DNA from: Candidatus Woesearchaeota archaeon
GTDB lineage: Archaea > Nanobdellota > Nanobdellia > Woesearchaeales > GW2011-AR9
Direction: 5' to 3'
Assembly (NCBI GenBank): GCA_018696595.1
Contig: JABHQW010000003.1
Span: 224,001 to 288,000 of the forward strand
Length of the DNA stretch: 64,000 nt
Shown: positions 1-64,000 of the stretch, piece after piece
How positions within the stretch are numbered: the first letter of the stretch is position 1
Layout of the letters: each line of letters begins with the position of its first letter
The notes under the pieces: model-generated
The model's input: the letters and a program-made list of their open reading frames with translations, nothing else
The model's database searches: none
What the model was told of the DNA's origin: nothing
Position numbers and translations under genes: made by a program

Positions 1-895
1 TTTTGTTACCATAAAGATTAAGAGATTTCAAACCAGTTAAACTAGATAAGAGAGCAATATCAACAATTGAATTATACTTAAGTTCAAGTGTTTCTAAACT
101 AGTCAGATGTTCAATCCCGCCCAATTCAACAATCCCTAAATTATTTGCATTCAACCCAGTCAATTCTACAACATCAGCAGGATAAATATCTCCTTCTGGT
201 TTTTCAATAGCGCCTCTAACAGCTGCTTCTAATTGAGGATCATCAAAAGTAATTGCTTCCCCCTGTGCTTCACCTTCAACAACAATAAAAACATCTTCAC
301 CTTCAACAATTAAATCTGCTGCTTCCGGATCATTGAAATCATAAATATTAAATATATCAAAAATCAAAGGATAATTTCCTGCAAGAGGATCTGCAGCAAA
401 AGTAATAGTAGCAATATCAAAAGTTCCACTTTTTACATTATTGAAATTTAGAGTGGAATAATTAAAATGGATTTTATGATCAACAAGATCACAAGTGATA
501 TATTCAAGTTCTGGACCCCAATCGGCTAAAAGATGATTTTCAATTGCTGCTGGACAGTCATCTTTTAAAATTAAATTGCCATAATCTAATGTAAAAGCCA
601 AAGCTAGAGTTTCTTTATCGGCTTCTAACTGAGTACTAACAACCACTATAATATCTTCTCCTGACTCCGCTATATTCTCTGTTAAGAAAATTCCCGCTTT
701 TCCTAATTCTGGAACATCGGCTGTTATAGCTTCTCCAACAACGGGCTGTTTCATAAACAAGAATAATGATAATGCTACAAGTGCAATAATTGTAACTATT
801 GCAATGATTAAAGTTTTGTTAACTTCTCCTTGATTTGCTCCAGAATGGGCTTCCCAACTATGTGGAGGTAAAGGTTTGTATCTTTTCCGTACCAT
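1..895 (-). CDS. Partial (runs off the window edge) membrane-anchored surface protein: cohesin-like domain followed by internalin-type leucine-rich repeats
   Basis: Not in the ORF track; translated by hand. The ATG at 895 overlaps the upstream stop (TAATG). Sequence reads MVRKRYKP...TLIIAIVTIIALVALSLFLF (TM helix), then GEDIIVVV...LAFTLDY...FDIATITF (cohesin-like), then ITFDDPQLEAAVRGAI...GIEHLTSLETLELKYNSIVDIALLSSLTGLKSLNLYGNK (internalin-like LRR). Confidence 0.8.
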   Translation of the reverse strand, partial: MVRKRYKPLPPHSWEAHSGANQGEVNKTLIIAIVTIIALVALSLFLFMKQPVVGEAITADVPELGKAGIFLTENIAESGEDIIVVVSTQLEADKETLALAFTLDYGNLILKDDCPAAIENHLLADWGPELEYITCDLVDHKIHFNYSTLNFNNVKSGTFDIATITFAADPLAGNYPLIFDIFNIYDFNDPEAADLIVEGEDVFIVVEGEAQGEAITFDDPQLEAAVRGAIEKPEGDIYPADVVELTGLNANNLGIVELGGIEHLTSLETLELKYNSIVDIALLSSLTGLKSLNLYGNK

Positions 896-3114
896 TATTC
901 ATCATCCTCCATCAATGCAAACGCAATCAGTGAAATCTTTTGTAAGTTATTTTTATCTTCATCTAAAATCCCTACCACTTCGTTTATTAAGTCTACTTTA
1001 GTGGGGTCAGTAATTTCATAATCCTCATCCTCACCATTGGGATCACTTGCAAAGAAATCTTTCAATCTTATTGCTATCTGTACTAATGGATCTCCAGTAT
1101 CAATTGCAGTTACTAAATCAGTTTGTGATAATAAAATATTTATTTCAGTTCCAGCTCCAGGAAGACAAGCACCATTAGCACAACCATTAGGACAATCATA
1201 AAGCAAAGATTCAGGATTAACTCCCGTACAAAATTGTTCATTTAATTTACAAGTTTCATCAAAACAAGTAGGAACATTTTTGAGAGCTCCATTTACCATC
1301 ATCTGACAAGCGTCATGATTATCAGGAGACTCGGAAATTAACCCATTCAAGAAATAATTTTTCCCATCTGGATATACATTGGTCACGTCAGTATCTGTAC
1401 AGGTTGCAACAACTTCACAAGCACCAGCATTACAACTTTCTCCATTTCCACATTCCCCACAAGTTCCACCACAACCGTCATCACCGCAAACTTTATCTCC
1501 ACAAACTGGAACACATCCGTCTCCAGGACAAGTTCCCCAAACAGGTTTATTCTCATTTGCTAAAGGACTATCTACTGCAAAGTTCCAAGGTTCTTGAGCA
1601 ATACTTGTAACACACCAACTACTAAGATCTTGATTAAAAGAAACAGCATTTTTAAACATCACTCCCATACTAGTTACAATCGAAACATCCCAATCACTAA
1701 TGTCTTCATTGAAAGAGATAGCATTCTGAAACATATTCACCATATTTGTTACACTTGATACTTCCCAAGAACCAATATCTTGGTCAAAAGAAGAAGCACT
1801 ATTAAACATACCTGGCATAGAAGTTACACTAGAAACATCCCAATCACCAATATATTGGTTAAAAGAAGAAGCACCATTAAACATAGATTGCATATTAGTT
1901 ACAATCGAAACATCCCAATCATTAATACCTTGATCAAAAGAAGAAGCACTATAAAACATAGCTGACATAGAAGTTACACTAGAAACATCCCAATCACCAA
2001 TATATTGGTTAAAAGAAGAAGCACCATTAAACATAGATTGCATATTAGTTACACCATTACTAGCTTCATCAAACCAATCATCTGCTTTAAATTGAGTAAT
2101 TTGAGTTGCTTCCCGGAACATATTCCTAGCAGAATTAATTCCAGTTACCCCTGGACTTAATGAGGATAAAATATTAACTAATAATTCTGGTGTCCCAATA
2201 ATTTGCCCATTCGCAGATTCTCCAAAGGCAATTCTACTAGCTTCTCCACAAACATAGACGTCATGAGTTCCAATATCAGCAAAAGGATAACTTCTCAAAT
2301 CAGTTCCTTGATAAGTTTCAATAACTCCATCTTCCCATTTTACATTCAGATTAACAGCACCATCTGTTTGAAATTTAAATTCTTGACCTACTTCAATTGT
2401 TTCTATTTGAAAAGTAAATGGTTGAGCACACATTACTACGCCTCCAACTTCTTCTACACAAGCATCCTCAGCTTCATTCGGTATATAACCAGCATCACAA
2501 CTTAAAACACAATCAGCATCATATTCACCATTAGCAGGATCAGCAGGACAAACATCTCCAGCAAATTCAATAGTAATTATTTTTGCTGGAGTTGAGCCAA
2601 GTACTGATTCAGGATACAACCCCGGAAATGGAACTGGTTTAAACACAGATTCAATTAAATCTGATCCAGGATCTATTGACAAAGTTACTTGCTCTGACCC
2701 TTCAGCAACCGTTCCTGTTGCTTTAAACTGATACAATAATTTACTTCCACTAATAACTTTGTTTGCTCCCTGTGTAATTGCCTCAATATCCCATCGACAA
2801 AAGTTATCGCCAACAATACATTCATTATTTTTTCCAGTCGCGGCAGTAAACTCACTTGTAGAAAAAATGGTTCCTTGGCTTACCGCATCAATGAAACCAA
2901 TAAAATCCCCATCTGAAATTAAATAGAGATTTGCGTTTGTTAAAGTTATATCATCCTGCCCAGAGTCCAAGTAAACAGAAACAATAATATCTTCTCCACT
3001 GGAATACTTCTCCTTATCAGTTGTTATACTAACATCTAGTAATGCTGAAACAAAAGTTGCACATAAAAGTACTGAAACCAAAAAGATAATAATTTTAAAA
3101 ATTGTTTTTCCCAT
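895..3114 (-). CDS. Secreted surface protein with BspA/DUF285-type 25-aa repeats, an N-terminal cohesin-like domain and Cys-rich modules
   Basis: Signal peptide; about six repeats of MFxxAxSFNQxIxxWDVSxVTxM; C-terminal [22 protein letters not shown] module. Confidence 0.85.
1816..2053. repeat. 88-bp identical direct repeat (1816-1903 and 1966-2053) within the 75-bp-unit BspA array
   Basis: Direct comparison of the two segments; the 150-bp offset equals two repeat units. Confidence 0.85.
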
Positions 3115-3117
3115 TTT

Positions 3118-4545
3118 CTATTCCTCAGGACATTTTATTTCATAAGGATCAGGATTCTCACAAAGCACCTTAGTAATCCCATCAGTTTCAAATACGGTAG
3201 TTCCGTCAACAATGTAATTTGTAGATTCGACCAATGAATCAGGGGAATTCTTGTAAACAATCGCGGGGTCTTGATCATAATCACTATACCAAGTTCCATC
3301 ATCACAAACAAAAATAGAAGTACCTTGCCAGAAACCAATCTTAGGGGCTTGTCCTTGTCCTCCAAGGTTACAATCATCTATTACTTTTTTATACACAGGT
3401 AATATTGCGATATCATAATCCTGCATTAATTGTGGGTCTGCAACAATTGGTTGATTGTTATCATCCATGTCTAATTCCCAATAAATATTTCCTGGATAAC
3501 TAGCAGCAACTTCACCACCAATACCAATATCACAACCAGCAAGTAAAACTTGTCCATTGGTATCAGTCTTTGCGTTTGCTAGTCCATCACAATCGTGGTC
3601 AATAAAATCACACTTCTCTTGATCATCATAATCATAAGCAGCAGGAGTTAGTTCATAAGCATTAGTCCAGGTTCCACTTTCACACACTTGTTTAACCCCA
3701 TAACAAACTCCTAATTGTTTATCTGCATTAGGAATTGTCTCGCCATCTTCTAATGTTGCATCATCTTCATTCCAATCATCTAATTCACATTTACTATCTT
3801 TACCATCACATAATTCCACTGTATTTCCGGGATAACAAGTAGGACAATCATCATCACAATCATCTTCAGTATCGCTCCCTAAACATCCTCGAATATCTCC
3901 AGTCCCATAATTATCTCCATCTAAATCAACACATTTTGGAACTGGTGTAACTGTTACAGAAACACTAGATGGCCCGTATGCATTTTCATCCACATCATAC
4001 AGATACACATCAGAAAAAGAAATAACTTTGTCCTCATCAAGATTCCCGCTAGATAACCTGAAAGTGTACTCTCCGATACTGTTTTCGTTAATTATTTTGT
4101 TTTTAGGATCCCAAAAGGTATGTTTATTATTTTCCGGTTCTTCAAGCATACTGGTCAAAACTGATGTTGGTTTACGGCTAATAAAATCAATTCCTGCAGG
4201 AAGAATAAGCTTAAACTCAACATTTCCAACTTCTATATCATTAGTATCAACAGTTAGAATTACTTTGAAAAGATCCCCATCATTATTATCTAATAAATTC
4301 CCCGGTACTGCAGTAACCGTTTCATGATCTAACTTAACTCCTTGACCACCATCACTAGTAACGTATTCAGGAGTTCCTTCATAATGAGTAGCTTTTCCTG
4401 CTCCCACTCCATCACCAATTAAAACAAATGTTAAAAGCCCTCCAACCACTACAAGCAAAATAACCCCCAGAAAGATATAACCCATTTGTTTTTGAGTTAA
4501 CTTGTGATCACCGCTATTTAAATTATTATTTTTTGACTGATTCAT
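3118..4545 (-). CDS. Membrane-anchored surface protein with a cohesin-like domain and Cys/Asp-rich putative metal-binding (MopE-like) repeats
   Basis: Start moved to ATG 4545 because AGGAGG lies upstream. N-terminal TM helix; DLDGDNYG...DCDD...CYPGNTVELCDGKDSKC and CDFIDHDCDG motifs. Confidence 0.75.
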   Translation of the reverse strand: MNQSKNNNLNSGDHKLTQKQMGYIFLGVILLVVVGGLLTFVLIGDGVGAGKATHYEGTPEYVTSDGGQGVKLDHETVTAVPGNLLDNNDGDLFKVILTVDTNDIEVGNVEFKLILPAGIDFISRKPTSVLTSMLEEPENNKHTFWDPKNKIINENSIGEYTFRLSSGNLDEDKVISFSDVYLYDVDENAYGPSSVSVTVTPVPKCVDLDGDNYGTGDIRGCLGSDTEDDCDDDCPTCYPGNTVELCDGKDSKCELDDWNEDDATLEDGETIPNADKQLGVCYGVKQVCESGTWTNAYELTPAAYDYDDQEKCDFIDHDCDGLANAKTDTNGQVLLAGCDIGIGGEVAASYPGNIYWELDMDDNNQPIVADPQLMQDYDIAILPVYKKVIDDCNLGGQGQAPKIGFWQGTSIFVCDDGTWYSDYDQDPAIVYKNSPDSLVESTNYIVDGTTVFETDGITKVLCENPDPYEIKCPEE

Positions 4546-4558
4546 TTTATTATTCCTC

Positions 4559-5833
4559 CTAATCTCTTTTTCCGTAAGCACTAATAAAGCCCACAACATC
4601 ATTATTATTTAGTATTCCAATAGGTTCTCTTATATCGCTAGACAATTGTCCATTAGCTATATCGTAAGTATCACGAGTAGAGTAATGATTAATTAAGCGA
4701 ACAACATCACCATTGTTAATTATTCCATCAAAATTAAAGTCACCTTCAAAGCAACCAATAAAAGGACCATCTTTGATCAACAATTCTACTTCAGTGTAAT
4801 GAGAAACATAAGCAGCTAAAGAAGCATCTGAGTGAATGCATTTATTATACTCATTTTTGTCGAAGATTCCATCTAAATCTAAATCCACATTACACTTATT
4901 ATCTTTAGCATAAAAGTATTCACACGCATCATCATCATTGTCAATATTATCCCCATCAATATCTTCATCACAAAGATCTCCTTTACTATCTTCATCTAAA
5001 TTTGCTTGATTGGGATTAACAACTAATGGGCAATTATCTTCTTCATCAATAACCCCATCATTATCATCATCACCATCCAAGTCATCAGTTTCACCATCAC
5101 CATCAGAGTCAGGGAAACAATCAAGCGGACAATTTTTTATTGTTTCTTGGTTATCAGCATCACAAATACCATTACCACAACGGTCTTTTATACTAATGTG
5201 TAAGTTGGTGGGTATAATACCGTGTTTTAAACTAGATGGCACACCCCCCGAAAATTGAGTCAAATAAATACGAGAAATACTATCAGAAAGATCTGCCACA
5301 ATTATGTCCGTTTCTATAGTTTCTCCAAGAGGCACATCTAAAATATGAATATCAAAACCCCCAATAACGTTATTTAACCCATCATTCATTTGAGAGACAT
5401 AAATATTATTTTGGCTAACAGAGCCAAGCACTTCCCCAGCAAGATAATTTCCGTTACTAATAAATTGATTATTGTCACCAAAATATACATTATTATTATC
5501 TATATTAATCCATGCAACCTTTTTTTCAGGTTCAATTGTATCAAGAGGATTTAAATTAGGAAGAAAAGACAAATAATTAGATTCTGAATTGATTACAACA
5601 TCAAAACCAGTAATGAACGGAGAATTGGTCTCACCATCGACTGGATAAACACTAACAAAAATGGATAAATCCTCACCTTCAAAAATATCTACTGAATTTT
5701 CTCCTACACTATTAGCAATTTTAACTGAAACTGAATCTCCTGTTTCTGTATCTGATAAATCAGCGTAAACAAAAAGGGAAAAAACTAGAAGAAAGCACAA
5801 AATTAACATAAACAATCCTTTTTTTGTTTTCAT
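4559..5833 (-). CDS. Secreted protein with a cohesin-like domain, thrombospondin type-3 Ca-binding repeats and a C-terminal dockerin-like module
   Basis: Signal peptide; DSDGDGETDDLDGDDDNDGVIDEEDNCPLVVNPNQANLDEDSKGDLCD (TSP3); GDFNFDGIINNGDVVRLINHY...ILNNNDVVGFISAY (duplicated EF-hand-like dockerin pattern). Confidence 0.75.
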   Translation of the reverse strand: MKTKKGLFMLILCFLLVFSLFVYADLSDTETGDSVSVKIANSVGENSVDIFEGEDLSIFVSVYPVDGETNSPFITGFDVVINSESNYLSFLPNLNPLDTIEPEKKVAWINIDNNNVYFGDNNQFISNGNYLAGEVLGSVSQNNIYVSQMNDGLNNVIGGFDIHILDVPLGETIETDIIVADLSDSISRIYLTQFSGGVPSSLKHGIIPTNLHISIKDRCGNGICDADNQETIKNCPLDCFPDSDGDGETDDLDGDDDNDGVIDEEDNCPLVVNPNQANLDEDSKGDLCDEDIDGDNIDNDDDACEYFYAKDNKCNVDLDLDGIFDKNEYNKCIHSDASLAAYVSHYTEVELLIKDGPFIGCFEGDFNFDGIINNGDVVRLINHYSTRDTYDIANGQLSSDIREPIGILNNNDVVGFISAYGKRD

Positions 5834-6161
5834 TACTAACTATCCTCTTTTTTAATTTGTATATTAAGTAATATTTTATCTTTTATATAACTTTTGCCGA
5901 TACTAATTCTCTTGAACATATCACTTTTAATCAATTTAATCACCCGCTATATCCCTTAACCCATAGGCACTAATAAATCCAACAATATCACCGTTGTTTA
6001 ATACACCTATCGGTTCCCTTATATCGCTAGACAATTGTCCATTATTTATATCGTAAGTATCACGATTAGAATAATGATTAATCAAGCGAACAACATCACC
6101 ATTGTTAATTATTCCATCAAAATTAAAGTCACCTTCAAAGCAACCAATAAAAGGACCATCT
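4695..6161. repeat. Duplicated dockerin-like coding module shared by two adjacent genes; 78-bp identical core at 4695-4772 and 6084-6161
   Basis: Direct nucleotide comparison; similarity extends over roughly 4565-4840 and 5950-6230. Confidence 0.85.
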
Positions 6162-7654
6162 GTAATTAACAAACCGACTTCAATGTAATGAAAAACGTAA
6201 GTAGATAAAGATTCATCTGAGTGAATACATTCAAAATATTCTAAACTATCTACAATACCATCCCCATCTGAATCGCCTTCACTTCCTGCTCCAGGAAAAT
6301 CATCAGGATCATTTGGATTAGAACCTGCAGCGATTTCTTCGACATCTGTAACACCATCCCCGTCTGAATCAATAATTAAAACACATTGATCTAAACAAGG
6401 TTGAAGTAAATCACCACATTCTGGACAACCAGAATATTTCTTACAACCACCCAAACAATTTTCAACTTCAAGTTCACAACTAGATTGACATTCTGAATCT
6501 ACAACATAACAATCACCATTAGAACAAACATCATCTTGATCACAAACACCACAATCTCCACCACAACCATCTAGACCACAAGTTTTACCCTCGCATTGGG
6601 GTTCGCAAATATCTCCAGAAACACATTTATAATTTTGACAAGTCAGTTCATCTTTACAATAATTATCTAACAAACAGAATTCTCCAACATCAGAAAGAGG
6701 TCCATTACAAAGATTATCTTCACCACAAGTTCCAGAAACACATTGTTTATCACCCATACAAAAGGAACCTTCTTTACCCGCAGAACATATCTTATTAGAA
6801 ATATGACAATTACCAGAGATACAATCTTCCTTTTGGTTACAAGCTCCTCCCAATTTTAAAGAACCAACACATTCATTGTCCGCCCCACAAACCCCAGAAC
6901 CACAATCATCATCTTCTAAACAACAAGTTCCACCATCGGGACCAACTTTACCCAAACAATCAGAATCAGTACAATCGGTACCAGGAACATCCAGCCCTTC
7001 GCTTCCTGCTTTACCAAACAAATTATTACGTGGTTTTGCCCCAATATTTTTTTGAACATCGCCACTACCAAAATTTAAATCTCCTCTTTTCATAACCGCT
7101 TTATTAACAAAATCTTTATTCTTAAGCCCATTACTTGTTGGAAGAATTGCCCTACCAGAAATATCTCCAGAATAACTTTCCTCAGAAGTTAAAACCAATA
7201 ATTCTCCAGGATCTAAATAAAAAGCCCAACAATCAATTACCAAACAAGGACCCAAAGGACTAACTTGATCAGTTTCAATTAATTTTTCAAAGAAACCAAG
7301 ATTCTCTTCGTCAACTTTAACACTAGTATCTGGATTTTGTTTACTTAATTCTTCAGCAGCACTATACATTTGGGAGTGGGTAGGAAATTCTTTAGATTTG
7401 AAAGAATCATCACCATCATTATCAATTCCATCAGCACATCTGGTTTCTATCTTGGCTTTTGTATCAATTTTAGAACTCATCAATCCTGAAACAGATACTT
7501 TTACAACTAAAGGTTGTTCTGGTAATGGTTCTATTAAGAAAATCTTATCTCCTAATGGAACATTAAAAAAGCTGTCGTCGGAAATAACCAAGGTTGGTAA
7601 AAGAAATAGTAAAACAAATAAAAGTACAATTCCCCTCTTATTTAACTTATACAT
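5936..7654 (-). CDS. Secreted Cys-rich protein with disulfide repeats, an Asp-rich Ca-binding segment and a C-terminal dockerin-like module
   Basis: Signal peptide; CADGIDNDGD, repeated CxxDxxCxSGxC units, CEPQCEGKTCGLDGCGGDCGVC and DSDGDGVTDVEE; C-terminus nearly identical to that of 4559-5833. Confidence 0.75.
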   Translation of the reverse strand: MYKLNKRGIVLLFVLLFLLPTLVISDDSFFNVPLGDKIFLIEPLPEQPLVVKVSVSGLMSSKIDTKAKIETRCADGIDNDGDDSFKSKEFPTHSQMYSAAEELSKQNPDTSVKVDEENLGFFEKLIETDQVSPLGPCLVIDCWAFYLDPGELLVLTSEESYSGDISGRAILPTSNGLKNKDFVNKAVMKRGDLNFGSGDVQKNIGAKPRNNLFGKAGSEGLDVPGTDCTDSDCLGKVGPDGGTCCLEDDDCGSGVCGADNECVGSLKLGGACNQKEDCISGNCHISNKICSAGKEGSFCMGDKQCVSGTCGEDNLCNGPLSDVGEFCLLDNYCKDELTCQNYKCVSGDICEPQCEGKTCGLDGCGGDCGVCDQDDVCSNGDCYVVDSECQSSCELEVENCLGGCKKYSGCPECGDLLQPCLDQCVLIIDSDGDGVTDVEEIAAGSNPNDPDDFPGAGSEGDSDGDGIVDSLEYFECIHSDESLSTYVFHYIEVGLLITDGPFIGCFEGDFNFDGIINNGDVVRLINHYSNRDTYDINNGQLSSDIREPIGVLNNGDIVGFISAYGLRDIAGD

Positions 7655-10371
7655 TGTCCATCAACACATCTTTCCAAAACACATACATCCCCACATTCTC
7701 CACAATTAAATGGATTAGTATTTAAATCACAACCACCAACTTCACGACAACCTGAAAACAGATTTAGGGTATTAAAATTATTATCACTAATACTGTCAAA
7801 ATCGTCATCTTCATCATTACAGTATTCTAAACTCACTTGAGGATCGGGATAAGAGCCATAATAAGTCTCAAGAATTTCAGAACCAACTTCTTGATCTTTA
7901 TTCCAACTAAATTCCGCTAAAGTTTCCAAATCATTAATAGTTAAAACAATTTCATCAGGAGAAGGAGAACATTTTCCTACAAAACATTGTCCAAACCAAC
8001 CTTTTGGTTCAATTCCTGCTTTTTGTAGATGATATTTAAAAAATTCTACAACTTCTCCATCCCAATTTGGAGCTACAACAAAATTTTCATGACTGATTCC
8101 TTTAAACAAAGATAAACTATTTCTAATGAAATAAACTCTGTCAATAACATTATACCACCAAGGCGATACTATAAATTCATTTTTTTGTTCTCCCAACAAA
8201 AAGAAAGCATCACCTCTTGCACTTACATCATATTGCGTTTCATAATAATTATCATTTCCCCCCTGCATTGAAGGTAAAATAGAATTGCCAAAAATAATTA
8301 GTTCTGAGTTAGGATAATATTCTTCTTTTAATTCAATCCATTTTTCCATGCCATATTCAAAGAATTCTGCATTAGTCATTCCGGTCATATCTCTGTTATA
8401 CGCTCTGATTTCATCCATAGGCACATGAAAATACTTTAAATCGGGAAATAGTAACTTTGTTGGCTGAAGAACTTTTGTTTCCATTTCTTGCCAGAAATAA
8501 TCATCAGCAAAATTTGGAAAATAATGATTTAATTCCCCAGGCCTATCTCTTACAAACAGCAATTCATAAGTAACTTTAACTTTGCTACCTTGCGGAATAT
8601 CATTCAACAGATTAATTTCTGTTTCAGTTGCATCTGTAGAAAGAATATCTTTAATTCCATTTGCACCAATTTCTTTATTAGGTTCTATTGAATAATCAAC
8701 ACCTTCAATTAAATTACCCTCATCGAATTTCACATTAACAACTCTTTTTACATTCCTCAATAATCCATTCAATCGGGTAATGGTTACTGGACCAAATAAA
8801 GCCTCTCCCTGACAATCAGGCCCCCTATCTCTAACTGTAACCACTATTTTTTCCCTTCCTTCAGCTACAAAAAGAGGAAAAGTAATTGTTTGTTTTCCTT
8901 CTTTAAGATCATCAGTCCCACCCGCCTGGTGAACACCTAATAAACTCTCGTGATCAACACCAGCTATTGGTTTAACACCAATGCTAAACGAAAATAAACA
9001 ATCAGTTCCTTTAGAATCAACATCAACTTCAATTGAACCAGTATACATGCCTGGAATAATTGAATTTTCATCTGGTTCACTATCAACAACATTATTTTCA
9101 TATATAAAATAACTTTTCTGATTATTAAATTCTCCAATTACCATCTTCAAACAATTTTCTTCTTGATTAAATGAACATGGCTCTTCTTGCCAAGAAACTG
9201 ATTGATCACCATAATCATGACCTAATTTTAATAAAGTCACTGCATTATCACCCATTTCGGAATAATCTTGACCTAAATCAAATATTTTTGAAAAAGTTTT
9301 TTCTGGAACTAAAATCCCCCCATCACCAACAATAAATGGTTCTTCTAAAATTAACCAACCAACTAAACATTTTGGACAAAAATCGGGAGACCCAGGAACC
9401 ACTAATTCATTATCAGTAATTCTTAACATGGGTTCAACAAAATGATCAAGTTTGTAATTGTAATCTTGAATTTTATTATTTTTCACTTTGTTGGTATCAG
9501 TTAAATAAAACGCTCTTTCAGTTTGGCCATTCATCTTCAACCTAGAAAGAATATTCGTAACTGGTGCTTGATTAGGCCTGTTGTGATAATATAATCTATG
9601 CTCATAATCCGGCCAATCTATAATTGTCCCTTCTGGAATTAATCCACTTTCAAAAATCCACCAAAAAGTTTGTACTGCATAAAAACTTCCTGCTTCAGTA
9701 TCACCATAAAAAGAAATAACTTCATTGAAACCGTCCAGATCTAAAATATATCCCTCTCCAAACCCCCGTTTTTCTCCTTCTAAAGTTAATTCCTGATCCA
9801 AGTTCAAACCCTTTTCTTGAAGATAAGAACCAATATAATCTTCACCATCATTTGTGCTGATAAGCATGACTTTAGTTGGGGGGACAGAAGTTATATCAAC
9901 AATGTCTAAATCTAACCCCTTGTTAAGAAGATCTTCTTTTAAAAAGTTGGCAACATTAAACAGTTTTTCATTACTTTGATCAACCGCAATTTTCCAAGAA
10001 TTGTCAATTACTAAATAATTAATTCCGTTAACTATTTCTTTGGGTTTAGGAACAATTTTTATTTTATCCAAATCATTTGTTGTTATTTCATACTCTTCTC
10101 CAGAACAAATTTCTTTTTTTTCAACATTAAAATTAGTTAGAAGATTACCCCCTTTTGTTGCTAAGATTTGATAACAATCCCCATCTAATTTAACATCAAT
10201 AGAATCTTGATCCTCAAAGTTCAAATAGAAGTTTTGGGAATAATATTCTTCAGGAGTTTGATAAGCTTCCCCAACCAAAGTACTTTGAGGATAAAACAAT
10301 AAAATTGCAACTAAGATAACCGCTATAGAAATACCTACCACTAACCAAATCTTATGCTTGTCAACATCCAT
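7642..10371 (-). CDS. Membrane-anchored GH20-like (beta-N-acetylhexosaminidase-like) glycoside hydrolase with inserted domains and a Cys-rich tail
   Basis: N-terminal TM helix; EGYILD...GDTEAGSFYAVQTF...IIDWPDYEHR matches GH20 domain 2; KYFHVPMDE resembles the GH20 HxGxDE catalytic motif. Confidence 0.6.
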   Translation of the reverse strand: MDVDKHKIWLVVGISIAVILVAILLFYPQSTLVGEAYQTPEEYYSQNFYLNFEDQDSIDVKLDGDCYQILATKGGNLLTNFNVEKKEICSGEEYEITTNDLDKIKIVPKPKEIVNGINYLVIDNSWKIAVDQSNEKLFNVANFLKEDLLNKGLDLDIVDITSVPPTKVMLISTNDGEDYIGSYLQEKGLNLDQELTLEGEKRGFGEGYILDLDGFNEVISFYGDTEAGSFYAVQTFWWIFESGLIPEGTIIDWPDYEHRLYYHNRPNQAPVTNILSRLKMNGQTERAFYLTDTNKVKNNKIQDYNYKLDHFVEPMLRITDNELVVPGSPDFCPKCLVGWLILEEPFIVGDGGILVPEKTFSKIFDLGQDYSEMGDNAVTLLKLGHDYGDQSVSWQEEPCSFNQEENCLKMVIGEFNNQKSYFIYENNVVDSEPDENSIIPGMYTGSIEVDVDSKGTDCLFSFSIGVKPIAGVDHESLLGVHQAGGTDDLKEGKQTITFPLFVAEGREKIVVTVRDRGPDCQGEALFGPVTITRLNGLLRNVKRVVNVKFDEGNLIEGVDYSIEPNKEIGANGIKDILSTDATETEINLLNDIPQGSKVKVTYELLFVRDRPGELNHYFPNFADDYFWQEMETKVLQPTKLLFPDLKYFHVPMDEIRAYNRDMTGMTNAEFFEYGMEKWIELKEEYYPNSELIIFGNSILPSMQGGNDNYYETQYDVSARGDAFFLLGEQKNEFIVSPWWYNVIDRVYFIRNSLSLFKGISHENFVVAPNWDGEVVEFFKYHLQKAGIEPKGWFGQCFVGKCSPSPDEIVLTINDLETLAEFSWNKDQEVGSEILETYYGSYPDPQVSLEYCNDEDDDFDSISDNNFNTLNLFSGCREVGGCDLNTNPFNCGECGDVCVLERCVDGQCIS

Positions 10372-10467
10372 TCTCTTTTATCTAAGTAATACTTTTTTAT
10401 TTATATATATATTGTTTCAGAAAAACATTTAAACAACCTAACTTTCCAACAAAACGAGGTGCTTACA

Positions 10468-11013
10468 ATGACTAAAACTGAAGAAAACTTAAAAACCGCT
10501 TTTGCTGGCGAATCGCAAGCAAGAAACAAGTATGATTATTTTGCAAAACAAGCCAGGAAAGAAAAATTACTTTATTTAGCAAAAATCTTTGAAGAAACTG
10601 CTTTGAACGAAATGCAACATGCTAAAGACGAATTTAAACTTCTTAACGGAATTAAAGATACAAAAGAAAATTTGAAAGCAGCAATTGCTGGTGAACATTA
10701 CGAAACAACAGAAATGTATCCTACCTTTGCTAAGGAAGCAGAAGAAGAAGGTAACGAAGAAGCCGCCAAACTTTTCACAGAAATTGCTAAAGTTGAAAAG
10801 GAACATGAAGCTCGTTACAAAAAATTGTTACAAATGGTTGAAGAAGGTAAAGTTTTCAAAAGAAATAAACCAATTAGATGGAAATGTAGCAAATGCGGAT
10901 TTATTGATGAAGGAGAAGAACCGCCTGAAGAATGTCCAAGTTGTAAACACGAATCACATTATTTCGAACCAGAGTGTATGTGTTTCAAAGAAGGTTGCGA
11001 AATTTGTAACTAA
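10468..11013 (+). CDS. rbr: Rubrerythrin
   Basis: AFAGESQARNKYDYFA, EMQHAK, GEHYETTEMYPTFA, EKEHE; C-terminal WKCSKCG...CPSC rubredoxin-like domain. Confidence 0.95.
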   Translation: MTKTEENLKTAFAGESQARNKYDYFAKQARKEKLLYLAKIFEETALNEMQHAKDEFKLLNGIKDTKENLKAAIAGEHYETTEMYPTFAKEAEEEGNEEAAKLFTEIAKVEKEHEARYKKLLQMVEEGKVFKRNKPIRWKCSKCGFIDEGEEPPEECPSCKHESHYFEPECMCFKEGCEICN

Positions 11014-11024
11014 TTCTTTCTTTT

Positions 11025-11417
11025 TTATTTTTTTAAATAGTTAACAAGAAGAAAATTAAAATATTCACTTCTTTTTTCAAAACAAGACTCACGAATATGT
11101 TTTAATGGACTTCCTTCAGAAGAAAATTCGTAATGCACTCTCACTTCATTATCATCAAATATTCTAAGATGATATTGATAAACCTCATCACTTACTTTTC
11201 TCATGTTAAGAACTTCGCCTTCATCTTTCCAAGTTAAGATCGCATCTTCAAATCCTTCATTAGTAAGAAATTCACGAAGTTCATTTAGATCACAATTACT
11301 TTTCAGATAACCCAACAAATATGGCTGTCTTCCTTTGTGAAATTTTACTTTTTCTAACAAACGTAAAACGGGTGGATAGATTGTGTAAACAATTTTCCAC
11401 ATTTTAGAATATGCCAT
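11025..11417 (-). CDS. Hypothetical protein
   Basis: The ORF-track start overlaps tRNA-Ser, so the start was moved to ATG 11417 (MAYSKMWK). Confidence 0.65.
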   Translation of the reverse strand: MAYSKMWKIVYTIYPPVLRLLEKVKFHKGRQPYLLGYLKSNCDLNELREFLTNEGFEDAILTWKDEGEVLNMRKVSDEVYQYHLRIFDDNEVRVHYEFSSEGSPLKHIRESCFEKRSEYFNFLLVNYLKK

Positions 11418-11435
11418 TTTGATTAAAATAAAAAG

Positions 11436-11605
11436 CGCCACGGGCCGGACATCCAAGCAAAAAGAGAATCTTAATGCAATTTGAACCGGCGATCCCATAA
11501 GGGACTAGATATTCACGAGATTAGGTTTTCATATTTTGTCATAGACAATATCAAACCCACGCTAAAATAGCAATCTAGCGCAATACCAGACTATGCGACC
11601 GTGGC
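11436..11605 (-). tRNA. tRNA-Ser(GCT) with two introns: 37/38 (11511-11567, 57 nt) and 59/60 (11450-11479, 30 nt)
   Basis: Acceptor GCCACGG/CCGTGGC with G73; anticodon arm CTAGA-TTGCTAA-TCTAG after splicing; long variable arm TCCC-TTAT-GGGA; T arm GCCGG/CCGGC; BHB-type central helices TTGC/GTGA and TTCA/TGGA; mature length 83 nt. Confidence 0.9.
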
Positions 11606-11676
11606 GCGAACGTAGTGAGCGACGCGGGAAGCATGCTCAGAAACAATTTATTGTTTCTCGCGTATGCGACTGTGGC
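11592..11676 (-). repeat. 14-bp duplication of the tRNA-Ser 5' end (GCCAC[A/G]GTCGCATA; 11592-11605 and 11663-11676) enclosing a 57-bp GC-rich palindromic insert
   Basis: Seen directly; the insert contains GAGAAACAATAAATTGTTTCTGAG and GCTCACTACGTTCGC. Confidence 0.75.
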
Positions 11677-11788
11677 ACTCAAATGTGTTATTACTCATTT
11701 TGTTTTTAAACTTATCGATTAATTTGTAATTGTTTTACTCTTAAAACCACAGAAAATCTTAAATAATCCTTAACTAACCTTTTATCCC

Positions 11789-12298
11789 ATGCTTAAACAA
11801 ACAGACATCCAAAAAACATTAAGTGCATTCAAACCAGAAAACTTTGTGTTTGTTATTTCTATAGATAAAAACAATAAACCAAACGGCATGGTAGCTGCTT
11901 GGAAAACAAGAATCTCTGGAACTCCGCCATTGTATGCCCTTGCGTTAGGACAATCAAGTAACACTTACAAACTGATTAAGAAAAGTAAAGAGTTTGTTAT
12001 TGCAGTTCCAAATAAAAGTATGGAAAAAGCAATAAAGATTTTTGGTCATCAACATGGGGATGAGATCGACAAATTCAAAGAATCTAAACTAACAACAATT
12101 CCTGCTAAGAAAATTAAAGTTCCATTAATCAAAGAAGCAACTATTTGTTATGAATGTAAGCTAGTTAATACTATAAAAACAGGCAGTTGTAATTTAGTAG
12201 TTGGAGAAGTAGTTGTAGCTCATCATAACAAAAAGAAAAAGGTTATTTTAGTAATGGGAAAAGATAAGGAAGGGAAAAGAATATTCAAAGAATTCTAG
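11789..12298 (+). CDS. Flavin reductase-like (DIM6/NTAB) family protein
   Basis: PNGMVAAW...ISGTPP...TYKLIKKSKEFVIAVP...VPLIKEATICYEC...VVGEVV. Confidence 0.9.
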   Translation: MLKQTDIQKTLSAFKPENFVFVISIDKNNKPNGMVAAWKTRISGTPPLYALALGQSSNTYKLIKKSKEFVIAVPNKSMEKAIKIFGHQHGDEIDKFKESKLTTIPAKKIKVPLIKEATICYECKLVNTIKTGSCNLVVGEVVVAHHNKKKKVILVMGKDKEGKRIFKEF

Positions 12299-12655
12299 AA
12301 ACATTTATAAAAAAATAGCACTAAAAATATTATAATGGAAACCGGACAATATCAACAACCGATTGAAGAAGAACGTTACTTAACTGCATTAAATAGTAGA
12401 AGATTAATCCCTAAAGATTTATCTGGCGCAGTATTGCCTAATGGTGGTGGCAATGGTGGTGGGGATGATGACGATGACAAAAGAGAACCCCATTTAGAAT
12501 TGTTAATTAGAACAAGTAGCCCTTCAAAAAAAGGAGAATATGGCAATAAGGTTTTTGACGTAAAGAAAATAATGAAAGAATATTTTCCCACTCAACAAGA
12601 ACCCAAATACATTTCTTAATTAATTACTTTTTTCAACGTCTTCTAGAAACATTTA
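12293..12655. repeat. 15-bp direct repeat TTCTAGAAACATTTA (12293-12307 and 12641-12655) flanking an orphan gene
   Basis: Direct comparison; the first copy contains the flavin reductase stop codon. Confidence 0.65.
12335..12619 (+). CDS. Hypothetical protein with a Gly/Asp low-complexity segment
   Basis: 94-aa ORF with TATA (TTTATAAA) 23 nt upstream of the ATG. Confidence 0.6.
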   Translation: METGQYQQPIEEERYLTALNSRRLIPKDLSGAVLPNGGGNGGGDDDDDKREPHLELLIRTSSPSKKGEYGNKVFDVKKIMKEYFPTQQEPKYIS

Positions 12656-12712
12656 AGTATAGTTGAAGTCTTCTTAAAGTTTATATACTTGTTAAAAAAA
12701 GAGATGAACATA

Positions 12713-13243
12713 ATGAAAAAATTAATTATTTTAATAATTATTGTCTTACTAATCTTACCACTCGCCACATCTAGATCAATTACTGTTTCTGGAGAAAAAT
12801 TTTTTGGATGTAACCTAATTTCAGAACAATATGAACAATACCAAAATGAAAAAGGAATTAAAACAAATAATCAAATAGTAGCAGCAGGGTTAGATTATTT
12901 AATAGATGATGAAAACCCAGATTATGATTACGCATGTATGTTCTCTGAAAATAAAACAGAATGTAAATCCTGTGTTGCAAATGTTGTTCTTCAAGAAAAA
13001 AAAAATAATCTGAAATCAGAGGAAAGAAAAATAAAAAGTGAACGTAATTCTAAAATTACCTCTGGGGTTCTTATTGCTTTAATATTAATTTCAAGCATTT
13101 TATTATACAAATCAATTAAAAATGGAAAATTAAAGCATAGAAAATTATGGATCACTTTATTATCAATTGGATTAAGCATTTGTGTACTACTTTTTATACT
13201 GCGTTTAATTGCAATAGCCTTATTTAGTACCAATCTGAATTAA
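12713..13243 (+). CDS. Hypothetical membrane protein (signal peptide plus two C-terminal TM helices)
   Basis: MKKLIILIIIVLLILPLATS signal and hydrophobic C-terminal segments. Alternative start at 12704. Confidence 0.7.
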   Translation: MKKLIILIIIVLLILPLATSRSITVSGEKFFGCNLISEQYEQYQNEKGIKTNNQIVAAGLDYLIDDENPDYDYACMFSENKTECKSCVANVVLQEKKNNLKSEERKIKSERNSKITSGVLIALILISSILLYKSIKNGKLKHRKLWITLLSIGLSICVLLFILRLIAIALFSTNLN

Positions 13244-13251
13244 GAAAAGTT

Positions 13252-13593
13252 TTAATTTTTAGAAACCTTAAAGAGAACTCCAGGAACTAAACCAAGACAT
13301 TTCTTACTACCACAAGCACATTCCATCTTCAGAAAAGGAACTTTCTCTTTAACATAATTGCAAGTTATTTCTTCGCCCTCATTAATATTTCTTAAAGCGA
13401 TATTCTCACCCTCTTTTTCTGTAAGATTAGCATCACAAGAATGATTCAAAAAAGAACTAGGAGATTTAACAACAACCGACACATCTTCTAACAAAGAATC
13501 CCATCTGAACACTATTTCACCTTTCTGAAAATCTTTATTAGCAAAAACTCCTTTCCCTTGAATCTTAGAATCTTTAATAACAATACCCGACAT
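13252..13593 (-). CDS. SET domain protein-lysine methyltransferase with post-SET motif
   Basis: SKIQGKGVFANKDFQKGEIV, FLNHSCDAN, ALRNINEGEEITCNY, ECACGSKKCLG. Confidence 0.9.
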   Translation of the reverse strand: MSGIVIKDSKIQGKGVFANKDFQKGEIVFRWDSLLEDVSVVVKSPSSFLNHSCDANLTEKEGENIALRNINEGEEITCNYVKEKVPFLKMECACGSKKCLGLVPGVLFKVSKN

Positions 13594-13595
13594 TT

Positions 13596-14024
13596 TTAAA
13601 TGTCTACTAGAACTTTAGCATACCAACCTTTATCGGTTTTCTTAACTTCAAACATATGCATTGTAATTGCTTTAATATCTACTTTTTGTTCATGTTTCTC
13701 AGGATCAATCTTCTCACCATAAGCAATACAGGTTAATTTATACTTGCCATTTTCTTCTGTAACTTTACAATCAAACTTAGAAAAAATTATTCTTTCTGAA
13801 TCCTTATGAAATAATAAATCATCTAAGAAGTCAAACAATAAATATTCAATATTTTCATTTTCTCCTGTAATTTCTCTTTTCTGTTCAGCAGAAAATTGTT
13901 TCAGATTAACTTGTACTTCTTCTACAGCTAACCCGCATTGTTCAAATAATTCCCCCAATGTAGAAGCTTCCGCTACAAAAAGTTCATCCGCAGTATGTTC
14001 CAGGAATTTATAGTTTGCTTTCAT
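13596..14024 (-). CDS. Archease
   Basis: YKFLEHTAD...DIKAITMH...AKVLVDI. Confidence 0.95.
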   Translation of the reverse strand: MKANYKFLEHTADELFVAEASTLGELFEQCGLAVEEVQVNLKQFSAEQKREITGENENIEYLLFDFLDDLLFHKDSERIIFSKFDCKVTEENGKYKLTCIAYGEKIDPEKHEQKVDIKAITMHMFEVKKTDKGWYAKVLVDI

Positions 14025-15778
14025 TCTAATATCGCCTTAATCCGTCTAACACCAGCACTTGAAGACCCTTCCTTCTTAATTTTAAAAACTCCCAACTCAG
14101 AAATATTTGAAACATGAGGACCCATACAAATCTCTTTGGAATAATCCCCAACAGTATAAACAGAAACTTTCTCTGGATACTTTGCACCAAATTCCCCGTG
14201 CGCCCCAGAATCTAAAGCGTCCTGTAATTTCATCTCTTCACGTACAACAGGAACTCCTGAAGAGATTACGCGATTAACTTCTTCTTCAACAGCAGTAAGT
14301 TCCTCTGCAGTTAGTTTCCGATCAAAATTGAAATCAAACCTTAATCGATCTGCAGTAATGTTAGAACCTCTCTGTTTAACATCTTCTTTCAAAACACGAC
14401 GTAAAGCTTCATTCAATAAATGTGTAGCAGTATGTAATTTAGTAGTTTCTTCAGACGCATCTGATAAACCACCTTTAAACTTTTTCTCTGCACCAATTCT
14501 AGATAGTTCTTGATGTTTTTCATATTCAGCATTAAATCCAACAACATCAACTTTAATATCTTTCTCAGCAGCCAATTCTTCAGTCATCTCAATTGGAAAA
14601 CCATATGATTGGAATAACAAGAACGCATCTTCACCAGAAATTTCTTTTGCATTTTCAGCAAGCTTAGCAAACTTGTTCAATCCTTTTTCTAAAGTTCTCT
14701 TGAACTTATCTTGTTCTTTTCTCAACTCTTCAAAGATAATATCTTTCTTCTCTTCTAATAATAGATACTCTTGATTATACATAAAAATAACAATTTCTGC
14801 CAAGGAAGTTAAATCAATCTTTTCAATAGCTAATCCTAATGAACGGAAATGTCTGATTGCACGACGAATAAATCTTCTTAAGATATAACCCTGATCAACA
14901 TTACTAGGAACAACAGCCCGTTCATCTCCAAGAATAAATACTGAAGCTTTAACATGATCTGCAATGATCCTAAAAGATTTCTCATTTCCAGAATATTTCT
15001 TCTTAGTTACTTTCTCAATCTTTTTAATCAACGGCAAGAATAATTCAGTCATATAATTATCATTTAATCCATTTAAGACAGCAAGAGTTCTTTCAAATCC
15101 GCCGCCAAAATCAATACTTTTCTTTTTCAATTGTTTAAATTTCCCATTCTTAGTTTTCTCATACTCAATAAGAACATCATTTCCAATCTCTACCCACCTG
15201 GAATCGTCAACATCAAACTTTTCTGAAGGAACATCTTTAGATGCCCAGAAATATATCTCTGTACTAGGACCACAAGGACCAGTTTCTCCAGCAGGACCCC
15301 ACCAATTATCTTCTTTACCCAAAAAACCAATTCGTTCTTTTGATACACCTAAACTAAGCCAAGCTCTTGCAGCTTCTTCATCTTTAGGTGCGGCATCGTC
15401 TCCAGCGAAACAAGTGAACGCTAAATGTGATACAGGTAATTTCAATTCCTTAGTAAGAAACTCAAAAGTCATTTCAATCGCTTCTTTCTTAAAATAATCC
15501 CCAAGTGACCAATTCCCCATCATTTCAAAGAATGTGTGATGTGTTGCATCTCCAACTTCATCAATATCACCAGTACGGATACATTTTTGGAAGTTAGTAA
15601 CTCTTTCTCCCAGAGGATGATTATTATCTAAGAAAAAAGATACTAATGGCTGCATTCCTGCAGTTGTAAATAGTACAGTGGGATCATGTTCGGGGATTAA
15701 AGGTGCAGATGCAATTACAACATGCCCTTTACTTTGGAAAAACTCTAAATATTTCTGTCTTAGTTCGTTCGCTTTCAT
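14021..15778 (-). CDS. alaS: Alanine--tRNA ligase (short form lacking C-Ala)
   Basis: LFTTAGMQP, QKCIRTGDIDEVG, HHTFFEMMGNWS, GPCGPSTEI, editing motifs HTATH and CMGPH. Start moved to MKANELRQ. Confidence 0.97.
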   Translation of the reverse strand: MKANELRQKYLEFFQSKGHVVIASAPLIPEHDPTVLFTTAGMQPLVSFFLDNNHPLGERVTNFQKCIRTGDIDEVGDATHHTFFEMMGNWSLGDYFKKEAIEMTFEFLTKELKLPVSHLAFTCFAGDDAAPKDEEAARAWLSLGVSKERIGFLGKEDNWWGPAGETGPCGPSTEIYFWASKDVPSEKFDVDDSRWVEIGNDVLIEYEKTKNGKFKQLKKKSIDFGGGFERTLAVLNGLNDNYMTELFLPLIKKIEKVTKKKYSGNEKSFRIIADHVKASVFILGDERAVVPSNVDQGYILRRFIRRAIRHFRSLGLAIEKIDLTSLAEIVIFMYNQEYLLLEEKKDIIFEELRKEQDKFKRTLEKGLNKFAKLAENAKEISGEDAFLLFQSYGFPIEMTEELAAEKDIKVDVVGFNAEYEKHQELSRIGAEKKFKGGLSDASEETTKLHTATHLLNEALRRVLKEDVKQRGSNITADRLRFDFNFDRKLTAEELTAVEEEVNRVISSGVPVVREEMKLQDALDSGAHGEFGAKYPEKVSVYTVGDYSKEICMGPHVSNISELGVFKIKKEGSSSAGVRRIKAILE

Positions 15779-15884
15779 TTTAAGAGTAGGAATATGGTTT
15801 GTTTTATATATTTTATTAGTAATTGCAGTATATACTTTGTAATAAACAATTCTTTTTAAATCTGAAACAAACAACATAAGCTTA

Positions 15885-16523
15885 ATGGCAAAAGGTAAAA
15901 GTAAGAAACAAAAAAAAGTTCATCAGAATAAATACGAGAACGCCCCAAGGGGACCCAAAAGAACGGGACGAAACAGAGTAGCACACCCACAACATTCTAT
16001 TGAAGAATTAGTTGAAGAAACTCCACAAGTAGAAGTAAGAGAAACAAGACCAAACCAAATAGAACCAAAAAATAATCCAACTTACTTGCAATATGATGAT
16101 TGGCAAGTGAGTGAAACTTTTCCTGATTGGGATGGAAACATCAATTTATACGCTTCTAACAAAGTAGACTTAGTGTTGTATGATCCAAAAGCAAGACTTT
16201 GCCTTTTAGTTGGTGCTTGGCAAACAGGAAAAGTTTTCAGGAATCAGATGAGAAAATTTAAAGAAGAAACTGGCGCAGTAATTGAAGCACATAAAAACCC
16301 AAAATTAGGTGTAAGAACAGCATTAGCTTATTCTACAAACCCAGAAGAGATTAGAGAACATCTTAATCCCGAAGCAGAAGTGTTAGTTGGTTTCCCACAT
16401 GCAGGAAAAGGAACCAGTTTACTAATGAGCCACAATAGGGACAATTCAAACAAACAACATAAACTAAACACAATAATGCTTCATTACTTACAAAGAGCAG
16501 ATTCTAATTATTTTAGTATTTAA
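15885..16523 (+). CDS. Hypothetical protein with a basic, disordered N-terminus
   Basis: 212-aa ORF with TATA-like TTTTTAAA upstream; no family recognised. Confidence 0.7.
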   Translation: MAKGKSKKQKKVHQNKYENAPRGPKRTGRNRVAHPQHSIEELVEETPQVEVRETRPNQIEPKNNPTYLQYDDWQVSETFPDWDGNINLYASNKVDLVLYDPKARLCLLVGAWQTGKVFRNQMRKFKEETGAVIEAHKNPKLGVRTALAYSTNPEEIREHLNPEAEVLVGFPHAGKGTSLLMSHNRDNSNKQHKLNTIMLHYLQRADSNYFSI

Positions 16524-16540
16524 GAATCAACCAAACTTCT

Positions 16541-17104
16541 TTATTTAATATTATCAGAAACTAATTTCGCAATAACTTCAAAATCACTTTTCATCTGAGC
16601 AAACATTTCCGGATTTCTACCAGAATAAAGATAACTTGCAGGATGAACAACAGGAACAACAGTTATTCCTCGAAAATCAAACATTTGTCCCCTGATAGAT
16701 TTAATACCAGTTTTACCAATGATTCTTTCTGTAGCAAAATTTCCAATAGTTACAATAACTTTTGGTTGCATAACTTCGATTAATTGGTCTAACCGTTCAC
16801 GACAATTCTCAATCTCATCTTTCTTTGGGTTTCTATTATCTTCTGGTCTACATAAGACAGTATTAGTAATAAAAATATCTTCTCTTGACAAATTGACAGA
16901 GTTTAATAATTCTGTAAGAATCTTTCCAGACATCCCACAGAAAGGAACCCCTTGTTTATCTTCGTTCGCCCCAGGGGCTTCGCCAATTAATAAAATATCT
17001 GAATTAGGATTACCAGAACCAAACACTACTTGTGTTCTATTCTTACAAAGTTCAGTACATTTAGAACAAGTAGAATAATGTTGTTTTAACTCTTCGAAGT
17101 TCAT
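16541..17104 (-). CDS. udg: Uracil-DNA glycosylase, family 4 ([4Fe-4S])
   Basis: CSKCTELC, IGEAPGANEDKQGVPFCG, ITNTVLCRP, VHPAS. Confidence 0.95.
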   Translation of the reverse strand: MNFEELKQHYSTCSKCTELCKNRTQVVFGSGNPNSDILLIGEAPGANEDKQGVPFCGMSGKILTELLNSVNLSREDIFITNTVLCRPEDNRNPKKDEIENCRERLDQLIEVMQPKVIVTIGNFATERIIGKTGIKSIRGQMFDFRGITVVPVVHPASYLYSGRNPEMFAQMKSDFEVIAKLVSDNIK

Positions 17105-17168
17105 TTAGAGATAGAATTGTTTTAAGTTTATTAAATTAATGAAAAATAAAATATTAAAAAAATAAGAA

Positions 17169-17438
17169 TTATTCTTTCTTAACTTCTTCTTTAACTTCTT
17201 CAGCAACTTCTTCAGCAACTTCTGCTGACTTGCTGATCATCTCAACATATTTGCACTTACCACAAACTAAACGATCTTTGTGTTTACCTAAAAACATTCC
17301 AGGCCCGCACTTTGGACAAGTTCTATTCTTACGAGTAATTTTGTCGCCAGAAATTTCAAACAAAGCAGATAATTTCTTACCTTCTTTCTTAACCTTTTCT
17401 TTTGGTTTTTTATCTTTTGCTCCACCTTTCTTTGCCAT
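17169..17438 (-). CDS. rps27ae: 30S ribosomal protein S27ae (eS31) with acidic extension
   Basis: RKNRTCPKCGPGMFLGKHKDRLVCGKC. Confidence 0.95.
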   Translation of the reverse strand: MAKKGGAKDKKPKEKVKKEGKKLSALFEISGDKITRKNRTCPKCGPGMFLGKHKDRLVCGKCKYVEMISKSAEVAEEVAEEVKEEVKKE

Positions 17439-17866
17439 TATTCTTCACCCTCTTTCTTCTCTTCAGCAGGAGCAACTTCTTCTTTAGGTGCCTCTTCAAC
17501 AGGTTCAGCTTCTTTCTTAGATTCTTCTTCAGCTTTCTTAGCTTCTTCCTTAGCTTCGGCAGCAGCTTCTTCAGCTTTCTTCTTATCTGCATCAATCTTT
17601 TTCTTCATATGTTTTGTCAACATTTCAGTTTTATCCCTAGCTTCTTCACTTTCATAAACTAACGCAAAAAAATCTGCTTTCTGTTGACTAAATTGAGAAT
17701 AAATATTTTTTATAATTACTAAACTAGCATCTTTCTTCATTTCTTTAGATAATGCTTCTACAAGTTGTACATTAGTAGGAGTAACTCCTTCATAATCAAT
17801 TGAACCTTTAACTTCTACTCTTTTTAGTAAATTATTATCTTTCTTTTCTTTGATTTCTACTTTCAT
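17438..17866 (-). CDS. rps24e: 30S ribosomal protein S24e (eS24) with long Glu/Lys/Ala tail
   Basis: NNLLKRVEV...TPT...FALVYES; conserved position between spt4 and rps27ae. Confidence 0.9.
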   Translation of the reverse strand: MKVEIKEKKDNNLLKRVEVKGSIDYEGVTPTNVQLVEALSKEMKKDASLVIIKNIYSQFSQQKADFFALVYESEEARDKTEMLTKHMKKKIDADKKKAEEAAAEAKEEAKKAEEESKKEAEPVEEAPKEEVAPAEEKKEGEE

Positions 17867-17868
17867 TT

Positions 17869-18057
17869 TTACCTTACCTTAATTGCATATTCGCCTTTAA
17901 CTTTAATTCCAATCTTTTCTCCAATCATAGAATTGTTAACATCATTAATAAATAATCTTCCTTGCCAACTGGTTGTAAATGAACTTGTTCCACATGAAGG
18001 ACATTTGTCTCCTTCTACAAACAATTTACATTTTTTGCATGCTTTTTTCTTTGCCAT
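17869..18057 (-). CDS. spt4: Transcription elongation factor Spt4 (RpoE'')
   Basis: KACKKCK...CPSCG...FTTSWQG...GEYAIKVR. Confidence 0.95.
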   Translation of the reverse strand: MAKKKACKKCKLFVEGDKCPSCGTSSFTTSWQGRLFINDVNNSMIGEKIGIKVKGEYAIKVR

Positions 18058-18058
18058 T

Positions 18059-18616
18059 TTATTCCTCAGCCCCTTTATTAGTTTCGTCTTGTTGGTTTAA
18101 CCATTCAATTTTTCCTAATCCTTCTTGACGCATGCTTAACCCAATCTTAGGATTATTCATGTCTTTATATGAAACAGCAATAATTCTTGCTTTACAATTA
18201 TCATTTACTTTTAGACTTTGACCTGTTTTCTTTCCCTGTAAAACTTTGTCTTTACTGAAAGAAACAAAATCATCCATACTTTGTGAGATATGAACCATTC
18301 CTTCAACTCCGCCCAGATCCATAAATGCACCGAAATCGGTGATATCACGAACTTTTGCAAAAACAAGTTCGTTTAGTTCTGGTTTAAAGGTTAGTAATTC
18401 AAAATCTGTATCGTAATAAGCTGCTCCGTCTCCTGGAACAATAACACCTTCTTTTACGTCTCCAACATCAATAACATTAATAACGAAACCTAATTCTTTT
18501 GAGATAAAGTTTTCATAGGTTGCTTTAACATTAGCTAGAACCGCTTCTTTTCTGCTTAAATCAAACATACTTGGCGGTACTCTGATAAAATCCTTGGCTT
18601 TTACTTTGTAGAACAT
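18059..18616 (-). CDS. rpoE1: DNA-directed RNA polymerase subunit E' (Rpo7)
   Basis: DFIRVPPSMF, PGDGAAYY, S1 domain FGAFMDLG...GMVHISQ, KIGLSMRQEGLGK. Confidence 0.97.
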   Translation of the reverse strand: MFYKVKAKDFIRVPPSMFDLSRKEAVLANVKATYENFISKELGFVINVIDVGDVKEGVIVPGDGAAYYDTDFELLTFKPELNELVFAKVRDITDFGAFMDLGGVEGMVHISQSMDDFVSFSKDKVLQGKKTGQSLKVNDNCKARIIAVSYKDMNNPKIGLSMRQEGLGKIEWLNQQDETNKGAEE

Positions 18617-18715
18617 TTTAGTTATAATTCTTATTGGGTGTTTATAAAGGTTTCTATTAATAACATGACAATTTTAGCTCAACGAACAAAAATAAAAAAA
18701 ATAAAAAGAAAAGAA

Positions 18716-18841
18716 TTAATAGCCCCGACAGTCTTTGCAATAATATCGATTAGCGTTTTCAACAACAATTCGTTGACCGCAACCTTTGCAACACCGCTGG
18801 ATTTTAAATTTTTTGACTTCCTGAAATACGTGTTGTTTCAG
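18716..18841 (-). CDS. Small Zn-finger protein (41 aa) with probable CTG start
   Basis: Hand-translated: (M)KQHVFQEVKKFKIQRCCKGCGQRIVVENANRYYCKDCRGY; SD-like AGGTGA lies 6 nt before the CTG. Confidence 0.6.
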   Translation of the reverse strand: MKQHVFQEVKKFKIQRCCKGCGQRIVVENANRYYCKDCRGY

Positions 18842-19117
18842 TTTGTATCACCTTCTTTTTTTTACACAATTAAAAAAAGACAGGTCAAAAAAAGAACTGT
18901 TGTTCTTTTTTGCTTACCTTCTTTTTTTTTAAAAGAACGATTTAGAAAAACTTAATTTCCATCCACCTTCTTTTTTGCGAACTCGTTTAGAGCTCAGCCT
19001 CTCCAACGTTTCTTTCGTCAGAAAAACACACCTAATAGTACTCGAGAGTAAACTAGTATATAAATGTTTTCACGTTTCACCCTCTATTCTTACTAAAAAA
19101 CAAAGATAAAATAAATC

Positions 19118-19750
19118 CTAAAACAATAAATTTCTAAAATAAATTCCTAAGAATCCTAATGCCAACATAATAATCCAAATTGTTTTACTCCAATAAAATA
19201 TCTTCTTCCCATCAAACAACCAAAAAGGAATTAAATTAAACAATCCCAAAAAGAGATTCACATAATAACCAACGAACCAAACATTTATGAAACTAGGAAA
19301 AACAAAGTTTAAAGAGAAGAACACAATAGCTAAAACGTAATTAGTTAATGGGCCCGCTAAACTGATGATTCCATTTTCTTTTTGAGTGATTTGACCAGAA
19401 ATGATTACTGCACCAGGAGCTGCAAAAATTCTTCCAATAAAAACAGCTAAGCCGATAGCAAAATATAACATTTTATCCTCTGCTCTAAACTCAGCAACAC
19501 AACCATAATGTTGAGCAAGAAATTTATGAGCAAGTTCGTGAAACAAAAACCCCACACCCACAGTAAATAAAGAGATTAAAAAAGAGATTAAAAACTGATA
19601 AGAAAAAGCATTAGAAATATTGCCTTCAACTAAACTAGTTCCAGATAAGAAAAAAGCAAAAGCTAACGAAATTGCCAACCATGCTTTGGCAATGTCAACA
19701 AGTTCTATTCGAGAAGTTTTAATTCTTCCAATTTTAATTGTCTTGTACAT
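19118..19750 (-). CDS. Site-2 protease (M50) family Zn metallopeptidase
   Basis: HELAH, ISLAGPLTN, FNLIPFWLFDG; multiple TM helices. Confidence 0.9.
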   Translation of the reverse strand: MYKTIKIGRIKTSRIELVDIAKAWLAISLAFAFFLSGTSLVEGNISNAFSYQFLISFLISLFTVGVGFLFHELAHKFLAQHYGCVAEFRAEDKMLYFAIGLAVFIGRIFAAPGAVIISGQITQKENGIISLAGPLTNYVLAIVFFSLNFVFPSFINVWFVGYYVNLFLGLFNLIPFWLFDGKKIFYWSKTIWIIMLALGFLGIYFRNLLF

Positions 19751-19982
19751 CTTCGTTTTTCTCTTTCATCACAATCATCTTATCAAGTTCTTCTTCAGTG
19801 TGAACAATATCTTCCATCTTTTCTTTAAGAAAGTTTTTTAATTTTTGTGCTTCTTCCTCAACTTTCACTAACATATCTAAATCAGAAAAGTTTTCTTCAG
19901 CACATTCGGGACAATAATAATCAGGAGTATCTTTTATTTTGTAAATCGCTTCCTCACCACAGATCATACATTTCTTAACCAT
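19734..19982 (-). CDS. Small Zn-finger/coiled-coil protein
   Basis: CMICG...YYCPEC followed by an acidic helix; overlaps the protease gene start. Confidence 0.75.
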   Translation of the reverse strand: MVKKCMICGEEAIYKIKDTPDYYCPECAEENFSDLDMLVKVEEEAQKLKNFLKEKMEDIVHTEEELDKMIVMKEKNEDVQDN

Positions 19983-20087
19983 CTGTTTACTACGAAAGAG
20001 AAAAGTCTTTAAAAAGATTTCTGATGAAAATAAGAACGACTAAAAAGCATAAGCTTTTTATGTATGTTCTGAGATTCAACAATTACA

Positions 20088-20600
20088 ATGAATGAAAACG
20101 ATTTATTAGATGTTGTAAATGAAACAGATGAAGTAATTGGACAAGATTATAAGAACAATAAATTCACTAAAGGGTTTATCTCTAGAAATGCAGTGGTTTT
20201 TATTAAAGATAAAGAGGGCAGATATATTATTGTTAAAAGAAGCCCACTAAAAAGAACTGACCCCAATAAGTTAGATCTTTCTGTTTGTGGAAATGTTAAT
20301 GCTGGAGAAGATTATAAACAAGCAGCAATAAGGGAAATGAAAGAAGAAATTGGGATTGAGTGTGATGTTAAATTTCTAAAGAAAATCACTAATGAGATCC
20401 CCCACAAAGACACAATTCTAAAATTCTTCACAGGAATCTTTCTAGGAGAACATCATGGAGAAATTGTTACAAACGAAGAAGTTAAAGAACATCAACGTTG
20501 GACTTTAGAAGAGTTAAAACAAGAGATGGAACAGAACCCAGAACAATTCACCTTCGGTTTTAGAAAAGACTTTGAAGAAGTTAAAGATTTACTTCAATAA
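20088..20600 (+). CDS. NUDIX hydrolase (isopentenyl-diphosphate isomerase type-1-like)
   Basis: DVVNETDEVIG, KRSPLK..DPNKLDLSVCGNVNAGEDYKQAAIREMKEEIG. Confidence 0.9.
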   Translation: MNENDLLDVVNETDEVIGQDYKNNKFTKGFISRNAVVFIKDKEGRYIIVKRSPLKRTDPNKLDLSVCGNVNAGEDYKQAAIREMKEEIGIECDVKFLKKITNEIPHKDTILKFFTGIFLGEHHGEIVTNEEVKEHQRWTLEELKQEMEQNPEQFTFGFRKDFEEVKDLLQ

Positions 20601-21063
20601 CGTTTCTTTCACAGAAAAGAATATAAAATCCAATAGTATTCTATCTCTCATGGCAAAAGATGATGACACATTAGAGAATCTTGTCGGACCAACAATTGTT
20701 TTTAAAGATGGCGTCGAGTTTACTGGAGCAGGAATGAATTGTTTATCATTAAAATACAATTACTCTCACGGACAAAAGAACCCACATTATGAAGATGTTG
20801 CCAGTGTTTTTGTTAATGGAGAACTAAAATGGCAAAACCATAATTATTCTCAAGGAACACCAAAAACAACAGATTCTGTAGAGTTAGTTTTAGCCCCAAG
20901 AATAGAATATGTTATGAAAATAAGTAAAACATTACGATTTAAAAGACCAAAAGATAAAACAATAAAAACATTCTTGAAAATAGAAGCCAGTCAAGTAGAA
21001 AATGTTTACCAGAATGATGAACAACTTTGGCCATAAAAGTTTACTTCAATAACGTTTCTTTCA
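20588..21063. repeat. Perfect 24-bp direct repeat TTTACTTCAATAACGTTTCTTTCA (20588-20611 and 21040-21063) flanking an orphan gene cassette
   Basis: Direct comparison; the copies contain the stop codons of the two convergent neighbouring genes. Confidence 0.9.
20650..21036 (+). CDS. Orphan hypothetical protein within the direct-repeat-bounded cassette
   Basis: Start moved to ATG 20650 (MAKDDD), 22 nt after AATATAAA (leaderless spacing). Confidence 0.65.
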   Translation: MAKDDDTLENLVGPTIVFKDGVEFTGAGMNCLSLKYNYSHGQKNPHYEDVASVFVNGELKWQNHNYSQGTPKTTDSVELVLAPRIEYVMKISKTLRFKRPKDKTIKTFLKIEASQVENVYQNDEQLWP

Positions 21064-21730
21064 TTTCTTTGATTTCTTGTTCAGTTACAGCAGAACCATT
21101 ATACTTTGCTGCCCACAATACAGAATCTAGTAAAGTGGTTTTACCACCACGCTGTTTAGGCATATAATGATTCAACATTCCAAGTTTGTAAGCCACAGCA
21201 ACTAATTCAATAGAACGAACAATTTTTATATTTTTCAACTGATTACTAAAATCGTTCATTTTATCTTTGTTCACTTGAACATCTTTCTTGAAACGGATTT
21301 CTAATAACTTTTCCATTTCTTTATTATTCTCAATTAGTAAACGTAAAGTTCTTTCATCCATGACAACAGCAGAAGCATTGGTTTGTAAAGCACAAGTTAC
21401 TGCTTCCATTTCTCCAGTTTGAATTATGTCCATGTTTTTGTTTTTTATTTTGAAAGAACTGTTAGCCAAATTTTGTAACTGTTCTACTCTACTTTTAGGA
21501 ACTTTATCATAAACTTCTAATGTCCCATCTCTAATTAGTTTCATAACTTGTAATGCTTCAAATTCAAACCGTTTAATTCCTAATGGTCTTTCAACTAATT
21601 CTGTTTTAACACCGGGAGTAATGTAGAATTTTCCACCAAACTTTTCTTTCAGTTTAGGAAGAATCCAAATCAACCGAGACATAACTAGTGTGATGATCGG
21701 TCCTGCGTCGAAGAATAATGCTTTTTCCAT
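21041..21730 (-). CDS. PIN-domain protein (DUF3368/COG2405-like)
   Basis: FFDAGPIITL, ITPGVKTEL, GEMEAVTCAL, VVMDER. Confidence 0.75.
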   Translation of the reverse strand: MEKALFFDAGPIITLVMSRLIWILPKLKEKFGGKFYITPGVKTELVERPLGIKRFEFEALQVMKLIRDGTLEVYDKVPKSRVEQLQNLANSSFKIKNKNMDIIQTGEMEAVTCALQTNASAVVMDERTLRLLIENNKEMEKLLEIRFKKDVQVNKDKMNDFSNQLKNIKIVRSIELVAVAYKLGMLNHYMPKQRGGKTTLLDSVLWAAKYNGSAVTEQEIKEMKETLLK

Positions 21731-21731
21731 T

Positions 21732-22298
21732 TTAAACCCCAAATAGTTTCAGTGCTAATTCTAACCTTTTTTTTGCTGAGACTGAAACGTAATGTGAATC
21801 CATCACTTTAGTTCTGCCAGCATATTGTTGTAAGTCCCAATTAGATAAACCCATCAATCCCGCTGCTTGTCCTAATGAAAGACCTTTCTGCAATAAAACC
21901 GCTCCTTTTTTAATTCTGGCTGCATCCATTACATCTTGTAAATGTGTTTTTACTGAAGCGTTTGCACTTCTAACAATCTTAAAAAGAGATTTCACACTTT
22001 TATTATATCTAGCAAAATTTCCTTGTTGTAAATGATTTCTAGCAAATTCCAGTTCTGCAATTAAATCTTTATAATTTTCTTCTTTCATTTGCCGAACAAC
22101 TTTGTATATTGAATAAATAAGAACAGTTACTGAAATCAAATCAAGATTTTTGTATAAAGCCACATCTTCTATTGAATGGTCGCTTAAATCTTTCAATTGT
22201 TCTACATCTTGCAGTTCTCTTTGTTTAAGAATTTCAATAGTCTTAGTCAAATCATTAAGAATCTCTTTCTTTACCTCTCTTCTCATACTTGTTAGCAT
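21732..22298 (-). CDS. Hypothetical protein with a C-terminal UPF0175-like HTH
   Basis: GLSLGQAAGLMGLSNWDL. The ORF-track start lies inside the hairpin element, so the start was moved to 22298 (or 22286). Confidence 0.65.
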   Translation of the reverse strand: MLTSMRREVKKEILNDLTKTIEILKQRELQDVEQLKDLSDHSIEDVALYKNLDLISVTVLIYSIYKVVRQMKEENYKDLIAELEFARNHLQQGNFARYNKSVKSLFKIVRSANASVKTHLQDVMDAARIKKGAVLLQKGLSLGQAAGLMGLSNWDLQQYAGRTKVMDSHYVSVSAKKRLELALKLFGV

Positions 22299-22342
22299 AT
22301 TCTTGGGTTTTATTAAAGTTTTGGAAAGAAGCCTATACCACA

Positions 22343-22423
22343 ATTTTAAGAGCAGCGCCAATGGAGGCACATTTTTTGGCTAAAAGACAAAAAATCTCGG
22401 GTGCCGTGCCCTGCTCTTAAAAT
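22343..22423. other. Dispersed hairpin element, copy 1 (core GCCAATGGAGGCAC...GTGCCGTGCC)
   Basis: 13-bp closing inverted repeat ATTTTAAGAGCAG/CTGCTCTTAAAAT; inner stem ATTTTTTG/CAAAAAAT. Confidence 0.8.
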
Positions 22424-22491
22424 GATTTTATAACCCAAGTAAACAATTGACAGACCAACAAATTTATAACCAATAAAATATTACTTTCTTT

Positions 22492-22986
22492 ATGGCTTAT
22501 GCAGTAACCCATATCATTCTAACAATCGTTGTCTTAGATTTATTTAGACATTATGTATTTGGAAAAAGAAGATTTCCGAGATATATGTTAGTGATTGGTG
22601 GGATTGCTGGACTTCTTCCAGACATTGATATTCCTCTTAGTTGGATTTATAATTTATTTACAGGACTCTCAGTTAATTTTCATGGTATGTTTACCCATTC
22701 ATTAATATTCCCAATAATATTTGCTTTGATAGGAGTTATTTTCCATTTCAAAAAAGGGAATCATAAATGGGCAAAGATATTTTACATTATTGCTTTTGGA
22801 TTGTTTTTCCATTCAATATTAGATTGTGCTTTTGGTGGTTACAAAACTTTCTTCTGGCCGTTCTACTTCATAAACTTCTGTCCACAATGGGGAATTGCTA
22901 GTTATATGCAAAGTGTAGATGCAATTATATTAGTTGTTTGGTTGCTACATGAAGAAATACATAATAAGATCAAGGATTATATTTGA
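22492..22986 (+). CDS. Membrane-bound metal-dependent hydrolase (YdjM/DUF457 family)
   Basis: TH...GLLPDIDIP...HGMFTHSL...HSILD; TM helices. Confidence 0.85.
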   Translation: MAYAVTHIILTIVVLDLFRHYVFGKRRFPRYMLVIGGIAGLLPDIDIPLSWIYNLFTGLSVNFHGMFTHSLIFPIIFALIGVIFHFKKGNHKWAKIFYIIAFGLFFHSILDCAFGGYKTFFWPFYFINFCPQWGIASYMQSVDAIILVVWLLHEEIHNKIKDYI

Positions 22987-22988
22987 AA

Positions 22989-24038
22989 ATGAAAAAAGAG
23001 ACAATTCCCGGAACTATCAGGATTCAAGTGAAAGGATTAATTCCTTATCAGAAAACTAAAACCTCTTGGAAGAAATGTTCTCAAAAGTTTCCCAAAGTAA
23101 AAGAGATTGTTAAATTGTTTAAAGCACACAAAAACTTCAACATCCTAGTTGATAAAGTTAATCCAAGATTCCTTAAAGGACAATTGCTAAAAGGAAAAAT
23201 TCAAGGTGCAAGAATTAACGTTCTTCCAGATGGAACAAAAATAGATAAAGCTTATTCTTTATTCGCAGACCATTTAACAGTTCATGATCAAAAGTCAAAT
23301 GAACATTGGGATGTTTTATATCAGAATCCTGGTGGAACGTGGGCTTATTGTTATTCTTTAGAAAAAAAAGCGAAAAACACTATTAAAAAATATAATAAAG
23401 TTCATCAATTTGATAAAGTTTATTCTAACTTAAACAAAAACGTTTCTTCAGCACTAAGAAATAAGAAAGATAACCTTGCCTTACCTATGTATACTTTATT
23501 GAAAACAAGAATGAGAATTGGTAATGAAATTTATTATAAGTTACACAATCATAAAGGATTAACAACATTAAAGAAAAAAAATATTAAAATAAAAGGTAAC
23601 AAAATTGAATTTCAATATGTGGGAAAAGATGGAGTCCCACAAGATGTTGTTAAAGAATTTCCTGTTTCTTACATTAAACGAATGAAAGAACATCTTAAAA
23701 AGATTAAAAGAGAAGATTTTGTTTTTGTTTCTAATTCCGGACACCCATTACCAGAGAAGGAATTCAAATTAGCTTTCAAGAGGTACTGCGGTAAAGAATT
23801 CTATCCCCATATAGTAAGATCTCATTATGCTACAAGTAAAGTTAAAAATTTCATTAAAGGTAAAAGAAAACTCAACAAAAAGGAAGTAAATAAGTTATAT
23901 TTAGAAATTGCTAGTTCTTTAGGGCATAAAAAGTTCTCAAAAAAAGATAATGTTTGGAAAGAAAGTTTCTCTGTTACTGTGGGACATTATATTGAGCCAA
24001 AGTTGGTTGAGAAGGTTAAAAAAATGGTTAGTAAATAA
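22989..24038 (+). CDS. DNA topoisomerase IB (bacterial/viral type)
   Basis: MRIGNE (Arg), GLTTL, FQYVGKDG (Lys), HIVRSHYAT (Arg), SLGH (His) and GHYI (Tyr) give the TopIB catalytic pentad in order. Confidence 0.8.
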   Translation: MKKETIPGTIRIQVKGLIPYQKTKTSWKKCSQKFPKVKEIVKLFKAHKNFNILVDKVNPRFLKGQLLKGKIQGARINVLPDGTKIDKAYSLFADHLTVHDQKSNEHWDVLYQNPGGTWAYCYSLEKKAKNTIKKYNKVHQFDKVYSNLNKNVSSALRNKKDNLALPMYTLLKTRMRIGNEIYYKLHNHKGLTTLKKKNIKIKGNKIEFQYVGKDGVPQDVVKEFPVSYIKRMKEHLKKIKREDFVFVSNSGHPLPEKEFKLAFKRYCGKEFYPHIVRSHYATSKVKNFIKGKRKLNKKEVNKLYLEIASSLGHKKFSKKDNVWKESFSVTVGHYIEPKLVEKVKKMVSK

Positions 24039-24223
24039 ATTCTAACTACAATTAAGTGACAACACCCAAAACATTTATAAACTGAACACGAAGAAATAGA
24101 GTTATAACAGATTATTTTACAGAATATGACCAAAAATGGCACCAGAGAATATCTTCTCTTCATGTTAATGCATTACGTACTGCAGAATCAACTGCTAAAG
24201 CATCAAAGAAATTTAAAAAAATT

Positions 24224-25588
24224 ATGGTTTCTGCAGAAAGAAAGAGACAACAAGCATTAATAAATTATGATCAAACAACAGCTCTTGATTCCTTAGAATC
24301 TAAATTAAGAGCAATAGATATACAAGAAGATTTAGATACAATGGATTTGTCAAGAGAAATAACTTTAGAAGTTGTGCAAATGGAGTTAAGAACACATTTA
24401 CGACAATCATTGACAGAGTTAACTGATATTGGTTGGAAAATGTACCAGGATGATTTAAAACAATTTAATGATGAAGGACAATTAATATTTTATTTCAAGT
24501 TAGCAAATGAATTATTTATGATCAGTGAATTACATGAAATGGAATTTTCTTATCGTACTGATGAACCATTATTATCAGATTGTAATGTATTAAAAGAAAG
24601 ATTATTTCCAAGAGGACCACCTAAAGGAAGTATTGATAGCTTTTTTGAGAGCAGACAAGATGATGTAAAAACTTTGGTCCAAGAATTACAAAGAAATAAT
24701 TATATCACTAAGAAAGCAGCAAGAAAATTAACTCAATTATTAAACCCACTTAGTGCTGAATTAGAAAGAAGAGAAGTGGCTAATATTACTTCAGCGGTAA
24801 GCGAACTTTTTGATAGTATTTATAGTACAATAGAAACACATACAAAACCAGTACCAAAAAAAAAGACAGTTATTGAAGAAAAAGTTGCAACAGGACCAAC
24901 TCCAGAACAAATTGCTGAAAGTCAAGATGTTTTAATTAATTTCTTTGATTTAAGAGAAGAAATTGCTGACAATTATGCTAACCAATTATCTCAATCAGAT
25001 ATAATTCATATGTATAGTCAACTAGCCAACACAATTGGTGACGAACCAGCAATAGCAGTTATTAGAGATAATCCAGAAATTTTAACATATGTACAAACTA
25101 ATCAATGGAGTAAATATGTCAGAGCCTTAAGTGTTATCTGTAACGGAACCGGGCAAGAAACAATTGAAAGTTATCCCACAAATGAATATTCCTCTTTAGA
25201 AAGAGCTTTAGAATTAAAACAAAAAGTTAATTCGTTTGCTAATAGTAAAGATACAGCAGAAATAACTGAAGAATTAACAAAACCAGAATTTGAATTATAC
25301 AGATATACCTTTCTTCATACAGGAAATGAACATGTAAATAGAAGAAGAGAAAGTTTAATTAAAAAAGGAAAAGTAACAGTTACAGACCGAGATCATTGGA
25401 ATGGAGGAAGTTCTGGTGCAAGAGGAAATAACATCATCATGAAATTAGATTATGAAATCGGGATTTTGTTTTCAGACTTGGGCTTACCAGAACCTGATTG
25501 TAATCCTAATTTTGGTCAAAGAACATTATCTATTTCTCCACAAGACCAAGCTAACCTAGCAGAAGTTGCTGCTTTATATTGTAAATAA
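24224..25588 (+). CDS. Large alpha-helical hypothetical protein; the frame is open back to an ATA at 24104
   Basis: 454-aa ORF with no family recognised; upstream in-frame extension read by hand. Confidence 0.75.
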   Translation: MVSAERKRQQALINYDQTTALDSLESKLRAIDIQEDLDTMDLSREITLEVVQMELRTHLRQSLTELTDIGWKMYQDDLKQFNDEGQLIFYFKLANELFMISELHEMEFSYRTDEPLLSDCNVLKERLFPRGPPKGSIDSFFESRQDDVKTLVQELQRNNYITKKAARKLTQLLNPLSAELERREVANITSAVSELFDSIYSTIETHTKPVPKKKTVIEEKVATGPTPEQIAESQDVLINFFDLREEIADNYANQLSQSDIIHMYSQLANTIGDEPAIAVIRDNPEILTYVQTNQWSKYVRALSVICNGTGQETIESYPTNEYSSLERALELKQKVNSFANSKDTAEITEELTKPEFELYRYTFLHTGNEHVNRRRESLIKKGKVTVTDRDHWNGGSSGARGNNIIMKLDYEIGILFSDLGLPEPDCNPNFGQRTLSISPQDQANLAEVAALYCK

Positions 25589-25589
25589 A

Positions 25590-25727
25590 TGGGGCCGCGA
25601 AGACTTTCAAATTCTCTCTTGCGAAAGAATTTTTTGAATTCCAGGATTAATTATTAATCTCTCCGATTCCACGACTTCTGGTTTTGATCCCCAGCCGTGG
25701 GTGCTAACCAAGTTACACTACGGCCCC
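25590..25727 (-). tRNA. tRNA-Pro(GGG) with three introns: 37/38 (25676-25688), 53/54 (25639-25660) and 59/60 (25604-25632)
   Basis: Acceptor GGGGCCG/CGGCCCC with A73; D stem GTGT/GCAC; anticodon stem CACGG/TCGTG; T stem CGGAG/CTTCG; BHB-type helices CTGG/CCAG, TCGG/CTGG and TTCA/TGAA; 138 nt minus 64 nt gives a 74-nt mature tRNA. Confidence 0.88.
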
Positions 25728-25774
25728 GATGAAGTCTAAGTAAAGAATCAATATATAAAATTTACTATAAGAAA

Positions 25775-26188
25775 CTAAAATCTACTTCTCTGATGAAAAT
25801 CTTCTTTTCCCACCAATCCATCTTCTAAAAGAAACTTTTGAGAACCGATATACAAACCATCATGACGTAAATCTAAATTAGCCACTTTAACAAGTCGTTG
25901 ATATTCCCCATCAACAATATTATCCACCCTGGCTTCTCGAATAGAATCAACAAACTCAAAAAAATCATTTCCTCCTGAAGAAAAAAGATATTTCCGTTCT
26001 GCAGTTTCAATTTCTTTTAACAAATCACCATCAATATCTGGGTTTTGTTTAAGAAAACCAGCTTTATTATCAATAATCGCATAAGCACAATAATCCATTT
26101 TAACTTGACTTAAAACAGTTTCATCAAAAAAAGATAATTCTGTCATAAAGCGAAGTACTTCTGATCTCATTTGGTTCATGATAGTCAT
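25775..26188 (-). CDS. Hypothetical protein
   Basis: 137-aa ORF with TATA-like TTTTATAAA upstream on the minus strand. Confidence 0.65.
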   Translation of the reverse strand: MTIMNQMRSEVLRFMTELSFFDETVLSQVKMDYCAYAIIDNKAGFLKQNPDIDGDLLKEIETAERKYLFSSGGNDFFEFVDSIREARVDNIVDGEYQRLVKVANLDLRHDGLYIGSQKFLLEDGLVGKEDFHQRSRF

Positions 26189-26219
26189 AAATCTGTTTGG
26201 AAAAGGTTAGTTTATAAAA

Positions 26220-26654
26220 TTAATGCTTATAAATTTCATTAGTAAAGAAGTTCTTAATTATTTTCACACAAGGTGGAAATACTTTCTCTGGCAATTCTGA
26301 AAAGGAAAACCAACGCCACTCGACTATTTCATCTGGTTCCATTGTTTTAACATCTCCTTCAAAGTCTGTACAAATAAATCCGTTAGTTACAAAATGGTTG
26401 TCATGTACAATTTCATCCGTCACACTAATTAGTTTTAAATTATTAGCTTTCAGACTAGTTTCTTCTTCTAACTCCCTCATAGCACTCTCTTTAATTGTTT
26501 GATGCCAATCAACTTTACCACCTGGCATAGTCCAAGTTCCTTCTCCATGTAATTCAGAACTAGCTTTCTCTGCATCAGAATGTCTTAAACCTAAAAGAAC
26601 CTTATGATTTCTAACAACCATAACTCCTACTCCTGCTCTTGGATATTTTGTCAT
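26220..26654 (-). CDS. NUDIX hydrolase (MutT/NUDT15-like)
   Basis: PRAGVGVMV, GTWTMPGGKV..HQTIKESAMRELEEETSL, MEPDEIVEWRWF. Confidence 0.9.
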   Translation of the reverse strand: MTKYPRAGVGVMVVRNHKVLLGLRHSDAEKASSELHGEGTWTMPGGKVDWHQTIKESAMRELEEETSLKANNLKLISVTDEIVHDNHFVTNGFICTDFEGDVKTMEPDEIVEWRWFSFSELPEKVFPPCVKIIKNFFTNEIYKH

Positions 26655-26707
26655 AATAACAACAAGAAACAAATACATTTAAAAACTTTATGAATAACAT
26701 TTAATAG

Positions 26708-27178
26708 ATGAGAGAAAAACCTAAAGAGCGGTTAACCACCTGGTTATTCCTATTTGCATACTTAACTACTTTAGCAATAACTTTCTTAGACTTTTTCAAA
26801 CTTAAAATATTAACATTTAATTACGAAATCATTTTTGGGATCCTTTTAGCAGGAGGAATAGCCTTAAGACTTCTTTGTAGAATGTGGTTAAGAAGGTTTT
26901 TTAGTATCCATATTAAGATTAAAAAAGACCATGAAATTGTTAGAAAAGGATTATATAAATATGTTAGACATCCGATGTATACTTCTACACTTTTAATTTT
27001 CTTAGGTTTTGCAGGAATATTTTCTTCAATCTTAGGAATAATTGCAACTCTAGTTTTAATACTACCAGTAACTTTGTTAAGAATTAAACGAGAAGAATAT
27101 TATTTGAAACAGAAAACAAAAGAACGTTATGAAGATTATATGAGAAATACTAAGAAACTAATCCCTTTTATTTATTAA
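26708..27178 (+). CDS. Isoprenylcysteine carboxylmethyltransferase (ICMT/Ste14) family membrane protein
   Basis: HEIVRKGLYKYVRHPMYTS, RIKREEYYL, YEDYMRNTKKLIPFIY. Confidence 0.9.
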   Translation: MREKPKERLTTWLFLFAYLTTLAITFLDFFKLKILTFNYEIIFGILLAGGIALRLLCRMWLRRFFSIHIKIKKDHEIVRKGLYKYVRHPMYTSTLLIFLGFAGIFSSILGIIATLVLILPVTLLRIKREEYYLKQKTKERYEDYMRNTKKLIPFIY

Positions 27179-27185
27179 ACAACTT

Positions 27186-28094
27186 CTACTTATTTTTTGT
27201 GATTAAGCTTATTACAGTATCAGAAAAAGGGACAAGGATATCTTTTCTAGTAACTCCAAAATATTCTTGCCAACTTTCATCAAACCAACCACCATGCTTA
27301 AGAAAAGTTTCCTCTTCTTTCACAAAACTAGGATTATCAGAAACTAATAATTTTCCACCTGGCGCTAAACTTTTAGTGATATTAGCCATAGCTAATCTCT
27401 GTGCTTCTGGAGATAATTGATACATAACACTCATGCAATTAGCGAAATGGAATCTTCCTTCATGTAAAACAACATCAGCAATATCATTATGGTGAACATC
27501 AACGTTTCCAGGAAATATTTTTCTAAGTCTACCATGATTAACTTTAAAGGATTTAGGAACCTTTGCTTTCTTAATTCCTTCACGTAAATAATAGTTCGGA
27601 CCAAAACTTCTTGAACTTCGACATTCGGAATCAAAAAGTAATCCTAGCTCTCCTTCAACCGCACCTGAGCAACCTTTAGCAACCTTACAATAATCAAACC
27701 AAGATTCCCCACCAGTTGGATCTTCTTCCCAACTAATTCTTGCAAACAAATGTTTTCTTCCAAGAACATTTTCAACAATCCCAGAATGATTATCAACAAT
27801 AGTCATGCCATATTCAATTCCTTTTTCTTCAAGCTTTGCCCCGATAAAATATGGTTCATAAGAACAAAGTAAAGGATGAGCCCAAATGCCTACACCAATT
27901 TGTAAAACTTCAAACTTTTCCAAAAACTCTACTTCTGGAATTACTTGTTGCTCTAAAACATTTAAAACTCTTGGCATTCGATCAATTCCCGTTTGGGTAA
28001 GATATTTTTCTGAGTCCAACCAAGTACTGCCTTGATGAATAATAACGGGTTCATATCTTTCTCTAAGTTCTGCTAATAATGTGTCTTTATCCAT
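27186..28094 (-). CDS. Class I SAM-dependent methyltransferase (CheR-like C-terminus)
   Basis: VLQIGVG (motif I-like), FHFANCMSVMYQL, SLAPGGKLLV. Confidence 0.6.
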   Translation of the reverse strand: MDKDTLLAELRERYEPVIIHQGSTWLDSEKYLTQTGIDRMPRVLNVLEQQVIPEVEFLEKFEVLQIGVGIWAHPLLCSYEPYFIGAKLEEKGIEYGMTIVDNHSGIVENVLGRKHLFARISWEEDPTGGESWFDYCKVAKGCSGAVEGELGLLFDSECRSSRSFGPNYYLREGIKKAKVPKSFKVNHGRLRKIFPGNVDVHHNDIADVVLHEGRFHFANCMSVMYQLSPEAQRLAMANITKSLAPGGKLLVSDNPSFVKEEETFLKHGGWFDESWQEYFGVTRKDILVPFSDTVISLITKNK

Positions 28095-28142
28095 TAGAAT
28101 TGATTAAGATAAAGAATCTTTTAAAAATCTTTTGTAAAGGAA

Positions 28143-29609
28143 CTACTTAAGGGTAACAACTTCGCCCACTAAACTTCTTAACATATGCGAAACAATCTTA
28201 ACCTTAATCTTCTTACCAAGAGGAATCCGACCTTTAACACCAATAATCAAAGGATAAGTTCCAATTTGTCGACAGAAAGTAGTTTTTCCATCATAAATCT
28301 CTGTGTAAACTTCACTAAGAACAGTTCCAACAGGTACAACTCGTTTCAACATTGGCAAATCAATCTTCTGCCGGATTTCATTTCTCCATTTCCAATAATG
28401 TTTCTTATTCTTTCGCAGAAACTTATTTCCGCCATGCTCTTCCAAATATGTTCCAGGCATAACGACAGCTTGCCGCAAATTAATACGACGCAACATTAAT
28501 CCTGAATCTAAGATCTCTAACAAAGCATCCATGTTCTTCTGATGAGTTCCTTTCCGTTCTTCAAGTAAACCAAAAATCAAATTCAAACCAGGAAGAAAAA
28601 CAGGCATTCCATTCTTGCCCCTCTCTGAACCATACTTGTTGATAATTTCAATTGCTTTCATTGCCACACTAGGAGTCGTGTTCATCCTGTTAGCCTTCAC
28701 AACTTCCGGATCAAAAGATTCAATTCCAAAAGCAGCAATGTTTCCAGGGGTACAATATTTAACAATCGCTTTCGTTATTGCTTCGCCATCTTTAGAAACA
28801 ACAGAATTTGGATTAACATTATCAATATGAAGAACTTCAATCTTTGGACACTTTTTGTTAATCCCCTCCAATAACTCAATAGGCCTATCAATCGCATAAA
28901 AGTCTGCTTGTTTTCCAATACGAAAATAACGAGCCCCCGAATTATAATAAGCAACAACCTCTTCTAAAACACCTTCCATTTTACGATTACAAAACTTATT
29001 CTTGATTGACTCGGTACAAAAACTACACTTCCCGAACTTGCAACCACGAGAAGTTTCAATTTCAATTACTCTTTTATCAGGAATCTGATTCAATATACCG
29101 GCACCTTCAACCACGTATTTATCTAACTCATCAAAAGCATAAGTATAATCTTTAACTTCATTAAACAAAGATAAATCTTCTTTCTCAAAAGATTTTCCAC
29201 CTTCAAGTTGGGTACCAAATACGGCAGGCCCAGTAAGAATTTTCTCACACTTAATATCCTTTAACATTGGCAAGACTTCTTTTAAAGTCCCAGGAACAGC
29301 AGTTAAATATTTGCCAGGAACGTGTACCCCAAGAATTACAATCAACAGATCTGTTTTTAATAAAGTTTCTTCAGCCTTATTCTTGGTAAGGTTATTCACA
29401 TAAATGTTTGTTTTCTCTTTCACAGAAGGTTCTTTCTTAACACCTTTCAACTGTTTCCATAATCTTAAATCATCAATAGTCAGATAATTAACGGAATCTC
29501 CTGAAGAAGTAAACTTACCAAATAAATACCTAGGATAAGTTCCTAAGTATGGTGGAACACCTAATCCAGAAGCTTCATCTGTGTAACAGTCAAGTATAGT
29601 TATGTTCAT
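28143..29609 (-). CDS. Archaeal radical SAM protein with C-terminal TRAM-like domain (COG1031-like)
   Basis: ILDCYTDEASGLGVPPYLGTYPRY, ETSRGCKFGKCSFCTE, HIDNVNP, RRINLRQ. Start moved to MNITILDC. Confidence 0.9.
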   Translation of the reverse strand: MNITILDCYTDEASGLGVPPYLGTYPRYLFGKFTSSGDSVNYLTIDDLRLWKQLKGVKKEPSVKEKTNIYVNNLTKNKAEETLLKTDLLIVILGVHVPGKYLTAVPGTLKEVLPMLKDIKCEKILTGPAVFGTQLEGGKSFEKEDLSLFNEVKDYTYAFDELDKYVVEGAGILNQIPDKRVIEIETSRGCKFGKCSFCTESIKNKFCNRKMEGVLEEVVAYYNSGARYFRIGKQADFYAIDRPIELLEGINKKCPKIEVLHIDNVNPNSVVSKDGEAITKAIVKYCTPGNIAAFGIESFDPEVVKANRMNTTPSVAMKAIEIINKYGSERGKNGMPVFLPGLNLIFGLLEERKGTHQKNMDALLEILDSGLMLRRINLRQAVVMPGTYLEEHGGNKFLRKNKKHYWKWRNEIRQKIDLPMLKRVVPVGTVLSEVYTEIYDGKTTFCRQIGTYPLIIGVKGRIPLGKKIKVKIVSHMLRSLVGEVVTLK

Positions 29610-29713
29610 GATATCATTAATTACTTGTTTTATTATAAATATAACGATTGAAAATATAACTCCCAGTACAACAATGCTTTTTAACAAGTTCAAGATAATA
29701 AATATTGAAAAAG

Positions 29714-30286
29714 ATGGTCTATAAAATAGGATTAACTTCTACCCACGGCACAGGAAAAACATCATTAAGATTCGATGTTGCTGGCGCTTTATCAAAAAGG
29801 GGGATCAAAACAATTGATGTTAGAGAAGTCGCCACATTAGCAACACATTTGGGGATTCCGATTAACCAAGAGACAACTTTAGAAGCACAAGCATGGATAT
29901 TACATAAACAATGCACATTAGAACTTAAAGGAGAAATCGACAAATATCAAGCTATTGTTTCAGATAGGACGGTTTTTGATAATTATATCTATTTAGCTAA
30001 TGCCTGTGGAGAAAACCCTCATTATTTGAATTTAGCATTGAACCATGCAAAACAACACCCATATTCAAAGATTTATTTATTACCTGTAGTTGGAGAACTG
30101 GAAGAAAATGGAACCAGAGATGCTGAAGATAAACAATTTCAAATAACCATCAATGACAAATTAGAAGCATTTCTGGAAAAACATAATATTGAACATATTA
30201 AACTTCCAATTCCTAAACCTTATGATGGCGATAGAGAAGAGTGGTTAAAATTAATTGTTTATGAAACACTTAAAGATTTAGAATAA
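29714..30286 (+). CDS. P-loop nucleotide kinase-like ATPase (NadR/AAA_28-like)
   Basis: STHGTGKTS Walker A, VSDRTVFD, ENGTRD. Confidence 0.75.
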   Translation: MVYKIGLTSTHGTGKTSLRFDVAGALSKRGIKTIDVREVATLATHLGIPINQETTLEAQAWILHKQCTLELKGEIDKYQAIVSDRTVFDNYIYLANACGENPHYLNLALNHAKQHPYSKIYLLPVVGELEENGTRDAEDKQFQITINDKLEAFLEKHNIEHIKLPIPKPYDGDREEWLKLIVYETLKDLE

Positions 30287-30290
30287 TAGA

Positions 30291-31016
30291 ATGGCAAAAC
30301 AGATAATCTTAATTGCTGGCAACATTTGTGCAGGAAAGACCGAACTTGGTAAGTACATTGAAGAAAATAAAGCACAGTTCGAACCATTTCTTGCAGAAGG
30401 TGAAGAAGTTACATTCATTCCTGAATTTATTGATCCAGTAGCATTAGAGTTATTTTATAAAGACATGAAAGAACATAGTGTAACCTTTGAAGAAAGCTGT
30501 CTAAGAGGAAGAATTAACCGCCACTTAAAAGCCAAACAGGAGTCAGGGATTTACATTTTTGACAGAGGCACGATTGAAGGAGCAGAAACATTTTGTAAGA
30601 ATTCTTTCGAAGAAGATAATCTTTCACGTGAAGACTATGAGAATTACCATCGTAACTTAGAAAGGGGATTAGACCAATTAGATCGTACAAAACAAGATCA
30701 ATGGTTAGAACAGATAGTTATTTATTTAAAAGTTGGTAATGAAAAAGTTTTAGTTGAAAGACAAAAACAAAGAGATACAGCTAACGAAACTATTCCTATT
30801 GAATATCTAATAAAGATTAACAGAATGTATGAAACTCTTTTTGGTAATGTTGACCTGGTTTATTCAAAGTATGCTGTAAGGGCGCCAGAAGTAATAACAG
30901 TTGACGCCACCCAGGATTTCACTCGAGATAAAGGTTATCATTCAAGAATACTAGACTCTTTGGTCCAATCACTAGAAAGAAAACAAGATAGAAACCAACA
31001 AATTCTTCTAAAGTAA
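30291..31016 (+). CDS. Deoxynucleoside kinase family protein
   Basis: IAGNICAGKT, IPEF, IFDRGTIEG, ERQKQRD..ETIPIEYL. Confidence 0.8.
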   Translation: MAKQIILIAGNICAGKTELGKYIEENKAQFEPFLAEGEEVTFIPEFIDPVALELFYKDMKEHSVTFEESCLRGRINRHLKAKQESGIYIFDRGTIEGAETFCKNSFEEDNLSREDYENYHRNLERGLDQLDRTKQDQWLEQIVIYLKVGNEKVLVERQKQRDTANETIPIEYLIKINRMYETLFGNVDLVYSKYAVRAPEVITVDATQDFTRDKGYHSRILDSLVQSLERKQDRNQQILLK

Positions 31017-31052
31017 TAAATAAGAAAAAAGAAAAAAGAAAAAAAAAGAAAT

Positions 31053-33011
31053 TTACTTTCGCTTCATTAACCAGTAAGCAACCACAATTACTGCAATTAC
31101 TACCAAGATTAAAGCCACCCACGGCCAAGTTGATTTGCCTTCTTTAGTTATTTCTTCAGTTATTTCTTCAGTAGTTTCTTCAACAACTTCTTCGCCAACT
31201 TCAGCTACTTCAGCCACTTCTTCAGCAACTAGCTCTTCTTCAGTTAACGGAGCCGCTTCTTCTTTTTGCCCAATTACAAAATAACTGAATCCAGGAGTTT
31301 CCGCGGTATAATGTTGATAAGTATCATCAGCAGAACCAAGGGTTGTCTTCAACTCTACCCACTTCTCATCGACATACCTAAACATAGCAACATTATTCTT
31401 ACTAAACTTGTTTTCTTTCAACCATGCTTTAGTTACTTTAAAGTCAATTGTTACTGATCCTTCTAAAGCTTCTTGAACATTATTCTCAGTAATCTTAACA
31501 TTCTTGTAAACTTTGTTACTAAATGTTTTAACGTTACTCGGCAAACTAGTTTTCTTCTCAACTTTTAACCAAGCCCCGTAAATGGTTTTGTCAACTTTAA
31601 AGTTTACTTCAGTAACACCAATTTCACCATTATCAACTTCCACGGTGGCTGTTTCTCCACTATTAATGGAAGCCCAAACTTCTTTTGCAAATAAACCCGC
31701 AGCACCTGTTCCGATACCACCAGAAGAACCACTATTACCACCACCACTAGATGATGCTGTACTTTCAGTATATTGGACACTACGCGCATTTCCAGCCTCG
31801 TCTGTACAAACAACAGTAAAAGTAAAGGAAGTTTCAGATTGCAATCCAGAATAAGTAATTGTCCAGGAATCTTTAGTCCCAGTAATAGAACCAATATCTG
31901 AAGTACAACTAGCAGCATCAACATTTGTACTTACATCAATTGTAAGTGAACTGGTTGATATAGTTGTAGATGTAAAAGAAATAGTTGGTGCAGTATTGTC
32001 AATCCAAAATGTTCTATTTACTGACCAAGACTCATTAATGTTATTAGCAGTATCATTCACATAAACAGTTAAGTTATAATGACCATCAGTAATATTTGCA
32101 GTACCATAACTAATGTTCCAAGAACTTCCATTAGCAGCAGTAATGTTTATTAAATACTGAGACCCACTAGCATTACTAAAATTAAGAACAACCCAATCAA
32201 CACCAGCTAAACCATCTGTAGCAGTTACGTTAAAAAGAACAACACCACTTAAGTTATTACTAGAGTTACCAGTTATGTTCAACTGAGTAACTGCTGGAGC
32301 AATAGTATCATAAACAAACTCAAATCTAGTAGTACTATTCACATTGTTAACTGTATCGTTTGCCAAGATAGTTAAATTATATCTATTGTTACTCAAATTA
32401 CCAGACGCATTTAATGTAAAGTTCCAATAATTGCCATTAGCAACAGATGAGTTGTAGATATAAATTTGTCCACTACTACCATTACTAATATTAAACCTTA
32501 CCCAATCCATTCCAACTAAAGCATCTGTGGCAGTTACATTGAAAAGGAAAGTGTTAGTACTAAAATTACCTGCCGGTGTGTTAATAGTTACTACAGGAAC
32601 AGTGTTATCAACTGTAATATTTATCGAATAATTAGATGGCATATTCAATGCACCAGAAACATTGGACATGTTAATCATTAATTTATACATTCCATCTGTA
32701 AGAATTGAGGTGTCAAATAATGAAGATTGATTATTATCAAATTTAACGTCATTTAAAGTATTATTCCAAATAGTTTCGTTGTAAACAAAAGATCCATTTA
32801 ATGCTTGAAAACGAAACGTCACATTTGTAATGTTGTTAGCGTTTGACCCATCTTGGTTCAATGTTACATTCAGCACAATACTCCCACTATAATTAGTCAT
32901 ATTTACTGGTGCAACGACCGTCGAAGAACTAATTAGTCCAAAAGCAAAACAAGCTAATAAAACAAATACTAAAACAAATAAAACCAGGATCCCTTTTTTT
33001 TTGAAATTCAT
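31053..33011 (-). CDS. PGF-pre-PGF domain cell-surface glycoprotein
   Basis: Signal peptide; Ig-like DTxAP repeats with many NxS/T sequons; YTAETPGFSYFVIG; acidic linker and C-terminal TM anchor. Confidence 0.9.
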   Translation of the reverse strand: MNFKKKGILVLFVLVFVLLACFAFGLISSSTVVAPVNMTNYSGSIVLNVTLNQDGSNANNITNVTFRFQALNGSFVYNETIWNNTLNDVKFDNNQSSLFDTSILTDGMYKLMINMSNVSGALNMPSNYSINITVDNTVPVVTINTPAGNFSTNTFLFNVTATDALVGMDWVRFNISNGSSGQIYIYNSSVANGNYWNFTLNASGNLSNNRYNLTILANDTVNNVNSTTRFEFVYDTIAPAVTQLNITGNSSNNLSGVVLFNVTATDGLAGVDWVVLNFSNASGSQYLINITAANGSSWNISYGTANITDGHYNLTVYVNDTANNINESWSVNRTFWIDNTAPTISFTSTTISTSSLTIDVSTNVDAASCTSDIGSITGTKDSWTITYSGLQSETSFTFTVVCTDEAGNARSVQYTESTASSSGGGNSGSSGGIGTGAAGLFAKEVWASINSGETATVEVDNGEIGVTEVNFKVDKTIYGAWLKVEKKTSLPSNVKTFSNKVYKNVKITENNVQEALEGSVTIDFKVTKAWLKENKFSKNNVAMFRYVDEKWVELKTTLGSADDTYQHYTAETPGFSYFVIGQKEEAAPLTEEELVAEEVAEVAEVGEEVVEETTEEITEEITKEGKSTWPWVALILVVIAVIVVAYWLMKRK

Positions 33012-33146
33012 ATATATCAACCTCTTTTTTTAAATGTAAATTTATAGTAATAGTAAATCTTAGGACATTATAAAAGTTTCTTTTTCTAGAAAATAGTTCT
33101 ATATCTGTAAACTATATGTTCAATAACATAAATAAAAAGAAAAAAA

Positions 33147-33295
33147 TGGACTTGCCGAGACTTTCAAAAATAATTCCGCAGTGCGTTGGATTTTATATCC
33201 AACTCGCTCTTGCGTATCAAATGCGCGTAACCATTTGGTTGAACTCGGGTCCCACGGCTGCCAGCCGTGAATAATAGCCGTTATACTACAAGCCC
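33147..33295 (-). tRNA. tRNA-Ala(GGC) with a 77-nt 59/60 intron (33161-33237)
   Basis: Acceptor GGGCTTG/CAAGTCC with G3:U70 and A73; anticodon arm CACGG-CTGGCAG-CCGTG; T stem CCGAG/CTCGG; BHB helix TTCA/TGAA; mature length 72 nt. Confidence 0.9.
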
Positions 33296-33344
33296 AAAAC
33301 AAAACAGAAATAATTAACCTACTATATATACATAACGGAAAAAT

Positions 33345-35060
33345 TCAAACCATCTTTTCAACTTCTTCACTAGTTGTAGCCTGCTCTGCTTTCTTATCAT
33401 CTCTAAACTTCAAAAATCTTGGAAATCGTAAAGCCAATCCAGAAGCGGCCGTATGAAACGGACTTTTAGTAACTTCTGCACCAAAAACTTCTACAACCAC
33501 ATTTGGTGAAAACCAAACATCTGCTTCCATTTCTTTCTTAAACAGTAACCGAGCAGGTTGTTTCTTAAGTTCATACTTCTTTAATTTCTTGGGCAATTCT
33601 GCTAAAACCTCATCAGTTAAACCAGTTCCCAATTTACAAAAAGTTTCAAACCGATCTTCTTTGTCATTATAAACTGCACAAAGTAAAGCCCCGTAAACTC
33701 CACTCCTTTTACCCCTACCGTAAAAAGCACCAACGATAACCAAATCAAGAGTATCAATCATTTCTTGAACGTATTCCTTTTTCCATTTGATCCAATTCCA
33801 ACCCCGAACCCCGGCTTGATAGACAGAATCTTCTGCTCGGGACTTAATAAAAATACCTTCATAACCAGAATTCAACATTTTTCTAAAGAATTCATCAATC
33901 TCATTAACATCATCAGTAAGAATTCTTTCAGTAGGATTAACTTCTTTATTCTTATGTAAAATCTTTTCTAATTTTTCACTTCTCTTAAAATAAGGTTCGT
34001 TCAAATAAGGTTTTCCATTTAAATATAATAAATCAAAAACTTTGAAATTGATTGGAATCTTCTTAACATATTCTTCAATGTCGTGTTTTCTTCTTCTCTG
34101 CATTAAAACTTGGAACGGTTGCGGTTTACCATCTTGATCAACAGCAAGAACTTCTCCCTCAACAATAAATTCTTTCTCGGGAATTGCTTTCAGTAGATAC
34201 TTAACTAAATCTGGAAATTGATCAGTAATATTATCAAGTCTTCTGGAAAATAAATGTATTTTTCCTTCTTTATCTTTATGTGCTTGGATTCTTTCCCCAT
34301 CATATTTAGCTTCAACAGTAACTTTGCCAGGAATCTTTTCTTGTGCTTCCTCTAACGATTTAACTCTTTGCCCGAGCATCATTCTTATTGGTATGCCAAC
34401 ATGAATCTCAATCTTTTCAATCGCTTTCAAACCTTTCTTAGCTAAAGTTTCCGCAATAATTCCTACGTCAGGACAAATGTTGTAAGCGTTTTCCAAAATT
34501 TTCTTATTTTGCTTATCTCCCGTAAAAGCCATTGCTAAAGCATCAAGTACGGCCATTTCTGCTACGCCCATTCTTAACGTTCCTAAAGCAACTCTTACTA
34601 AATACTTAGCACTTTTACCAGTACATTTCTGTAACATTGCTGCAAGAGTATTAATTTTCAAATCCTGGCTTTTCGCTCCAGAAGTTTCTGCAATCTTATG
34701 TAATCCTTTGAAAGCTTCATCTAAAGTTAATTTTCCTACTGGAACAAGAGTCATTGGTTTTGTTTTCATAATTTTCTCTGCTACTAAACCGGCATCACCT
34801 GTTTCTTTCAAAATTCTTTTAACTCTGCTTGAATCTGCACCACCAGCAATAGAAATTGATTTCAAAACCATCTTCTCTGCTAGATTTAATACAACAGATT
34901 GATAGTCAGAAGCAATCTGCCCAAGAGTTAGATAAGAAATAATTCTAATGTCGTCCTTTGGAACTTCTTTAAAGAATTCTGCTAGAATTTCTCTTATTTG
35001 ATTCCCTGAAGCAGTATTTTCTAGTTCTTCATAGATGTTGGCTAGCTTAGTAAAGTCCAT
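33345..35060 (-). CDS. lig: ATP-dependent DNA ligase
   Basis: EAKYDGERIQAH, VEGEV, VFDLLY, EGIFIK, WIKWKK, DLVIVGA, LRFPRF. Confidence 0.97.
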   Translation of the reverse strand: MDFTKLANIYEELENTASGNQIREILAEFFKEVPKDDIRIISYLTLGQIASDYQSVVLNLAEKMVLKSISIAGGADSSRVKRILKETGDAGLVAEKIMKTKPMTLVPVGKLTLDEAFKGLHKIAETSGAKSQDLKINTLAAMLQKCTGKSAKYLVRVALGTLRMGVAEMAVLDALAMAFTGDKQNKKILENAYNICPDVGIIAETLAKKGLKAIEKIEIHVGIPIRMMLGQRVKSLEEAQEKIPGKVTVEAKYDGERIQAHKDKEGKIHLFSRRLDNITDQFPDLVKYLLKAIPEKEFIVEGEVLAVDQDGKPQPFQVLMQRRRKHDIEEYVKKIPINFKVFDLLYLNGKPYLNEPYFKRSEKLEKILHKNKEVNPTERILTDDVNEIDEFFRKMLNSGYEGIFIKSRAEDSVYQAGVRGWNWIKWKKEYVQEMIDTLDLVIVGAFYGRGKRSGVYGALLCAVYNDKEDRFETFCKLGTGLTDEVLAELPKKLKKYELKKQPARLLFKKEMEADVWFSPNVVVEVFGAEVTKSPFHTAASGLALRFPRFLKFRDDKKAEQATTSEEVEKMV

Positions 35061-35083
35061 AGAATTCTAGATTACTCATTATT

Positions 35084-36099
35084 ATTTAAAGGTTGTTGTA
35101 AGATATTAAAAGTTAAAAATAGACCACCCCCATAAAGTAACAACCCCACAAAAACTTTATAAACAAAAACAATTCTGAAAGTAATATGAGAAAATATCTT
35201 TGTAATGATTGTAATTTAGAAAGGTTATTAAAAAGTTTTGCAGGTAAAACCTTTGAAGATCCAAGAATAGTTTTAAACTCATTATCTGAATTAAATAAGC
35301 AAGATATGGAAGATTATGTTAAAGTAAAAGGCTTAGACGTATTGAAACAAGGAAGAGAAACACTTTTACAAGGAATTTATACAATGACATTAGGTGGTAT
35401 AGCTTTAAACCATCAAATTGGCAGAGAAATGGAATTTTCAGATTTTTTAATTGTAGGTGGCTTATGGTTTGGAGCATTAGCATCAACAGGGGCTACTTTA
35501 TTACATAAAAATGAGACCAAAGAACTTTCCGAAAAATTAGAAGAAATTTGTTATCCTCATTGGTCAACTTTTATCCGTGAAAATAAAGGGATGTATCAAT
35601 TAAGTACAGAATCAGTAAAAGATCCAAAAGATAATAGCTGGGGAAGCGATGAAGAAATAATGAACCAAAAATCAGAAGAAGGAAAAAAAATCATAGATTC
35701 TGAAAGATCACTGGAAAATAGAAAACAGGGTGAAGCATATGTTTTAGTAAACGGAGTATTAGTTACTGAATGTGAATCCAGAAACGAAACAGCTGATGTT
35801 ATTGATTTTAAAACAGGAATAAAACTAGAAGAAGAATCTTATTCAACAAATCTTAAAATTGTTACAAAAAATGAATTTGGTTTAAAAACAGCTGATGCAT
35901 ATATAGAAGCACCAACTAATGAATTATTAGGTCAAGATAGATCTTTATTAGGACAAGAATTATGGATGTTATGCCAATATGAAGGAGAAAAAATTAGAGT
36001 AGTAGATTATGGCCCTGCTGTTAATATAACTCCGACTGTTCCTGAAGTTATTAGAAAAGTCCAAGTTTGAAAATAATTAGAAGATTTAAAGGTTGTTGT
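35084..36099. repeat. 16-bp direct repeat ATTTAAAGGTTGTTGT (35084-35099 and 36084-36099) flanking an orphan gene
   Basis: Direct comparison; copies are 1000 bp apart and the first overlaps the lig TATA box. Confidence 0.7.
35186..36070 (+). CDS. Orphan hypothetical membrane protein
   Basis: 294 aa with two hydrophobic segments; TTTATAAA 22 nt before the ATG. Confidence 0.7.
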   Translation: MRKYLCNDCNLERLLKSFAGKTFEDPRIVLNSLSELNKQDMEDYVKVKGLDVLKQGRETLLQGIYTMTLGGIALNHQIGREMEFSDFLIVGGLWFGALASTGATLLHKNETKELSEKLEEICYPHWSTFIRENKGMYQLSTESVKDPKDNSWGSDEEIMNQKSEEGKKIIDSERSLENRKQGEAYVLVNGVLVTECESRNETADVIDFKTGIKLEEESYSTNLKIVTKNEFGLKTADAYIEAPTNELLGQDRSLLGQELWMLCQYEGEKIRVVDYGPAVNITPTVPEVIRKVQV

Positions 36100-36126
36100 G
36101 CTAGAAATAGAAAGATCCAAAATAAA

Positions 36127-36681
36127 TTATTTATACTCTTCCATTAATGCTAATTTAGGATCTAATAATTCTTCAACCAAATCTGGATCCTCAAAATATG
36201 GGCCCGCAATCATAAAAACATAAATTTTGTCTCCTCTACGTATCTGAATAATATTACCAAAAATTTCATCATCATCATTCACTAAAAATGAAAAAAAAGT
36301 TTCATCACCCAAATCAATAAAGTTTTCTTGTTCTTCTACTTTACTATCACCAAAATATGCGCCACCTTTGTAAGCCAGAATAAAGTTTCTGAAACTTTGT
36401 TTTGCTTCAGCCACATTTTTCTCAAAGTTAATAGATGACATGATCATTAACTGATCAACTTTTTCTATTTCAAAGGAATCGTATTCATATTCTATTTCAA
36501 TAGACCCATCAGTATAAGCAACTTTATCATATTCTCCAATTTCTGCCAGATATGAAAGATCATAGTCTTGAAAATCTTCAACTGAAATTAATAAACCCTT
36601 TTCTTCTTCAGAAATAGATAAAGGGATACATCCACTAATAAAAAACATTAAGATTAACAAAATGGGGGTTATTTTCTTCAT
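36127..36681 (-). CDS. Putative lipoprotein
   Basis: MKKITPILLILMFFISGC lipobox-like signal. Confidence 0.7.
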   Translation of the reverse strand: MKKITPILLILMFFISGCIPLSISEEEKGLLISVEDFQDYDLSYLAEIGEYDKVAYTDGSIEIEYEYDSFEIEKVDQLMIMSSINFEKNVAEAKQSFRNFILAYKGGAYFGDSKVEEQENFIDLGDETFFSFLVNDDDEIFGNIIQIRRGDKIYVFMIAGPYFEDPDLVEELLDPKLALMEEYK

Positions 36682-36751
36682 CAATACAGATTTAAACACA
36701 ATAAGTATATAAAATTATAGTTGCAACAGAACAACAATTTAAAAAAAGAAT

Positions 36752-36862
36752 TTACTCTTCTTCTTCCTCTTCTTCAACTTTCTTCTTTACAAAAGAACTA
36801 AGAGTATGACAACTCATCATTGCTTTATAAGAAATTTTTTTTGTAACGTTTTTTATAATCAT
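36752..36862 (-). CDS. Possible 36-aa peptide with poly-Glu tail
   Basis: Hand-translated MIIKNVTKKISYKAMMSCHTLSSFVKKKVEEEEEEE; GAGGTG SD directly upstream. Confidence 0.4.
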   Translation of the reverse strand: MIIKNVTKKISYKAMMSCHTLSSFVKKKVEEEEEEE

Positions 36863-37127
36863 CCATCACCTCTTTTTTGTAAACACCCAGCGGAAAAACT
36901 AATTTCCGTGGATGTCGGAAGTTCCTTTGTTCCCTAACACCTATCAGAAATTCAGAAAGCGAACTTGTTTATAAATAATGTTGGGGTTGAAAATATATTC
37001 TATAACCCGATACCATTCCAAAAGTATAATTGCAGTTTACTACTCGCAACCAATATGTCCCATTACTACTTTTGTAGAGGTAGAAAAAGTTTAAGATTAA
37101 ATTAAAAATAATTATTAAAAGTTTTAG

Positions 37128-37430
37128 TCAGAACCAGATCTCGGGAAATTGTTTTCTAATTTCCAAAACGAGATTCAAAGATTCTTTATACTGAACATAA
37201 GTATTTTCTTTCATCTGTGCAAAAGTCTCATCTTGCGATAAATAGGGAATACATTTTTCTTCATAACGTAAAATCCTACCAGTTAACCCAGATAAACAAT
37301 TTCCTTTACGATGAACTTTAGCTCCATCAGGTGGCAGAGCATTTAGTTGCACTTTCAAGTGAGTATATAAAGAATAAACTTCTCTGTCTTGTAAACGTTC
37401 TTCTAACTCTTCTCTTGTTTCTTGTTTCAT
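37128..37430 (-). CDS. Hypothetical protein
   Basis: 100-aa ORF downstream of the tfs operon on the same strand. Confidence 0.6.
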   Translation of the reverse strand: MKQETREELEERLQDREVYSLYTHLKVQLNALPPDGAKVHRKGNCLSGLTGRILRYEEKCIPYLSQDETFAQMKENTYVQYKESLNLVLEIRKQFPEIWF

Positions 37431-37448
37431 TTTACTAAGAACATCTAT

Positions 37449-37934
37449 TTACTTCTGTACCAGATCAATTTCTTGAGAATCTTCAACTTCGCCAGTACCA
37501 GCATTAAGTTTCATGTTTACGAACTTCAGCTGTTTAGTTATGAAAGTAAAATTCCAAACTGTTTTCTCTTGATAAGTTTGCAAGATAATAAAGCCATCTC
37601 CCAAAAGTGCCCCAGGAAAACTTTTAGGAAGTTCTTCTTTGAGAATATCTAAAGCTTGTACAAAAGATAATTTCACTTCATCTAACTTTAAAGGTTCAAC
37701 TTTAGCATCCTGTTTCTTAAAAACATCATCCGCTGGTTTAATCTCAAAACCGTTTTGATTAGCAACAAATACAGTTATCTTATCATTAGAATGGTAACCA
37801 ATTTCCCAGTTAGATTTTAATTGAAAGTCTGCACTTAATGGACAAAATAAATGTGATAAAAAACTTTCAGCATTATCTTGCTGCCACTGTTTAAACAAAT
37901 CATCCTCAGAAAGTTTCTCAATTAACTCTTTCAT
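37449..37934 (-). CDS. Conserved-looking hypothetical protein (PepSY-like C-terminal half)
   Basis: Start moved to ATG 37934, coupled to the tfs stop (TAATG); FLSHLF...WEIGY...WNFTFIT. Confidence 0.7.
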   Translation of the reverse strand: MKELIEKLSEDDLFKQWQQDNAESFLSHLFCPLSADFQLKSNWEIGYHSNDKITVFVANQNGFEIKPADDVFKKQDAKVEPLKLDEVKLSFVQALDILKEELPKSFPGALLGDGFIILQTYQEKTVWNFTFITKQLKFVNMKLNAGTGEVEDSQEIDLVQK

Positions 37935-38245
37935 TATGCATATTCTCTCCAAGTAAAACCACACTTAGTACATCTAAAGAATCTGGTTTCTGGTTCATCT
38001 GCGCCACGAGTTTGCTGAGTCCAGTATAAAGCAATCCCGTGCCCACATTTCTCACACTTTGCTTTAATTTTTGGATGAGTATCTGTATCTTCCATAATTT
38101 CAACTTTCTTACTAACACTACCTTTTTCTTTTAGTTCGATTGTTTCTTCTTCAGGGGCTTTATTAAAACCACAAGTACAGAAAAGAACTTTTTTACCGGC
38201 CTTCATTTTTGGCCTTAATATTGAACCACATTTTGGACAAAACAT
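37934..38245 (-). CDS. tfs: Transcription factor S (TFS/RpoM)
   Basis: MFCPKCGSIL, CEKCG...WTQQTRGADEPETRFFRCTKCGFTWREY. Confidence 0.97.
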   Translation of the reverse strand: MFCPKCGSILRPKMKAGKKVLFCTCGFNKAPEEETIELKEKGSVSKKVEIMEDTDTHPKIKAKCEKCGHGIALYWTQQTRGADEPETRFFRCTKCGFTWREYA

Positions 38246-38372
38246 TGTATATTCACCTATAAGTATATTTAACGATTTTGTTGGAATTGTGAAGTTATTT
38301 ATATAATTTTGGTATTTAGGGAATATGCTTTGAGACTAAACCTTTTTAAACATTTAACTTATCCCAATTAAT

Positions 38373-40202
38373 ATGGATTATGAAAAAATTGGTTTGAAGT
38401 CAGGAATAGAGATACATCAACAACTTGAAGGGAAGAAATTATTCTGTAATTGTCCAACTTTGTTAAGAGATGATAAACCAGATTTTGAAATTAGAAGAAA
38501 ATTAAGAGCGTCAGCTGGAGAATCTGGAAAAATTGACGTTGCTGCAAAACAAGAACAAATTAGAAATAAAACGTTTATCTATCAAGGTTATCATGATACT
38601 ACTTGTTTAGTTGAATGCGATGAAGAACCACCGCATGCAATGAACCAAGATGCTTTATACACCTGTTTACAATTATCTAAATCAGTTAATGCTAATGTTT
38701 CTCCAGTTGTGCAAGTGATGAGAAAAACAGTAGCAGATGGTTCTAACACTGGTGGATTTCAAAGAACTGCTTTAATTGCCAGAAATGGTGAAATTGAAAC
38801 TTCAGAGGGGATTGTTAGAATTGATAACATTTCTTTAGAAGAAGATGCTTGTAAAATTGTTTCTGAAACCGAAACTGAGAAAACTTACAAATTAGATCGC
38901 TTAGGAATTCCGTTAATTGAAATTGGAACTGCCCCAGATATTAAAACGCCACAACAATGTCAAGAAACGGCAAAAAAATTAGGAATGTTATTACGTTCAC
39001 TTCCAAGAGTTAAACGAGGATTAGGAACCATTCGGCAAGATGTTAATGTTTCTATTAAAGGTGGAACAAGAGTAGAAGTTAAAGGAGCACAAGATTTACG
39101 TGCTATTCCAACACTAGTTGATTTAGAAATTAAACGGCAAATGGAATTGTTAAATATCAAAAAAGATTTGTCTGGAATTAAATTGAATGAATTTAAAATT
39201 TATGATATAACTAAATTATTACAAAAATCTAAAGCCAAAGTTATCGAATCTGCAATTAAAGTTAAAGGAAAAATTTTAGCTTTGAGGTTGAATGAGTTTT
39301 CTGGAATTATTGGTAAAGAATTGCAACCCAATTACCGGGTTGGCAGTGAATTCTCGGGCCGAGCAAAGATTAAAGCTGGCGTAAAAGGAATATTTCATTC
39401 AGATGAATTACCTAACTATGGAATTACTAAAGATGAAGTTGATTTAATTAAGAAAGAATTGAAATGTAAAGAGAAAGATGCTTTTGTGTTAGTTGCTGCT
39501 TTAGAAGATAAAGCCAAGATTGCACTTTCTGCAGTTTATGAACGGGCTGAAGAGTTGTTTACAGGAGTCCCAAAAGAAGTTCGTAAAGCGGAACAAAATG
39601 GGTTATCCTCTTTCATGCGGCCAATGCCTGGTTCTGCTCGTATGTACCCTGAAACAGATGTTCCTTTAGCAAGACCAGACCCACATTCAGTAGAATTACC
39701 TGAATTAATTTCTGAAAGGGCTGAACGATATCAAAAAAAGTTTAGTTTGAATTCAGATATGGCCAATCATGTTGCTAAATCAAATTATTCAGAATTGTTT
39801 GAAGAATTAGTAAAGAAATATCCTAAATTCAAACCAGCATTTATTGTTGATACGTTAATATCAATGCCAATTGAAATTAAGAAGAAATATCAATTAGATT
39901 CTTCTAAATTAACTGATGAGAATTATAAAGATTTGTTTAAGTATTTGCATTCAGAAGAAATTCATAAAGATATTGTGGTTGATGTTCTGATTGATATGAT
40001 TAAAGGCAAGTTTGATTTAAAAAATTATGAATCTCTTTCCACAGAAGATGTTCATGAAACTATTAAAAAGATTGTTTCTAAAAATAAAGGGGCTCCTTTT
40101 GGCGCTTTAATGGGTCAATGCATGAAAGCTCTTGCTGGAAAAGTTAGTGGGAAAGTGATTAGTGAAGCCCTCAGAAAGGAAATTTCTGGGGCGCAAAAGT
40201 AA
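38373..40202 (+). CDS. gatE: Glu-tRNA(Gln) amidotransferase subunit E
   Basis: GLKSGIEIHQQL, VMRKTVADGSNTGGFQRT, LDRLGIPLIEIGT, RGLGTIRQDVNVSI, PGSARMYPETD. Confidence 0.97.
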   Translation: MDYEKIGLKSGIEIHQQLEGKKLFCNCPTLLRDDKPDFEIRRKLRASAGESGKIDVAAKQEQIRNKTFIYQGYHDTTCLVECDEEPPHAMNQDALYTCLQLSKSVNANVSPVVQVMRKTVADGSNTGGFQRTALIARNGEIETSEGIVRIDNISLEEDACKIVSETETEKTYKLDRLGIPLIEIGTAPDIKTPQQCQETAKKLGMLLRSLPRVKRGLGTIRQDVNVSIKGGTRVEVKGAQDLRAIPTLVDLEIKRQMELLNIKKDLSGIKLNEFKIYDITKLLQKSKAKVIESAIKVKGKILALRLNEFSGIIGKELQPNYRVGSEFSGRAKIKAGVKGIFHSDELPNYGITKDEVDLIKKELKCKEKDAFVLVAALEDKAKIALSAVYERAEELFTGVPKEVRKAEQNGLSSFMRPMPGSARMYPETDVPLARPDPHSVELPELISERAERYQKKFSLNSDMANHVAKSNYSELFEELVKKYPKFKPAFIVDTLISMPIEIKKKYQLDSSKLTDENYKDLFKYLHSEEIHKDIVVDVLIDMIKGKFDLKNYESLSTEDVHETIKKIVSKNKGAPFGALMGQCMKALAGKVSGKVISEALRKEISGAQK

Positions 40203-40283
40203 TCGTTGTTACTTTTTGCGAACTGAAGAAATTGACCACCAAAAAGTGATAAATTTATAAATGGTTAATTTCTTTGATGTATT

Positions 40284-40868
40284 ATGGGAGATTTATTACA
40301 ATTCGCAAGACAAGAAATGGCTAATTTGTATGCCATAGGATTACAAATCCCAGTCCCCACTGGTGCTAAATTCGTGGATCATGGCGAAGTAATAGACAAA
40401 AAACAACAAGAATTATGGGGATCCTGTACAAATCAATATTCTGCTGGAAAAATGTTAACAGAGTTAATGGTCAATGGATTATTAGAAAGAGATGTAAAAA
40501 CTTTTGCTCGTGGACATGAAGAAGGCCATGCAACATTTTATTTAGGTCATTTAAAATCTCTTAAAGAAATTGCTGAGGAGTTAGAAGTAACTTTGAAATT
40601 TTTTACAGATGATTATTGTTTAAAACATGATGAAGCTATGAAAAGATTTCTTATTCCTGGTGTAGGAACCAATGAAGATTATAACATTGCCAAATGTAAA
40701 CCCATGTATGAACGAGAGATGATTGCACATATTGGTGGATTAGCAGCATTAGTAAATTCCCCTTCAGCAAAAAAAAGTATTATTGAACATGTTCAACATG
40801 CCATTTGTAATGGCGATATAAATGCATATCCGTTAGCTAAAGCGGTTAAAATAACCAGGCGTTTTTAG
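40284..40868 (+). CDS. Hypothetical protein with an HExxH (HEEGH) putative Zn-binding motif
   Basis: GHEEGHATF followed later by EREMIAH; leaderless promoter spacing. Confidence 0.55.
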   Translation: MGDLLQFARQEMANLYAIGLQIPVPTGAKFVDHGEVIDKKQQELWGSCTNQYSAGKMLTELMVNGLLERDVKTFARGHEEGHATFYLGHLKSLKEIAEELEVTLKFFTDDYCLKHDEAMKRFLIPGVGTNEDYNIAKCKPMYEREMIAHIGGLAALVNSPSAKKSIIEHVQHAICNGDINAYPLAKAVKITRRF

Positions 40869-40931
40869 TTGTCACTCTTTTGTGACAAAAACAACGAAAC
40901 ATTTATAAATAAGCTTAATTCTTAGTATATT

Positions 40932-42203
40932 ATGCTTGAAAGACTGGTAGAAAGTACTAAAACAGGTGATGTTGGACTAGGTTTAAACGATTCTTCTAAT
41001 AGCGTTTTCGCTGAAAATGGTGCTATTGAAAGGTCTTTAGAAAAGAGCGTAAATTTTGTTTATGATACCATTTATGGAAATAGAGACACTTCTGAAATGT
41101 CTGATAAAGAAAAAGTAGCACGTTTAGCTGGTGCAAGTGCTTTAATTGCGGCCATGGGAACTTCTTACGTTTTAGCTGAATCAGTTTGTAGGGGATCAGA
41201 ATTTATTGGTAGAGGAACAGTAGAATTATTAGGAAAAGCAGGAAACCTTGCTTATAATAAATTAGAGTTTGTTGAAAACGCTACTGAGAAAGTTAAAGAT
41301 GTTTATAATCAACTTCAAACGAAAGTATCTAGACCAATAAAGAAAAAAATTGGCCGATTCTTTAAAAGATTTAAAGACCAGTTAGTAATTGGTGCTTCTG
41401 TAGCAACATTAGCATTAAGTTATGGCGGAATTAAAGGATGTAATGAAGAACCTACAGCAATTGTTGAACCAGAAAGAGATTATAGAAACCCAATAAATAG
41501 TATTACAGATTTATTTGAAGAACCTCAAGAAGAGGAAAGAGTACAGAGACCAACCTCAAGAACAATAGAACCACCAAGACCAGTTATTCAACAATCTAGA
41601 AGAGCCCCTGAAAGAGTAACACCTCAATGTTCAAACACAAGTTCAAGAAGTGAATATCAAAATGTTGCTAATGCCGCCCAATCAAGAGCAATTTCTCAAA
41701 GAACCAATTATGCTTTTGATAATGCACCAACTAGTCCTTTAGAAGGACTAACTGGAAACACTGAACCAGGAAGAACAAAAATTAATTGGTTAAAAAACAG
41801 AAATAAATGTAACCAGTTTGTTGGAGACGCATTAGTGCAAGCAGGACATAAAGTTCCAACTCATGAAATGAATGATAGAAATCATTCTTTACATTACAAA
41901 GAAATTGAACAATTCCCTCATGAAGATAATTATTTTACAAAAGTTACTGATTTCTGTGATATTAAACCTGGACACGTTTTAGTTATTGATCATCCAACTA
42001 GTGGAGAAAGTACTGCTCACGGAGAAATCATTGCTGATGTGAATTATCAAACTGGAACAATTAGAAGTTTCGGTGCCCACGCAGATGGTGCTTACAAAAA
42101 AACATTTGACATTTTCAAACACGCTAAACTTGTTACTGATGATGAAAATAATATACATTGGAAATTAGGCTTGGACAAAATCTATGTATTAAAACCAAAA
42201 TAA
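40932..42203 (+). CDS. Membrane-anchored protein with a C-terminal CHAP/NlpC-P60-like Cys-His amidase domain
   Basis: Two hydrophobic segments and a Pro/Ser/Arg linker, then NKCNQFVGDALVQAG...KPGHVLVI...AHGEII (papain-like Cys...His). Confidence 0.55.
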   Translation: MLERLVESTKTGDVGLGLNDSSNSVFAENGAIERSLEKSVNFVYDTIYGNRDTSEMSDKEKVARLAGASALIAAMGTSYVLAESVCRGSEFIGRGTVELLGKAGNLAYNKLEFVENATEKVKDVYNQLQTKVSRPIKKKIGRFFKRFKDQLVIGASVATLALSYGGIKGCNEEPTAIVEPERDYRNPINSITDLFEEPQEEERVQRPTSRTIEPPRPVIQQSRRAPERVTPQCSNTSSRSEYQNVANAAQSRAISQRTNYAFDNAPTSPLEGLTGNTEPGRTKINWLKNRNKCNQFVGDALVQAGHKVPTHEMNDRNHSLHYKEIEQFPHEDNYFTKVTDFCDIKPGHVLVIDHPTSGESTAHGEIIADVNYQTGTIRSFGAHADGAYKKTFDIFKHAKLVTDDENNIHWKLGLDKIYVLKPK

Positions 42204-42205
42204 AA

Positions 42206-43564
42206 ATGGATCTAAAACCACAATTAGAAGAAGCTATTAAATGTACAAAGCAAGCAGGAACGTGGGTAAATCAACACCAGCCTAGTTTTGCTAGATTTGC
42301 AGATCCAATCATGATGAGAACTGCTGCTGGTTTAGGTTATATAGAAGGAGTGCAAGGAGTTATCGAATCCACTCAAGCACCGCCATTAATTCAAGCTGCA
42401 TTATATTCTGCCGCAGGTGTAGGAATGGTTAAATGGAATGAGATTGTTGTTTCTGAAATTAATCGTGGATTACATGAATATAATTCTAGACAAACCGTTG
42501 GAGATGGATTTAATTGGGCAAAGAGTTTATTATTATTAGGCACGGCTAGTTTAGCAGTTTCTTCTCTTACAGATAATTGTGATAGTCAAGGAACTCCTTT
42601 TCATGAAGAAAATGTTGAATACATAACTAAAGATTTTGTTCAAAAACCAGCAAATGACACTCTTAGGTTCCTTATTGGAGAATCTGAAGAAGAACTAAAC
42701 GATTTTGAATCTGAGTTGCGCGATTTATTAGCTGAGGAAGATTTAGAATCGGACTTAGAAAAATTTGAACTTTATGAACCAGATGTGAGTTTATCAGATA
42801 TTGTTGACGAAGATTCTCAATCAATCAATTTGGTAGATATTGAACAATTAAAATCAAGGTTAGAAGAAACTCTTGCTAGACAAGCAATTATAGAAACACC
42901 ATTACATCCAAAAGCACAACAACATTATGAGGGGTACTCTGGAAGACATCATCATCGAATGGTTAAAAAGATTGAAAGAACTAGCCAATATGATGATTTA
43001 ATACAAGATGCCGCAGAGAGATATAATATTGATAAAGAAGTAATGTCTGCTTTAATTATTAAAGAGAGTGATGGTAATTTTAAAGCAAAATCTCATGTTG
43101 GCGCTCGAGGTTTAATGCAAATCATGCCAAGGACTGGAAAATACCTTGCCGAAATAATGGGTGATAAATTTGTCGAACTAACTGGAAGAAGCACATTAAG
43201 AACTTCTGATTTGTATGACCCAAAAATTAATATTGAGATGGGTGCGTTTTATTTAAGATTTATTCATGATCGTTATGGAGACCGAATTTTGAAGAAACGT
43301 GAACAAGCAAGTAAAGATTATCAAGAATGGACTGCAGCTGACCGCTGGGATTTCACTATGGCTTGTTATAACCGAGGTCCAAGTGGAATGACTAGAAATA
43401 TGATGAAAGCCCGTGCCGACACATTCTGGGATTTAGAAAAAGAACAAACTACTGATGAAGTGTTATTTTATGTTCCTAGAATCAGAGCAATTGCAAAAGT
43501 TCGTGCTGAATATTTAATGAAGCAATCTGGTGTTAATGAAGAAGTTGCGAGGTTGGTGCATTAG
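42206..43564 (+). CDS. Soluble lytic transglycosylase (SLT/GH23) domain protein, membrane-anchored
   Basis: YDDLIQDAAERYNID..VMSALIIKESDGNFKAKSHVGARGLMQIMPRTG...LYDPKINIEMGAFYL...ACYNRGP; catalytic Glu retained. Start moved to MDLKPQ. Confidence 0.92.
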   Translation: MDLKPQLEEAIKCTKQAGTWVNQHQPSFARFADPIMMRTAAGLGYIEGVQGVIESTQAPPLIQAALYSAAGVGMVKWNEIVVSEINRGLHEYNSRQTVGDGFNWAKSLLLLGTASLAVSSLTDNCDSQGTPFHEENVEYITKDFVQKPANDTLRFLIGESEEELNDFESELRDLLAEEDLESDLEKFELYEPDVSLSDIVDEDSQSINLVDIEQLKSRLEETLARQAIIETPLHPKAQQHYEGYSGRHHHRMVKKIERTSQYDDLIQDAAERYNIDKEVMSALIIKESDGNFKAKSHVGARGLMQIMPRTGKYLAEIMGDKFVELTGRSTLRTSDLYDPKINIEMGAFYLRFIHDRYGDRILKKREQASKDYQEWTAADRWDFTMACYNRGPSGMTRNMMKARADTFWDLEKEQTTDEVLFYVPRIRAIAKVRAEYLMKQSGVNEEVARLVH

Positions 43565-43565
43565 A

Positions 43566-44258
43566 ATGAGATTAGCATTAAATCAAATATTACCTGAACT
43601 AGAAAAAGAAGAACATTTTGTCCATATAGATATTAACAACCATTTGTTTATACAATTAGCTAAAACAGAAGGTAAAAGAGTAGAAAAATTATGTTATTTT
43701 CCTGAAAATAAAATTATGTATATCCCAATCACAACTGGGATTGTTAATGGATTGACACTAAAAAAACTTGCAGATCAATTTGGTCCTGAAAAAGCAGAAC
43801 ATGATGCAACGAGTGCAAAACTATTTTTGGCAGAAACAAAAAAATATTGGACTGCTCCTAAAAGAGAAGTTCTTGAAGAAGCAATTAGTCAAGAAGCAAG
43901 AACTGTTTGTTCAGATATTAATAGATATAATAGAAACAAATTAGAAGAATTATATCAAAGTATTTTAGGTTGGAACGTTTTAGAAGCATGTACTGAAGCT
44001 TATGCAGAATCGTTTAGAAAAGATTCAATTATACTTGAACGTCACAATCTTGTAGACCTCACGGAAGAATATAAAGCCCTTGCTTCTTTTAACAGAAAAG
44101 TATCTGCTCAAGCAGGTTATGGTGCTAAAAGAACTGAAAGATTCATTCAAGAATATGAAAATACTTGGAGATTCAGAGGACTTGAAAAACCAAAAGGTGA
44201 TTTTGAAGAAATTAAAAATAAAGTTGTTGAGGAAGCAACAACTCATTTTACAAAATGA
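43566..44258 (+). CDS. Hypothetical protein, co-transcribed with the SLT gene
   Basis: ATG lies 1 nt after the SLT stop. Confidence 0.7.
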   Translation: MRLALNQILPELEKEEHFVHIDINNHLFIQLAKTEGKRVEKLCYFPENKIMYIPITTGIVNGLTLKKLADQFGPEKAEHDATSAKLFLAETKKYWTAPKREVLEEAISQEARTVCSDINRYNRNKLEELYQSILGWNVLEACTEAYAESFRKDSIILERHNLVDLTEEYKALASFNRKVSAQAGYGAKRTERFIQEYENTWRFRGLEKPKGDFEEIKNKVVEEATTHFTK

Positions 44259-44352
44259 AAGCAAGATTAGAAGAATTAGCATTACAAAATTACCAATAAC
44301 TTTATAAAAACAATTAGAAAATAAATAAAACATAATTAGGAGGAATATTAAA

Positions 44353-44862
44353 ATGACTGAAATTAAGAAAGGAGATAAAGTAAAAGTTGAGTATACAGGA
44401 AAGTTAGAAGACGGCACTGTATTTGATAGTTCTGAAGGTAAAGCGCCTCTGTGCTTTGAAGTAGGAGCACAACAAGTAATTCCTGGTTTTGAAAAAGCTG
44501 TTGAAGGAATGAAAAAAGATGAAGAAAAAGAATTCACACTTAAAGTAGATGAAGCTTACGGTCCTGTTAAGGAAGAAATGGTACAAGAAATTCCTAGAGA
44601 TAAGTTACCAGCTGAACCAGAACCTAAAGAAGGTATGATGTTAATGATGCAAGCACCTACTGGTCAACAAATCCCTGCAAAGATTACAAAAGTTGCAGAT
44701 GATAAAGTTACAATCGATATCAATCATCCATTAGCTGGAAAAGAATTAACCTTCTCTGTAAAAGTAGTTGGTGTAAACGATCCAGAAGAAGCTAAAGATG
44801 AGAAGAAAGATGATGATGGTTGTAAACCAGACGATTGTTCTTCATGTTGCGGTTGCAACTAA
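44353..44862 (+). CDS. slyD: FKBP-type peptidyl-prolyl isomerase SlyD
   Basis: VKVEYTGKLEDGTVFDSS, VIPGFE, EAYG, DINHPLAGKELTF; Cys-rich tail. Confidence 0.95.
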   Translation: MTEIKKGDKVKVEYTGKLEDGTVFDSSEGKAPLCFEVGAQQVIPGFEKAVEGMKKDEEKEFTLKVDEAYGPVKEEMVQEIPRDKLPAEPEPKEGMMLMMQAPTGQQIPAKITKVADDKVTIDINHPLAGKELTFSVKVVGVNDPEEAKDEKKDDDGCKPDDCSSCCGCN

Positions 44863-44936
44863 TTTTTTTTAATTTATTTTTTTAAATATTTTTCTTTTTG
44901 GTTAACTTTATATAATTCTTTAATTTCCTAAATTTT

Positions 44937-45302
44937 ATGAAACAAGTTTCCAAATCTCTTAGAGTCTGGTTTAAGATACATTTTATCGTAGATTTCTTAG
45001 TAGCAATTCCTTTAATCTTTTTCACTAAATGGACATTAGGATTGTTTGGCTTTCCATTAGAAAATTTAGTTTTCGCTCGTTTAGTTGGCGCGGCATTAAT
45101 TGGTATTGGTGGAACCTCATATTTCTGTAAGAAGAAAGAACACTTTGAAATTATGTTGATTCTGAAAATATTTTGGAGCTTAACTGCAATTCTTGCTTTG
45201 ATCTGGGGAATAATAGAAACAGGAAGTTTATCTTTATGGATATTTTTAGTTGTGTTTGTAATCTTTTCCGGAATATGGCATTACTATTGGTTTAAGAAAT
45301 GA
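44937..45302 (+). CDS. Small integral membrane protein
   Basis: Four hydrophobic helices. Confidence 0.7.
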   Translation: MKQVSKSLRVWFKIHFIVDFLVAIPLIFFTKWTLGLFGFPLENLVFARLVGAALIGIGGTSYFCKKKEHFEIMLILKIFWSLTAILALIWGIIETGSLSLWIFLVVFVIFSGIWHYYWFKK

Positions 45303-45865
45303 AAAAAGAAAAAGTTGTCCTAATAATCTTCTGTATCTTTATCCCTATATTCTTACTACTGTTCTCATACAAAGTTGTATTAGGATTATCTGATCTGACT
45401 GAGAATCAACAAGAAACAATGGATTTCTTAGATAACAAAGAAGAATTAAACTTAAACTACACGTCTTCCGCAGTATCACATTTAGAAGATGTTAAAGGAG
45501 TAATGAACTTTATTGATTATTTGTTTTATTTTAGTTTACTAGTTTGCACTGGAATTATTACTTACTACAAAAAGAACAAAGAACAATTAATGAAACTTTT
45601 CAAATATGGAGGAATAACAACTTTAGTCTCTATTGGATTTATTTTATTGTTTGCTTTGTTTGCTTTCAATCATGTATTTACTTTATTCCATCAGATCTTC
45701 TTTCCGCAAGGTAACTGGATCTTTCCCACAAATTCATTATTAATTCAAACGTTTCCAATTGATTTTTTCATTGGAATTAGTTTTAAGATCTTTTTGTTAA
45801 GTATTGGATTTGGAATAGTTTTTATTTTGCTTAATTCTTTGTTAAAAAAGAAACAATTATCTTAG
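45299..45865 (+). CDS. Integral membrane protein (DUF1461/TIGR01906-like)
   Basis: SHLEDVK, FTLFHQIFFPQGNWIF...LIQTFP. Confidence 0.85.
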   Translation: MKKEKVVLIIFCIFIPIFLLLFSYKVVLGLSDLTENQQETMDFLDNKEELNLNYTSSAVSHLEDVKGVMNFIDYLFYFSLLVCTGIITYYKKNKEQLMKLFKYGGITTLVSIGFILLFALFAFNHVFTLFHQIFFPQGNWIFPTNSLLIQTFPIDFFIGISFKIFLLSIGFGIVFILLNSLLKKKQLS

Positions 45866-45907
45866 CACAACAATATTTAAAAACTAACATTTGTTTTTTA
45901 CTTAATT

Positions 45908-46459
45908 ATGGACCCAGCAACAAAGATAGAGAATGATTATCCAACCAAAGTAAATCAATCTTTAACAAGATTACAACTTGCAGGATATCTAGAAATTAGA
46001 TGTTTATGGGAACCAACAAACTATGATAAAGCAAAAGCCATTTTATCCATAAATAAGGAAGATAATAAATTAACATTTCCAAGTTTAATAGAACAAAATG
46101 ATGATTATGTTACCGAAATCTGTGAAGGAACTTTTGCAGGTCAAGAATATTTAGTACAAGAAGAGTTTCTAGCATCTTTCTTAGAAAGAATGTTAACTAG
46201 AAACCCAGAAAAACAATATCAACTTGCCCAAGACATAGACAATTTACCAGAACAAGAAGGCACTGAATTTTATCATAACATTGCAGCAATTTCTGTTCAA
46301 CGCCAAATTCCATTTCAAGATACCCTTACTTTATTGGGAGTTTATGTTTTACATCAAGCTCAAGAACAAGGATTGGTACAAATGGGACAAAATGTGGGTG
46401 ATGAAGTTTGTTGTGTAGTTTATCATCCTAAAGATAGTAATTTAGAGAAAAGAGTTTAA
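45908..46459 (+). CDS. Hypothetical protein
   Basis: 183-aa ORF with TTTAAAAA promoter spacing. Confidence 0.65.
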   Translation: MDPATKIENDYPTKVNQSLTRLQLAGYLEIRCLWEPTNYDKAKAILSINKEDNKLTFPSLIEQNDDYVTEICEGTFAGQEYLVQEEFLASFLERMLTRNPEKQYQLAQDIDNLPEQEGTEFYHNIAAISVQRQIPFQDTLTLLGVYVLHQAQEQGLVQMGQNVGDEVCCVVYHPKDSNLEKRV

Positions 46460-46496
46460 ACAAACCTTTTTATATTCCTAAAATTTCTTACTTAAT

Positions 46497-46712
46497 ATGT
46501 TTGTAGTAAGAGGAGTTAAAGGTTGGATAGTTACATTGATTGCCTTAGCGGTAATCATAATCGCAATAGTGTTAGTATTTCAACTATTTTTATTCTTACT
46601 TCCGTTAATATTAATTGTAATTATCATTAGTTACCTCTTTAGAATGCTCAACAAACTTAAAAAAGAGGAACCAAATAATTACATAGATGTTAAGTATAAG
46701 GTAAAGAAATAA
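46497..46712 (+). CDS. Small membrane protein
   Basis: Long hydrophobic hairpin and basic tail; translationally coupled to tpiA. Confidence 0.7.
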   Translation: MFVVRGVKGWIVTLIALAVIIIAIVLVFQLFLFLLPLILIVIIISYLFRMLNKLKKEEPNNYIDVKYKVKK

Positions 46713-47371
46713 TGACAAAGCCCCTAGTGTTAATCAATTTTAAAACGTACAAAGAAGCTTATGGAGATAAAGCATTAGAATTAGCAAGAAAGATTGCTAA
46801 GGTTAAGAAAACAAAATACGATTTAGCAATTGCCCCGTCACTATTAACAATTAAAGAAGTTGCCCAGAAAACAAACTTAACAATCTTCTCACAACACACT
46901 GACCATATTAATTTAGGTGCAAATACAGGAAGGATCCCAATCGATGAGCTTAAATCATTTGGAGTTAAAGGAACAATATTAAATCATTCTGAAAGAAAGA
47001 TACCATTGAAATTTCTTAAAGAGATTGTTCAGAGATGTAAAAATAAAAAATTAATTACTGTTGTTTGTGCTTCCACAATTTCAGAGATTAAAAAAGTAGC
47101 ACTATTTCACCCTAATTATATTGCTTACGAACCAAAGGAGTTTATTGGCGGAAATATTTCTGTAACAGAAGCCAAGCCAGAGATTATTGTTCGCGCAGTA
47201 GAAACAGTAAAATATCTCAGCCCGAAAACAAAAGTTCTTTGCGGTGCTGGAATTCATTCCAAAGAAGATTTAGGACACGCGTTATTATTAGGAACAGAAG
47301 GTGTTCTGATAGGTCATGCTGTTCCAAAAGCTAAAGATCCAAAGAAATTCTTAGAAGAAATGTTAATTTAA
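46712..47371 (+). CDS. tpiA: Triosephosphate isomerase (archaeal type)
   Basis: LINFKTY, GTILNHSE, AYEPKEFIG, LCGAGI, GVLIG. Confidence 0.95.
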   Translation: MTKPLVLINFKTYKEAYGDKALELARKIAKVKKTKYDLAIAPSLLTIKEVAQKTNLTIFSQHTDHINLGANTGRIPIDELKSFGVKGTILNHSERKIPLKFLKEIVQRCKNKKLITVVCASTISEIKKVALFHPNYIAYEPKEFIGGNISVTEAKPEIIVRAVETVKYLSPKTKVLCGAGIHSKEDLGHALLLGTEGVLIGHAVPKAKDPKKFLEEMLI

Positions 47372-47378
47372 AAAGAAT

Positions 47379-47915
47379 TTATTTAACATTCACATAAAAC
47401 TTCTGAGTGTTACCATATTGTTTAGAATCAGAAAATATCTTAACACTAAAAATATATTGACCATTAGGGGCAGTCTTAGGAACATTGACTAAAATGGATT
47501 CACTAACATGTTCTCCCTCCAATATTTTAATTGATTTGGTGTTAAAAAGTAACCAGGTATCGGTTCCAGAAACTGACACTTGTGATTCAGTTTCATCTAA
47601 CACTTTAGATAATCCCACTTCAATATTAAATTTATCTCCAACTCCACCGATATTTAGAATTCCAATTCCAAATACGTGCTGTTCTCCTCTATTTACATAA
47701 GCAACATGTAATGGTAAAGCAACAGGTTTACCTTGATCAACTAACAATCTTTCAAGTTCTGTTTTAGTTTTTGCATCTAATTCTCCTTTAATCTCTTCTG
47801 CTCCACCAATGAATTTGTAAAGTAAAGTAATTCCTCCAGCAAGAACAACTAATGAAATGATAACAACAACTAAAGTGTTTATTGAAAGTCCGATTGCAGC
47901 CTTTTTGTTCATCAT
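47379..47915 (-). CDS. Type IV pilin-like protein (class III signal peptide)
   Basis: MNKKA/AIGLSINTLVVVIISLVVL. Confidence 0.7.
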   Translation of the reverse strand: MMNKKAAIGLSINTLVVVIISLVVLAGGITLLYKFIGGAEEIKGELDAKTKTELERLLVDQGKPVALPLHVAYVNRGEQHVFGIGILNIGGVGDKFNIEVGLSKVLDETESQVSVSGTDTWLLFNTKSIKILEGEHVSESILVNVPKTAPNGQYIFSVKIFSDSKQYGNTQKFYVNVK

Positions 47916-47967
47916 ATAGCACAAAAGTAACTAAAAATATATAAAGATGCTTTACTATTACTCAGTC

Positions 47968-49863
47968 ATGTCAGTTCCAGAATTAATATTAGAAGAAAGG
48001 CTAAGTAAAGTAAAATCAGAAAATATTGCTAAAGAGATTATAAGCAAAAGAGATAACCGTTCTTGGTTAAGAAAAGGAGTAGATTATTTGTCAAGAAGCA
48101 TTTTATTACCTGCCGCAGCAACTTTAGCAATTGCTTTACCTTCTTGTGAAACTGGAGAAGTCAATTCACAATATAATGGATGTAAGTTCGATAGTCAATG
48201 TGCTTCTGGAGAAATTTGTGATAACAATACAAAACAATGTGTTCCAAAAGATAAAGAATTAGAAAGTTGTATTATGGATACAGATTGTCCAGAAGATTTT
48301 CATTGCAACCCAGATAAAGTTTGTTCAAATGTTCCAGATACTACTAAGATATTAGGGTCAGCAGTTTCTGAGTTAGAGAGTATTACAGGAGATCAGAAAA
48401 AATTAACTTTCAAAGGAAGTTCTACCTACGCCAATAAACTAAAACCAGGAGACATCATAGTAGCAGGTATTAGTAATAAATTGGAAGAAGGATTATTGAG
48501 AGAAGTCACTTCAATCAGTAACTCAGGAAGCAATATTAGCGTTCAAACAGTAAGTGCATCTTTAGAACAAGCAATAAAAAAAGGAATAATTAGTGGAACA
48601 ATTGTTTTTAGTGAGGATTATTTAGGAAAAGCTGATGCAATCACACCAGGAGTAACTATTGAAACAACTTATTTTCCGCTTTCAGAAGAGATGAGTATGG
48701 AAATTAATTTTGATCATGTTAATCTTTACAAAAATGTATTATTCTTAGATGGAAGTTTAGAAGGAAATATTTCTGCTAATTTTGAAGTAGAAATTGATTG
48801 GTTTAAAATTAAAGAAGTTTATTTTGCTTTAGGTGGCGAAGAAAACTTAGACTTAACTTTAAGTGGAGAAATAAGTAAAACGATTTCTGAACAATTACCC
48901 CCAATCAAACCATTACATTTTCCTCCAATTGCTTTTGCCATTCCGACTGTCCCCCCAATACCGGTAGTAATTAGTCCAGAACTATCCATTATTCTTGGAG
49001 TTGATGCATCGGGAGAATTAAGTTTTGAAACAGGAATTAATCAATCAATAGAAATGTTATATGGATTACAATACAAAAATAAAGAATGGCAACCAATTAA
49101 ATCTTTTGCCCATAATTTTGATACTACTGGGGTTAATTTAACTCAAACACACGCAGATATTAGAGCATATGTTATTCCTTTATTCGCTTTAGATTTTTAC
49201 GGGGTTGCTGGCCCTTACGGTGCAGTTGAAGCTTTTGTTGGTGCAGAAGTTGAACCATTTAATAATCCTTGGTGCTCAGTTTATGCAGGATTGGATATTA
49301 TGGCAGGAGTTCATGTGGAGGCATTAGGAAAAACTTTAGCCGACTATCATACTACTATTTTTGAATTAGAAAAAGAATTGTATACTTGTGAAGAAAGTAA
49401 TACGTGTATACCATCTCAAGAGATTTGTGATGGAAAAGACAATGATTGTGATAATAATGTTGATGAAGGAAACGTTTGCGGAAGCACTTGTCAAGATGAA
49501 TGTTATAATGTTGGACAAACAGAATGTGTGAACAGTTCTTCATTTAAAGAATGTGGAAATTATGATGAAGATAGTTGTTTAGAGTTAAGTTCTACACAAT
49601 ATTGTGGGAATGAGGAAATTTGTGAAAATGGCGAATGTGTTGAAGAATCTACGGGAACAGATTATACAGTTGATGAATTGTTTCAATTATGTTCAGATTG
49701 GAGAGATCTCCATAAAGAATGTTACGGAGAATATCCTGCATTAATGAGCATGCTTTGTTCAGAATTATCAGAAGAAGTAAAAGAAAGTGGAAATATTCCA
49801 AAAGATTGGCTTTGTGCAAAAAATGCTACTTGTACCAAATATATTGAATGTCACGAGAATTAA
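47968..49863 (+). CDS. Large secreted/lipoprotein-like protein with Cys-rich modules and a beta-rich central domain
   Basis: AAATLAIALPSC lipobox-like segment; CKFDSQCASGEIC and CIMDTDCPEDFHC; EICDGKDNDCDNNVDEG (MopE-like). Confidence 0.7.
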   Translation: MSVPELILEERLSKVKSENIAKEIISKRDNRSWLRKGVDYLSRSILLPAAATLAIALPSCETGEVNSQYNGCKFDSQCASGEICDNNTKQCVPKDKELESCIMDTDCPEDFHCNPDKVCSNVPDTTKILGSAVSELESITGDQKKLTFKGSSTYANKLKPGDIIVAGISNKLEEGLLREVTSISNSGSNISVQTVSASLEQAIKKGIISGTIVFSEDYLGKADAITPGVTIETTYFPLSEEMSMEINFDHVNLYKNVLFLDGSLEGNISANFEVEIDWFKIKEVYFALGGEENLDLTLSGEISKTISEQLPPIKPLHFPPIAFAIPTVPPIPVVISPELSIILGVDASGELSFETGINQSIEMLYGLQYKNKEWQPIKSFAHNFDTTGVNLTQTHADIRAYVIPLFALDFYGVAGPYGAVEAFVGAEVEPFNNPWCSVYAGLDIMAGVHVEALGKTLADYHTTIFELEKELYTCEESNTCIPSQEICDGKDNDCDNNVDEGNVCGSTCQDECYNVGQTECVNSSSFKECGNYDEDSCLELSSTQYCGNEEICENGECVEESTGTDYTVDELFQLCSDWRDLHKECYGEYPALMSMLCSELSEEVKESGNIPKDWLCAKNATCTKYIECHEN

Positions 49864-49888
49864 TAAAAAAAATTAAAATAAAAAAAAT

Positions 49889-50128
49889 TTACTTGAGAAT
49901 TTCGTATTCTTTAACAATTATCACTAAGAACAAGAACAGTAATACTGCACCACCAATCATGTACCATAATCCTGGGAACATCATTGTATCTCTAATAGCA
50001 ACATACATTCCCCAGCCCATGACGATAAAACCTAGCCAAAGAAACTTGTCTAACACTAACTTCATGATCTGAAATTCTTGATCCTCGGTCATCTGTTTTT
50101 TTCCGTTTATTTTTCTTTTTCTTGCCAT
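49889..50128 (-). CDS. Small two-TM membrane protein
   Basis: EFQIMKLVLDKFLWLGFIVMGWG...; follows the pilin-like gene on the same strand. Confidence 0.7.
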   Translation of the reverse strand: MARKRKINGKKQMTEDQEFQIMKLVLDKFLWLGFIVMGWGMYVAIRDTMMFPGLWYMIGGAVLLFLFLVIIVKEYEILK

Positions 50129-50140
50129 TTTTCAATACCT

Positions 50141-50695
50141 CTAAATGATGTTCACAAAGAAAGATTTCTCTGCGTACGGTGCGTCTGGAGTAATTTCATT
50201 ACCACCATCATCAACTTCCATTATTCTCAAGTTAACCAAATAAGTTCCAGTATCACCATCTGCATTAATCTTAATATTGTAAGCTTCTGCATTAGTTGTC
50301 TGCAAAGTAAACGCACTAGTATCATAGAAAAAACTCACATGATCTTTTAGCTGCTCAATAGTCCACTCTGGATGAGCTTGACTCTCTGTCGCCTCAACTT
50401 TAATCTCAAACTTCAATTGAGCGTTGTTAGTATTCTTAACACCAATTGCAATATCTTGCGCGTCTCCCTTCTCAATACTTAATGTAGTTGCTGGAAAACT
50501 TAACTTTTTATCACCTGTTCTAAGATCTTCCAAAATCTGTTGTCTAATCTGTTCTTGTACTCCAGTAGAAGTTTCTGTAATAGATTTAAACTGACCACGA
50601 ACAAAACTTAATCCCAATCCCAGAACAACGAAAGCAATAACAACAATTACGATCGCTTGGATAGATAAGTTCAATGAACCTTTTTTATTATTCAT
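50141..50695 (-). CDS. Type IV pilin-like protein (class III signal peptide)
   Basis: MNNKKG/SLNLSIQAIVIVVIAFVVL; GAGGTG SD. Confidence 0.75.
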   Translation of the reverse strand: MNNKKGSLNLSIQAIVIVVIAFVVLGLGLSFVRGQFKSITETSTGVQEQIRQQILEDLRTGDKKLSFPATTLSIEKGDAQDIAIGVKNTNNAQLKFEIKVEATESQAHPEWTIEQLKDHVSFFYDTSAFTLQTTNAEAYNIKINADGDTGTYLVNLRIMEVDDGGNEITPDAPYAEKSFFVNII

Positions 50696-50835
50696 TATTT
50701 TACACCTCTTTTTTAATAATTATAATATAAAGTAATATTTTTTCATATATAAATGTTTGGAAAAATAACATTTTTCCAGACATTTCAAAAAGTCCTTGCT
50801 TTTTGTTATGTATTGGATATTTCAAGTTAAAAAAT

Positions 50836-51672
50836 TTAGAACAACCTTTTAATAATAAAATCAAAAACTTCTCTGCCAAATATTAACACTAAGTAAGCAA
50901 ACAAGAAACTGGGAACGAAAGGTACGCCTTCTTTGATCAAGATTAAGTTTTTCAAGGGTAACAATTTAACTAAATCTTCTTTTTCTAAAGTTTTTGCTGC
51001 CACAATAATTTTTGTTCCAACTTTAACATCTTCAGCTAACCAATCCCCTTCTGTAAGATTCTCTGGTTTGATTTTTTTAAAGAAACAAGTTTTTTCTACA
51101 GAGTTTACGAAACTGAACAAATAAAACATTCCTAAAGGGAGAATGATTAACGGCCAGAAAAATGATTGGAAGATAGTCAAAACAACAAAGATTAAAGAAA
51201 CGATTAAAGTAAATGAATGTAACTTCTTCTGTTTCTTCATTCTTTTCGTGATATCTTTAACAAAAAGTTTTCTTTTGACAATAGCGATTACAATCATATA
51301 AATCAAACCATAAATTGCGCCCAAGAATAATAATGCTAGGAAAAAAAATAGTAAGTTCCAACTATCGGCATTAAAAGAATAATTAATTCCAATAATAACT
51401 CCCATCGCCATTAATAGTTTAGAATCTCCGCCACCCCATTGACCAGTATAATAGAATAGAAAAGCTAATGCTAAACAGATAATGAAACCTAGAATCCCGC
51501 TAAATAAAACAGTCCAACCCAATTCGAATGAGAAAATAATTCTGACCCCAAACGCAGCAAAGATCAATCCATAATTTAACCAATCAGGAACTTCTCTTGT
51601 TCTAATGTCTGAATAAGAAGCAATAAGTAAAGCGATTAATGTGATTGCAATTAGAGTAACATCTAAAACCAT
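50836..51672 (-). CDS. Prepilin peptidase (A24, PibD/FlaK-like)
   Basis: ASYSDIRTREVPD, WGGGDSKLL, EGVPFVPSF. Confidence 0.92.
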   Translation of the reverse strand: MVLDVTLIAITLIALLIASYSDIRTREVPDWLNYGLIFAAFGVRIIFSFELGWTVLFSGILGFIICLALAFLFYYTGQWGGGDSKLLMAMGVIIGINYSFNADSWNLLFFFLALLFLGAIYGLIYMIVIAIVKRKLFVKDITKRMKKQKKLHSFTLIVSLIFVVLTIFQSFFWPLIILPLGMFYLFSFVNSVEKTCFFKKIKPENLTEGDWLAEDVKVGTKIIVAAKTLEKEDLVKLLPLKNLILIKEGVPFVPSFLFAYLVLIFGREVFDFIIKRLF

Positions 51673-51978
51673 ATGTAGAAAGAATTATTTTATGTTTATT
51701 AAGATGTTGGTTTTTTGTTAGTTCTGGTAACAATTTATTAATAATAAAGGAAGAAAAAAATCATTGAAAACCGTATAGCAAAACATTGAACAATGCTAAT
51801 TTTAAACACGAACAAAGATAAACAATATAATCTTCATTTTCTAATTATTATTTTCATCTAAATCAAATCAACAAAATTAAAACCAAGACAGTGCAAACAT
51901 TTATAAACAAAATTATATTAACAGAACCTAGTAGAAAGTAGAATATAATACTTAATAAACAAAAAAACGGTGATAAAT

Positions 51979-52539
51979 ATGGTAGACGAAAACTATGATC
52001 TCTTACCTCATAAACTTCTTGCAGACTTAAAAGAAGATGTGGATTCTTTAAAAAAGAAAATGAACGAACCAAATCAAAAGATTAACGAACTAATCTTAGA
52101 GATTGAAAGTATGAAAGATGTGGTAAATGATTTAAACACAATATTTCAAAAAGCTTTGGCACAAACCAAAGATGCGGACCCACATCAAATTATTAAAGTT
52201 CTTGCACAAAGAACAGAAACGGTATTGAATCAAAACGAAACTATTGCTAAAGGCATGGTAGCAATTTCTGATAAATTAGAGAGTTGGATGGAAACACAGA
52301 GTCAAGTTGTAAGTAAACCAATACCACAACATGCCCCTGTGGCTCAGCAACAACAACAACAACATATGCCACCACCCCAAATGGGGACATCGCAACATAG
52401 TATGGGTCCGCCAGAGATGCCGGGCAATAGAGTTGCTCCAATGCCACCGATGGCAGGACAACAGCAAGGAGGGATGGATATGCCGCCACCACCGCCAGGT
52501 TCAAGTAAGAAAAATATAATTGGTGGATTATTCAAATAA
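51979..52539 (+). CDS. Coiled-coil protein with a Pro/Gln/Met-rich C-terminal tail
   Basis: Heptad-rich N-terminal half; QQQQQQHMPPP and MPPPPPG; GGTGA SD. Confidence 0.75.
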   Translation: MVDENYDLLPHKLLADLKEDVDSLKKKMNEPNQKINELILEIESMKDVVNDLNTIFQKALAQTKDADPHQIIKVLAQRTETVLNQNETIAKGMVAISDKLESWMETQSQVVSKPIPQHAPVAQQQQQQHMPPPQMGTSQHSMGPPEMPGNRVAPMPPMAGQQQGGMDMPPPPPGSSKKNIIGGLFK

Positions 52540-52541
52540 AG

Positions 52542-53408
52542 ATGGGTTACTTAAAAGCCAAACAATTATTGGTAACTTTAGCTAAAGTTCAAGAGAAAGA
52601 AAAAAAGAACTTTAATAGACTTGAGATCGTTAAAAAGATGAACGAAATAAAATATCTTTCTACACAAAAGAAAGTTCCGCGTTTGACTTTAAGAAAAGAG
52701 GTAATTCATTTAGAAAATAAGATCGAAGGAATTCTAGAACTTGAAGAAGAATTAATGAAGAAAAAGAAACATGAATCAAAAAGAATTGTTTCTTTGAAAA
52801 AACAAATTACTAATCTGAAGAAAAAGTTAACTGCTTGTCAGGATAAAGATTTAAAGAAAAAGGTTGAAAGATTATCTCACTTATTGGGGGATTTCTTAGC
52901 TAAACATGGAACTAAAGATGACATTGAGTTAAGTAAAAAAATCTTGAAAGAAATTAAAGTTAAGAAAAGGTTACCTTCAACTAAAGCTAAGAAAATCAAA
53001 CATGATCGACACCCTGTTAAAAGACAAAAAGTTACTGAAGTTTCTATTTTAACTGAACAAGATAAATTAAGGATCAGAAGATTACAATTACGGATGAAGA
53101 TTCTTAAACAAGAATTAGACCAAGTTGAAGAAGTTGATTTACAGAAAACTAAATTGTTGGAACAAAGAGTAAGTCTTTTAGAAATGAAGTTAAACGGTTA
53201 TTACAAAGAACACCCAGAATTACTTTCTGAAACAATTGTAGAAAAGAAATCTGAAGTGGTTTCTTCGCCGATGGAAGTTAAACATACTTTAATGTTCAAT
53301 GGTTCTGAGAGTAAAGAATCTTTATTGCTTGGTGACCATGGCAAATCTATAGAAATTGATTTAGAGAAAGAATTACCTTTACCGCCGCCGCCTAAGATGA
53401 CTGATTAG
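52542..53408 (+). CDS. Basic coiled-coil hypothetical protein with a poly-Pro C-terminus
   Basis: K/E-rich heptads; ends LPLPPPPKMTD. Confidence 0.7.
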   Translation: MGYLKAKQLLVTLAKVQEKEKKNFNRLEIVKKMNEIKYLSTQKKVPRLTLRKEVIHLENKIEGILELEEELMKKKKHESKRIVSLKKQITNLKKKLTACQDKDLKKKVERLSHLLGDFLAKHGTKDDIELSKKILKEIKVKKRLPSTKAKKIKHDRHPVKRQKVTEVSILTEQDKLRIRRLQLRMKILKQELDQVEEVDLQKTKLLEQRVSLLEMKLNGYYKEHPELLSETIVEKKSEVVSSPMEVKHTLMFNGSESKESLLLGDHGKSIEIDLEKELPLPPPPKMTD

Positions 53409-53473
53409 AGTTCTTGAAGATATATATTTGCGGAGGATAATATTTTTAAATCATTTCTAATTAATTATTGTCT

Positions 53474-53986
53474 ATGAAAGAATTATTAAGAGAAGTTTAT
53501 TTCTTTAAAGGATTAGATGATGAACAAATTGGTCAAGTTTGTGGCATTTCTATGTTTTCCACTTATCAACCAGGAAAAATAATTATTACTGAAGGAGCAA
53601 TAGATGATAAATTTTATATCATTCAATCTGGAGGAGTAGAAGTTTATACGAAACCTTTTCTTGAAGCGGAGAAACAAATATTAGCCACATTAGGAGCAGG
53701 AAATTTTTTTGGAGAAGTTGCTGCAATCTTTGGTAGACCAAGAACAGCTTATATTGCTGCAACAGATCAAACTTATGCTTTAGAAGTTGATGGAACAGAA
53801 CTGAAAAATTTGATGAGAGATAACTCATCACTGGGATCTTTAATTATGTATGGAATTGCAGAAGAATTAGCACGAAGACAAGAAACATCTAATAAAAGAG
53901 TAAAGGATCTTGAAATTGAAAAGAATACTTTGGCAGCAAAGTTGCACATAGCTGAGACTAAAATTCCAAGAAAGAAACGTGATTAA
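53474..53986 (+). CDS. Cyclic nucleotide-binding domain protein
   Basis: YQPGKIIITEG..DDKFYIIQSGGVEV, LGAGNFFGEVA..GRPRTA. Confidence 0.9.
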   Translation: MKELLREVYFFKGLDDEQIGQVCGISMFSTYQPGKIIITEGAIDDKFYIIQSGGVEVYTKPFLEAEKQILATLGAGNFFGEVAAIFGRPRTAYIAATDQTYALEVDGTELKNLMRDNSSLGSLIMYGIAEELARRQETSNKRVKDLEIEKNTLAAKLHIAETKIPRKKRD

Positions 53987-54029
53987 ACAGTAATATTTAT
54001 ATAAGATTTCTTGATTTTCTATGTTTATT

Positions 54030-54167
54030 GCCCCTGTGGCCTAGCGGTATGGCGTTGCATTGGTAAATCTTAACTTAGTTTTCGTTAAGTTCAAAGATGC
54101 AGAGATCCCGAGTTCAATTTCCGTAAGGGAGTTACAAACCCTTCGTTTGAAAGTCTCGGCAGGGGCT
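54030..54167 (+). tRNA. tRNA-Thr(GGT) with two introns: 37/38 (54066-54096) and 59/60 (54119-54153)
   Basis: Acceptor GCCCCTG/CAGGGGC with U73; anticodon stem TTGCA/TGCAG; T stem CCGAG/CTCGG; BHB helices TTGG/TCAA and TTCA/TGAA. Confidence 0.9.
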
Positions 54168-54212
54168 CTCTTTTTTTCAATAAACTTTAAAAATAAAACC
54201 AACTTCTAAGCA

Positions 54213-54345
54213 TTGCTTATCTCATTAGGTATAGCTTAGCCCCTTTGTGGGCACTTTGCTTTCCAGTTACCCTTTACAGACCTAGTGCTGTATTTCGGGC
54301 CCGGGAGGATACCTTTTACAACAGCAACCCTTTTGAGATAAGCAA
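54213..54345 (+). ncRNA. Putative orphan structured RNA (~133 nt)
   Basis: 12-bp closing stem TTGCTTATCTCA/TGAGATAAGCAA; nested AGGTAT/ATACCT, GCCC/GGGC and TACAG/CTGTA stems; TTTAAAAA about 20 nt upstream; GC-enriched with no ORF. Confidence 0.45.
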
Positions 54346-54364
54346 CTTAATTCTCAACAGAAGT

Positions 54365-54461
54365 AAGTAATATGTCTACTTTGCCAATGGAGGCACATGG
54401 CACACTAATTAAAAAATTTAACAGGTGCCATAATCGTGCCGTGCAAGTTGATATATTACTT
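54365..54461. other. Dispersed hairpin element, copy 2 (core GCCAATGGAGGCAC...GTGCCGTGC)
   Basis: 17-bp imperfect closing inverted repeat; inner stem ATGGCAC/GTGCCAT. Confidence 0.8.
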
Positions 54462-54506
54462 CTAAACAAAAGAAATTCTTATATAACAAACAACTAAACA
54501 AATTCC

Positions 54507-55430
54507 ATGCTAAATCAAATATCACAAGAAATTAAATCCATGATTAACAGTTTCTCTGCAGAAGATAATATAGTTTTCAATAACAAAGTCATCAGAATAA
54601 ACAAAGATAATTTCCAAGAGATAGTCCTAAATGAAAACAAAACACTAGCTTTCATCGATGGTGGACAAGCAGAGATAATCTCAACTGGAAACTTCTGCCT
54701 CTCTTTCATCAGAATAGCAGCTGTTTTCTTTCAAAACAATAAAAAAATCAACCAAATTAAGAAAGAATTCTATTTGTTTACTAAATCTAAATACTTAAAC
54801 GAAGATTTATACTATGAATCAAAGATATTTGGAAACAAAATAATCAATGAAGAAGATTTATTAATCTCTTCTAATGATTCCAGTATTAAAACAGGATCAG
54901 AACGAGCACCAATTTCTAAAATAACAAACATGGCTAGAAGATTTGCAGAATTATCTTTAGCAAAAGAAATCCAAGCAGACCACATTATCTTAGATGGTAC
55001 TTTAGAACCAACTTTTAAGAATGAAGAAAAATATATTCCCAATAATGCTTCAGCCCTAGCAAAATCATCATCTCTATTCACAACATCAGGAAATTCGCCA
55101 GTAATTCTCTTAAATAAAATAGGATTAAGTAATTGTTGGAGTTATTTCTTAGAGAATAAAACTTATTTTGTAAAATTGAATCAGAAAGCCAAACATGTCT
55201 TCCGATTTGAAGGTAATAGAGAAGCTCTCCCCCATTTAGTTAGTAATTCTAAAGATGCTTTGTTCCTTGGTTATCCGTATGGATTAATCTTTGTGGATCA
55301 GATAGCTAGAGTTTCAAATTCTGAAAAGAATTCTTTGAAAATGAATTTCTTGTTGAGAAAAGATAATCAGGAAATTGCTGAGTATTTGTCTACGAGTAAC
55401 GCCCATGAGATATTGGATAATATTTCTTAA
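54507..55430 (+). CDS. nurA: NurA-family nuclease
   Basis: LAFIDGG, RRFAELSLA, IILDGTL, LAKSS, LGYPYGLIFVDQIARVS. Confidence 0.8.
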   Translation: MLNQISQEIKSMINSFSAEDNIVFNNKVIRINKDNFQEIVLNENKTLAFIDGGQAEIISTGNFCLSFIRIAAVFFQNNKKINQIKKEFYLFTKSKYLNEDLYYESKIFGNKIINEEDLLISSNDSSIKTGSERAPISKITNMARRFAELSLAKEIQADHIILDGTLEPTFKNEEKYIPNNASALAKSSSLFTTSGNSPVILLNKIGLSNCWSYFLENKTYFVKLNQKAKHVFRFEGNREALPHLVSNSKDALFLGYPYGLIFVDQIARVSNSEKNSLKMNFLLRKDNQEIAEYLSTSNAHEILDNIS

Positions 55431-55485
55431 TGTAATTACTACTTACCAGTAAGATTTATAAAAACGTCCTCTTCTAAACGTATTA

Positions 55486-56373
55486 ATGACTTATAAATCC
55501 TATTTCAATCAATTAGCAGCAAGAGAACAAATTGAACCATTAAAAGAAGCAATCGAAATAACAATTGATTTAAGTTACGCAAGTAGTGTTCTTTTCCAAC
55601 AGTATCCAATAGACAAACCCTTTGAGGAACTAATAGTCTATCAAGTCTTAGATGAACTTGCCGATCTTTCTGAACAACATGAGTCAGCAGAAGGTTTAGC
55701 AAAATTAATTTGGTATCCAGCAAAAGTCATTTGTGCTGTTATGGACCATAAAATACTACATAAAGAAGAAGGCCAGTACATTAAAGAAGCAACCGAATTA
55801 GCACTTGGCATTTACAATGGAGAAGCCACAAGAGAAGAAATTCTTGCTTTAAAAGATAAATTCATGAGTGATGAAAAAAATAAAGTGGGTTTTTCAAGAT
55901 TAGATATTTACGGTAAAAAAATTGCTGATCAAAGGTCTTGCAAAGCTATGGACCCAAAGTACAGTGAAAAGGCAGTAAAAAGTTTAACTGAAACTGTTAA
56001 CGGGGAAGATATTTTATTCATTGCGTTAGGTAATGGGGGAATTGCCCCAGGTTTAGATGTATTCCTGCGTTATTGCAACCAGAATGAAACAGATTCTACA
56101 TTTTATCCGGTTCGTTTTTCCTCACATAAAAGAGCAGACCAAACACCCCAGCTCAATGATTGGGAAGCAAAATATCTTCAAGAAGTAAGAGGAGATAAAA
56201 AAGTAGTAATATTTGATGAAGACACATCAAGCGGTTTAACTTTGAAAAGAAGTCACGAATTCTTCTGTCCTAGTTTTGTTTCAGATAAAGACATTATTCT
56301 AATGACAAATGAAGAAGGAACTCTTGAAATAGATGACCTTTGGTATAATCAAATAAGAAAGAAATCAGCTTAA
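55486..56373 (+). CDS. Hypothetical protein with a C-terminal type I phosphoribosyltransferase-like domain
   Basis: FIALGNGG; VVIFDEDTSSGLTL resembles the PRPP-binding loop. Confidence 0.65.
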   Translation: MTYKSYFNQLAAREQIEPLKEAIEITIDLSYASSVLFQQYPIDKPFEELIVYQVLDELADLSEQHESAEGLAKLIWYPAKVICAVMDHKILHKEEGQYIKEATELALGIYNGEATREEILALKDKFMSDEKNKVGFSRLDIYGKKIADQRSCKAMDPKYSEKAVKSLTETVNGEDILFIALGNGGIAPGLDVFLRYCNQNETDSTFYPVRFSSHKRADQTPQLNDWEAKYLQEVRGDKKVVIFDEDTSSGLTLKRSHEFFCPSFVSDKDIILMTNEEGTLEIDDLWYNQIRKKSA

Positions 56374-56457
56374 TTATACTCTACAACAGCATAAACTTTA
56401 TAATAGATTAACTTAAAGCTAACATATTAAAAATTTTTAAAAAGCAGGTGATGTTAA

Positions 56458-57234
56458 ATGAGAAGTATTTGTGTTATTAATCATAAAGGTGGAGTAGGAA
56501 AAACTACTACTGCCGTAAGTTTAGCTTCTGGATTGTCCAGAAATGATAAAAATGTTCTACTAGTGGATTTAGACCCGCAAAGTAATGTTAGTGTTTCACT
56601 AAAAGTAGATGCCCCATATAATTTATATGATGCTTTACAAGGAAATATTCCATTAAAAAGGTGTATTACAAATCTGGCTAAAAATCTTGACGTTTTGGCT
56701 TCTAAAGAAACTTTAGTAAAAGCAGAATATTTCTTAGCTAATAAGCTAGGATCAAAAATGCTTCTAAGAGATTTGTTAAATACCCTAGAACATGATTATG
56801 ATTATATTATCATTGATTGTCCACCATCATTAGGAATATTAAATCAGAATGTGTTGGCTTTCTGTAAAGAAGCGTTTGTTCCAACATCTACTGATTTCTT
56901 AGGATTAGATGCTTTGAAGAAAATGCAGATCATTGTTGAAAAGATTAACTCTAACTATAACCACAATATCAAGATAACTAAAGTTGTTCCAACATTCTTT
57001 GACAGAAGAACAAAGATTTGTAAAAATACTTTAATAGAAATGGAAAGAATGTTTAATGGTGTTGTTGCTGACCCAATTAGAACTAATTCTAAATTAAGAG
57101 AAGCACCAATGCATGGTAAATCTATCTTTAATTATGCTAGATCTAGTAATGGAGCTAAAGATTATGAAAAATTGGTAGATGGCGTCTTGCAAATGGGTTC
57201 TATTAGGGTTACTGAAGAAACTATTATGGCTTAG
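56458..57234 (+). CDS. parA: ParA/Soj family ATPase
   Basis: NHKGGVGKTTTA, VDLDPQSN, IIDCPPSLG, IRTNSKLREAP.HGKSI. Confidence 0.92.
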   Translation: MRSICVINHKGGVGKTTTAVSLASGLSRNDKNVLLVDLDPQSNVSVSLKVDAPYNLYDALQGNIPLKRCITNLAKNLDVLASKETLVKAEYFLANKLGSKMLLRDLLNTLEHDYDYIIIDCPPSLGILNQNVLAFCKEAFVPTSTDFLGLDALKKMQIIVEKINSNYNHNIKITKVVPTFFDRRTKICKNTLIEMERMFNGVVADPIRTNSKLREAPMHGKSIFNYARSSNGAKDYEKLVDGVLQMGSIRVTEETIMA

Positions 57235-57257
57235 TTCTTTTTTATTATTATTTTTCT

Positions 57258-57953
57258 TTATTTTTTTAAATATCCCTTCCTTTTTCCTTCTTCTAATCGT
57301 TCAATAGAATATCTTAACATCGTTCGAGGCATTTCAGCATAATGTTGATCCAAGAATCCAGTTAAAATTTTTTCATCACGTTTCCCAATCTCACGTAACA
57401 TCCAACCAACTGCTTTGTGAATCAAATCGTGCTTATCATTAAGTAATATCTCAGAAATCTTCAAAGAATCTTTGAAATCTCCTAAGCGAATGAAAGCAAA
57501 TGTTGCTAAAACAGAAATGCGCCGTTCCCACAATGAAGAGGATTTAACCAATTTATACAAAATGCTTCGATCATTGTCAACCAAATAAGCACCAACTGTT
57601 TTGGGAATAGTTACATCAACCAAATCCCAATTGTTAATATAGGCAGTATTCTTTAGAAAAAATTCATAAATCTCTTTTCTAGAATCAGTATCTTTCTCAT
57701 ATTTGTAAACCAACATCACCAAAGCACACATTCTAAATTCATGATATTTGCTTTTAACTAACTCTTGAACAAAAGATAAAGTAATTTCCTTAAAGTATTT
57801 CTTAGCAATAACTCTAATTTGAGGCATAGTCAAACCTAAAAAAACGTCCCCTTCACCATACTCCCCAGGCCCAGTCTTAAAGAATCCCTGGGAATGTTTA
57901 GCTCTTACAGGATCAGACGATTCATACAATTCCATAATTATTTGTTTCAACAT
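57258..57953 (-). CDS. DNA alkylation repair protein (AlkD-like)
   Basis: FFKTGPGEYGEGDVFLG, HEFRMCAL, INNWDLVD, LWERR, DLIHKAVGWMLRE, MPRTMLRYSIE. Confidence 0.92.
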   Translation of the reverse strand: MLKQIIMELYESSDPVRAKHSQGFFKTGPGEYGEGDVFLGLTMPQIRVIAKKYFKEITLSFVQELVKSKYHEFRMCALVMLVYKYEKDTDSRKEIYEFFLKNTAYINNWDLVDVTIPKTVGAYLVDNDRSILYKLVKSSSLWERRISVLATFAFIRLGDFKDSLKISEILLNDKHDLIHKAVGWMLREIGKRDEKILTGFLDQHYAEMPRTMLRYSIERLEEGKRKGYLKK

Positions 57954-57997
57954 ACAATTACAAATATTTAAAAACATAAAAACATTTCCTTTTCAGT

Positions 57998-58564
57998 ATG
58001 TCTTTCCTAAACTTCCTAAAAAAAGAGCGTTTAATTTGGCACAGAAGGTTCATTCCCAGTTTAATTGCAGGCATTGCAGTTGGAATTATTACATTTTTCT
58101 TTGAAATGACCGCTTCAAATATAGTTATGTTTGCTTCTTTAGGTGCAAGTGCAGCAATAATCACCCATAAACAGATTCATAAATTAAATATTCTAAGAAC
58201 AGTTATCTTTTCTTACCTAATTTCTTTGATTGTTAGCGGAGTTGTTATATACTTGATCCATCATTATTCCTTATCTTTTTCAATTGCTGCCTTGATTGCA
58301 GTATCATTAGCAACATTATTTATGTATTTGGGAGATGTTTTTCATCCGCCAGCAATATCTGCAGCTTTATCTTTTGTATTGTTAGATGGTGGATTTTGGG
58401 AAACAATTGTAATTTTCTTTTCTGTAATTGTTCTGTTAATCATTACTAAAATATTAACTTATATTTTTTATTACGAACATTTAGAAATGCACAAGTTCAA
58501 GATGGAATTTAAGAAATTAGAACGGGAAGAAAAGAAGAAATGGAAAAGAATGTTTAAGAAATAG
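57998..58564 (+). CDS. HPP family membrane protein
   Basis: ASLGASA, FHPPAISAAL; TM helices. Confidence 0.85.
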   Translation: MSFLNFLKKERLIWHRRFIPSLIAGIAVGIITFFFEMTASNIVMFASLGASAAIITHKQIHKLNILRTVIFSYLISLIVSGVVIYLIHHYSLSFSIAALIAVSLATLFMYLGDVFHPPAISAALSFVLLDGGFWETIVIFFSVIVLLIITKILTYIFYYEHLEMHKFKMEFKKLEREEKKKWKRMFKK

Positions 58565-58737
58565 AATTCTAACATATTAAAAAAATAAAAAAAAAGAAAT
58601 CTTGCCCATAAGATGATCCTTACAGGGGTGGTGTAAGAGAAATAATTTAAGGGCAAGATATATGAAAATGAGACACGCAACACTTTGCATGCCAACAACT
58701 ACACCTCTTTTTCCCAGATTAAGGGAATACTTGTTCC

Positions 58738-59802
58738 TTAAACCAACTCGATTCCTAACTCTTTACTCAAAGTTTGTGCTCTTGTCTCAGATCTCTTTTG
58801 ATCAACTTTACCTAAAATCCAAGGACTGTTAACTCCGGTAATGATTGTCATTACTGTTAGTTTTCCTTTCATGTTGTCATCTACTCTTGCTCCCCAGATT
58901 ACATTAGCATCATCATCTAAAGATTCAGTTACTAATTCTCCAATCCGAGATACATCATCCAAAGTCATGTCCGGTCCACCAGTAACATGAATCAAAGCTC
59001 CTGTAGCTCCTTCATAGCTAATATCTAGTAAAGGATTACTCAAAGCACCTTTTACAGCTTCATCAACTCTGTTATTAGTATCGGAAGAACCCACACCAAT
59101 AGCTGCTACACCACCATTACTCATGATTGCTTTTACGTCAGCATAGTCTAAGTTAACTAAACTTGGTACAGCAATAGTTTCAACAATTCCTTTAATCATA
59201 GTTGAAATTAACTCATTTGCAACAGAGAATGCTTGTTGAATTGGTAAATTACCAGCAATTTGTACTAATCTGTTGTTATCAATTACAATTACAGTATCAC
59301 AAACTTGTCTTAACTGTTGTAATCCAAACTCAGCTTTATCACATCTTGCTCTTTCAATGTTGAAAGGCATTGTTACAGTTCCGATTACAATTGCTCCAGT
59401 ATCTTTAGCAACTTGTGCTACTACAGGTGAAGCTCCAGTTCCCGTTCCGCCACCCATTCCTGCGCAAACAAAAACCATGTCAGAAGTTTTTAAAGCATCC
59501 TTAACAACAGTCATAGATTCCTGAGCTGCTTCTGCTCCTCTACTTGGGAATCCACCACAGCCTAAACCACGAGTGCAATCTTTTCCAATTAAAAACTTTC
59601 GATCTGCTCCTGTAATGTTAAGATGCTGATGATCAGTATTAGTTGCAATAATCTCAGCTCCCTTTATTCCTTTCTTGTATAGCCAGCCAACCATATTGTT
59701 ACCAGCTCCGCCAACGCCAATAACCTTAATATTAGCTTGACTCATGTTCTCAAAATCGTGCTCTGGCGCGTTGTTCAGAGCGTTTTCCACGATAAAATCC
59801 AT
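58738..59802 (-). CDS. ftsZ: Cell division protein FtsZ
   Basis: IGVGGAGNN, GMGGGTGTG, NLDYAD, VIWGA. Confidence 0.98.
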   Translation of the reverse strand: MDFIVENALNNAPEHDFENMSQANIKVIGVGGAGNNMVGWLYKKGIKGAEIIATNTDHQHLNITGADRKFLIGKDCTRGLGCGGFPSRGAEAAQESMTVVKDALKTSDMVFVCAGMGGGTGTGASPVVAQVAKDTGAIVIGTVTMPFNIERARCDKAEFGLQQLRQVCDTVIVIDNNRLVQIAGNLPIQQAFSVANELISTMIKGIVETIAVPSLVNLDYADVKAIMSNGGVAAIGVGSSDTNNRVDEAVKGALSNPLLDISYEGATGALIHVTGGPDMTLDDVSRIGELVTESLDDDANVIWGARVDDNMKGKLTVMTIITGVNSPWILGKVDQKRSETRAQTLSKELGIELV

Positions 59803-60099
59803 TTTTACACCACCTCAAATTTTTCCACCCTCAAGTGTGTTTTTTTTTGGAATATATATATATATATACTCCAGCACACAAAAGATTATAAATGTGTTAT
59901 ACTTTTCTACTACTAGAATTAACCAAATTCGAAACCTATAACCAAAACCTAATTTAAACTGATAGAATTAACTTATAATTTTATCCAATACGTTTTTTCA
60001 AAGGTAACCAGCCTTTAAAACACCCAAACCTATTTTCTAGTAAAGTGCTCCCCCTATATAAAGATTTCGCTTCTCAAATATTTAAGAAAATAATTGCAT

Positions 60100-60768
60100 T
60101 TAACGCTCTAAATTAAGTTTCTCTTTAACTTTATCGACGACAGAACTACTAACTTTTTGTAACGAAACTTTTGTGGCGTTTGCTTTTCTTGCCAGAATTG
60201 TAGCAGTATCATTCATATACTTTGCTGGATCCCTTAACCTTAATCTCCAAGAACCAAAATAAACAACCGTTTCTAAAGGATATTTAGGGGGTTTAGGAGG
60301 GACTTCTTTTGGATAACCAATAGCAATGATTGCTTGTGGTCGAACATCAGGAGGAATCTTAAACATAGTCTTAAGCGCTTCCTCGTCAAAGCCACCAATC
60401 CATCTTGTTCCCAATCCAAGAGACTCGGCTTCTAATAACATATTTTGAATAGCAGCAGCGCAATTTTGTACAGAATAAAGCCGTTCTCCCCTTAAACCAT
60501 AGTACCTTTCAGCTTTTTCTGGCTCTCCACAAACAATAATTAAAGTTCCTGCTTGTATAATTTCATATTGTTTGTAAGCTGCTTCTGCAACTTGCTGTTT
60601 TTGATCAGGATCTGAGACTAAAAGAAACTTCCAGTTCTGTACATTTCCGCAACTAGGAGCATGTCTACCAGCGTCAATTATACGAGAAATTTTCTCCCAA
60701 GAAACATATTTAGGCATAAATGTCTTAATTGTACGTCTATTCTTAATTAAGTCTAAAATATCACCCAT
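60100..60768 (-). CDS. Nitroreductase family protein
   Basis: IKNRRTIK, APSCGNVQNWKF, AAIQNMLLEAESLGLGTRWIG. Confidence 0.92.
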   Translation of the reverse strand: MGDILDLIKNRRTIKTFMPKYVSWEKISRIIDAGRHAPSCGNVQNWKFLLVSDPDQKQQVAEAAYKQYEIIQAGTLIIVCGEPEKAERYYGLRGERLYSVQNCAAAIQNMLLEAESLGLGTRWIGGFDEEALKTMFKIPPDVRPQAIIAIGYPKEVPPKPPKYPLETVVYFGSWRLRLRDPAKYMNDTATILARKANATKVSLQKVSSSVVDKVKEKLNLER

Positions 60769-60852
60769 TTTAAATAAGTAATATCTTAAGGGTATTTATA
60801 TTTAACGTTTTTTGTTAGAGTTAAAATGGTTAGTAACACCAATTTTAAGACA

Positions 60853-60922
60853 AAACACCAGCGGCAATGGAGGCGCATAAATTTACAAAGGAAATTTATC
60901 ACCGCGCCGCGCTCTGGTGTTT
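60853..60922. other. Dispersed hairpin element, copy 3 (core GGCAATGGAGGCGC...GCGCCGCGCT)
   Basis: 9-bp closing inverted repeat AAACACCAG/CTGGTGTTT; inner stem ATAAATTT/AAATTTAT. Confidence 0.8.
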
Positions 60923-60990
60923 GCCAAAAATAAAAGTAAAGAAGATAAATATTTTACTTTTTCTCCTTTAAATTTCTTTTATGAAATCTG

Positions 60991-61006
60991 ATTTCAAATT
61001 TGAAAT
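60991..61006. promoter_or_regulatory. Perfect 16-bp palindrome ATTTCAAATTTGAAAT, candidate operator
   Basis: Lies about 20 bp upstream of the TATA box of the wHTH gene; AT-rich, so a chance occurrence is possible. Confidence 0.35.
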
Positions 61007-61057
61007 GTCTTTTCAAAAATAGAAATCTATTTAAATCCAAAATAATTTCTTAATCAA

Positions 61058-61579
61058 ATGGAACGGGGTGGCGTAATAGCAAAACTAATTGATTCTAAAA
61101 AAGCAGCTATACTAGGAGTAATCCTGAACTCCAAAGAAGAATTATATCTGAAAGAAGTTTCAGACAAAAGCAATGTTTCAATTACTTCAACTTTCAGAAT
61201 TCTTAAAGAACTAATTGAATTAGATATTATTAATAAAAAAGAATGGAAAACTAGCAAGGTGTATTATTGCCAAAAAAATGGCAAAGTAGATTTTCTTAAA
61301 GAGTTGTTTATTCAAACATATGATGGATTATCAGATTTTGTTAAAGAAGTAGTAGAAATGGAAGGTGTAGAAAATATAGTCTTGCATGGCACTAAAAAGA
61401 AAAACAAAGCAAATGTCTTAGTTATTGGAAATAGTGTTGATGCGGACAAGATCGATATAATCTGCGAACAAATCAAGAACAAAGGATTTGAAATAACATT
61501 TATGCCACTTACTAAAGAGCAATATACCCAAATGGTTAAAATGGGCCTATATTCTGGTGAGAAAAAAGTATTAAAATAA
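61058..61579 (+). CDS. Winged-HTH protein fused to a degenerate nucleotidyltransferase-like domain
   Basis: LYLKEVSDKSNVSITSTFRILKELIELDII (wHTH); IVLHGTKKKNKANVLVIG sits where LFGS...DxD is expected. Confidence 0.7.
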   Translation: MERGGVIAKLIDSKKAAILGVILNSKEELYLKEVSDKSNVSITSTFRILKELIELDIINKKEWKTSKVYYCQKNGKVDFLKELFIQTYDGLSDFVKEVVEMEGVENIVLHGTKKKNKANVLVIGNSVDADKIDIICEQIKNKGFEITFMPLTKEQYTQMVKMGLYSGEKKVLK

Positions 61580-61598
61580 AAAAAGAAAAAAGAAAAAA

Positions 61599-62531
61599 CT
61601 AACCTTTTAAATCAAAACCTTTCTTATATGAAGCCATTAATTGATTATCAGCATCATACAAAGTAATTGTAACATCCACATCTGAAAGATCACCAACTGT
61701 TGATTCACTATAAGAAAACCCACCAGAAATTGTTGCGGTTGAACTAACTGCGGTTTTAGATTTTACAGTCTTTGAACTTGGTGCTAAGGATGCAGTTTTC
61801 TCAAAATCATCATAACCCTCTACCATTACCACAAAATGGTCTGGCTTAACCGTACCAGCTTCATTATTCTTAATAGTATATTTGATTTTTTCAATCTTTC
61901 CCCATGTACCTTTCCAGTTGATATTAACATCAGTAATTGCTAAAGCAACATTAGCATATGAAGTAACTACATCTTCATCGGATTCTTCTGCAACAGCAGC
62001 TTCTTCTGCAACAACTGGCTCTTCAACTGAATCTTCAACTGAATCTTCAACTGAATCTTCAATTTCTTCTGTAGTGGTATTATTTTCTACAGTCGAACCA
62101 CCAGTGGGGGTTCCCTCATCGGTAGAATCAGAAAATAGCCCAGTAAAGAACCCTGATACGGAAGAGGCTATAGAACTATCTTCAACAGCCACTTTAGTTT
62201 CTTCAGCAACTTCAACAGTTGAAGTTGTTGTTTCTGCATCGCAGCCAACACTTAGTCTTCCTAATAAAAAGAAACAAATAAGTAATAGAACAATTAAAGC
62301 CCATTTAATTAATTGTACTGGTTTAATTTTAAAATTAATTGTAACTTCTTCTTCTAACAATTTAGGTTTAGCACGCTTATGTTTTGTATGACGTTCTTCC
62401 CCAACTGTAATTTCTTCATTTTCCATTGTTTCTCCAAAATCTTCCATTTCTTCTTTCACCGCCTTTTTATTTTTACTTCGATCTTTATTCTTAAATTTTT
62501 TCCAAGCTTCGTGTATGTGTTCGTCTTTCAT
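61599..62531 (-). CDS. Single-TM protein with an acidic Ser/Thr-rich linker and a C-terminal Ig-like domain
   Basis: TM LIKWALIVLLLICFFLLG; DSVE tandem repeats. Confidence 0.7.
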   Translation of the reverse strand: MKDEHIHEAWKKFKNKDRSKNKKAVKEEMEDFGETMENEEITVGEERHTKHKRAKPKLLEEEVTINFKIKPVQLIKWALIVLLLICFFLLGRLSVGCDAETTTSTVEVAEETKVAVEDSSIASSVSGFFTGLFSDSTDEGTPTGGSTVENNTTTEEIEDSVEDSVEDSVEEPVVAEEAAVAEESDEDVVTSYANVALAITDVNINWKGTWGKIEKIKYTIKNNEAGTVKPDHFVVMVEGYDDFEKTASLAPSSKTVKSKTAVSSTATISGGFSYSESTVGDLSDVDVTITLYDADNQLMASYKKGFDLKG

Positions 62532-62539
62532 TTTTCAGT

Positions 62540-62716
62540 TTAAATTAGGAATAGCACAAAAGAGACCAATATTAAAAACAAACCCCCCCCGATTACTCCA
62601 AAAGAGATTTGTTCACCCAAAGTTAAATTCTTAAAGTTTTTCAGTTTATTAATAATAAACTGAACAAAAGCATTAACTTTCTGGTTAAATTCATTTAATT
62701 GTTGTTTAAAGTCCAT
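62540..62716 (-). CDS. Small tail-anchored membrane protein (~58 aa)
   Basis: Below the ORF-track cut-off. Start and stop are 177 nt apart; inferred translation MDFKQQLNEFNQKVNAFVQFIINKL...GEQISFGVIGGGLFLILVSFVLFLI. Homopolymer runs were read by eye and the frame through them should be rechecked. Confidence 0.5.
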   Translation of the reverse strand: MDFKQQLNEFNQKVNAFVQFIINKLKNFKNLTLGEQISFGVIGGGLFLILVSFVLFLI

Positions 62717-62753
62717 CTTATTAGTATTAGTAAATTGAAGTAATATAAAAAGC

Positions 62754-64000
62754 TTACTTCAAATACTTGTTTACCTCCTTCTCAGGCCAACCATTCTCAA
62801 TCAAGGTTTTCTTTACTTGATCTAAAGGGACGTTCTTAACTTTCTCCTTTTTGATATATTCTTTAATTTCGTTAGCAGAATCCAGTTTAGGTTTCAGATA
62901 TAATAAGAAAACTAACCCGCCAATGATTATTAACAAAACAATTGAAGCAACTATTAATAAAATAGGAGTAAGTTTACTTTTTTCTTTTAGGGGCTCTGTC
63001 TCTTCAGAACCAAATGTAAAGTCCGGTTCAACAATTTTTTCTTGAGGAATTCCTTGCTGATCTAATCCAACATCTAAGTTGTTTATATTTAAATCATCTT
63101 TAGAGCCAGATTTACCAGAAACCCCAGAACTAGTGCCAGAAGAACTTCCTTGACAAGATTGTTCTTCTGTTGGCTTAGTTAAAGTAGTGCCACAATAATG
63201 TTTATCTGTACAAGTACGTGTTTGCTTCCCACCACTGCAAGAACTCCAACCAGTACAATTCCAAGACTCTAGACACATAAAACATTCAACAGTTTCAACA
63301 TAATCCATTTCACAACCATACTTATCAGTACAATTTTGTGATTTTGTTCCATTAGCACAAGTAGTCCACTCTGTACAAGTCCAATAAGTGTTACAATCAG
63401 GATCAAACCCTGTTTTATTTAGTAAGTTAATAACATTTTCCAGTAAATCTTCAGTATTATCAATCAAAATATTTGAAAGATTAACCAAAGTTTCATTCAC
63501 AGGATCAACATCTTCTAAATCATCAACATAATCATCAATATCATCAGAAAAATCTTCTAAATCTTCTTTTAGTTCATCTAAATCTTCTCCTAACTCCTTA
63601 AGATCCTCTAAGTCCTCTAAAGTTAATAATGAAGTTTGATTAGGCTGGTTTGTTGTATTATGCTCAACACTTTCATTTGTAATTTCATAATATTCTTCTT
63701 CAAAATCAGAATAAGTTTCGTTGTAACCCATAAATTCATTTTTAAACCAAGAATAATCTTTTATTGTTTCTGGTCCTGATTCTGGTTCAGAGATAACGCA
63801 ATCTTCCCCTAAACAGAACTCTTTAGTCTGAGAATTTCCATCCGCACAATTAACAATAATTTCATACTTACCAAGAGTATTATCAGACTTTGTATTATAA
63901 TTCATCTGCCAGCTAGCGAACCCCTGATCCACAGTTACTGGAAATCCAGAGGGATTATTTATCATTAATAAAGAAGTTTCAACACAACCAAAAACACTAA
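62754..64000 (-). CDS. Partial secreted protein with Cys/Trp-rich (TSP1-like) repeats, an acidic coiled segment and a C-terminal TM anchor
   Basis: Frame is open to the window edge; CNTYWTCTEWTTCANGTKSQNCTD and CLESWNCTGWSSCSGGKQTRTCTD; C-terminal TM followed by VKKTLIENGWPEKEVNKYL. Confidence 0.75.
   Translation of the reverse strand, partial: SVFGCVETSLLMINNPSGFPVTVDQGFASWQMNYNTKSDNTLGKYEIIVNCADGNSQTKEFCLGEDCVISEPESGPETIKDYSWFKNEFMGYNETYSDFEEEYYEITNESVEHNTTNQPNQTSLLTLEDLEDLKELGEDLDELKEDLEDFSDDIDDYVDDLEDVDPVNETLVNLSNILIDNTEDLLENVINLLNKTGFDPDCNTYWTCTEWTTCANGTKSQNCTDKYGCEMDYVETVECFMCLESWNCTGWSSCSGGKQTRTCTDKHYCGTTLTKPTEEQSCQGSSSGTSSGVSGKSGSKDDLNINNLDVGLDQQGIPQEKIVEPDFTFGSEETEPLKEKSKLTPILLIVASIVLLIIIGGLVFLLYLKPKLDSANEIKEYIKKEKVKNVPLDQVKKTLIENGWPEKEVNKYLK

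What the first reader, a model, noticed from the sequence alone, without database searches (positions are those of the whole stretch)
22343..60922. Novel dispersed hairpin element with conserved core and three-way covariation (3 copies)
Seen at 22343-22423, 54365-54461 and 60853-60922, all intergenic and in the same orientation. Architecture: variable closing stem (9-17 bp), then Y-G(C/G)CAATGGA-GGCRC, a variable inner hairpin, a 4-5 nt bulge, GYGCC-GYGC and the closing stem. The outer and inner stems differ completely in sequence yet pair in every copy. The R of GGCRC covaries with both Y positions of the tandem GYGCC-GYGC (A/T/T in two copies, G/C/C in the third), so GGCRC could pair with either repeat, as in a two-state switch. 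The copies lie upstream of the TATA boxes of the flanking plus-strand genes, so they are not simple 5' UTRs. I do not recognise it as attC, a known REP, riboswitch or ribozyme. Inference: an undescribed structured RNA or ssDNA recognition site (non-autonomous mobile hairpin, recombination or processing site).
Basis: partly seen in the sequence, partly recalled or inferred. Interest (0 to 1): 0.85.

Follow-up and report, generated by a model that had tools for sequence, protein, structure and literature searches.

The report
Hairpin core of an archaeal MITE
The three look-alike hairpins are real, but they are the folded centres of small non-coding jumping-DNA elements (MITEs) left behind in a tiny marine DPANN archaeon by an IS6-type transposase. 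They are not a new riboswitch-like RNA.

Summary
All three hairpins exist as described. The family has 22 copies in this 1.19-Mb Woesearchaeota genome, on both strands and always between unrelated genes. It occurs in 11 of 23 same-family genomes (0 to 38 copies) and in none of 16 genomes from other families of the order.

The stems covary strongly. The claimed three-way covariation fails: in 39 of 84 copies R/Y1 are G/C while Y2 stays T, so there is no two-state switch. Rfam gives no match.

Fresh copies in related genomes show that the hairpin is the centre of a 100-180-bp palindromic MITE. These copies have GGnnnTGTCAAGTT-type inverted ends and perfect 9-bp target duplications. The same ends and 9-bp duplications flank a 933-bp insertion sequence that encodes a DDE_Tnp_IS240 (IS6-family) transposase.

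Window copy 2 is missing from the same site in both congeners. Copy 1 is half-deleted in one congener. This genome has no such transposase, so its copies are relics.

The unusual points are that the asymmetric core is conserved better than the ends, and that copies nest inside each other's apical loop.

This scan reached the same reading earlier on other pieces of this genome.

The parts
22340..22427 (+).
   Evidence: Best model hit in the genome, 90.4 bits; fold. In same-genus genome G001 only the 5' arm plus GCACCAA survives at the orthologous site. G002 has a different small hairpin there.
22442..22456 (+). Right terminal-repeat remnant of the copy 1 MITE (AACAATTGACAGACC; reverse complement GGTCTGTCAATTGTT)
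   Evidence: Resembles the GGnnnTGTCAAGTT end. The G001 deletion ends exactly here. No left end or target duplication is recognisable.
54351..54359 (+). Left copy of the 9-bp target duplication of copy 2 (TTCTCAACA)
   Evidence: Matches 54460-54468 at 8 of 9 positions. G001 and G002 have a single related stretch at this place.
54360..54459 (+). Copy 2: a whole 100-bp MITE. Its outer stem is the diverged terminal repeat (GTAATATGTCTACTT / GTAATATATCAACTT); hairpin core at 54366-54461 by the model
   Evidence: Absent from the orthologous site of both same-genus genomes, with well-aligned flanks; 55.2 bits.
54460..54468 (+). Right copy of the 9-bp target duplication of copy 2 (TTCTAAACA)
60846..60930 (+).
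   Evidence: 53.9 bits; arms compared. No such element at the corresponding place in G001, though that alignment is poor.

Best explanation

A complete element is a 100-180-bp near-perfect palindrome. It has 14-17-bp terminal inverted repeats of the type GGnnnTGTCAAGTT (variants GGCACTGTCCAGAATA and GGCTTCATCCGGAATAG), then copy-specific paired arms, then the core. The core reads nGCC-AAWnGAG-GGCRC, inner hairpin, 4-6-nt bulge, GYGCC-GUGCn.

The elements carry no gene. They are moved in trans by an IS6-family DDE transposase (264 aa, DDE_Tnp_IS240, with an N-terminal zinc finger) encoded by a 933-934-bp insertion sequence whose left end is identical to the MITE ends. Insertion duplicates 9 bp of target.

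Shown: the ends, the duplications, the empty sites and the matching insertion sequence. Inferred: that this transposase moves them, by analogy with IS26-type copy-in transposition.

In this genome no such transposase is found. Most copies have lost their ends, so they are immobile relics that are being deleted piecemeal.

The 'covariation' reflects DNA palindromy. Both arms of each sub-family match, probably because the element works or is repaired as a fold-back or cruciform. It does not reflect an RNA under selection.

Why the core is kept better than the ends is not settled. My best guess, about 50% given the MITE reading, is a cis-acting accessory site or fold that helps the element spread or be tolerated.
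For: 1. Three identical 131-bp copies in one related genome share the GG(T/C)AATGTCAAGTT ends, and two of them have perfect 9-bp duplications. Near-identical 180-bp copies in another genome behave the same way.

2. Across 97 copies, six have both ends of the first type and four have both ends of the second type. Eight of these ten have perfect 9-bp duplications and one has 8 of 9. A generic scan finds 7 copies with ends plus duplication, against 0 in a reversed control, and one of the 7 is a copy in this genome at C3:284119.

3. Two insertion sequences of 934 and 933 bp have 9-bp duplications, and the left end of the 933-bp one matches the MITE ends 16/16 and 22/22. Their ORF is DDE_Tnp_IS240 at E 4e-18.

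4. Window copy 2 is absent at the orthologous site of both congeners. Conversely, this genome has empty sites where relatives carry copies.

5. Copy number ranges from 0 to 38 among 23 same-family genomes. All 22 copies here are intergenic, next to unrelated genes such as HIT, RFC, YdjM, NurA and nitroreductase, and in either orientation.

6. G-U (15 cells) is not favoured over A-C (8) or other mismatches (54).

7. Copies are nested. Reverse-strand model hits enclose forward hits, which fits DNA insertion or recombination.

8. There is no Rfam match.
Against: 1. Only about 10 of 97 copies keep recognisable ends and duplications. For the rest, including window copies 1 and 3, a MITE origin is inferred from the shared core and arms.

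2. No sampled autonomous insertion sequence contains the core. The core could therefore be a separate module that MITEs merely carry.

3. The 9-bp duplication differs from the 8 bp that defines canonical IS6 elements (PMC7986276).

4. The transposase was not found in G000, G001, G002 or G041, although G002 and G041 hold fresh-looking copies. Unassembled insertion sequences could explain this, but it is not shown.

5. The GC-rich core persists in a 32% GC genome while the ends decay. That hints at some function after insertion which this explanation does not specify. The comparison is also biased, because copies were found through their core.
Confidence: 0.82

Rival explanations
1. The core is a mobile or recombining hairpin module in its own right, REP/REPIN-like or targeted to hairpin apices. 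It lands in the centres of palindromes, including MITEs and other copies of itself, so the IS6-type ends are only one of its carriers.
For: Copies sit inside the apical loop of an inverted, diverged copy. A MITE with the same ends has an unrelated interior (L172:2563-2702). Another MITE has the outer shell but a different apical insert (L210). Longer MITEs hold strings of other mini-hairpins. 75 of 97 copies show neither end type. The core is shared by sub-families with different end variants and is conserved better than those ends.
Against: No enzyme candidate was found: there is no Y1/HUH transposase and no TnpB in this genome, and no recurring neighbour protein in 75 loci. Every copy with a datable insertion has inverted ends plus a 9-bp duplication that encloses the whole palindrome. 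At the copy 2 empty site the whole hairpin, outer stem included, is missing and no palindrome pre-exists there. The missing ends can be explained by age.
Confidence: 0.1
2. The hairpins are genes or processing sites for a structured RNA, for example a protein-binding small RNA or a bulge-helix-bulge-like site cut by the splicing endonuclease. Selection on the RNA fold would then explain the covariation.
For: The covariation is very strong and some loop positions never vary. The two unpaired stretches lie on opposite strands at opposite ends of a short GC helix, which recalls bulge-helix-bulge geometry (reading). This organism has multi-intron tRNAs. The core outlasts the MITE ends.
Against: There is no Rfam hit. 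No conserved promoter lies at a fixed distance, because the flanks beyond the palindrome are unrelated. Both orientations occur relative to neighbouring genes. G-U is not enriched. A same-genus genome has no intact copy and half of the family lacks the element. The helix is 5 bp and the loops are 7 and 4-6 nt, not the 3-4-3 of bulge-helix-bulge. There is no tandem G.A pair for a K-turn. None of 80 copies lies inside an open reading frame.
Confidence: 0.06

Closest known systems
MITEs derived from IS6/IS26-family insertion sequences (ISfinder lists two, of 227 and 336 bp; PMC7986276)
   Same: They are short and non-coding. They have GG-starting terminal inverted repeats of about 14 bp like those of a DDE_Tnp_IS240 insertion sequence, direct target duplications and many dispersed copies.
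   Different: The target duplication is 9 bp, not 8. The elements are shorter (100-180 bp) and palindromic along their whole length. They carry a conserved asymmetric hairpin core that is not present in the sampled parent insertion sequences. The host is a DPANN archaeon.
Long-hairpin bacterial MITEs (Neisseria Correia/NEMIS, enterobacterial ERIC/IRU), as reviewed in PMC10969869
   Same: They are intergenic, fold into long hairpins, have many copies, vary in presence between strains, and include nested or composite forms.
   Different: The end sequences and target duplications are unrelated. For Correia and ERIC elements, roles at the RNA level are documented; none is shown here. This comparison rests on my own knowledge of those families.
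REP/REPIN elements mobilised by RAYT (HUH Y1) transposases
   Same: They are dispersed intergenic palindromes with a conserved asymmetric feature and covarying stems, often placed right after stop codons.
   Different: No Y1_Tnp gene is found in this genome. Here there are inverted ends plus 9-bp duplications, which REPs lack.
Integron attC sites
   Same: They are imperfect hairpins in which structure is conserved more than sequence, with unpaired bases that mark one strand.
   Different: No RYYYAAC / GTTRRRY boxes lie at the ends. The copies are not arranged in cassette arrays and are not next to an integrase.

Membership tests
MITE (miniature inverted-repeat transposable element) | Terminal inverted repeats at both ends | tested here: met
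   GGnnnTGTCAAGTT-type or GGCTTCATCCGGAATAG-type ends are present on both sides in 10 of 97 copies and on one side in 12 more. In the window, copy 2 has diverged ends and copy 1 has a right end only.
MITE (miniature inverted-repeat transposable element) | Direct target-site duplication of fixed length | tested here: met
   Perfect 9-bp duplications are seen in 8 of the 10 copies with both ends, and in further MITEs. Window copy 2 has 8 of 9. The reversed control gives 0.
MITE (miniature inverted-repeat transposable element) | Small, non-coding, multi-copy, with presence/absence at orthologous sites | tested here: met
   Elements are 100-180 bp. There are 22 copies here and up to 38 in a congener. 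Empty sites are shown.
MITE (miniature inverted-repeat transposable element) | An autonomous insertion sequence with the same ends | tested here: met
   Insertion sequences of 933-934 bp in L173 and L175 have a left end identical to the MITE ends (16/16 and 22/22) and the same 9-bp duplication.
IS6/IS26 family (for the mobilising element) | DDE transposase of the IS240/IS26 type | tested here: met
   PF13610 at E 4.1e-18, 66 bits against a cut-off of 27.
IS6/IS26 family (for the mobilising element) | 8-bp target duplication | tested here: not met
   The duplication is 9 bp in both insertion-sequence copies and in all MITE copies that could be read. The 8-bp rule is taken from PMC7986276.
IS6/IS26 family (for the mobilising element) | Transposition through cointegrates (copy-in) | not testable with these tools
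   This needs an experiment.
REP/REPIN-RAYT | A cognate HUH Y1 transposase in the genome | tested here: not met
   PF01797 gives no match in the 97%-complete genome, while the control genomes do match.
Integron attC | R''/R' boxes (RYYYAAC ... GTTRRRY) closing the hairpin | tested here: not met
   No such boxes lie at the ends of any of the three copies.
Known RNA families (Rfam 15: riboswitches, ribozymes, sRNAs) | A match to a curated covariance model | tested here: not met
   The whole window gives no hit at gathering score. Copies 1 and 2 give only noise at E up to 10.
Archaeal bulge-helix-bulge splice site | Two 3-nt bulges on opposite strands separated by a 4-bp helix | tested here: not met
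   The loops are 7 nt (opposite 2 nt) and 4-6 nt, and the helix is 5 bp. Only the geometry is similar.
Kink-turn | Tandem sheared G.A/A.G pairs next to a 3-nt bulge | tested here: not met
   The short strand reads G-U where G-A is required, and the loop is 5 nt or more (reading).

The most novel reading that the evidence does not exclude
The asymmetric core is not passive cargo. It would be a functional module kept by selection after the transposon ends decay, and shared by MITE sub-families with different end specificities. Possible roles are a binding or folding site that lets hairpin modules nest in one another's apex, or a site the host has taken over, such as a bulge-helix-bulge-like RNA processing site or an insulator. 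That would make these 'onion' palindromes a new kind of modular mobile element in DPANN archaea.
Probability: 0.15. Interest if true: 0.65.

Novelty: new member of a known kind. Interest (0 to 1): 0.35.

Why it matters
It removes a false lead. These GC-rich covarying hairpins look like a new riboswitch or ribozyme class, but they are transposon relics.

It also documents that the very small genomes of marine Woesearchaeota carry, and turn over, a MITE family tied to an IS6-type insertion sequence with an atypical 9-bp target duplication. I found no paper describing it.

For annotation, the elements create spurious N-terminal extensions, as in the ORF at 21732-22370 on the minus strand. They also mark recent indels between sister species.

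The one open and mildly interesting point is why the asymmetric core is conserved better than the transposase-binding ends.

Tried and rejected
- **Rfam.** The whole window and two copies gave nothing.
- **tRNA scan.** No tRNA was found.
- **Y1/HUH transposase and TnpB in this genome.** None found.
- **Multi-copy protein families near the copies.** None in this genome, and no recurrent neighbour in 75 loci from other genomes (one search was empty because of my own filter bug).
- **Core inside autonomous insertion sequences.** It was not found in 2 close and 30 more distant IS6-type loci, nor in 6 IS5-type loci. A GC-clamped leader hairpin in the insertion sequence scores only 9.9 bits (E 0.66), which is not evidence of homology.
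- **Viral contigs.** No match to the core pattern.
- **A second, IS5-type mobiliser for the GGCTTCATCC ends.** I considered this and dropped it, because intermediate end variants (GGCACTGTCCAGAATA) link them to the IS6-type ends.
- **Small-ORF reading (MEAH...) and Shine-Dalgarno mimicry of AAUGGAGG.** Rejected, because the G of GGAGG varies while other positions never do.
- **Preference for gene 3' ends or terminators.** 17 of 22 copies have a gene 3' end next to them, which is about what any intergenic region would give.
- **In-frame insertion in genes.** None of 80 copies lies in an open frame.
Full report
**The observation.** Each folds into an outer stem, a 5' internal loop (AAUGGAG opposite GU), a 5-bp GC helix (GGCRC/GYGCC), a variable inner hairpin and a 4-6-nt 3' bulge. 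Folding energies are 3 to 5 sd better than shuffles on either strand. Rfam has nothing at gathering score in the window and nothing meaningful at E up to 10 on copies 1 and 2.

**Copy number and context.** The window lies in a 1.19-Mb, 32% GC, 97%-complete genome, which earlier notes of this scan call a marine Woesearchaeota or DPANN archaeon.
- The gapped core pattern matches 11 times, against 0 for the reversed control.
- A covariance model built from 18 copies finds 22 copies.
- All 22 are intergenic and lie on both strands. They sit next to unrelated housekeeping genes, and their orientation relative to those genes is mixed.

**What fails.** In 84 parsed copies R and the first Y covary perfectly (45 A/T, 39 G/C). 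The second Y is always T. GGCRC therefore pairs with the first repeat only, and window copy 3 is an outlier.

**Distribution.** The model finds the element in 11 of 23 genomes of the same family and in 0 of 16 genomes from other families of the order. Counts run from 0 to 38, and the two same-genus genomes have 0 and 38. An exact-pattern scan of species-representative genomes finds it in many Woesearchaeota and Nanoarchaeota MAGs, including one from groundwater. The few hits in GC-rich bacteria are at about the number expected by chance. This is the pattern of an accessory or selfish element, not a housekeeping RNA.

**Orthologous sites.**
- Copy 2 is cleanly missing from the same site in both congeners. 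Their flanks align well on each side.
- For copy 1, G001 keeps only the 5' arm plus GCACCAA. The deletion runs to the end of a terminal-repeat-like motif at 22442-22456. G002 has a different small hairpin at this site.
- Conversely, this genome has empty sites where relatives carry copies.

**What the mobile unit is.** Identical or near-identical copies within other genomes show where the similarity stops.
- In one MAG, three 131-bp copies share the ends GG(T/C)AATGTCAAGTT ... AACTTGACATTACC, and the two whose flanks could be read have perfect 9-bp direct repeats.
- In another MAG, 180-bp copies have 16-bp perfect ends (GGCTTCATCCGGAATA) and 9-bp repeats.
- Across 97 copies, ten keep both ends. 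Eight of the ten have perfect 9-bp duplications and one has 8 of 9.
- A generic scan finds 7 such copies, against 0 in a reversed control. One of the 7 is a copy in this genome.
- Window copy 2 has an 8-of-9 duplication (54351-54359 and 54460-54468). Its 'outer stem' is itself a diverged terminal repeat.
- Intermediate end variants such as GGCACTGTCCAGAATA link the two end types.

**The mobiliser.** In the genome with identical copies, one such end starts a 934-bp unit with a 9-bp duplication and a 264-aa ORF. The ORF is DDE_Tnp_IS240, the IS6 family, at E 4e-18, with an N-terminal zinc finger. A second copy at 88% identity in another genome is 933 bp, again with a 9-bp duplication. Its left end matches the MITE ends 16/16 and 22/22.

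The IS6 family is described as making 8-bp duplications, and only two MITEs are listed for it in ISfinder (PMC7986276). This is therefore an atypical branch.

The transposase is found in 35 of 401 genomes of the order. It is not found in this genome or its two congeners. The window's copies are therefore relics.

**DNA or RNA?** Stem covariation is very strong: 95.9% of cells pair, 16 of 18 pairs show double changes, and 0 of 500 shuffles reach this. A palindromic DNA element gives the same signal. G-U or U-G (15 cells) is no commoner than A-C or C-A (8) or other mismatches (54), which does not fit selection on one RNA strand. There is no shared upstream promoter, and both orientations occur. 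RNA data could not be obtained (no weight is placed on this).

**Unusual points.**
- Copies nest. In the 135-180-bp form, one core sits in the apical loop of a second, inverted and diverged core. This shows up as reverse-strand model hits that enclose forward hits.
- Four copies in this genome carry a roughly 45-nt insert in the inner hairpin. Longer MITEs in G002 contain strings of unrelated mini-hairpins.
- The interior, and above all the asymmetric GC-rich core, is conserved better than the ends across sub-families. It also outlasts the ends in this genome. Part of this is ascertainment, because copies were found through the core.
- No sampled autonomous insertion sequence contains the core. 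Its origin and role remain open.

**Verdict.** The object is the core of an IS6-type MITE family, here mostly as decaying relics. Other agents of this scan reached the same reading on other pieces of this genome (notes e1-5473820, e1-5473872, e1-701997, e1-5473898). I re-derived the ends, the duplications and the parent insertion sequence independently.

Noticed in passing
window 54014-54150 (+): A tRNA gene that appears to carry two introns, one in the anticodon loop and one in the T arm. The acceptor stem reads GCCCCTG...CAGGGGC. ARAGORN finds no tRNA anywhere in the window, and Rfam's tRNA model scores only 18.6 bits. The gene is conserved in G002; G001 has a different tRNA-like sequence at this place.
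   Followed up: partly
window ~54195-54345 (+): A roughly 150-nt intergenic stretch that is conserved far better than its surroundings in all three same-genus genomes. It has long-range pairing (TTGCTTATCTCA ... TGAGATAAGCAA) and a GUGCUGU ... GGGCCCGGGAGGA ... ACAGCAAC centre, which from memory recalls SRP RNA helix 8. There is no Rfam hit. This is a candidate unannotated structured RNA, and MITE copy 2 sits immediately after it.
   Followed up: partly
window 21732-22370 (-): The longest ORF of this minus-strand gene runs into hairpin copy 1, so its first codons are the reverse complement of the element. The true start is probably internal.
   Followed up: partly
L144:6414-6781 and L211:57-369 (G002): MITEs of 368 and 312 bp with perfect ends and 9-bp duplications. 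Their interior holds a string of about 30-nt mini-hairpins of the type CTGAAAAYTAA-loop-TTARTTTTCAG. The same mini-hairpin type also interrupts the ortholog of the G000 C5:44886 copy (L101) and occupies the copy 1 site in G002.
   Followed up: partly
L172:2563-2702: A 140-bp MITE with the same IS6-type ends and a 9-bp duplication (GAAAACTAG), but an interior unrelated to the hairpin core.
   Followed up: partly
L215:633-1626 and L218:806-2034 (G040): Two IS5/IS4-type (DDE_Tnp_1) insertion sequences with GGCTYTG... ends, also with 9-bp target duplications.
   Followed up: partly
G000 C2:52970, C3:230599, C3:348599, C4:31516: Four 'long-form' copies carry a roughly 45-nt insert in the inner hairpin with a shared motif, CAYGAARCAAMGYGWAGUG. 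Its nature is unknown.
   Followed up: no
whole genome G000 (e.g. C1:2465-, C2:8088-, C3:237564+, C6:20278+): Many genes are preceded by AAUGGAGGU/A about 8 nt before the ATG.
   Followed up: no
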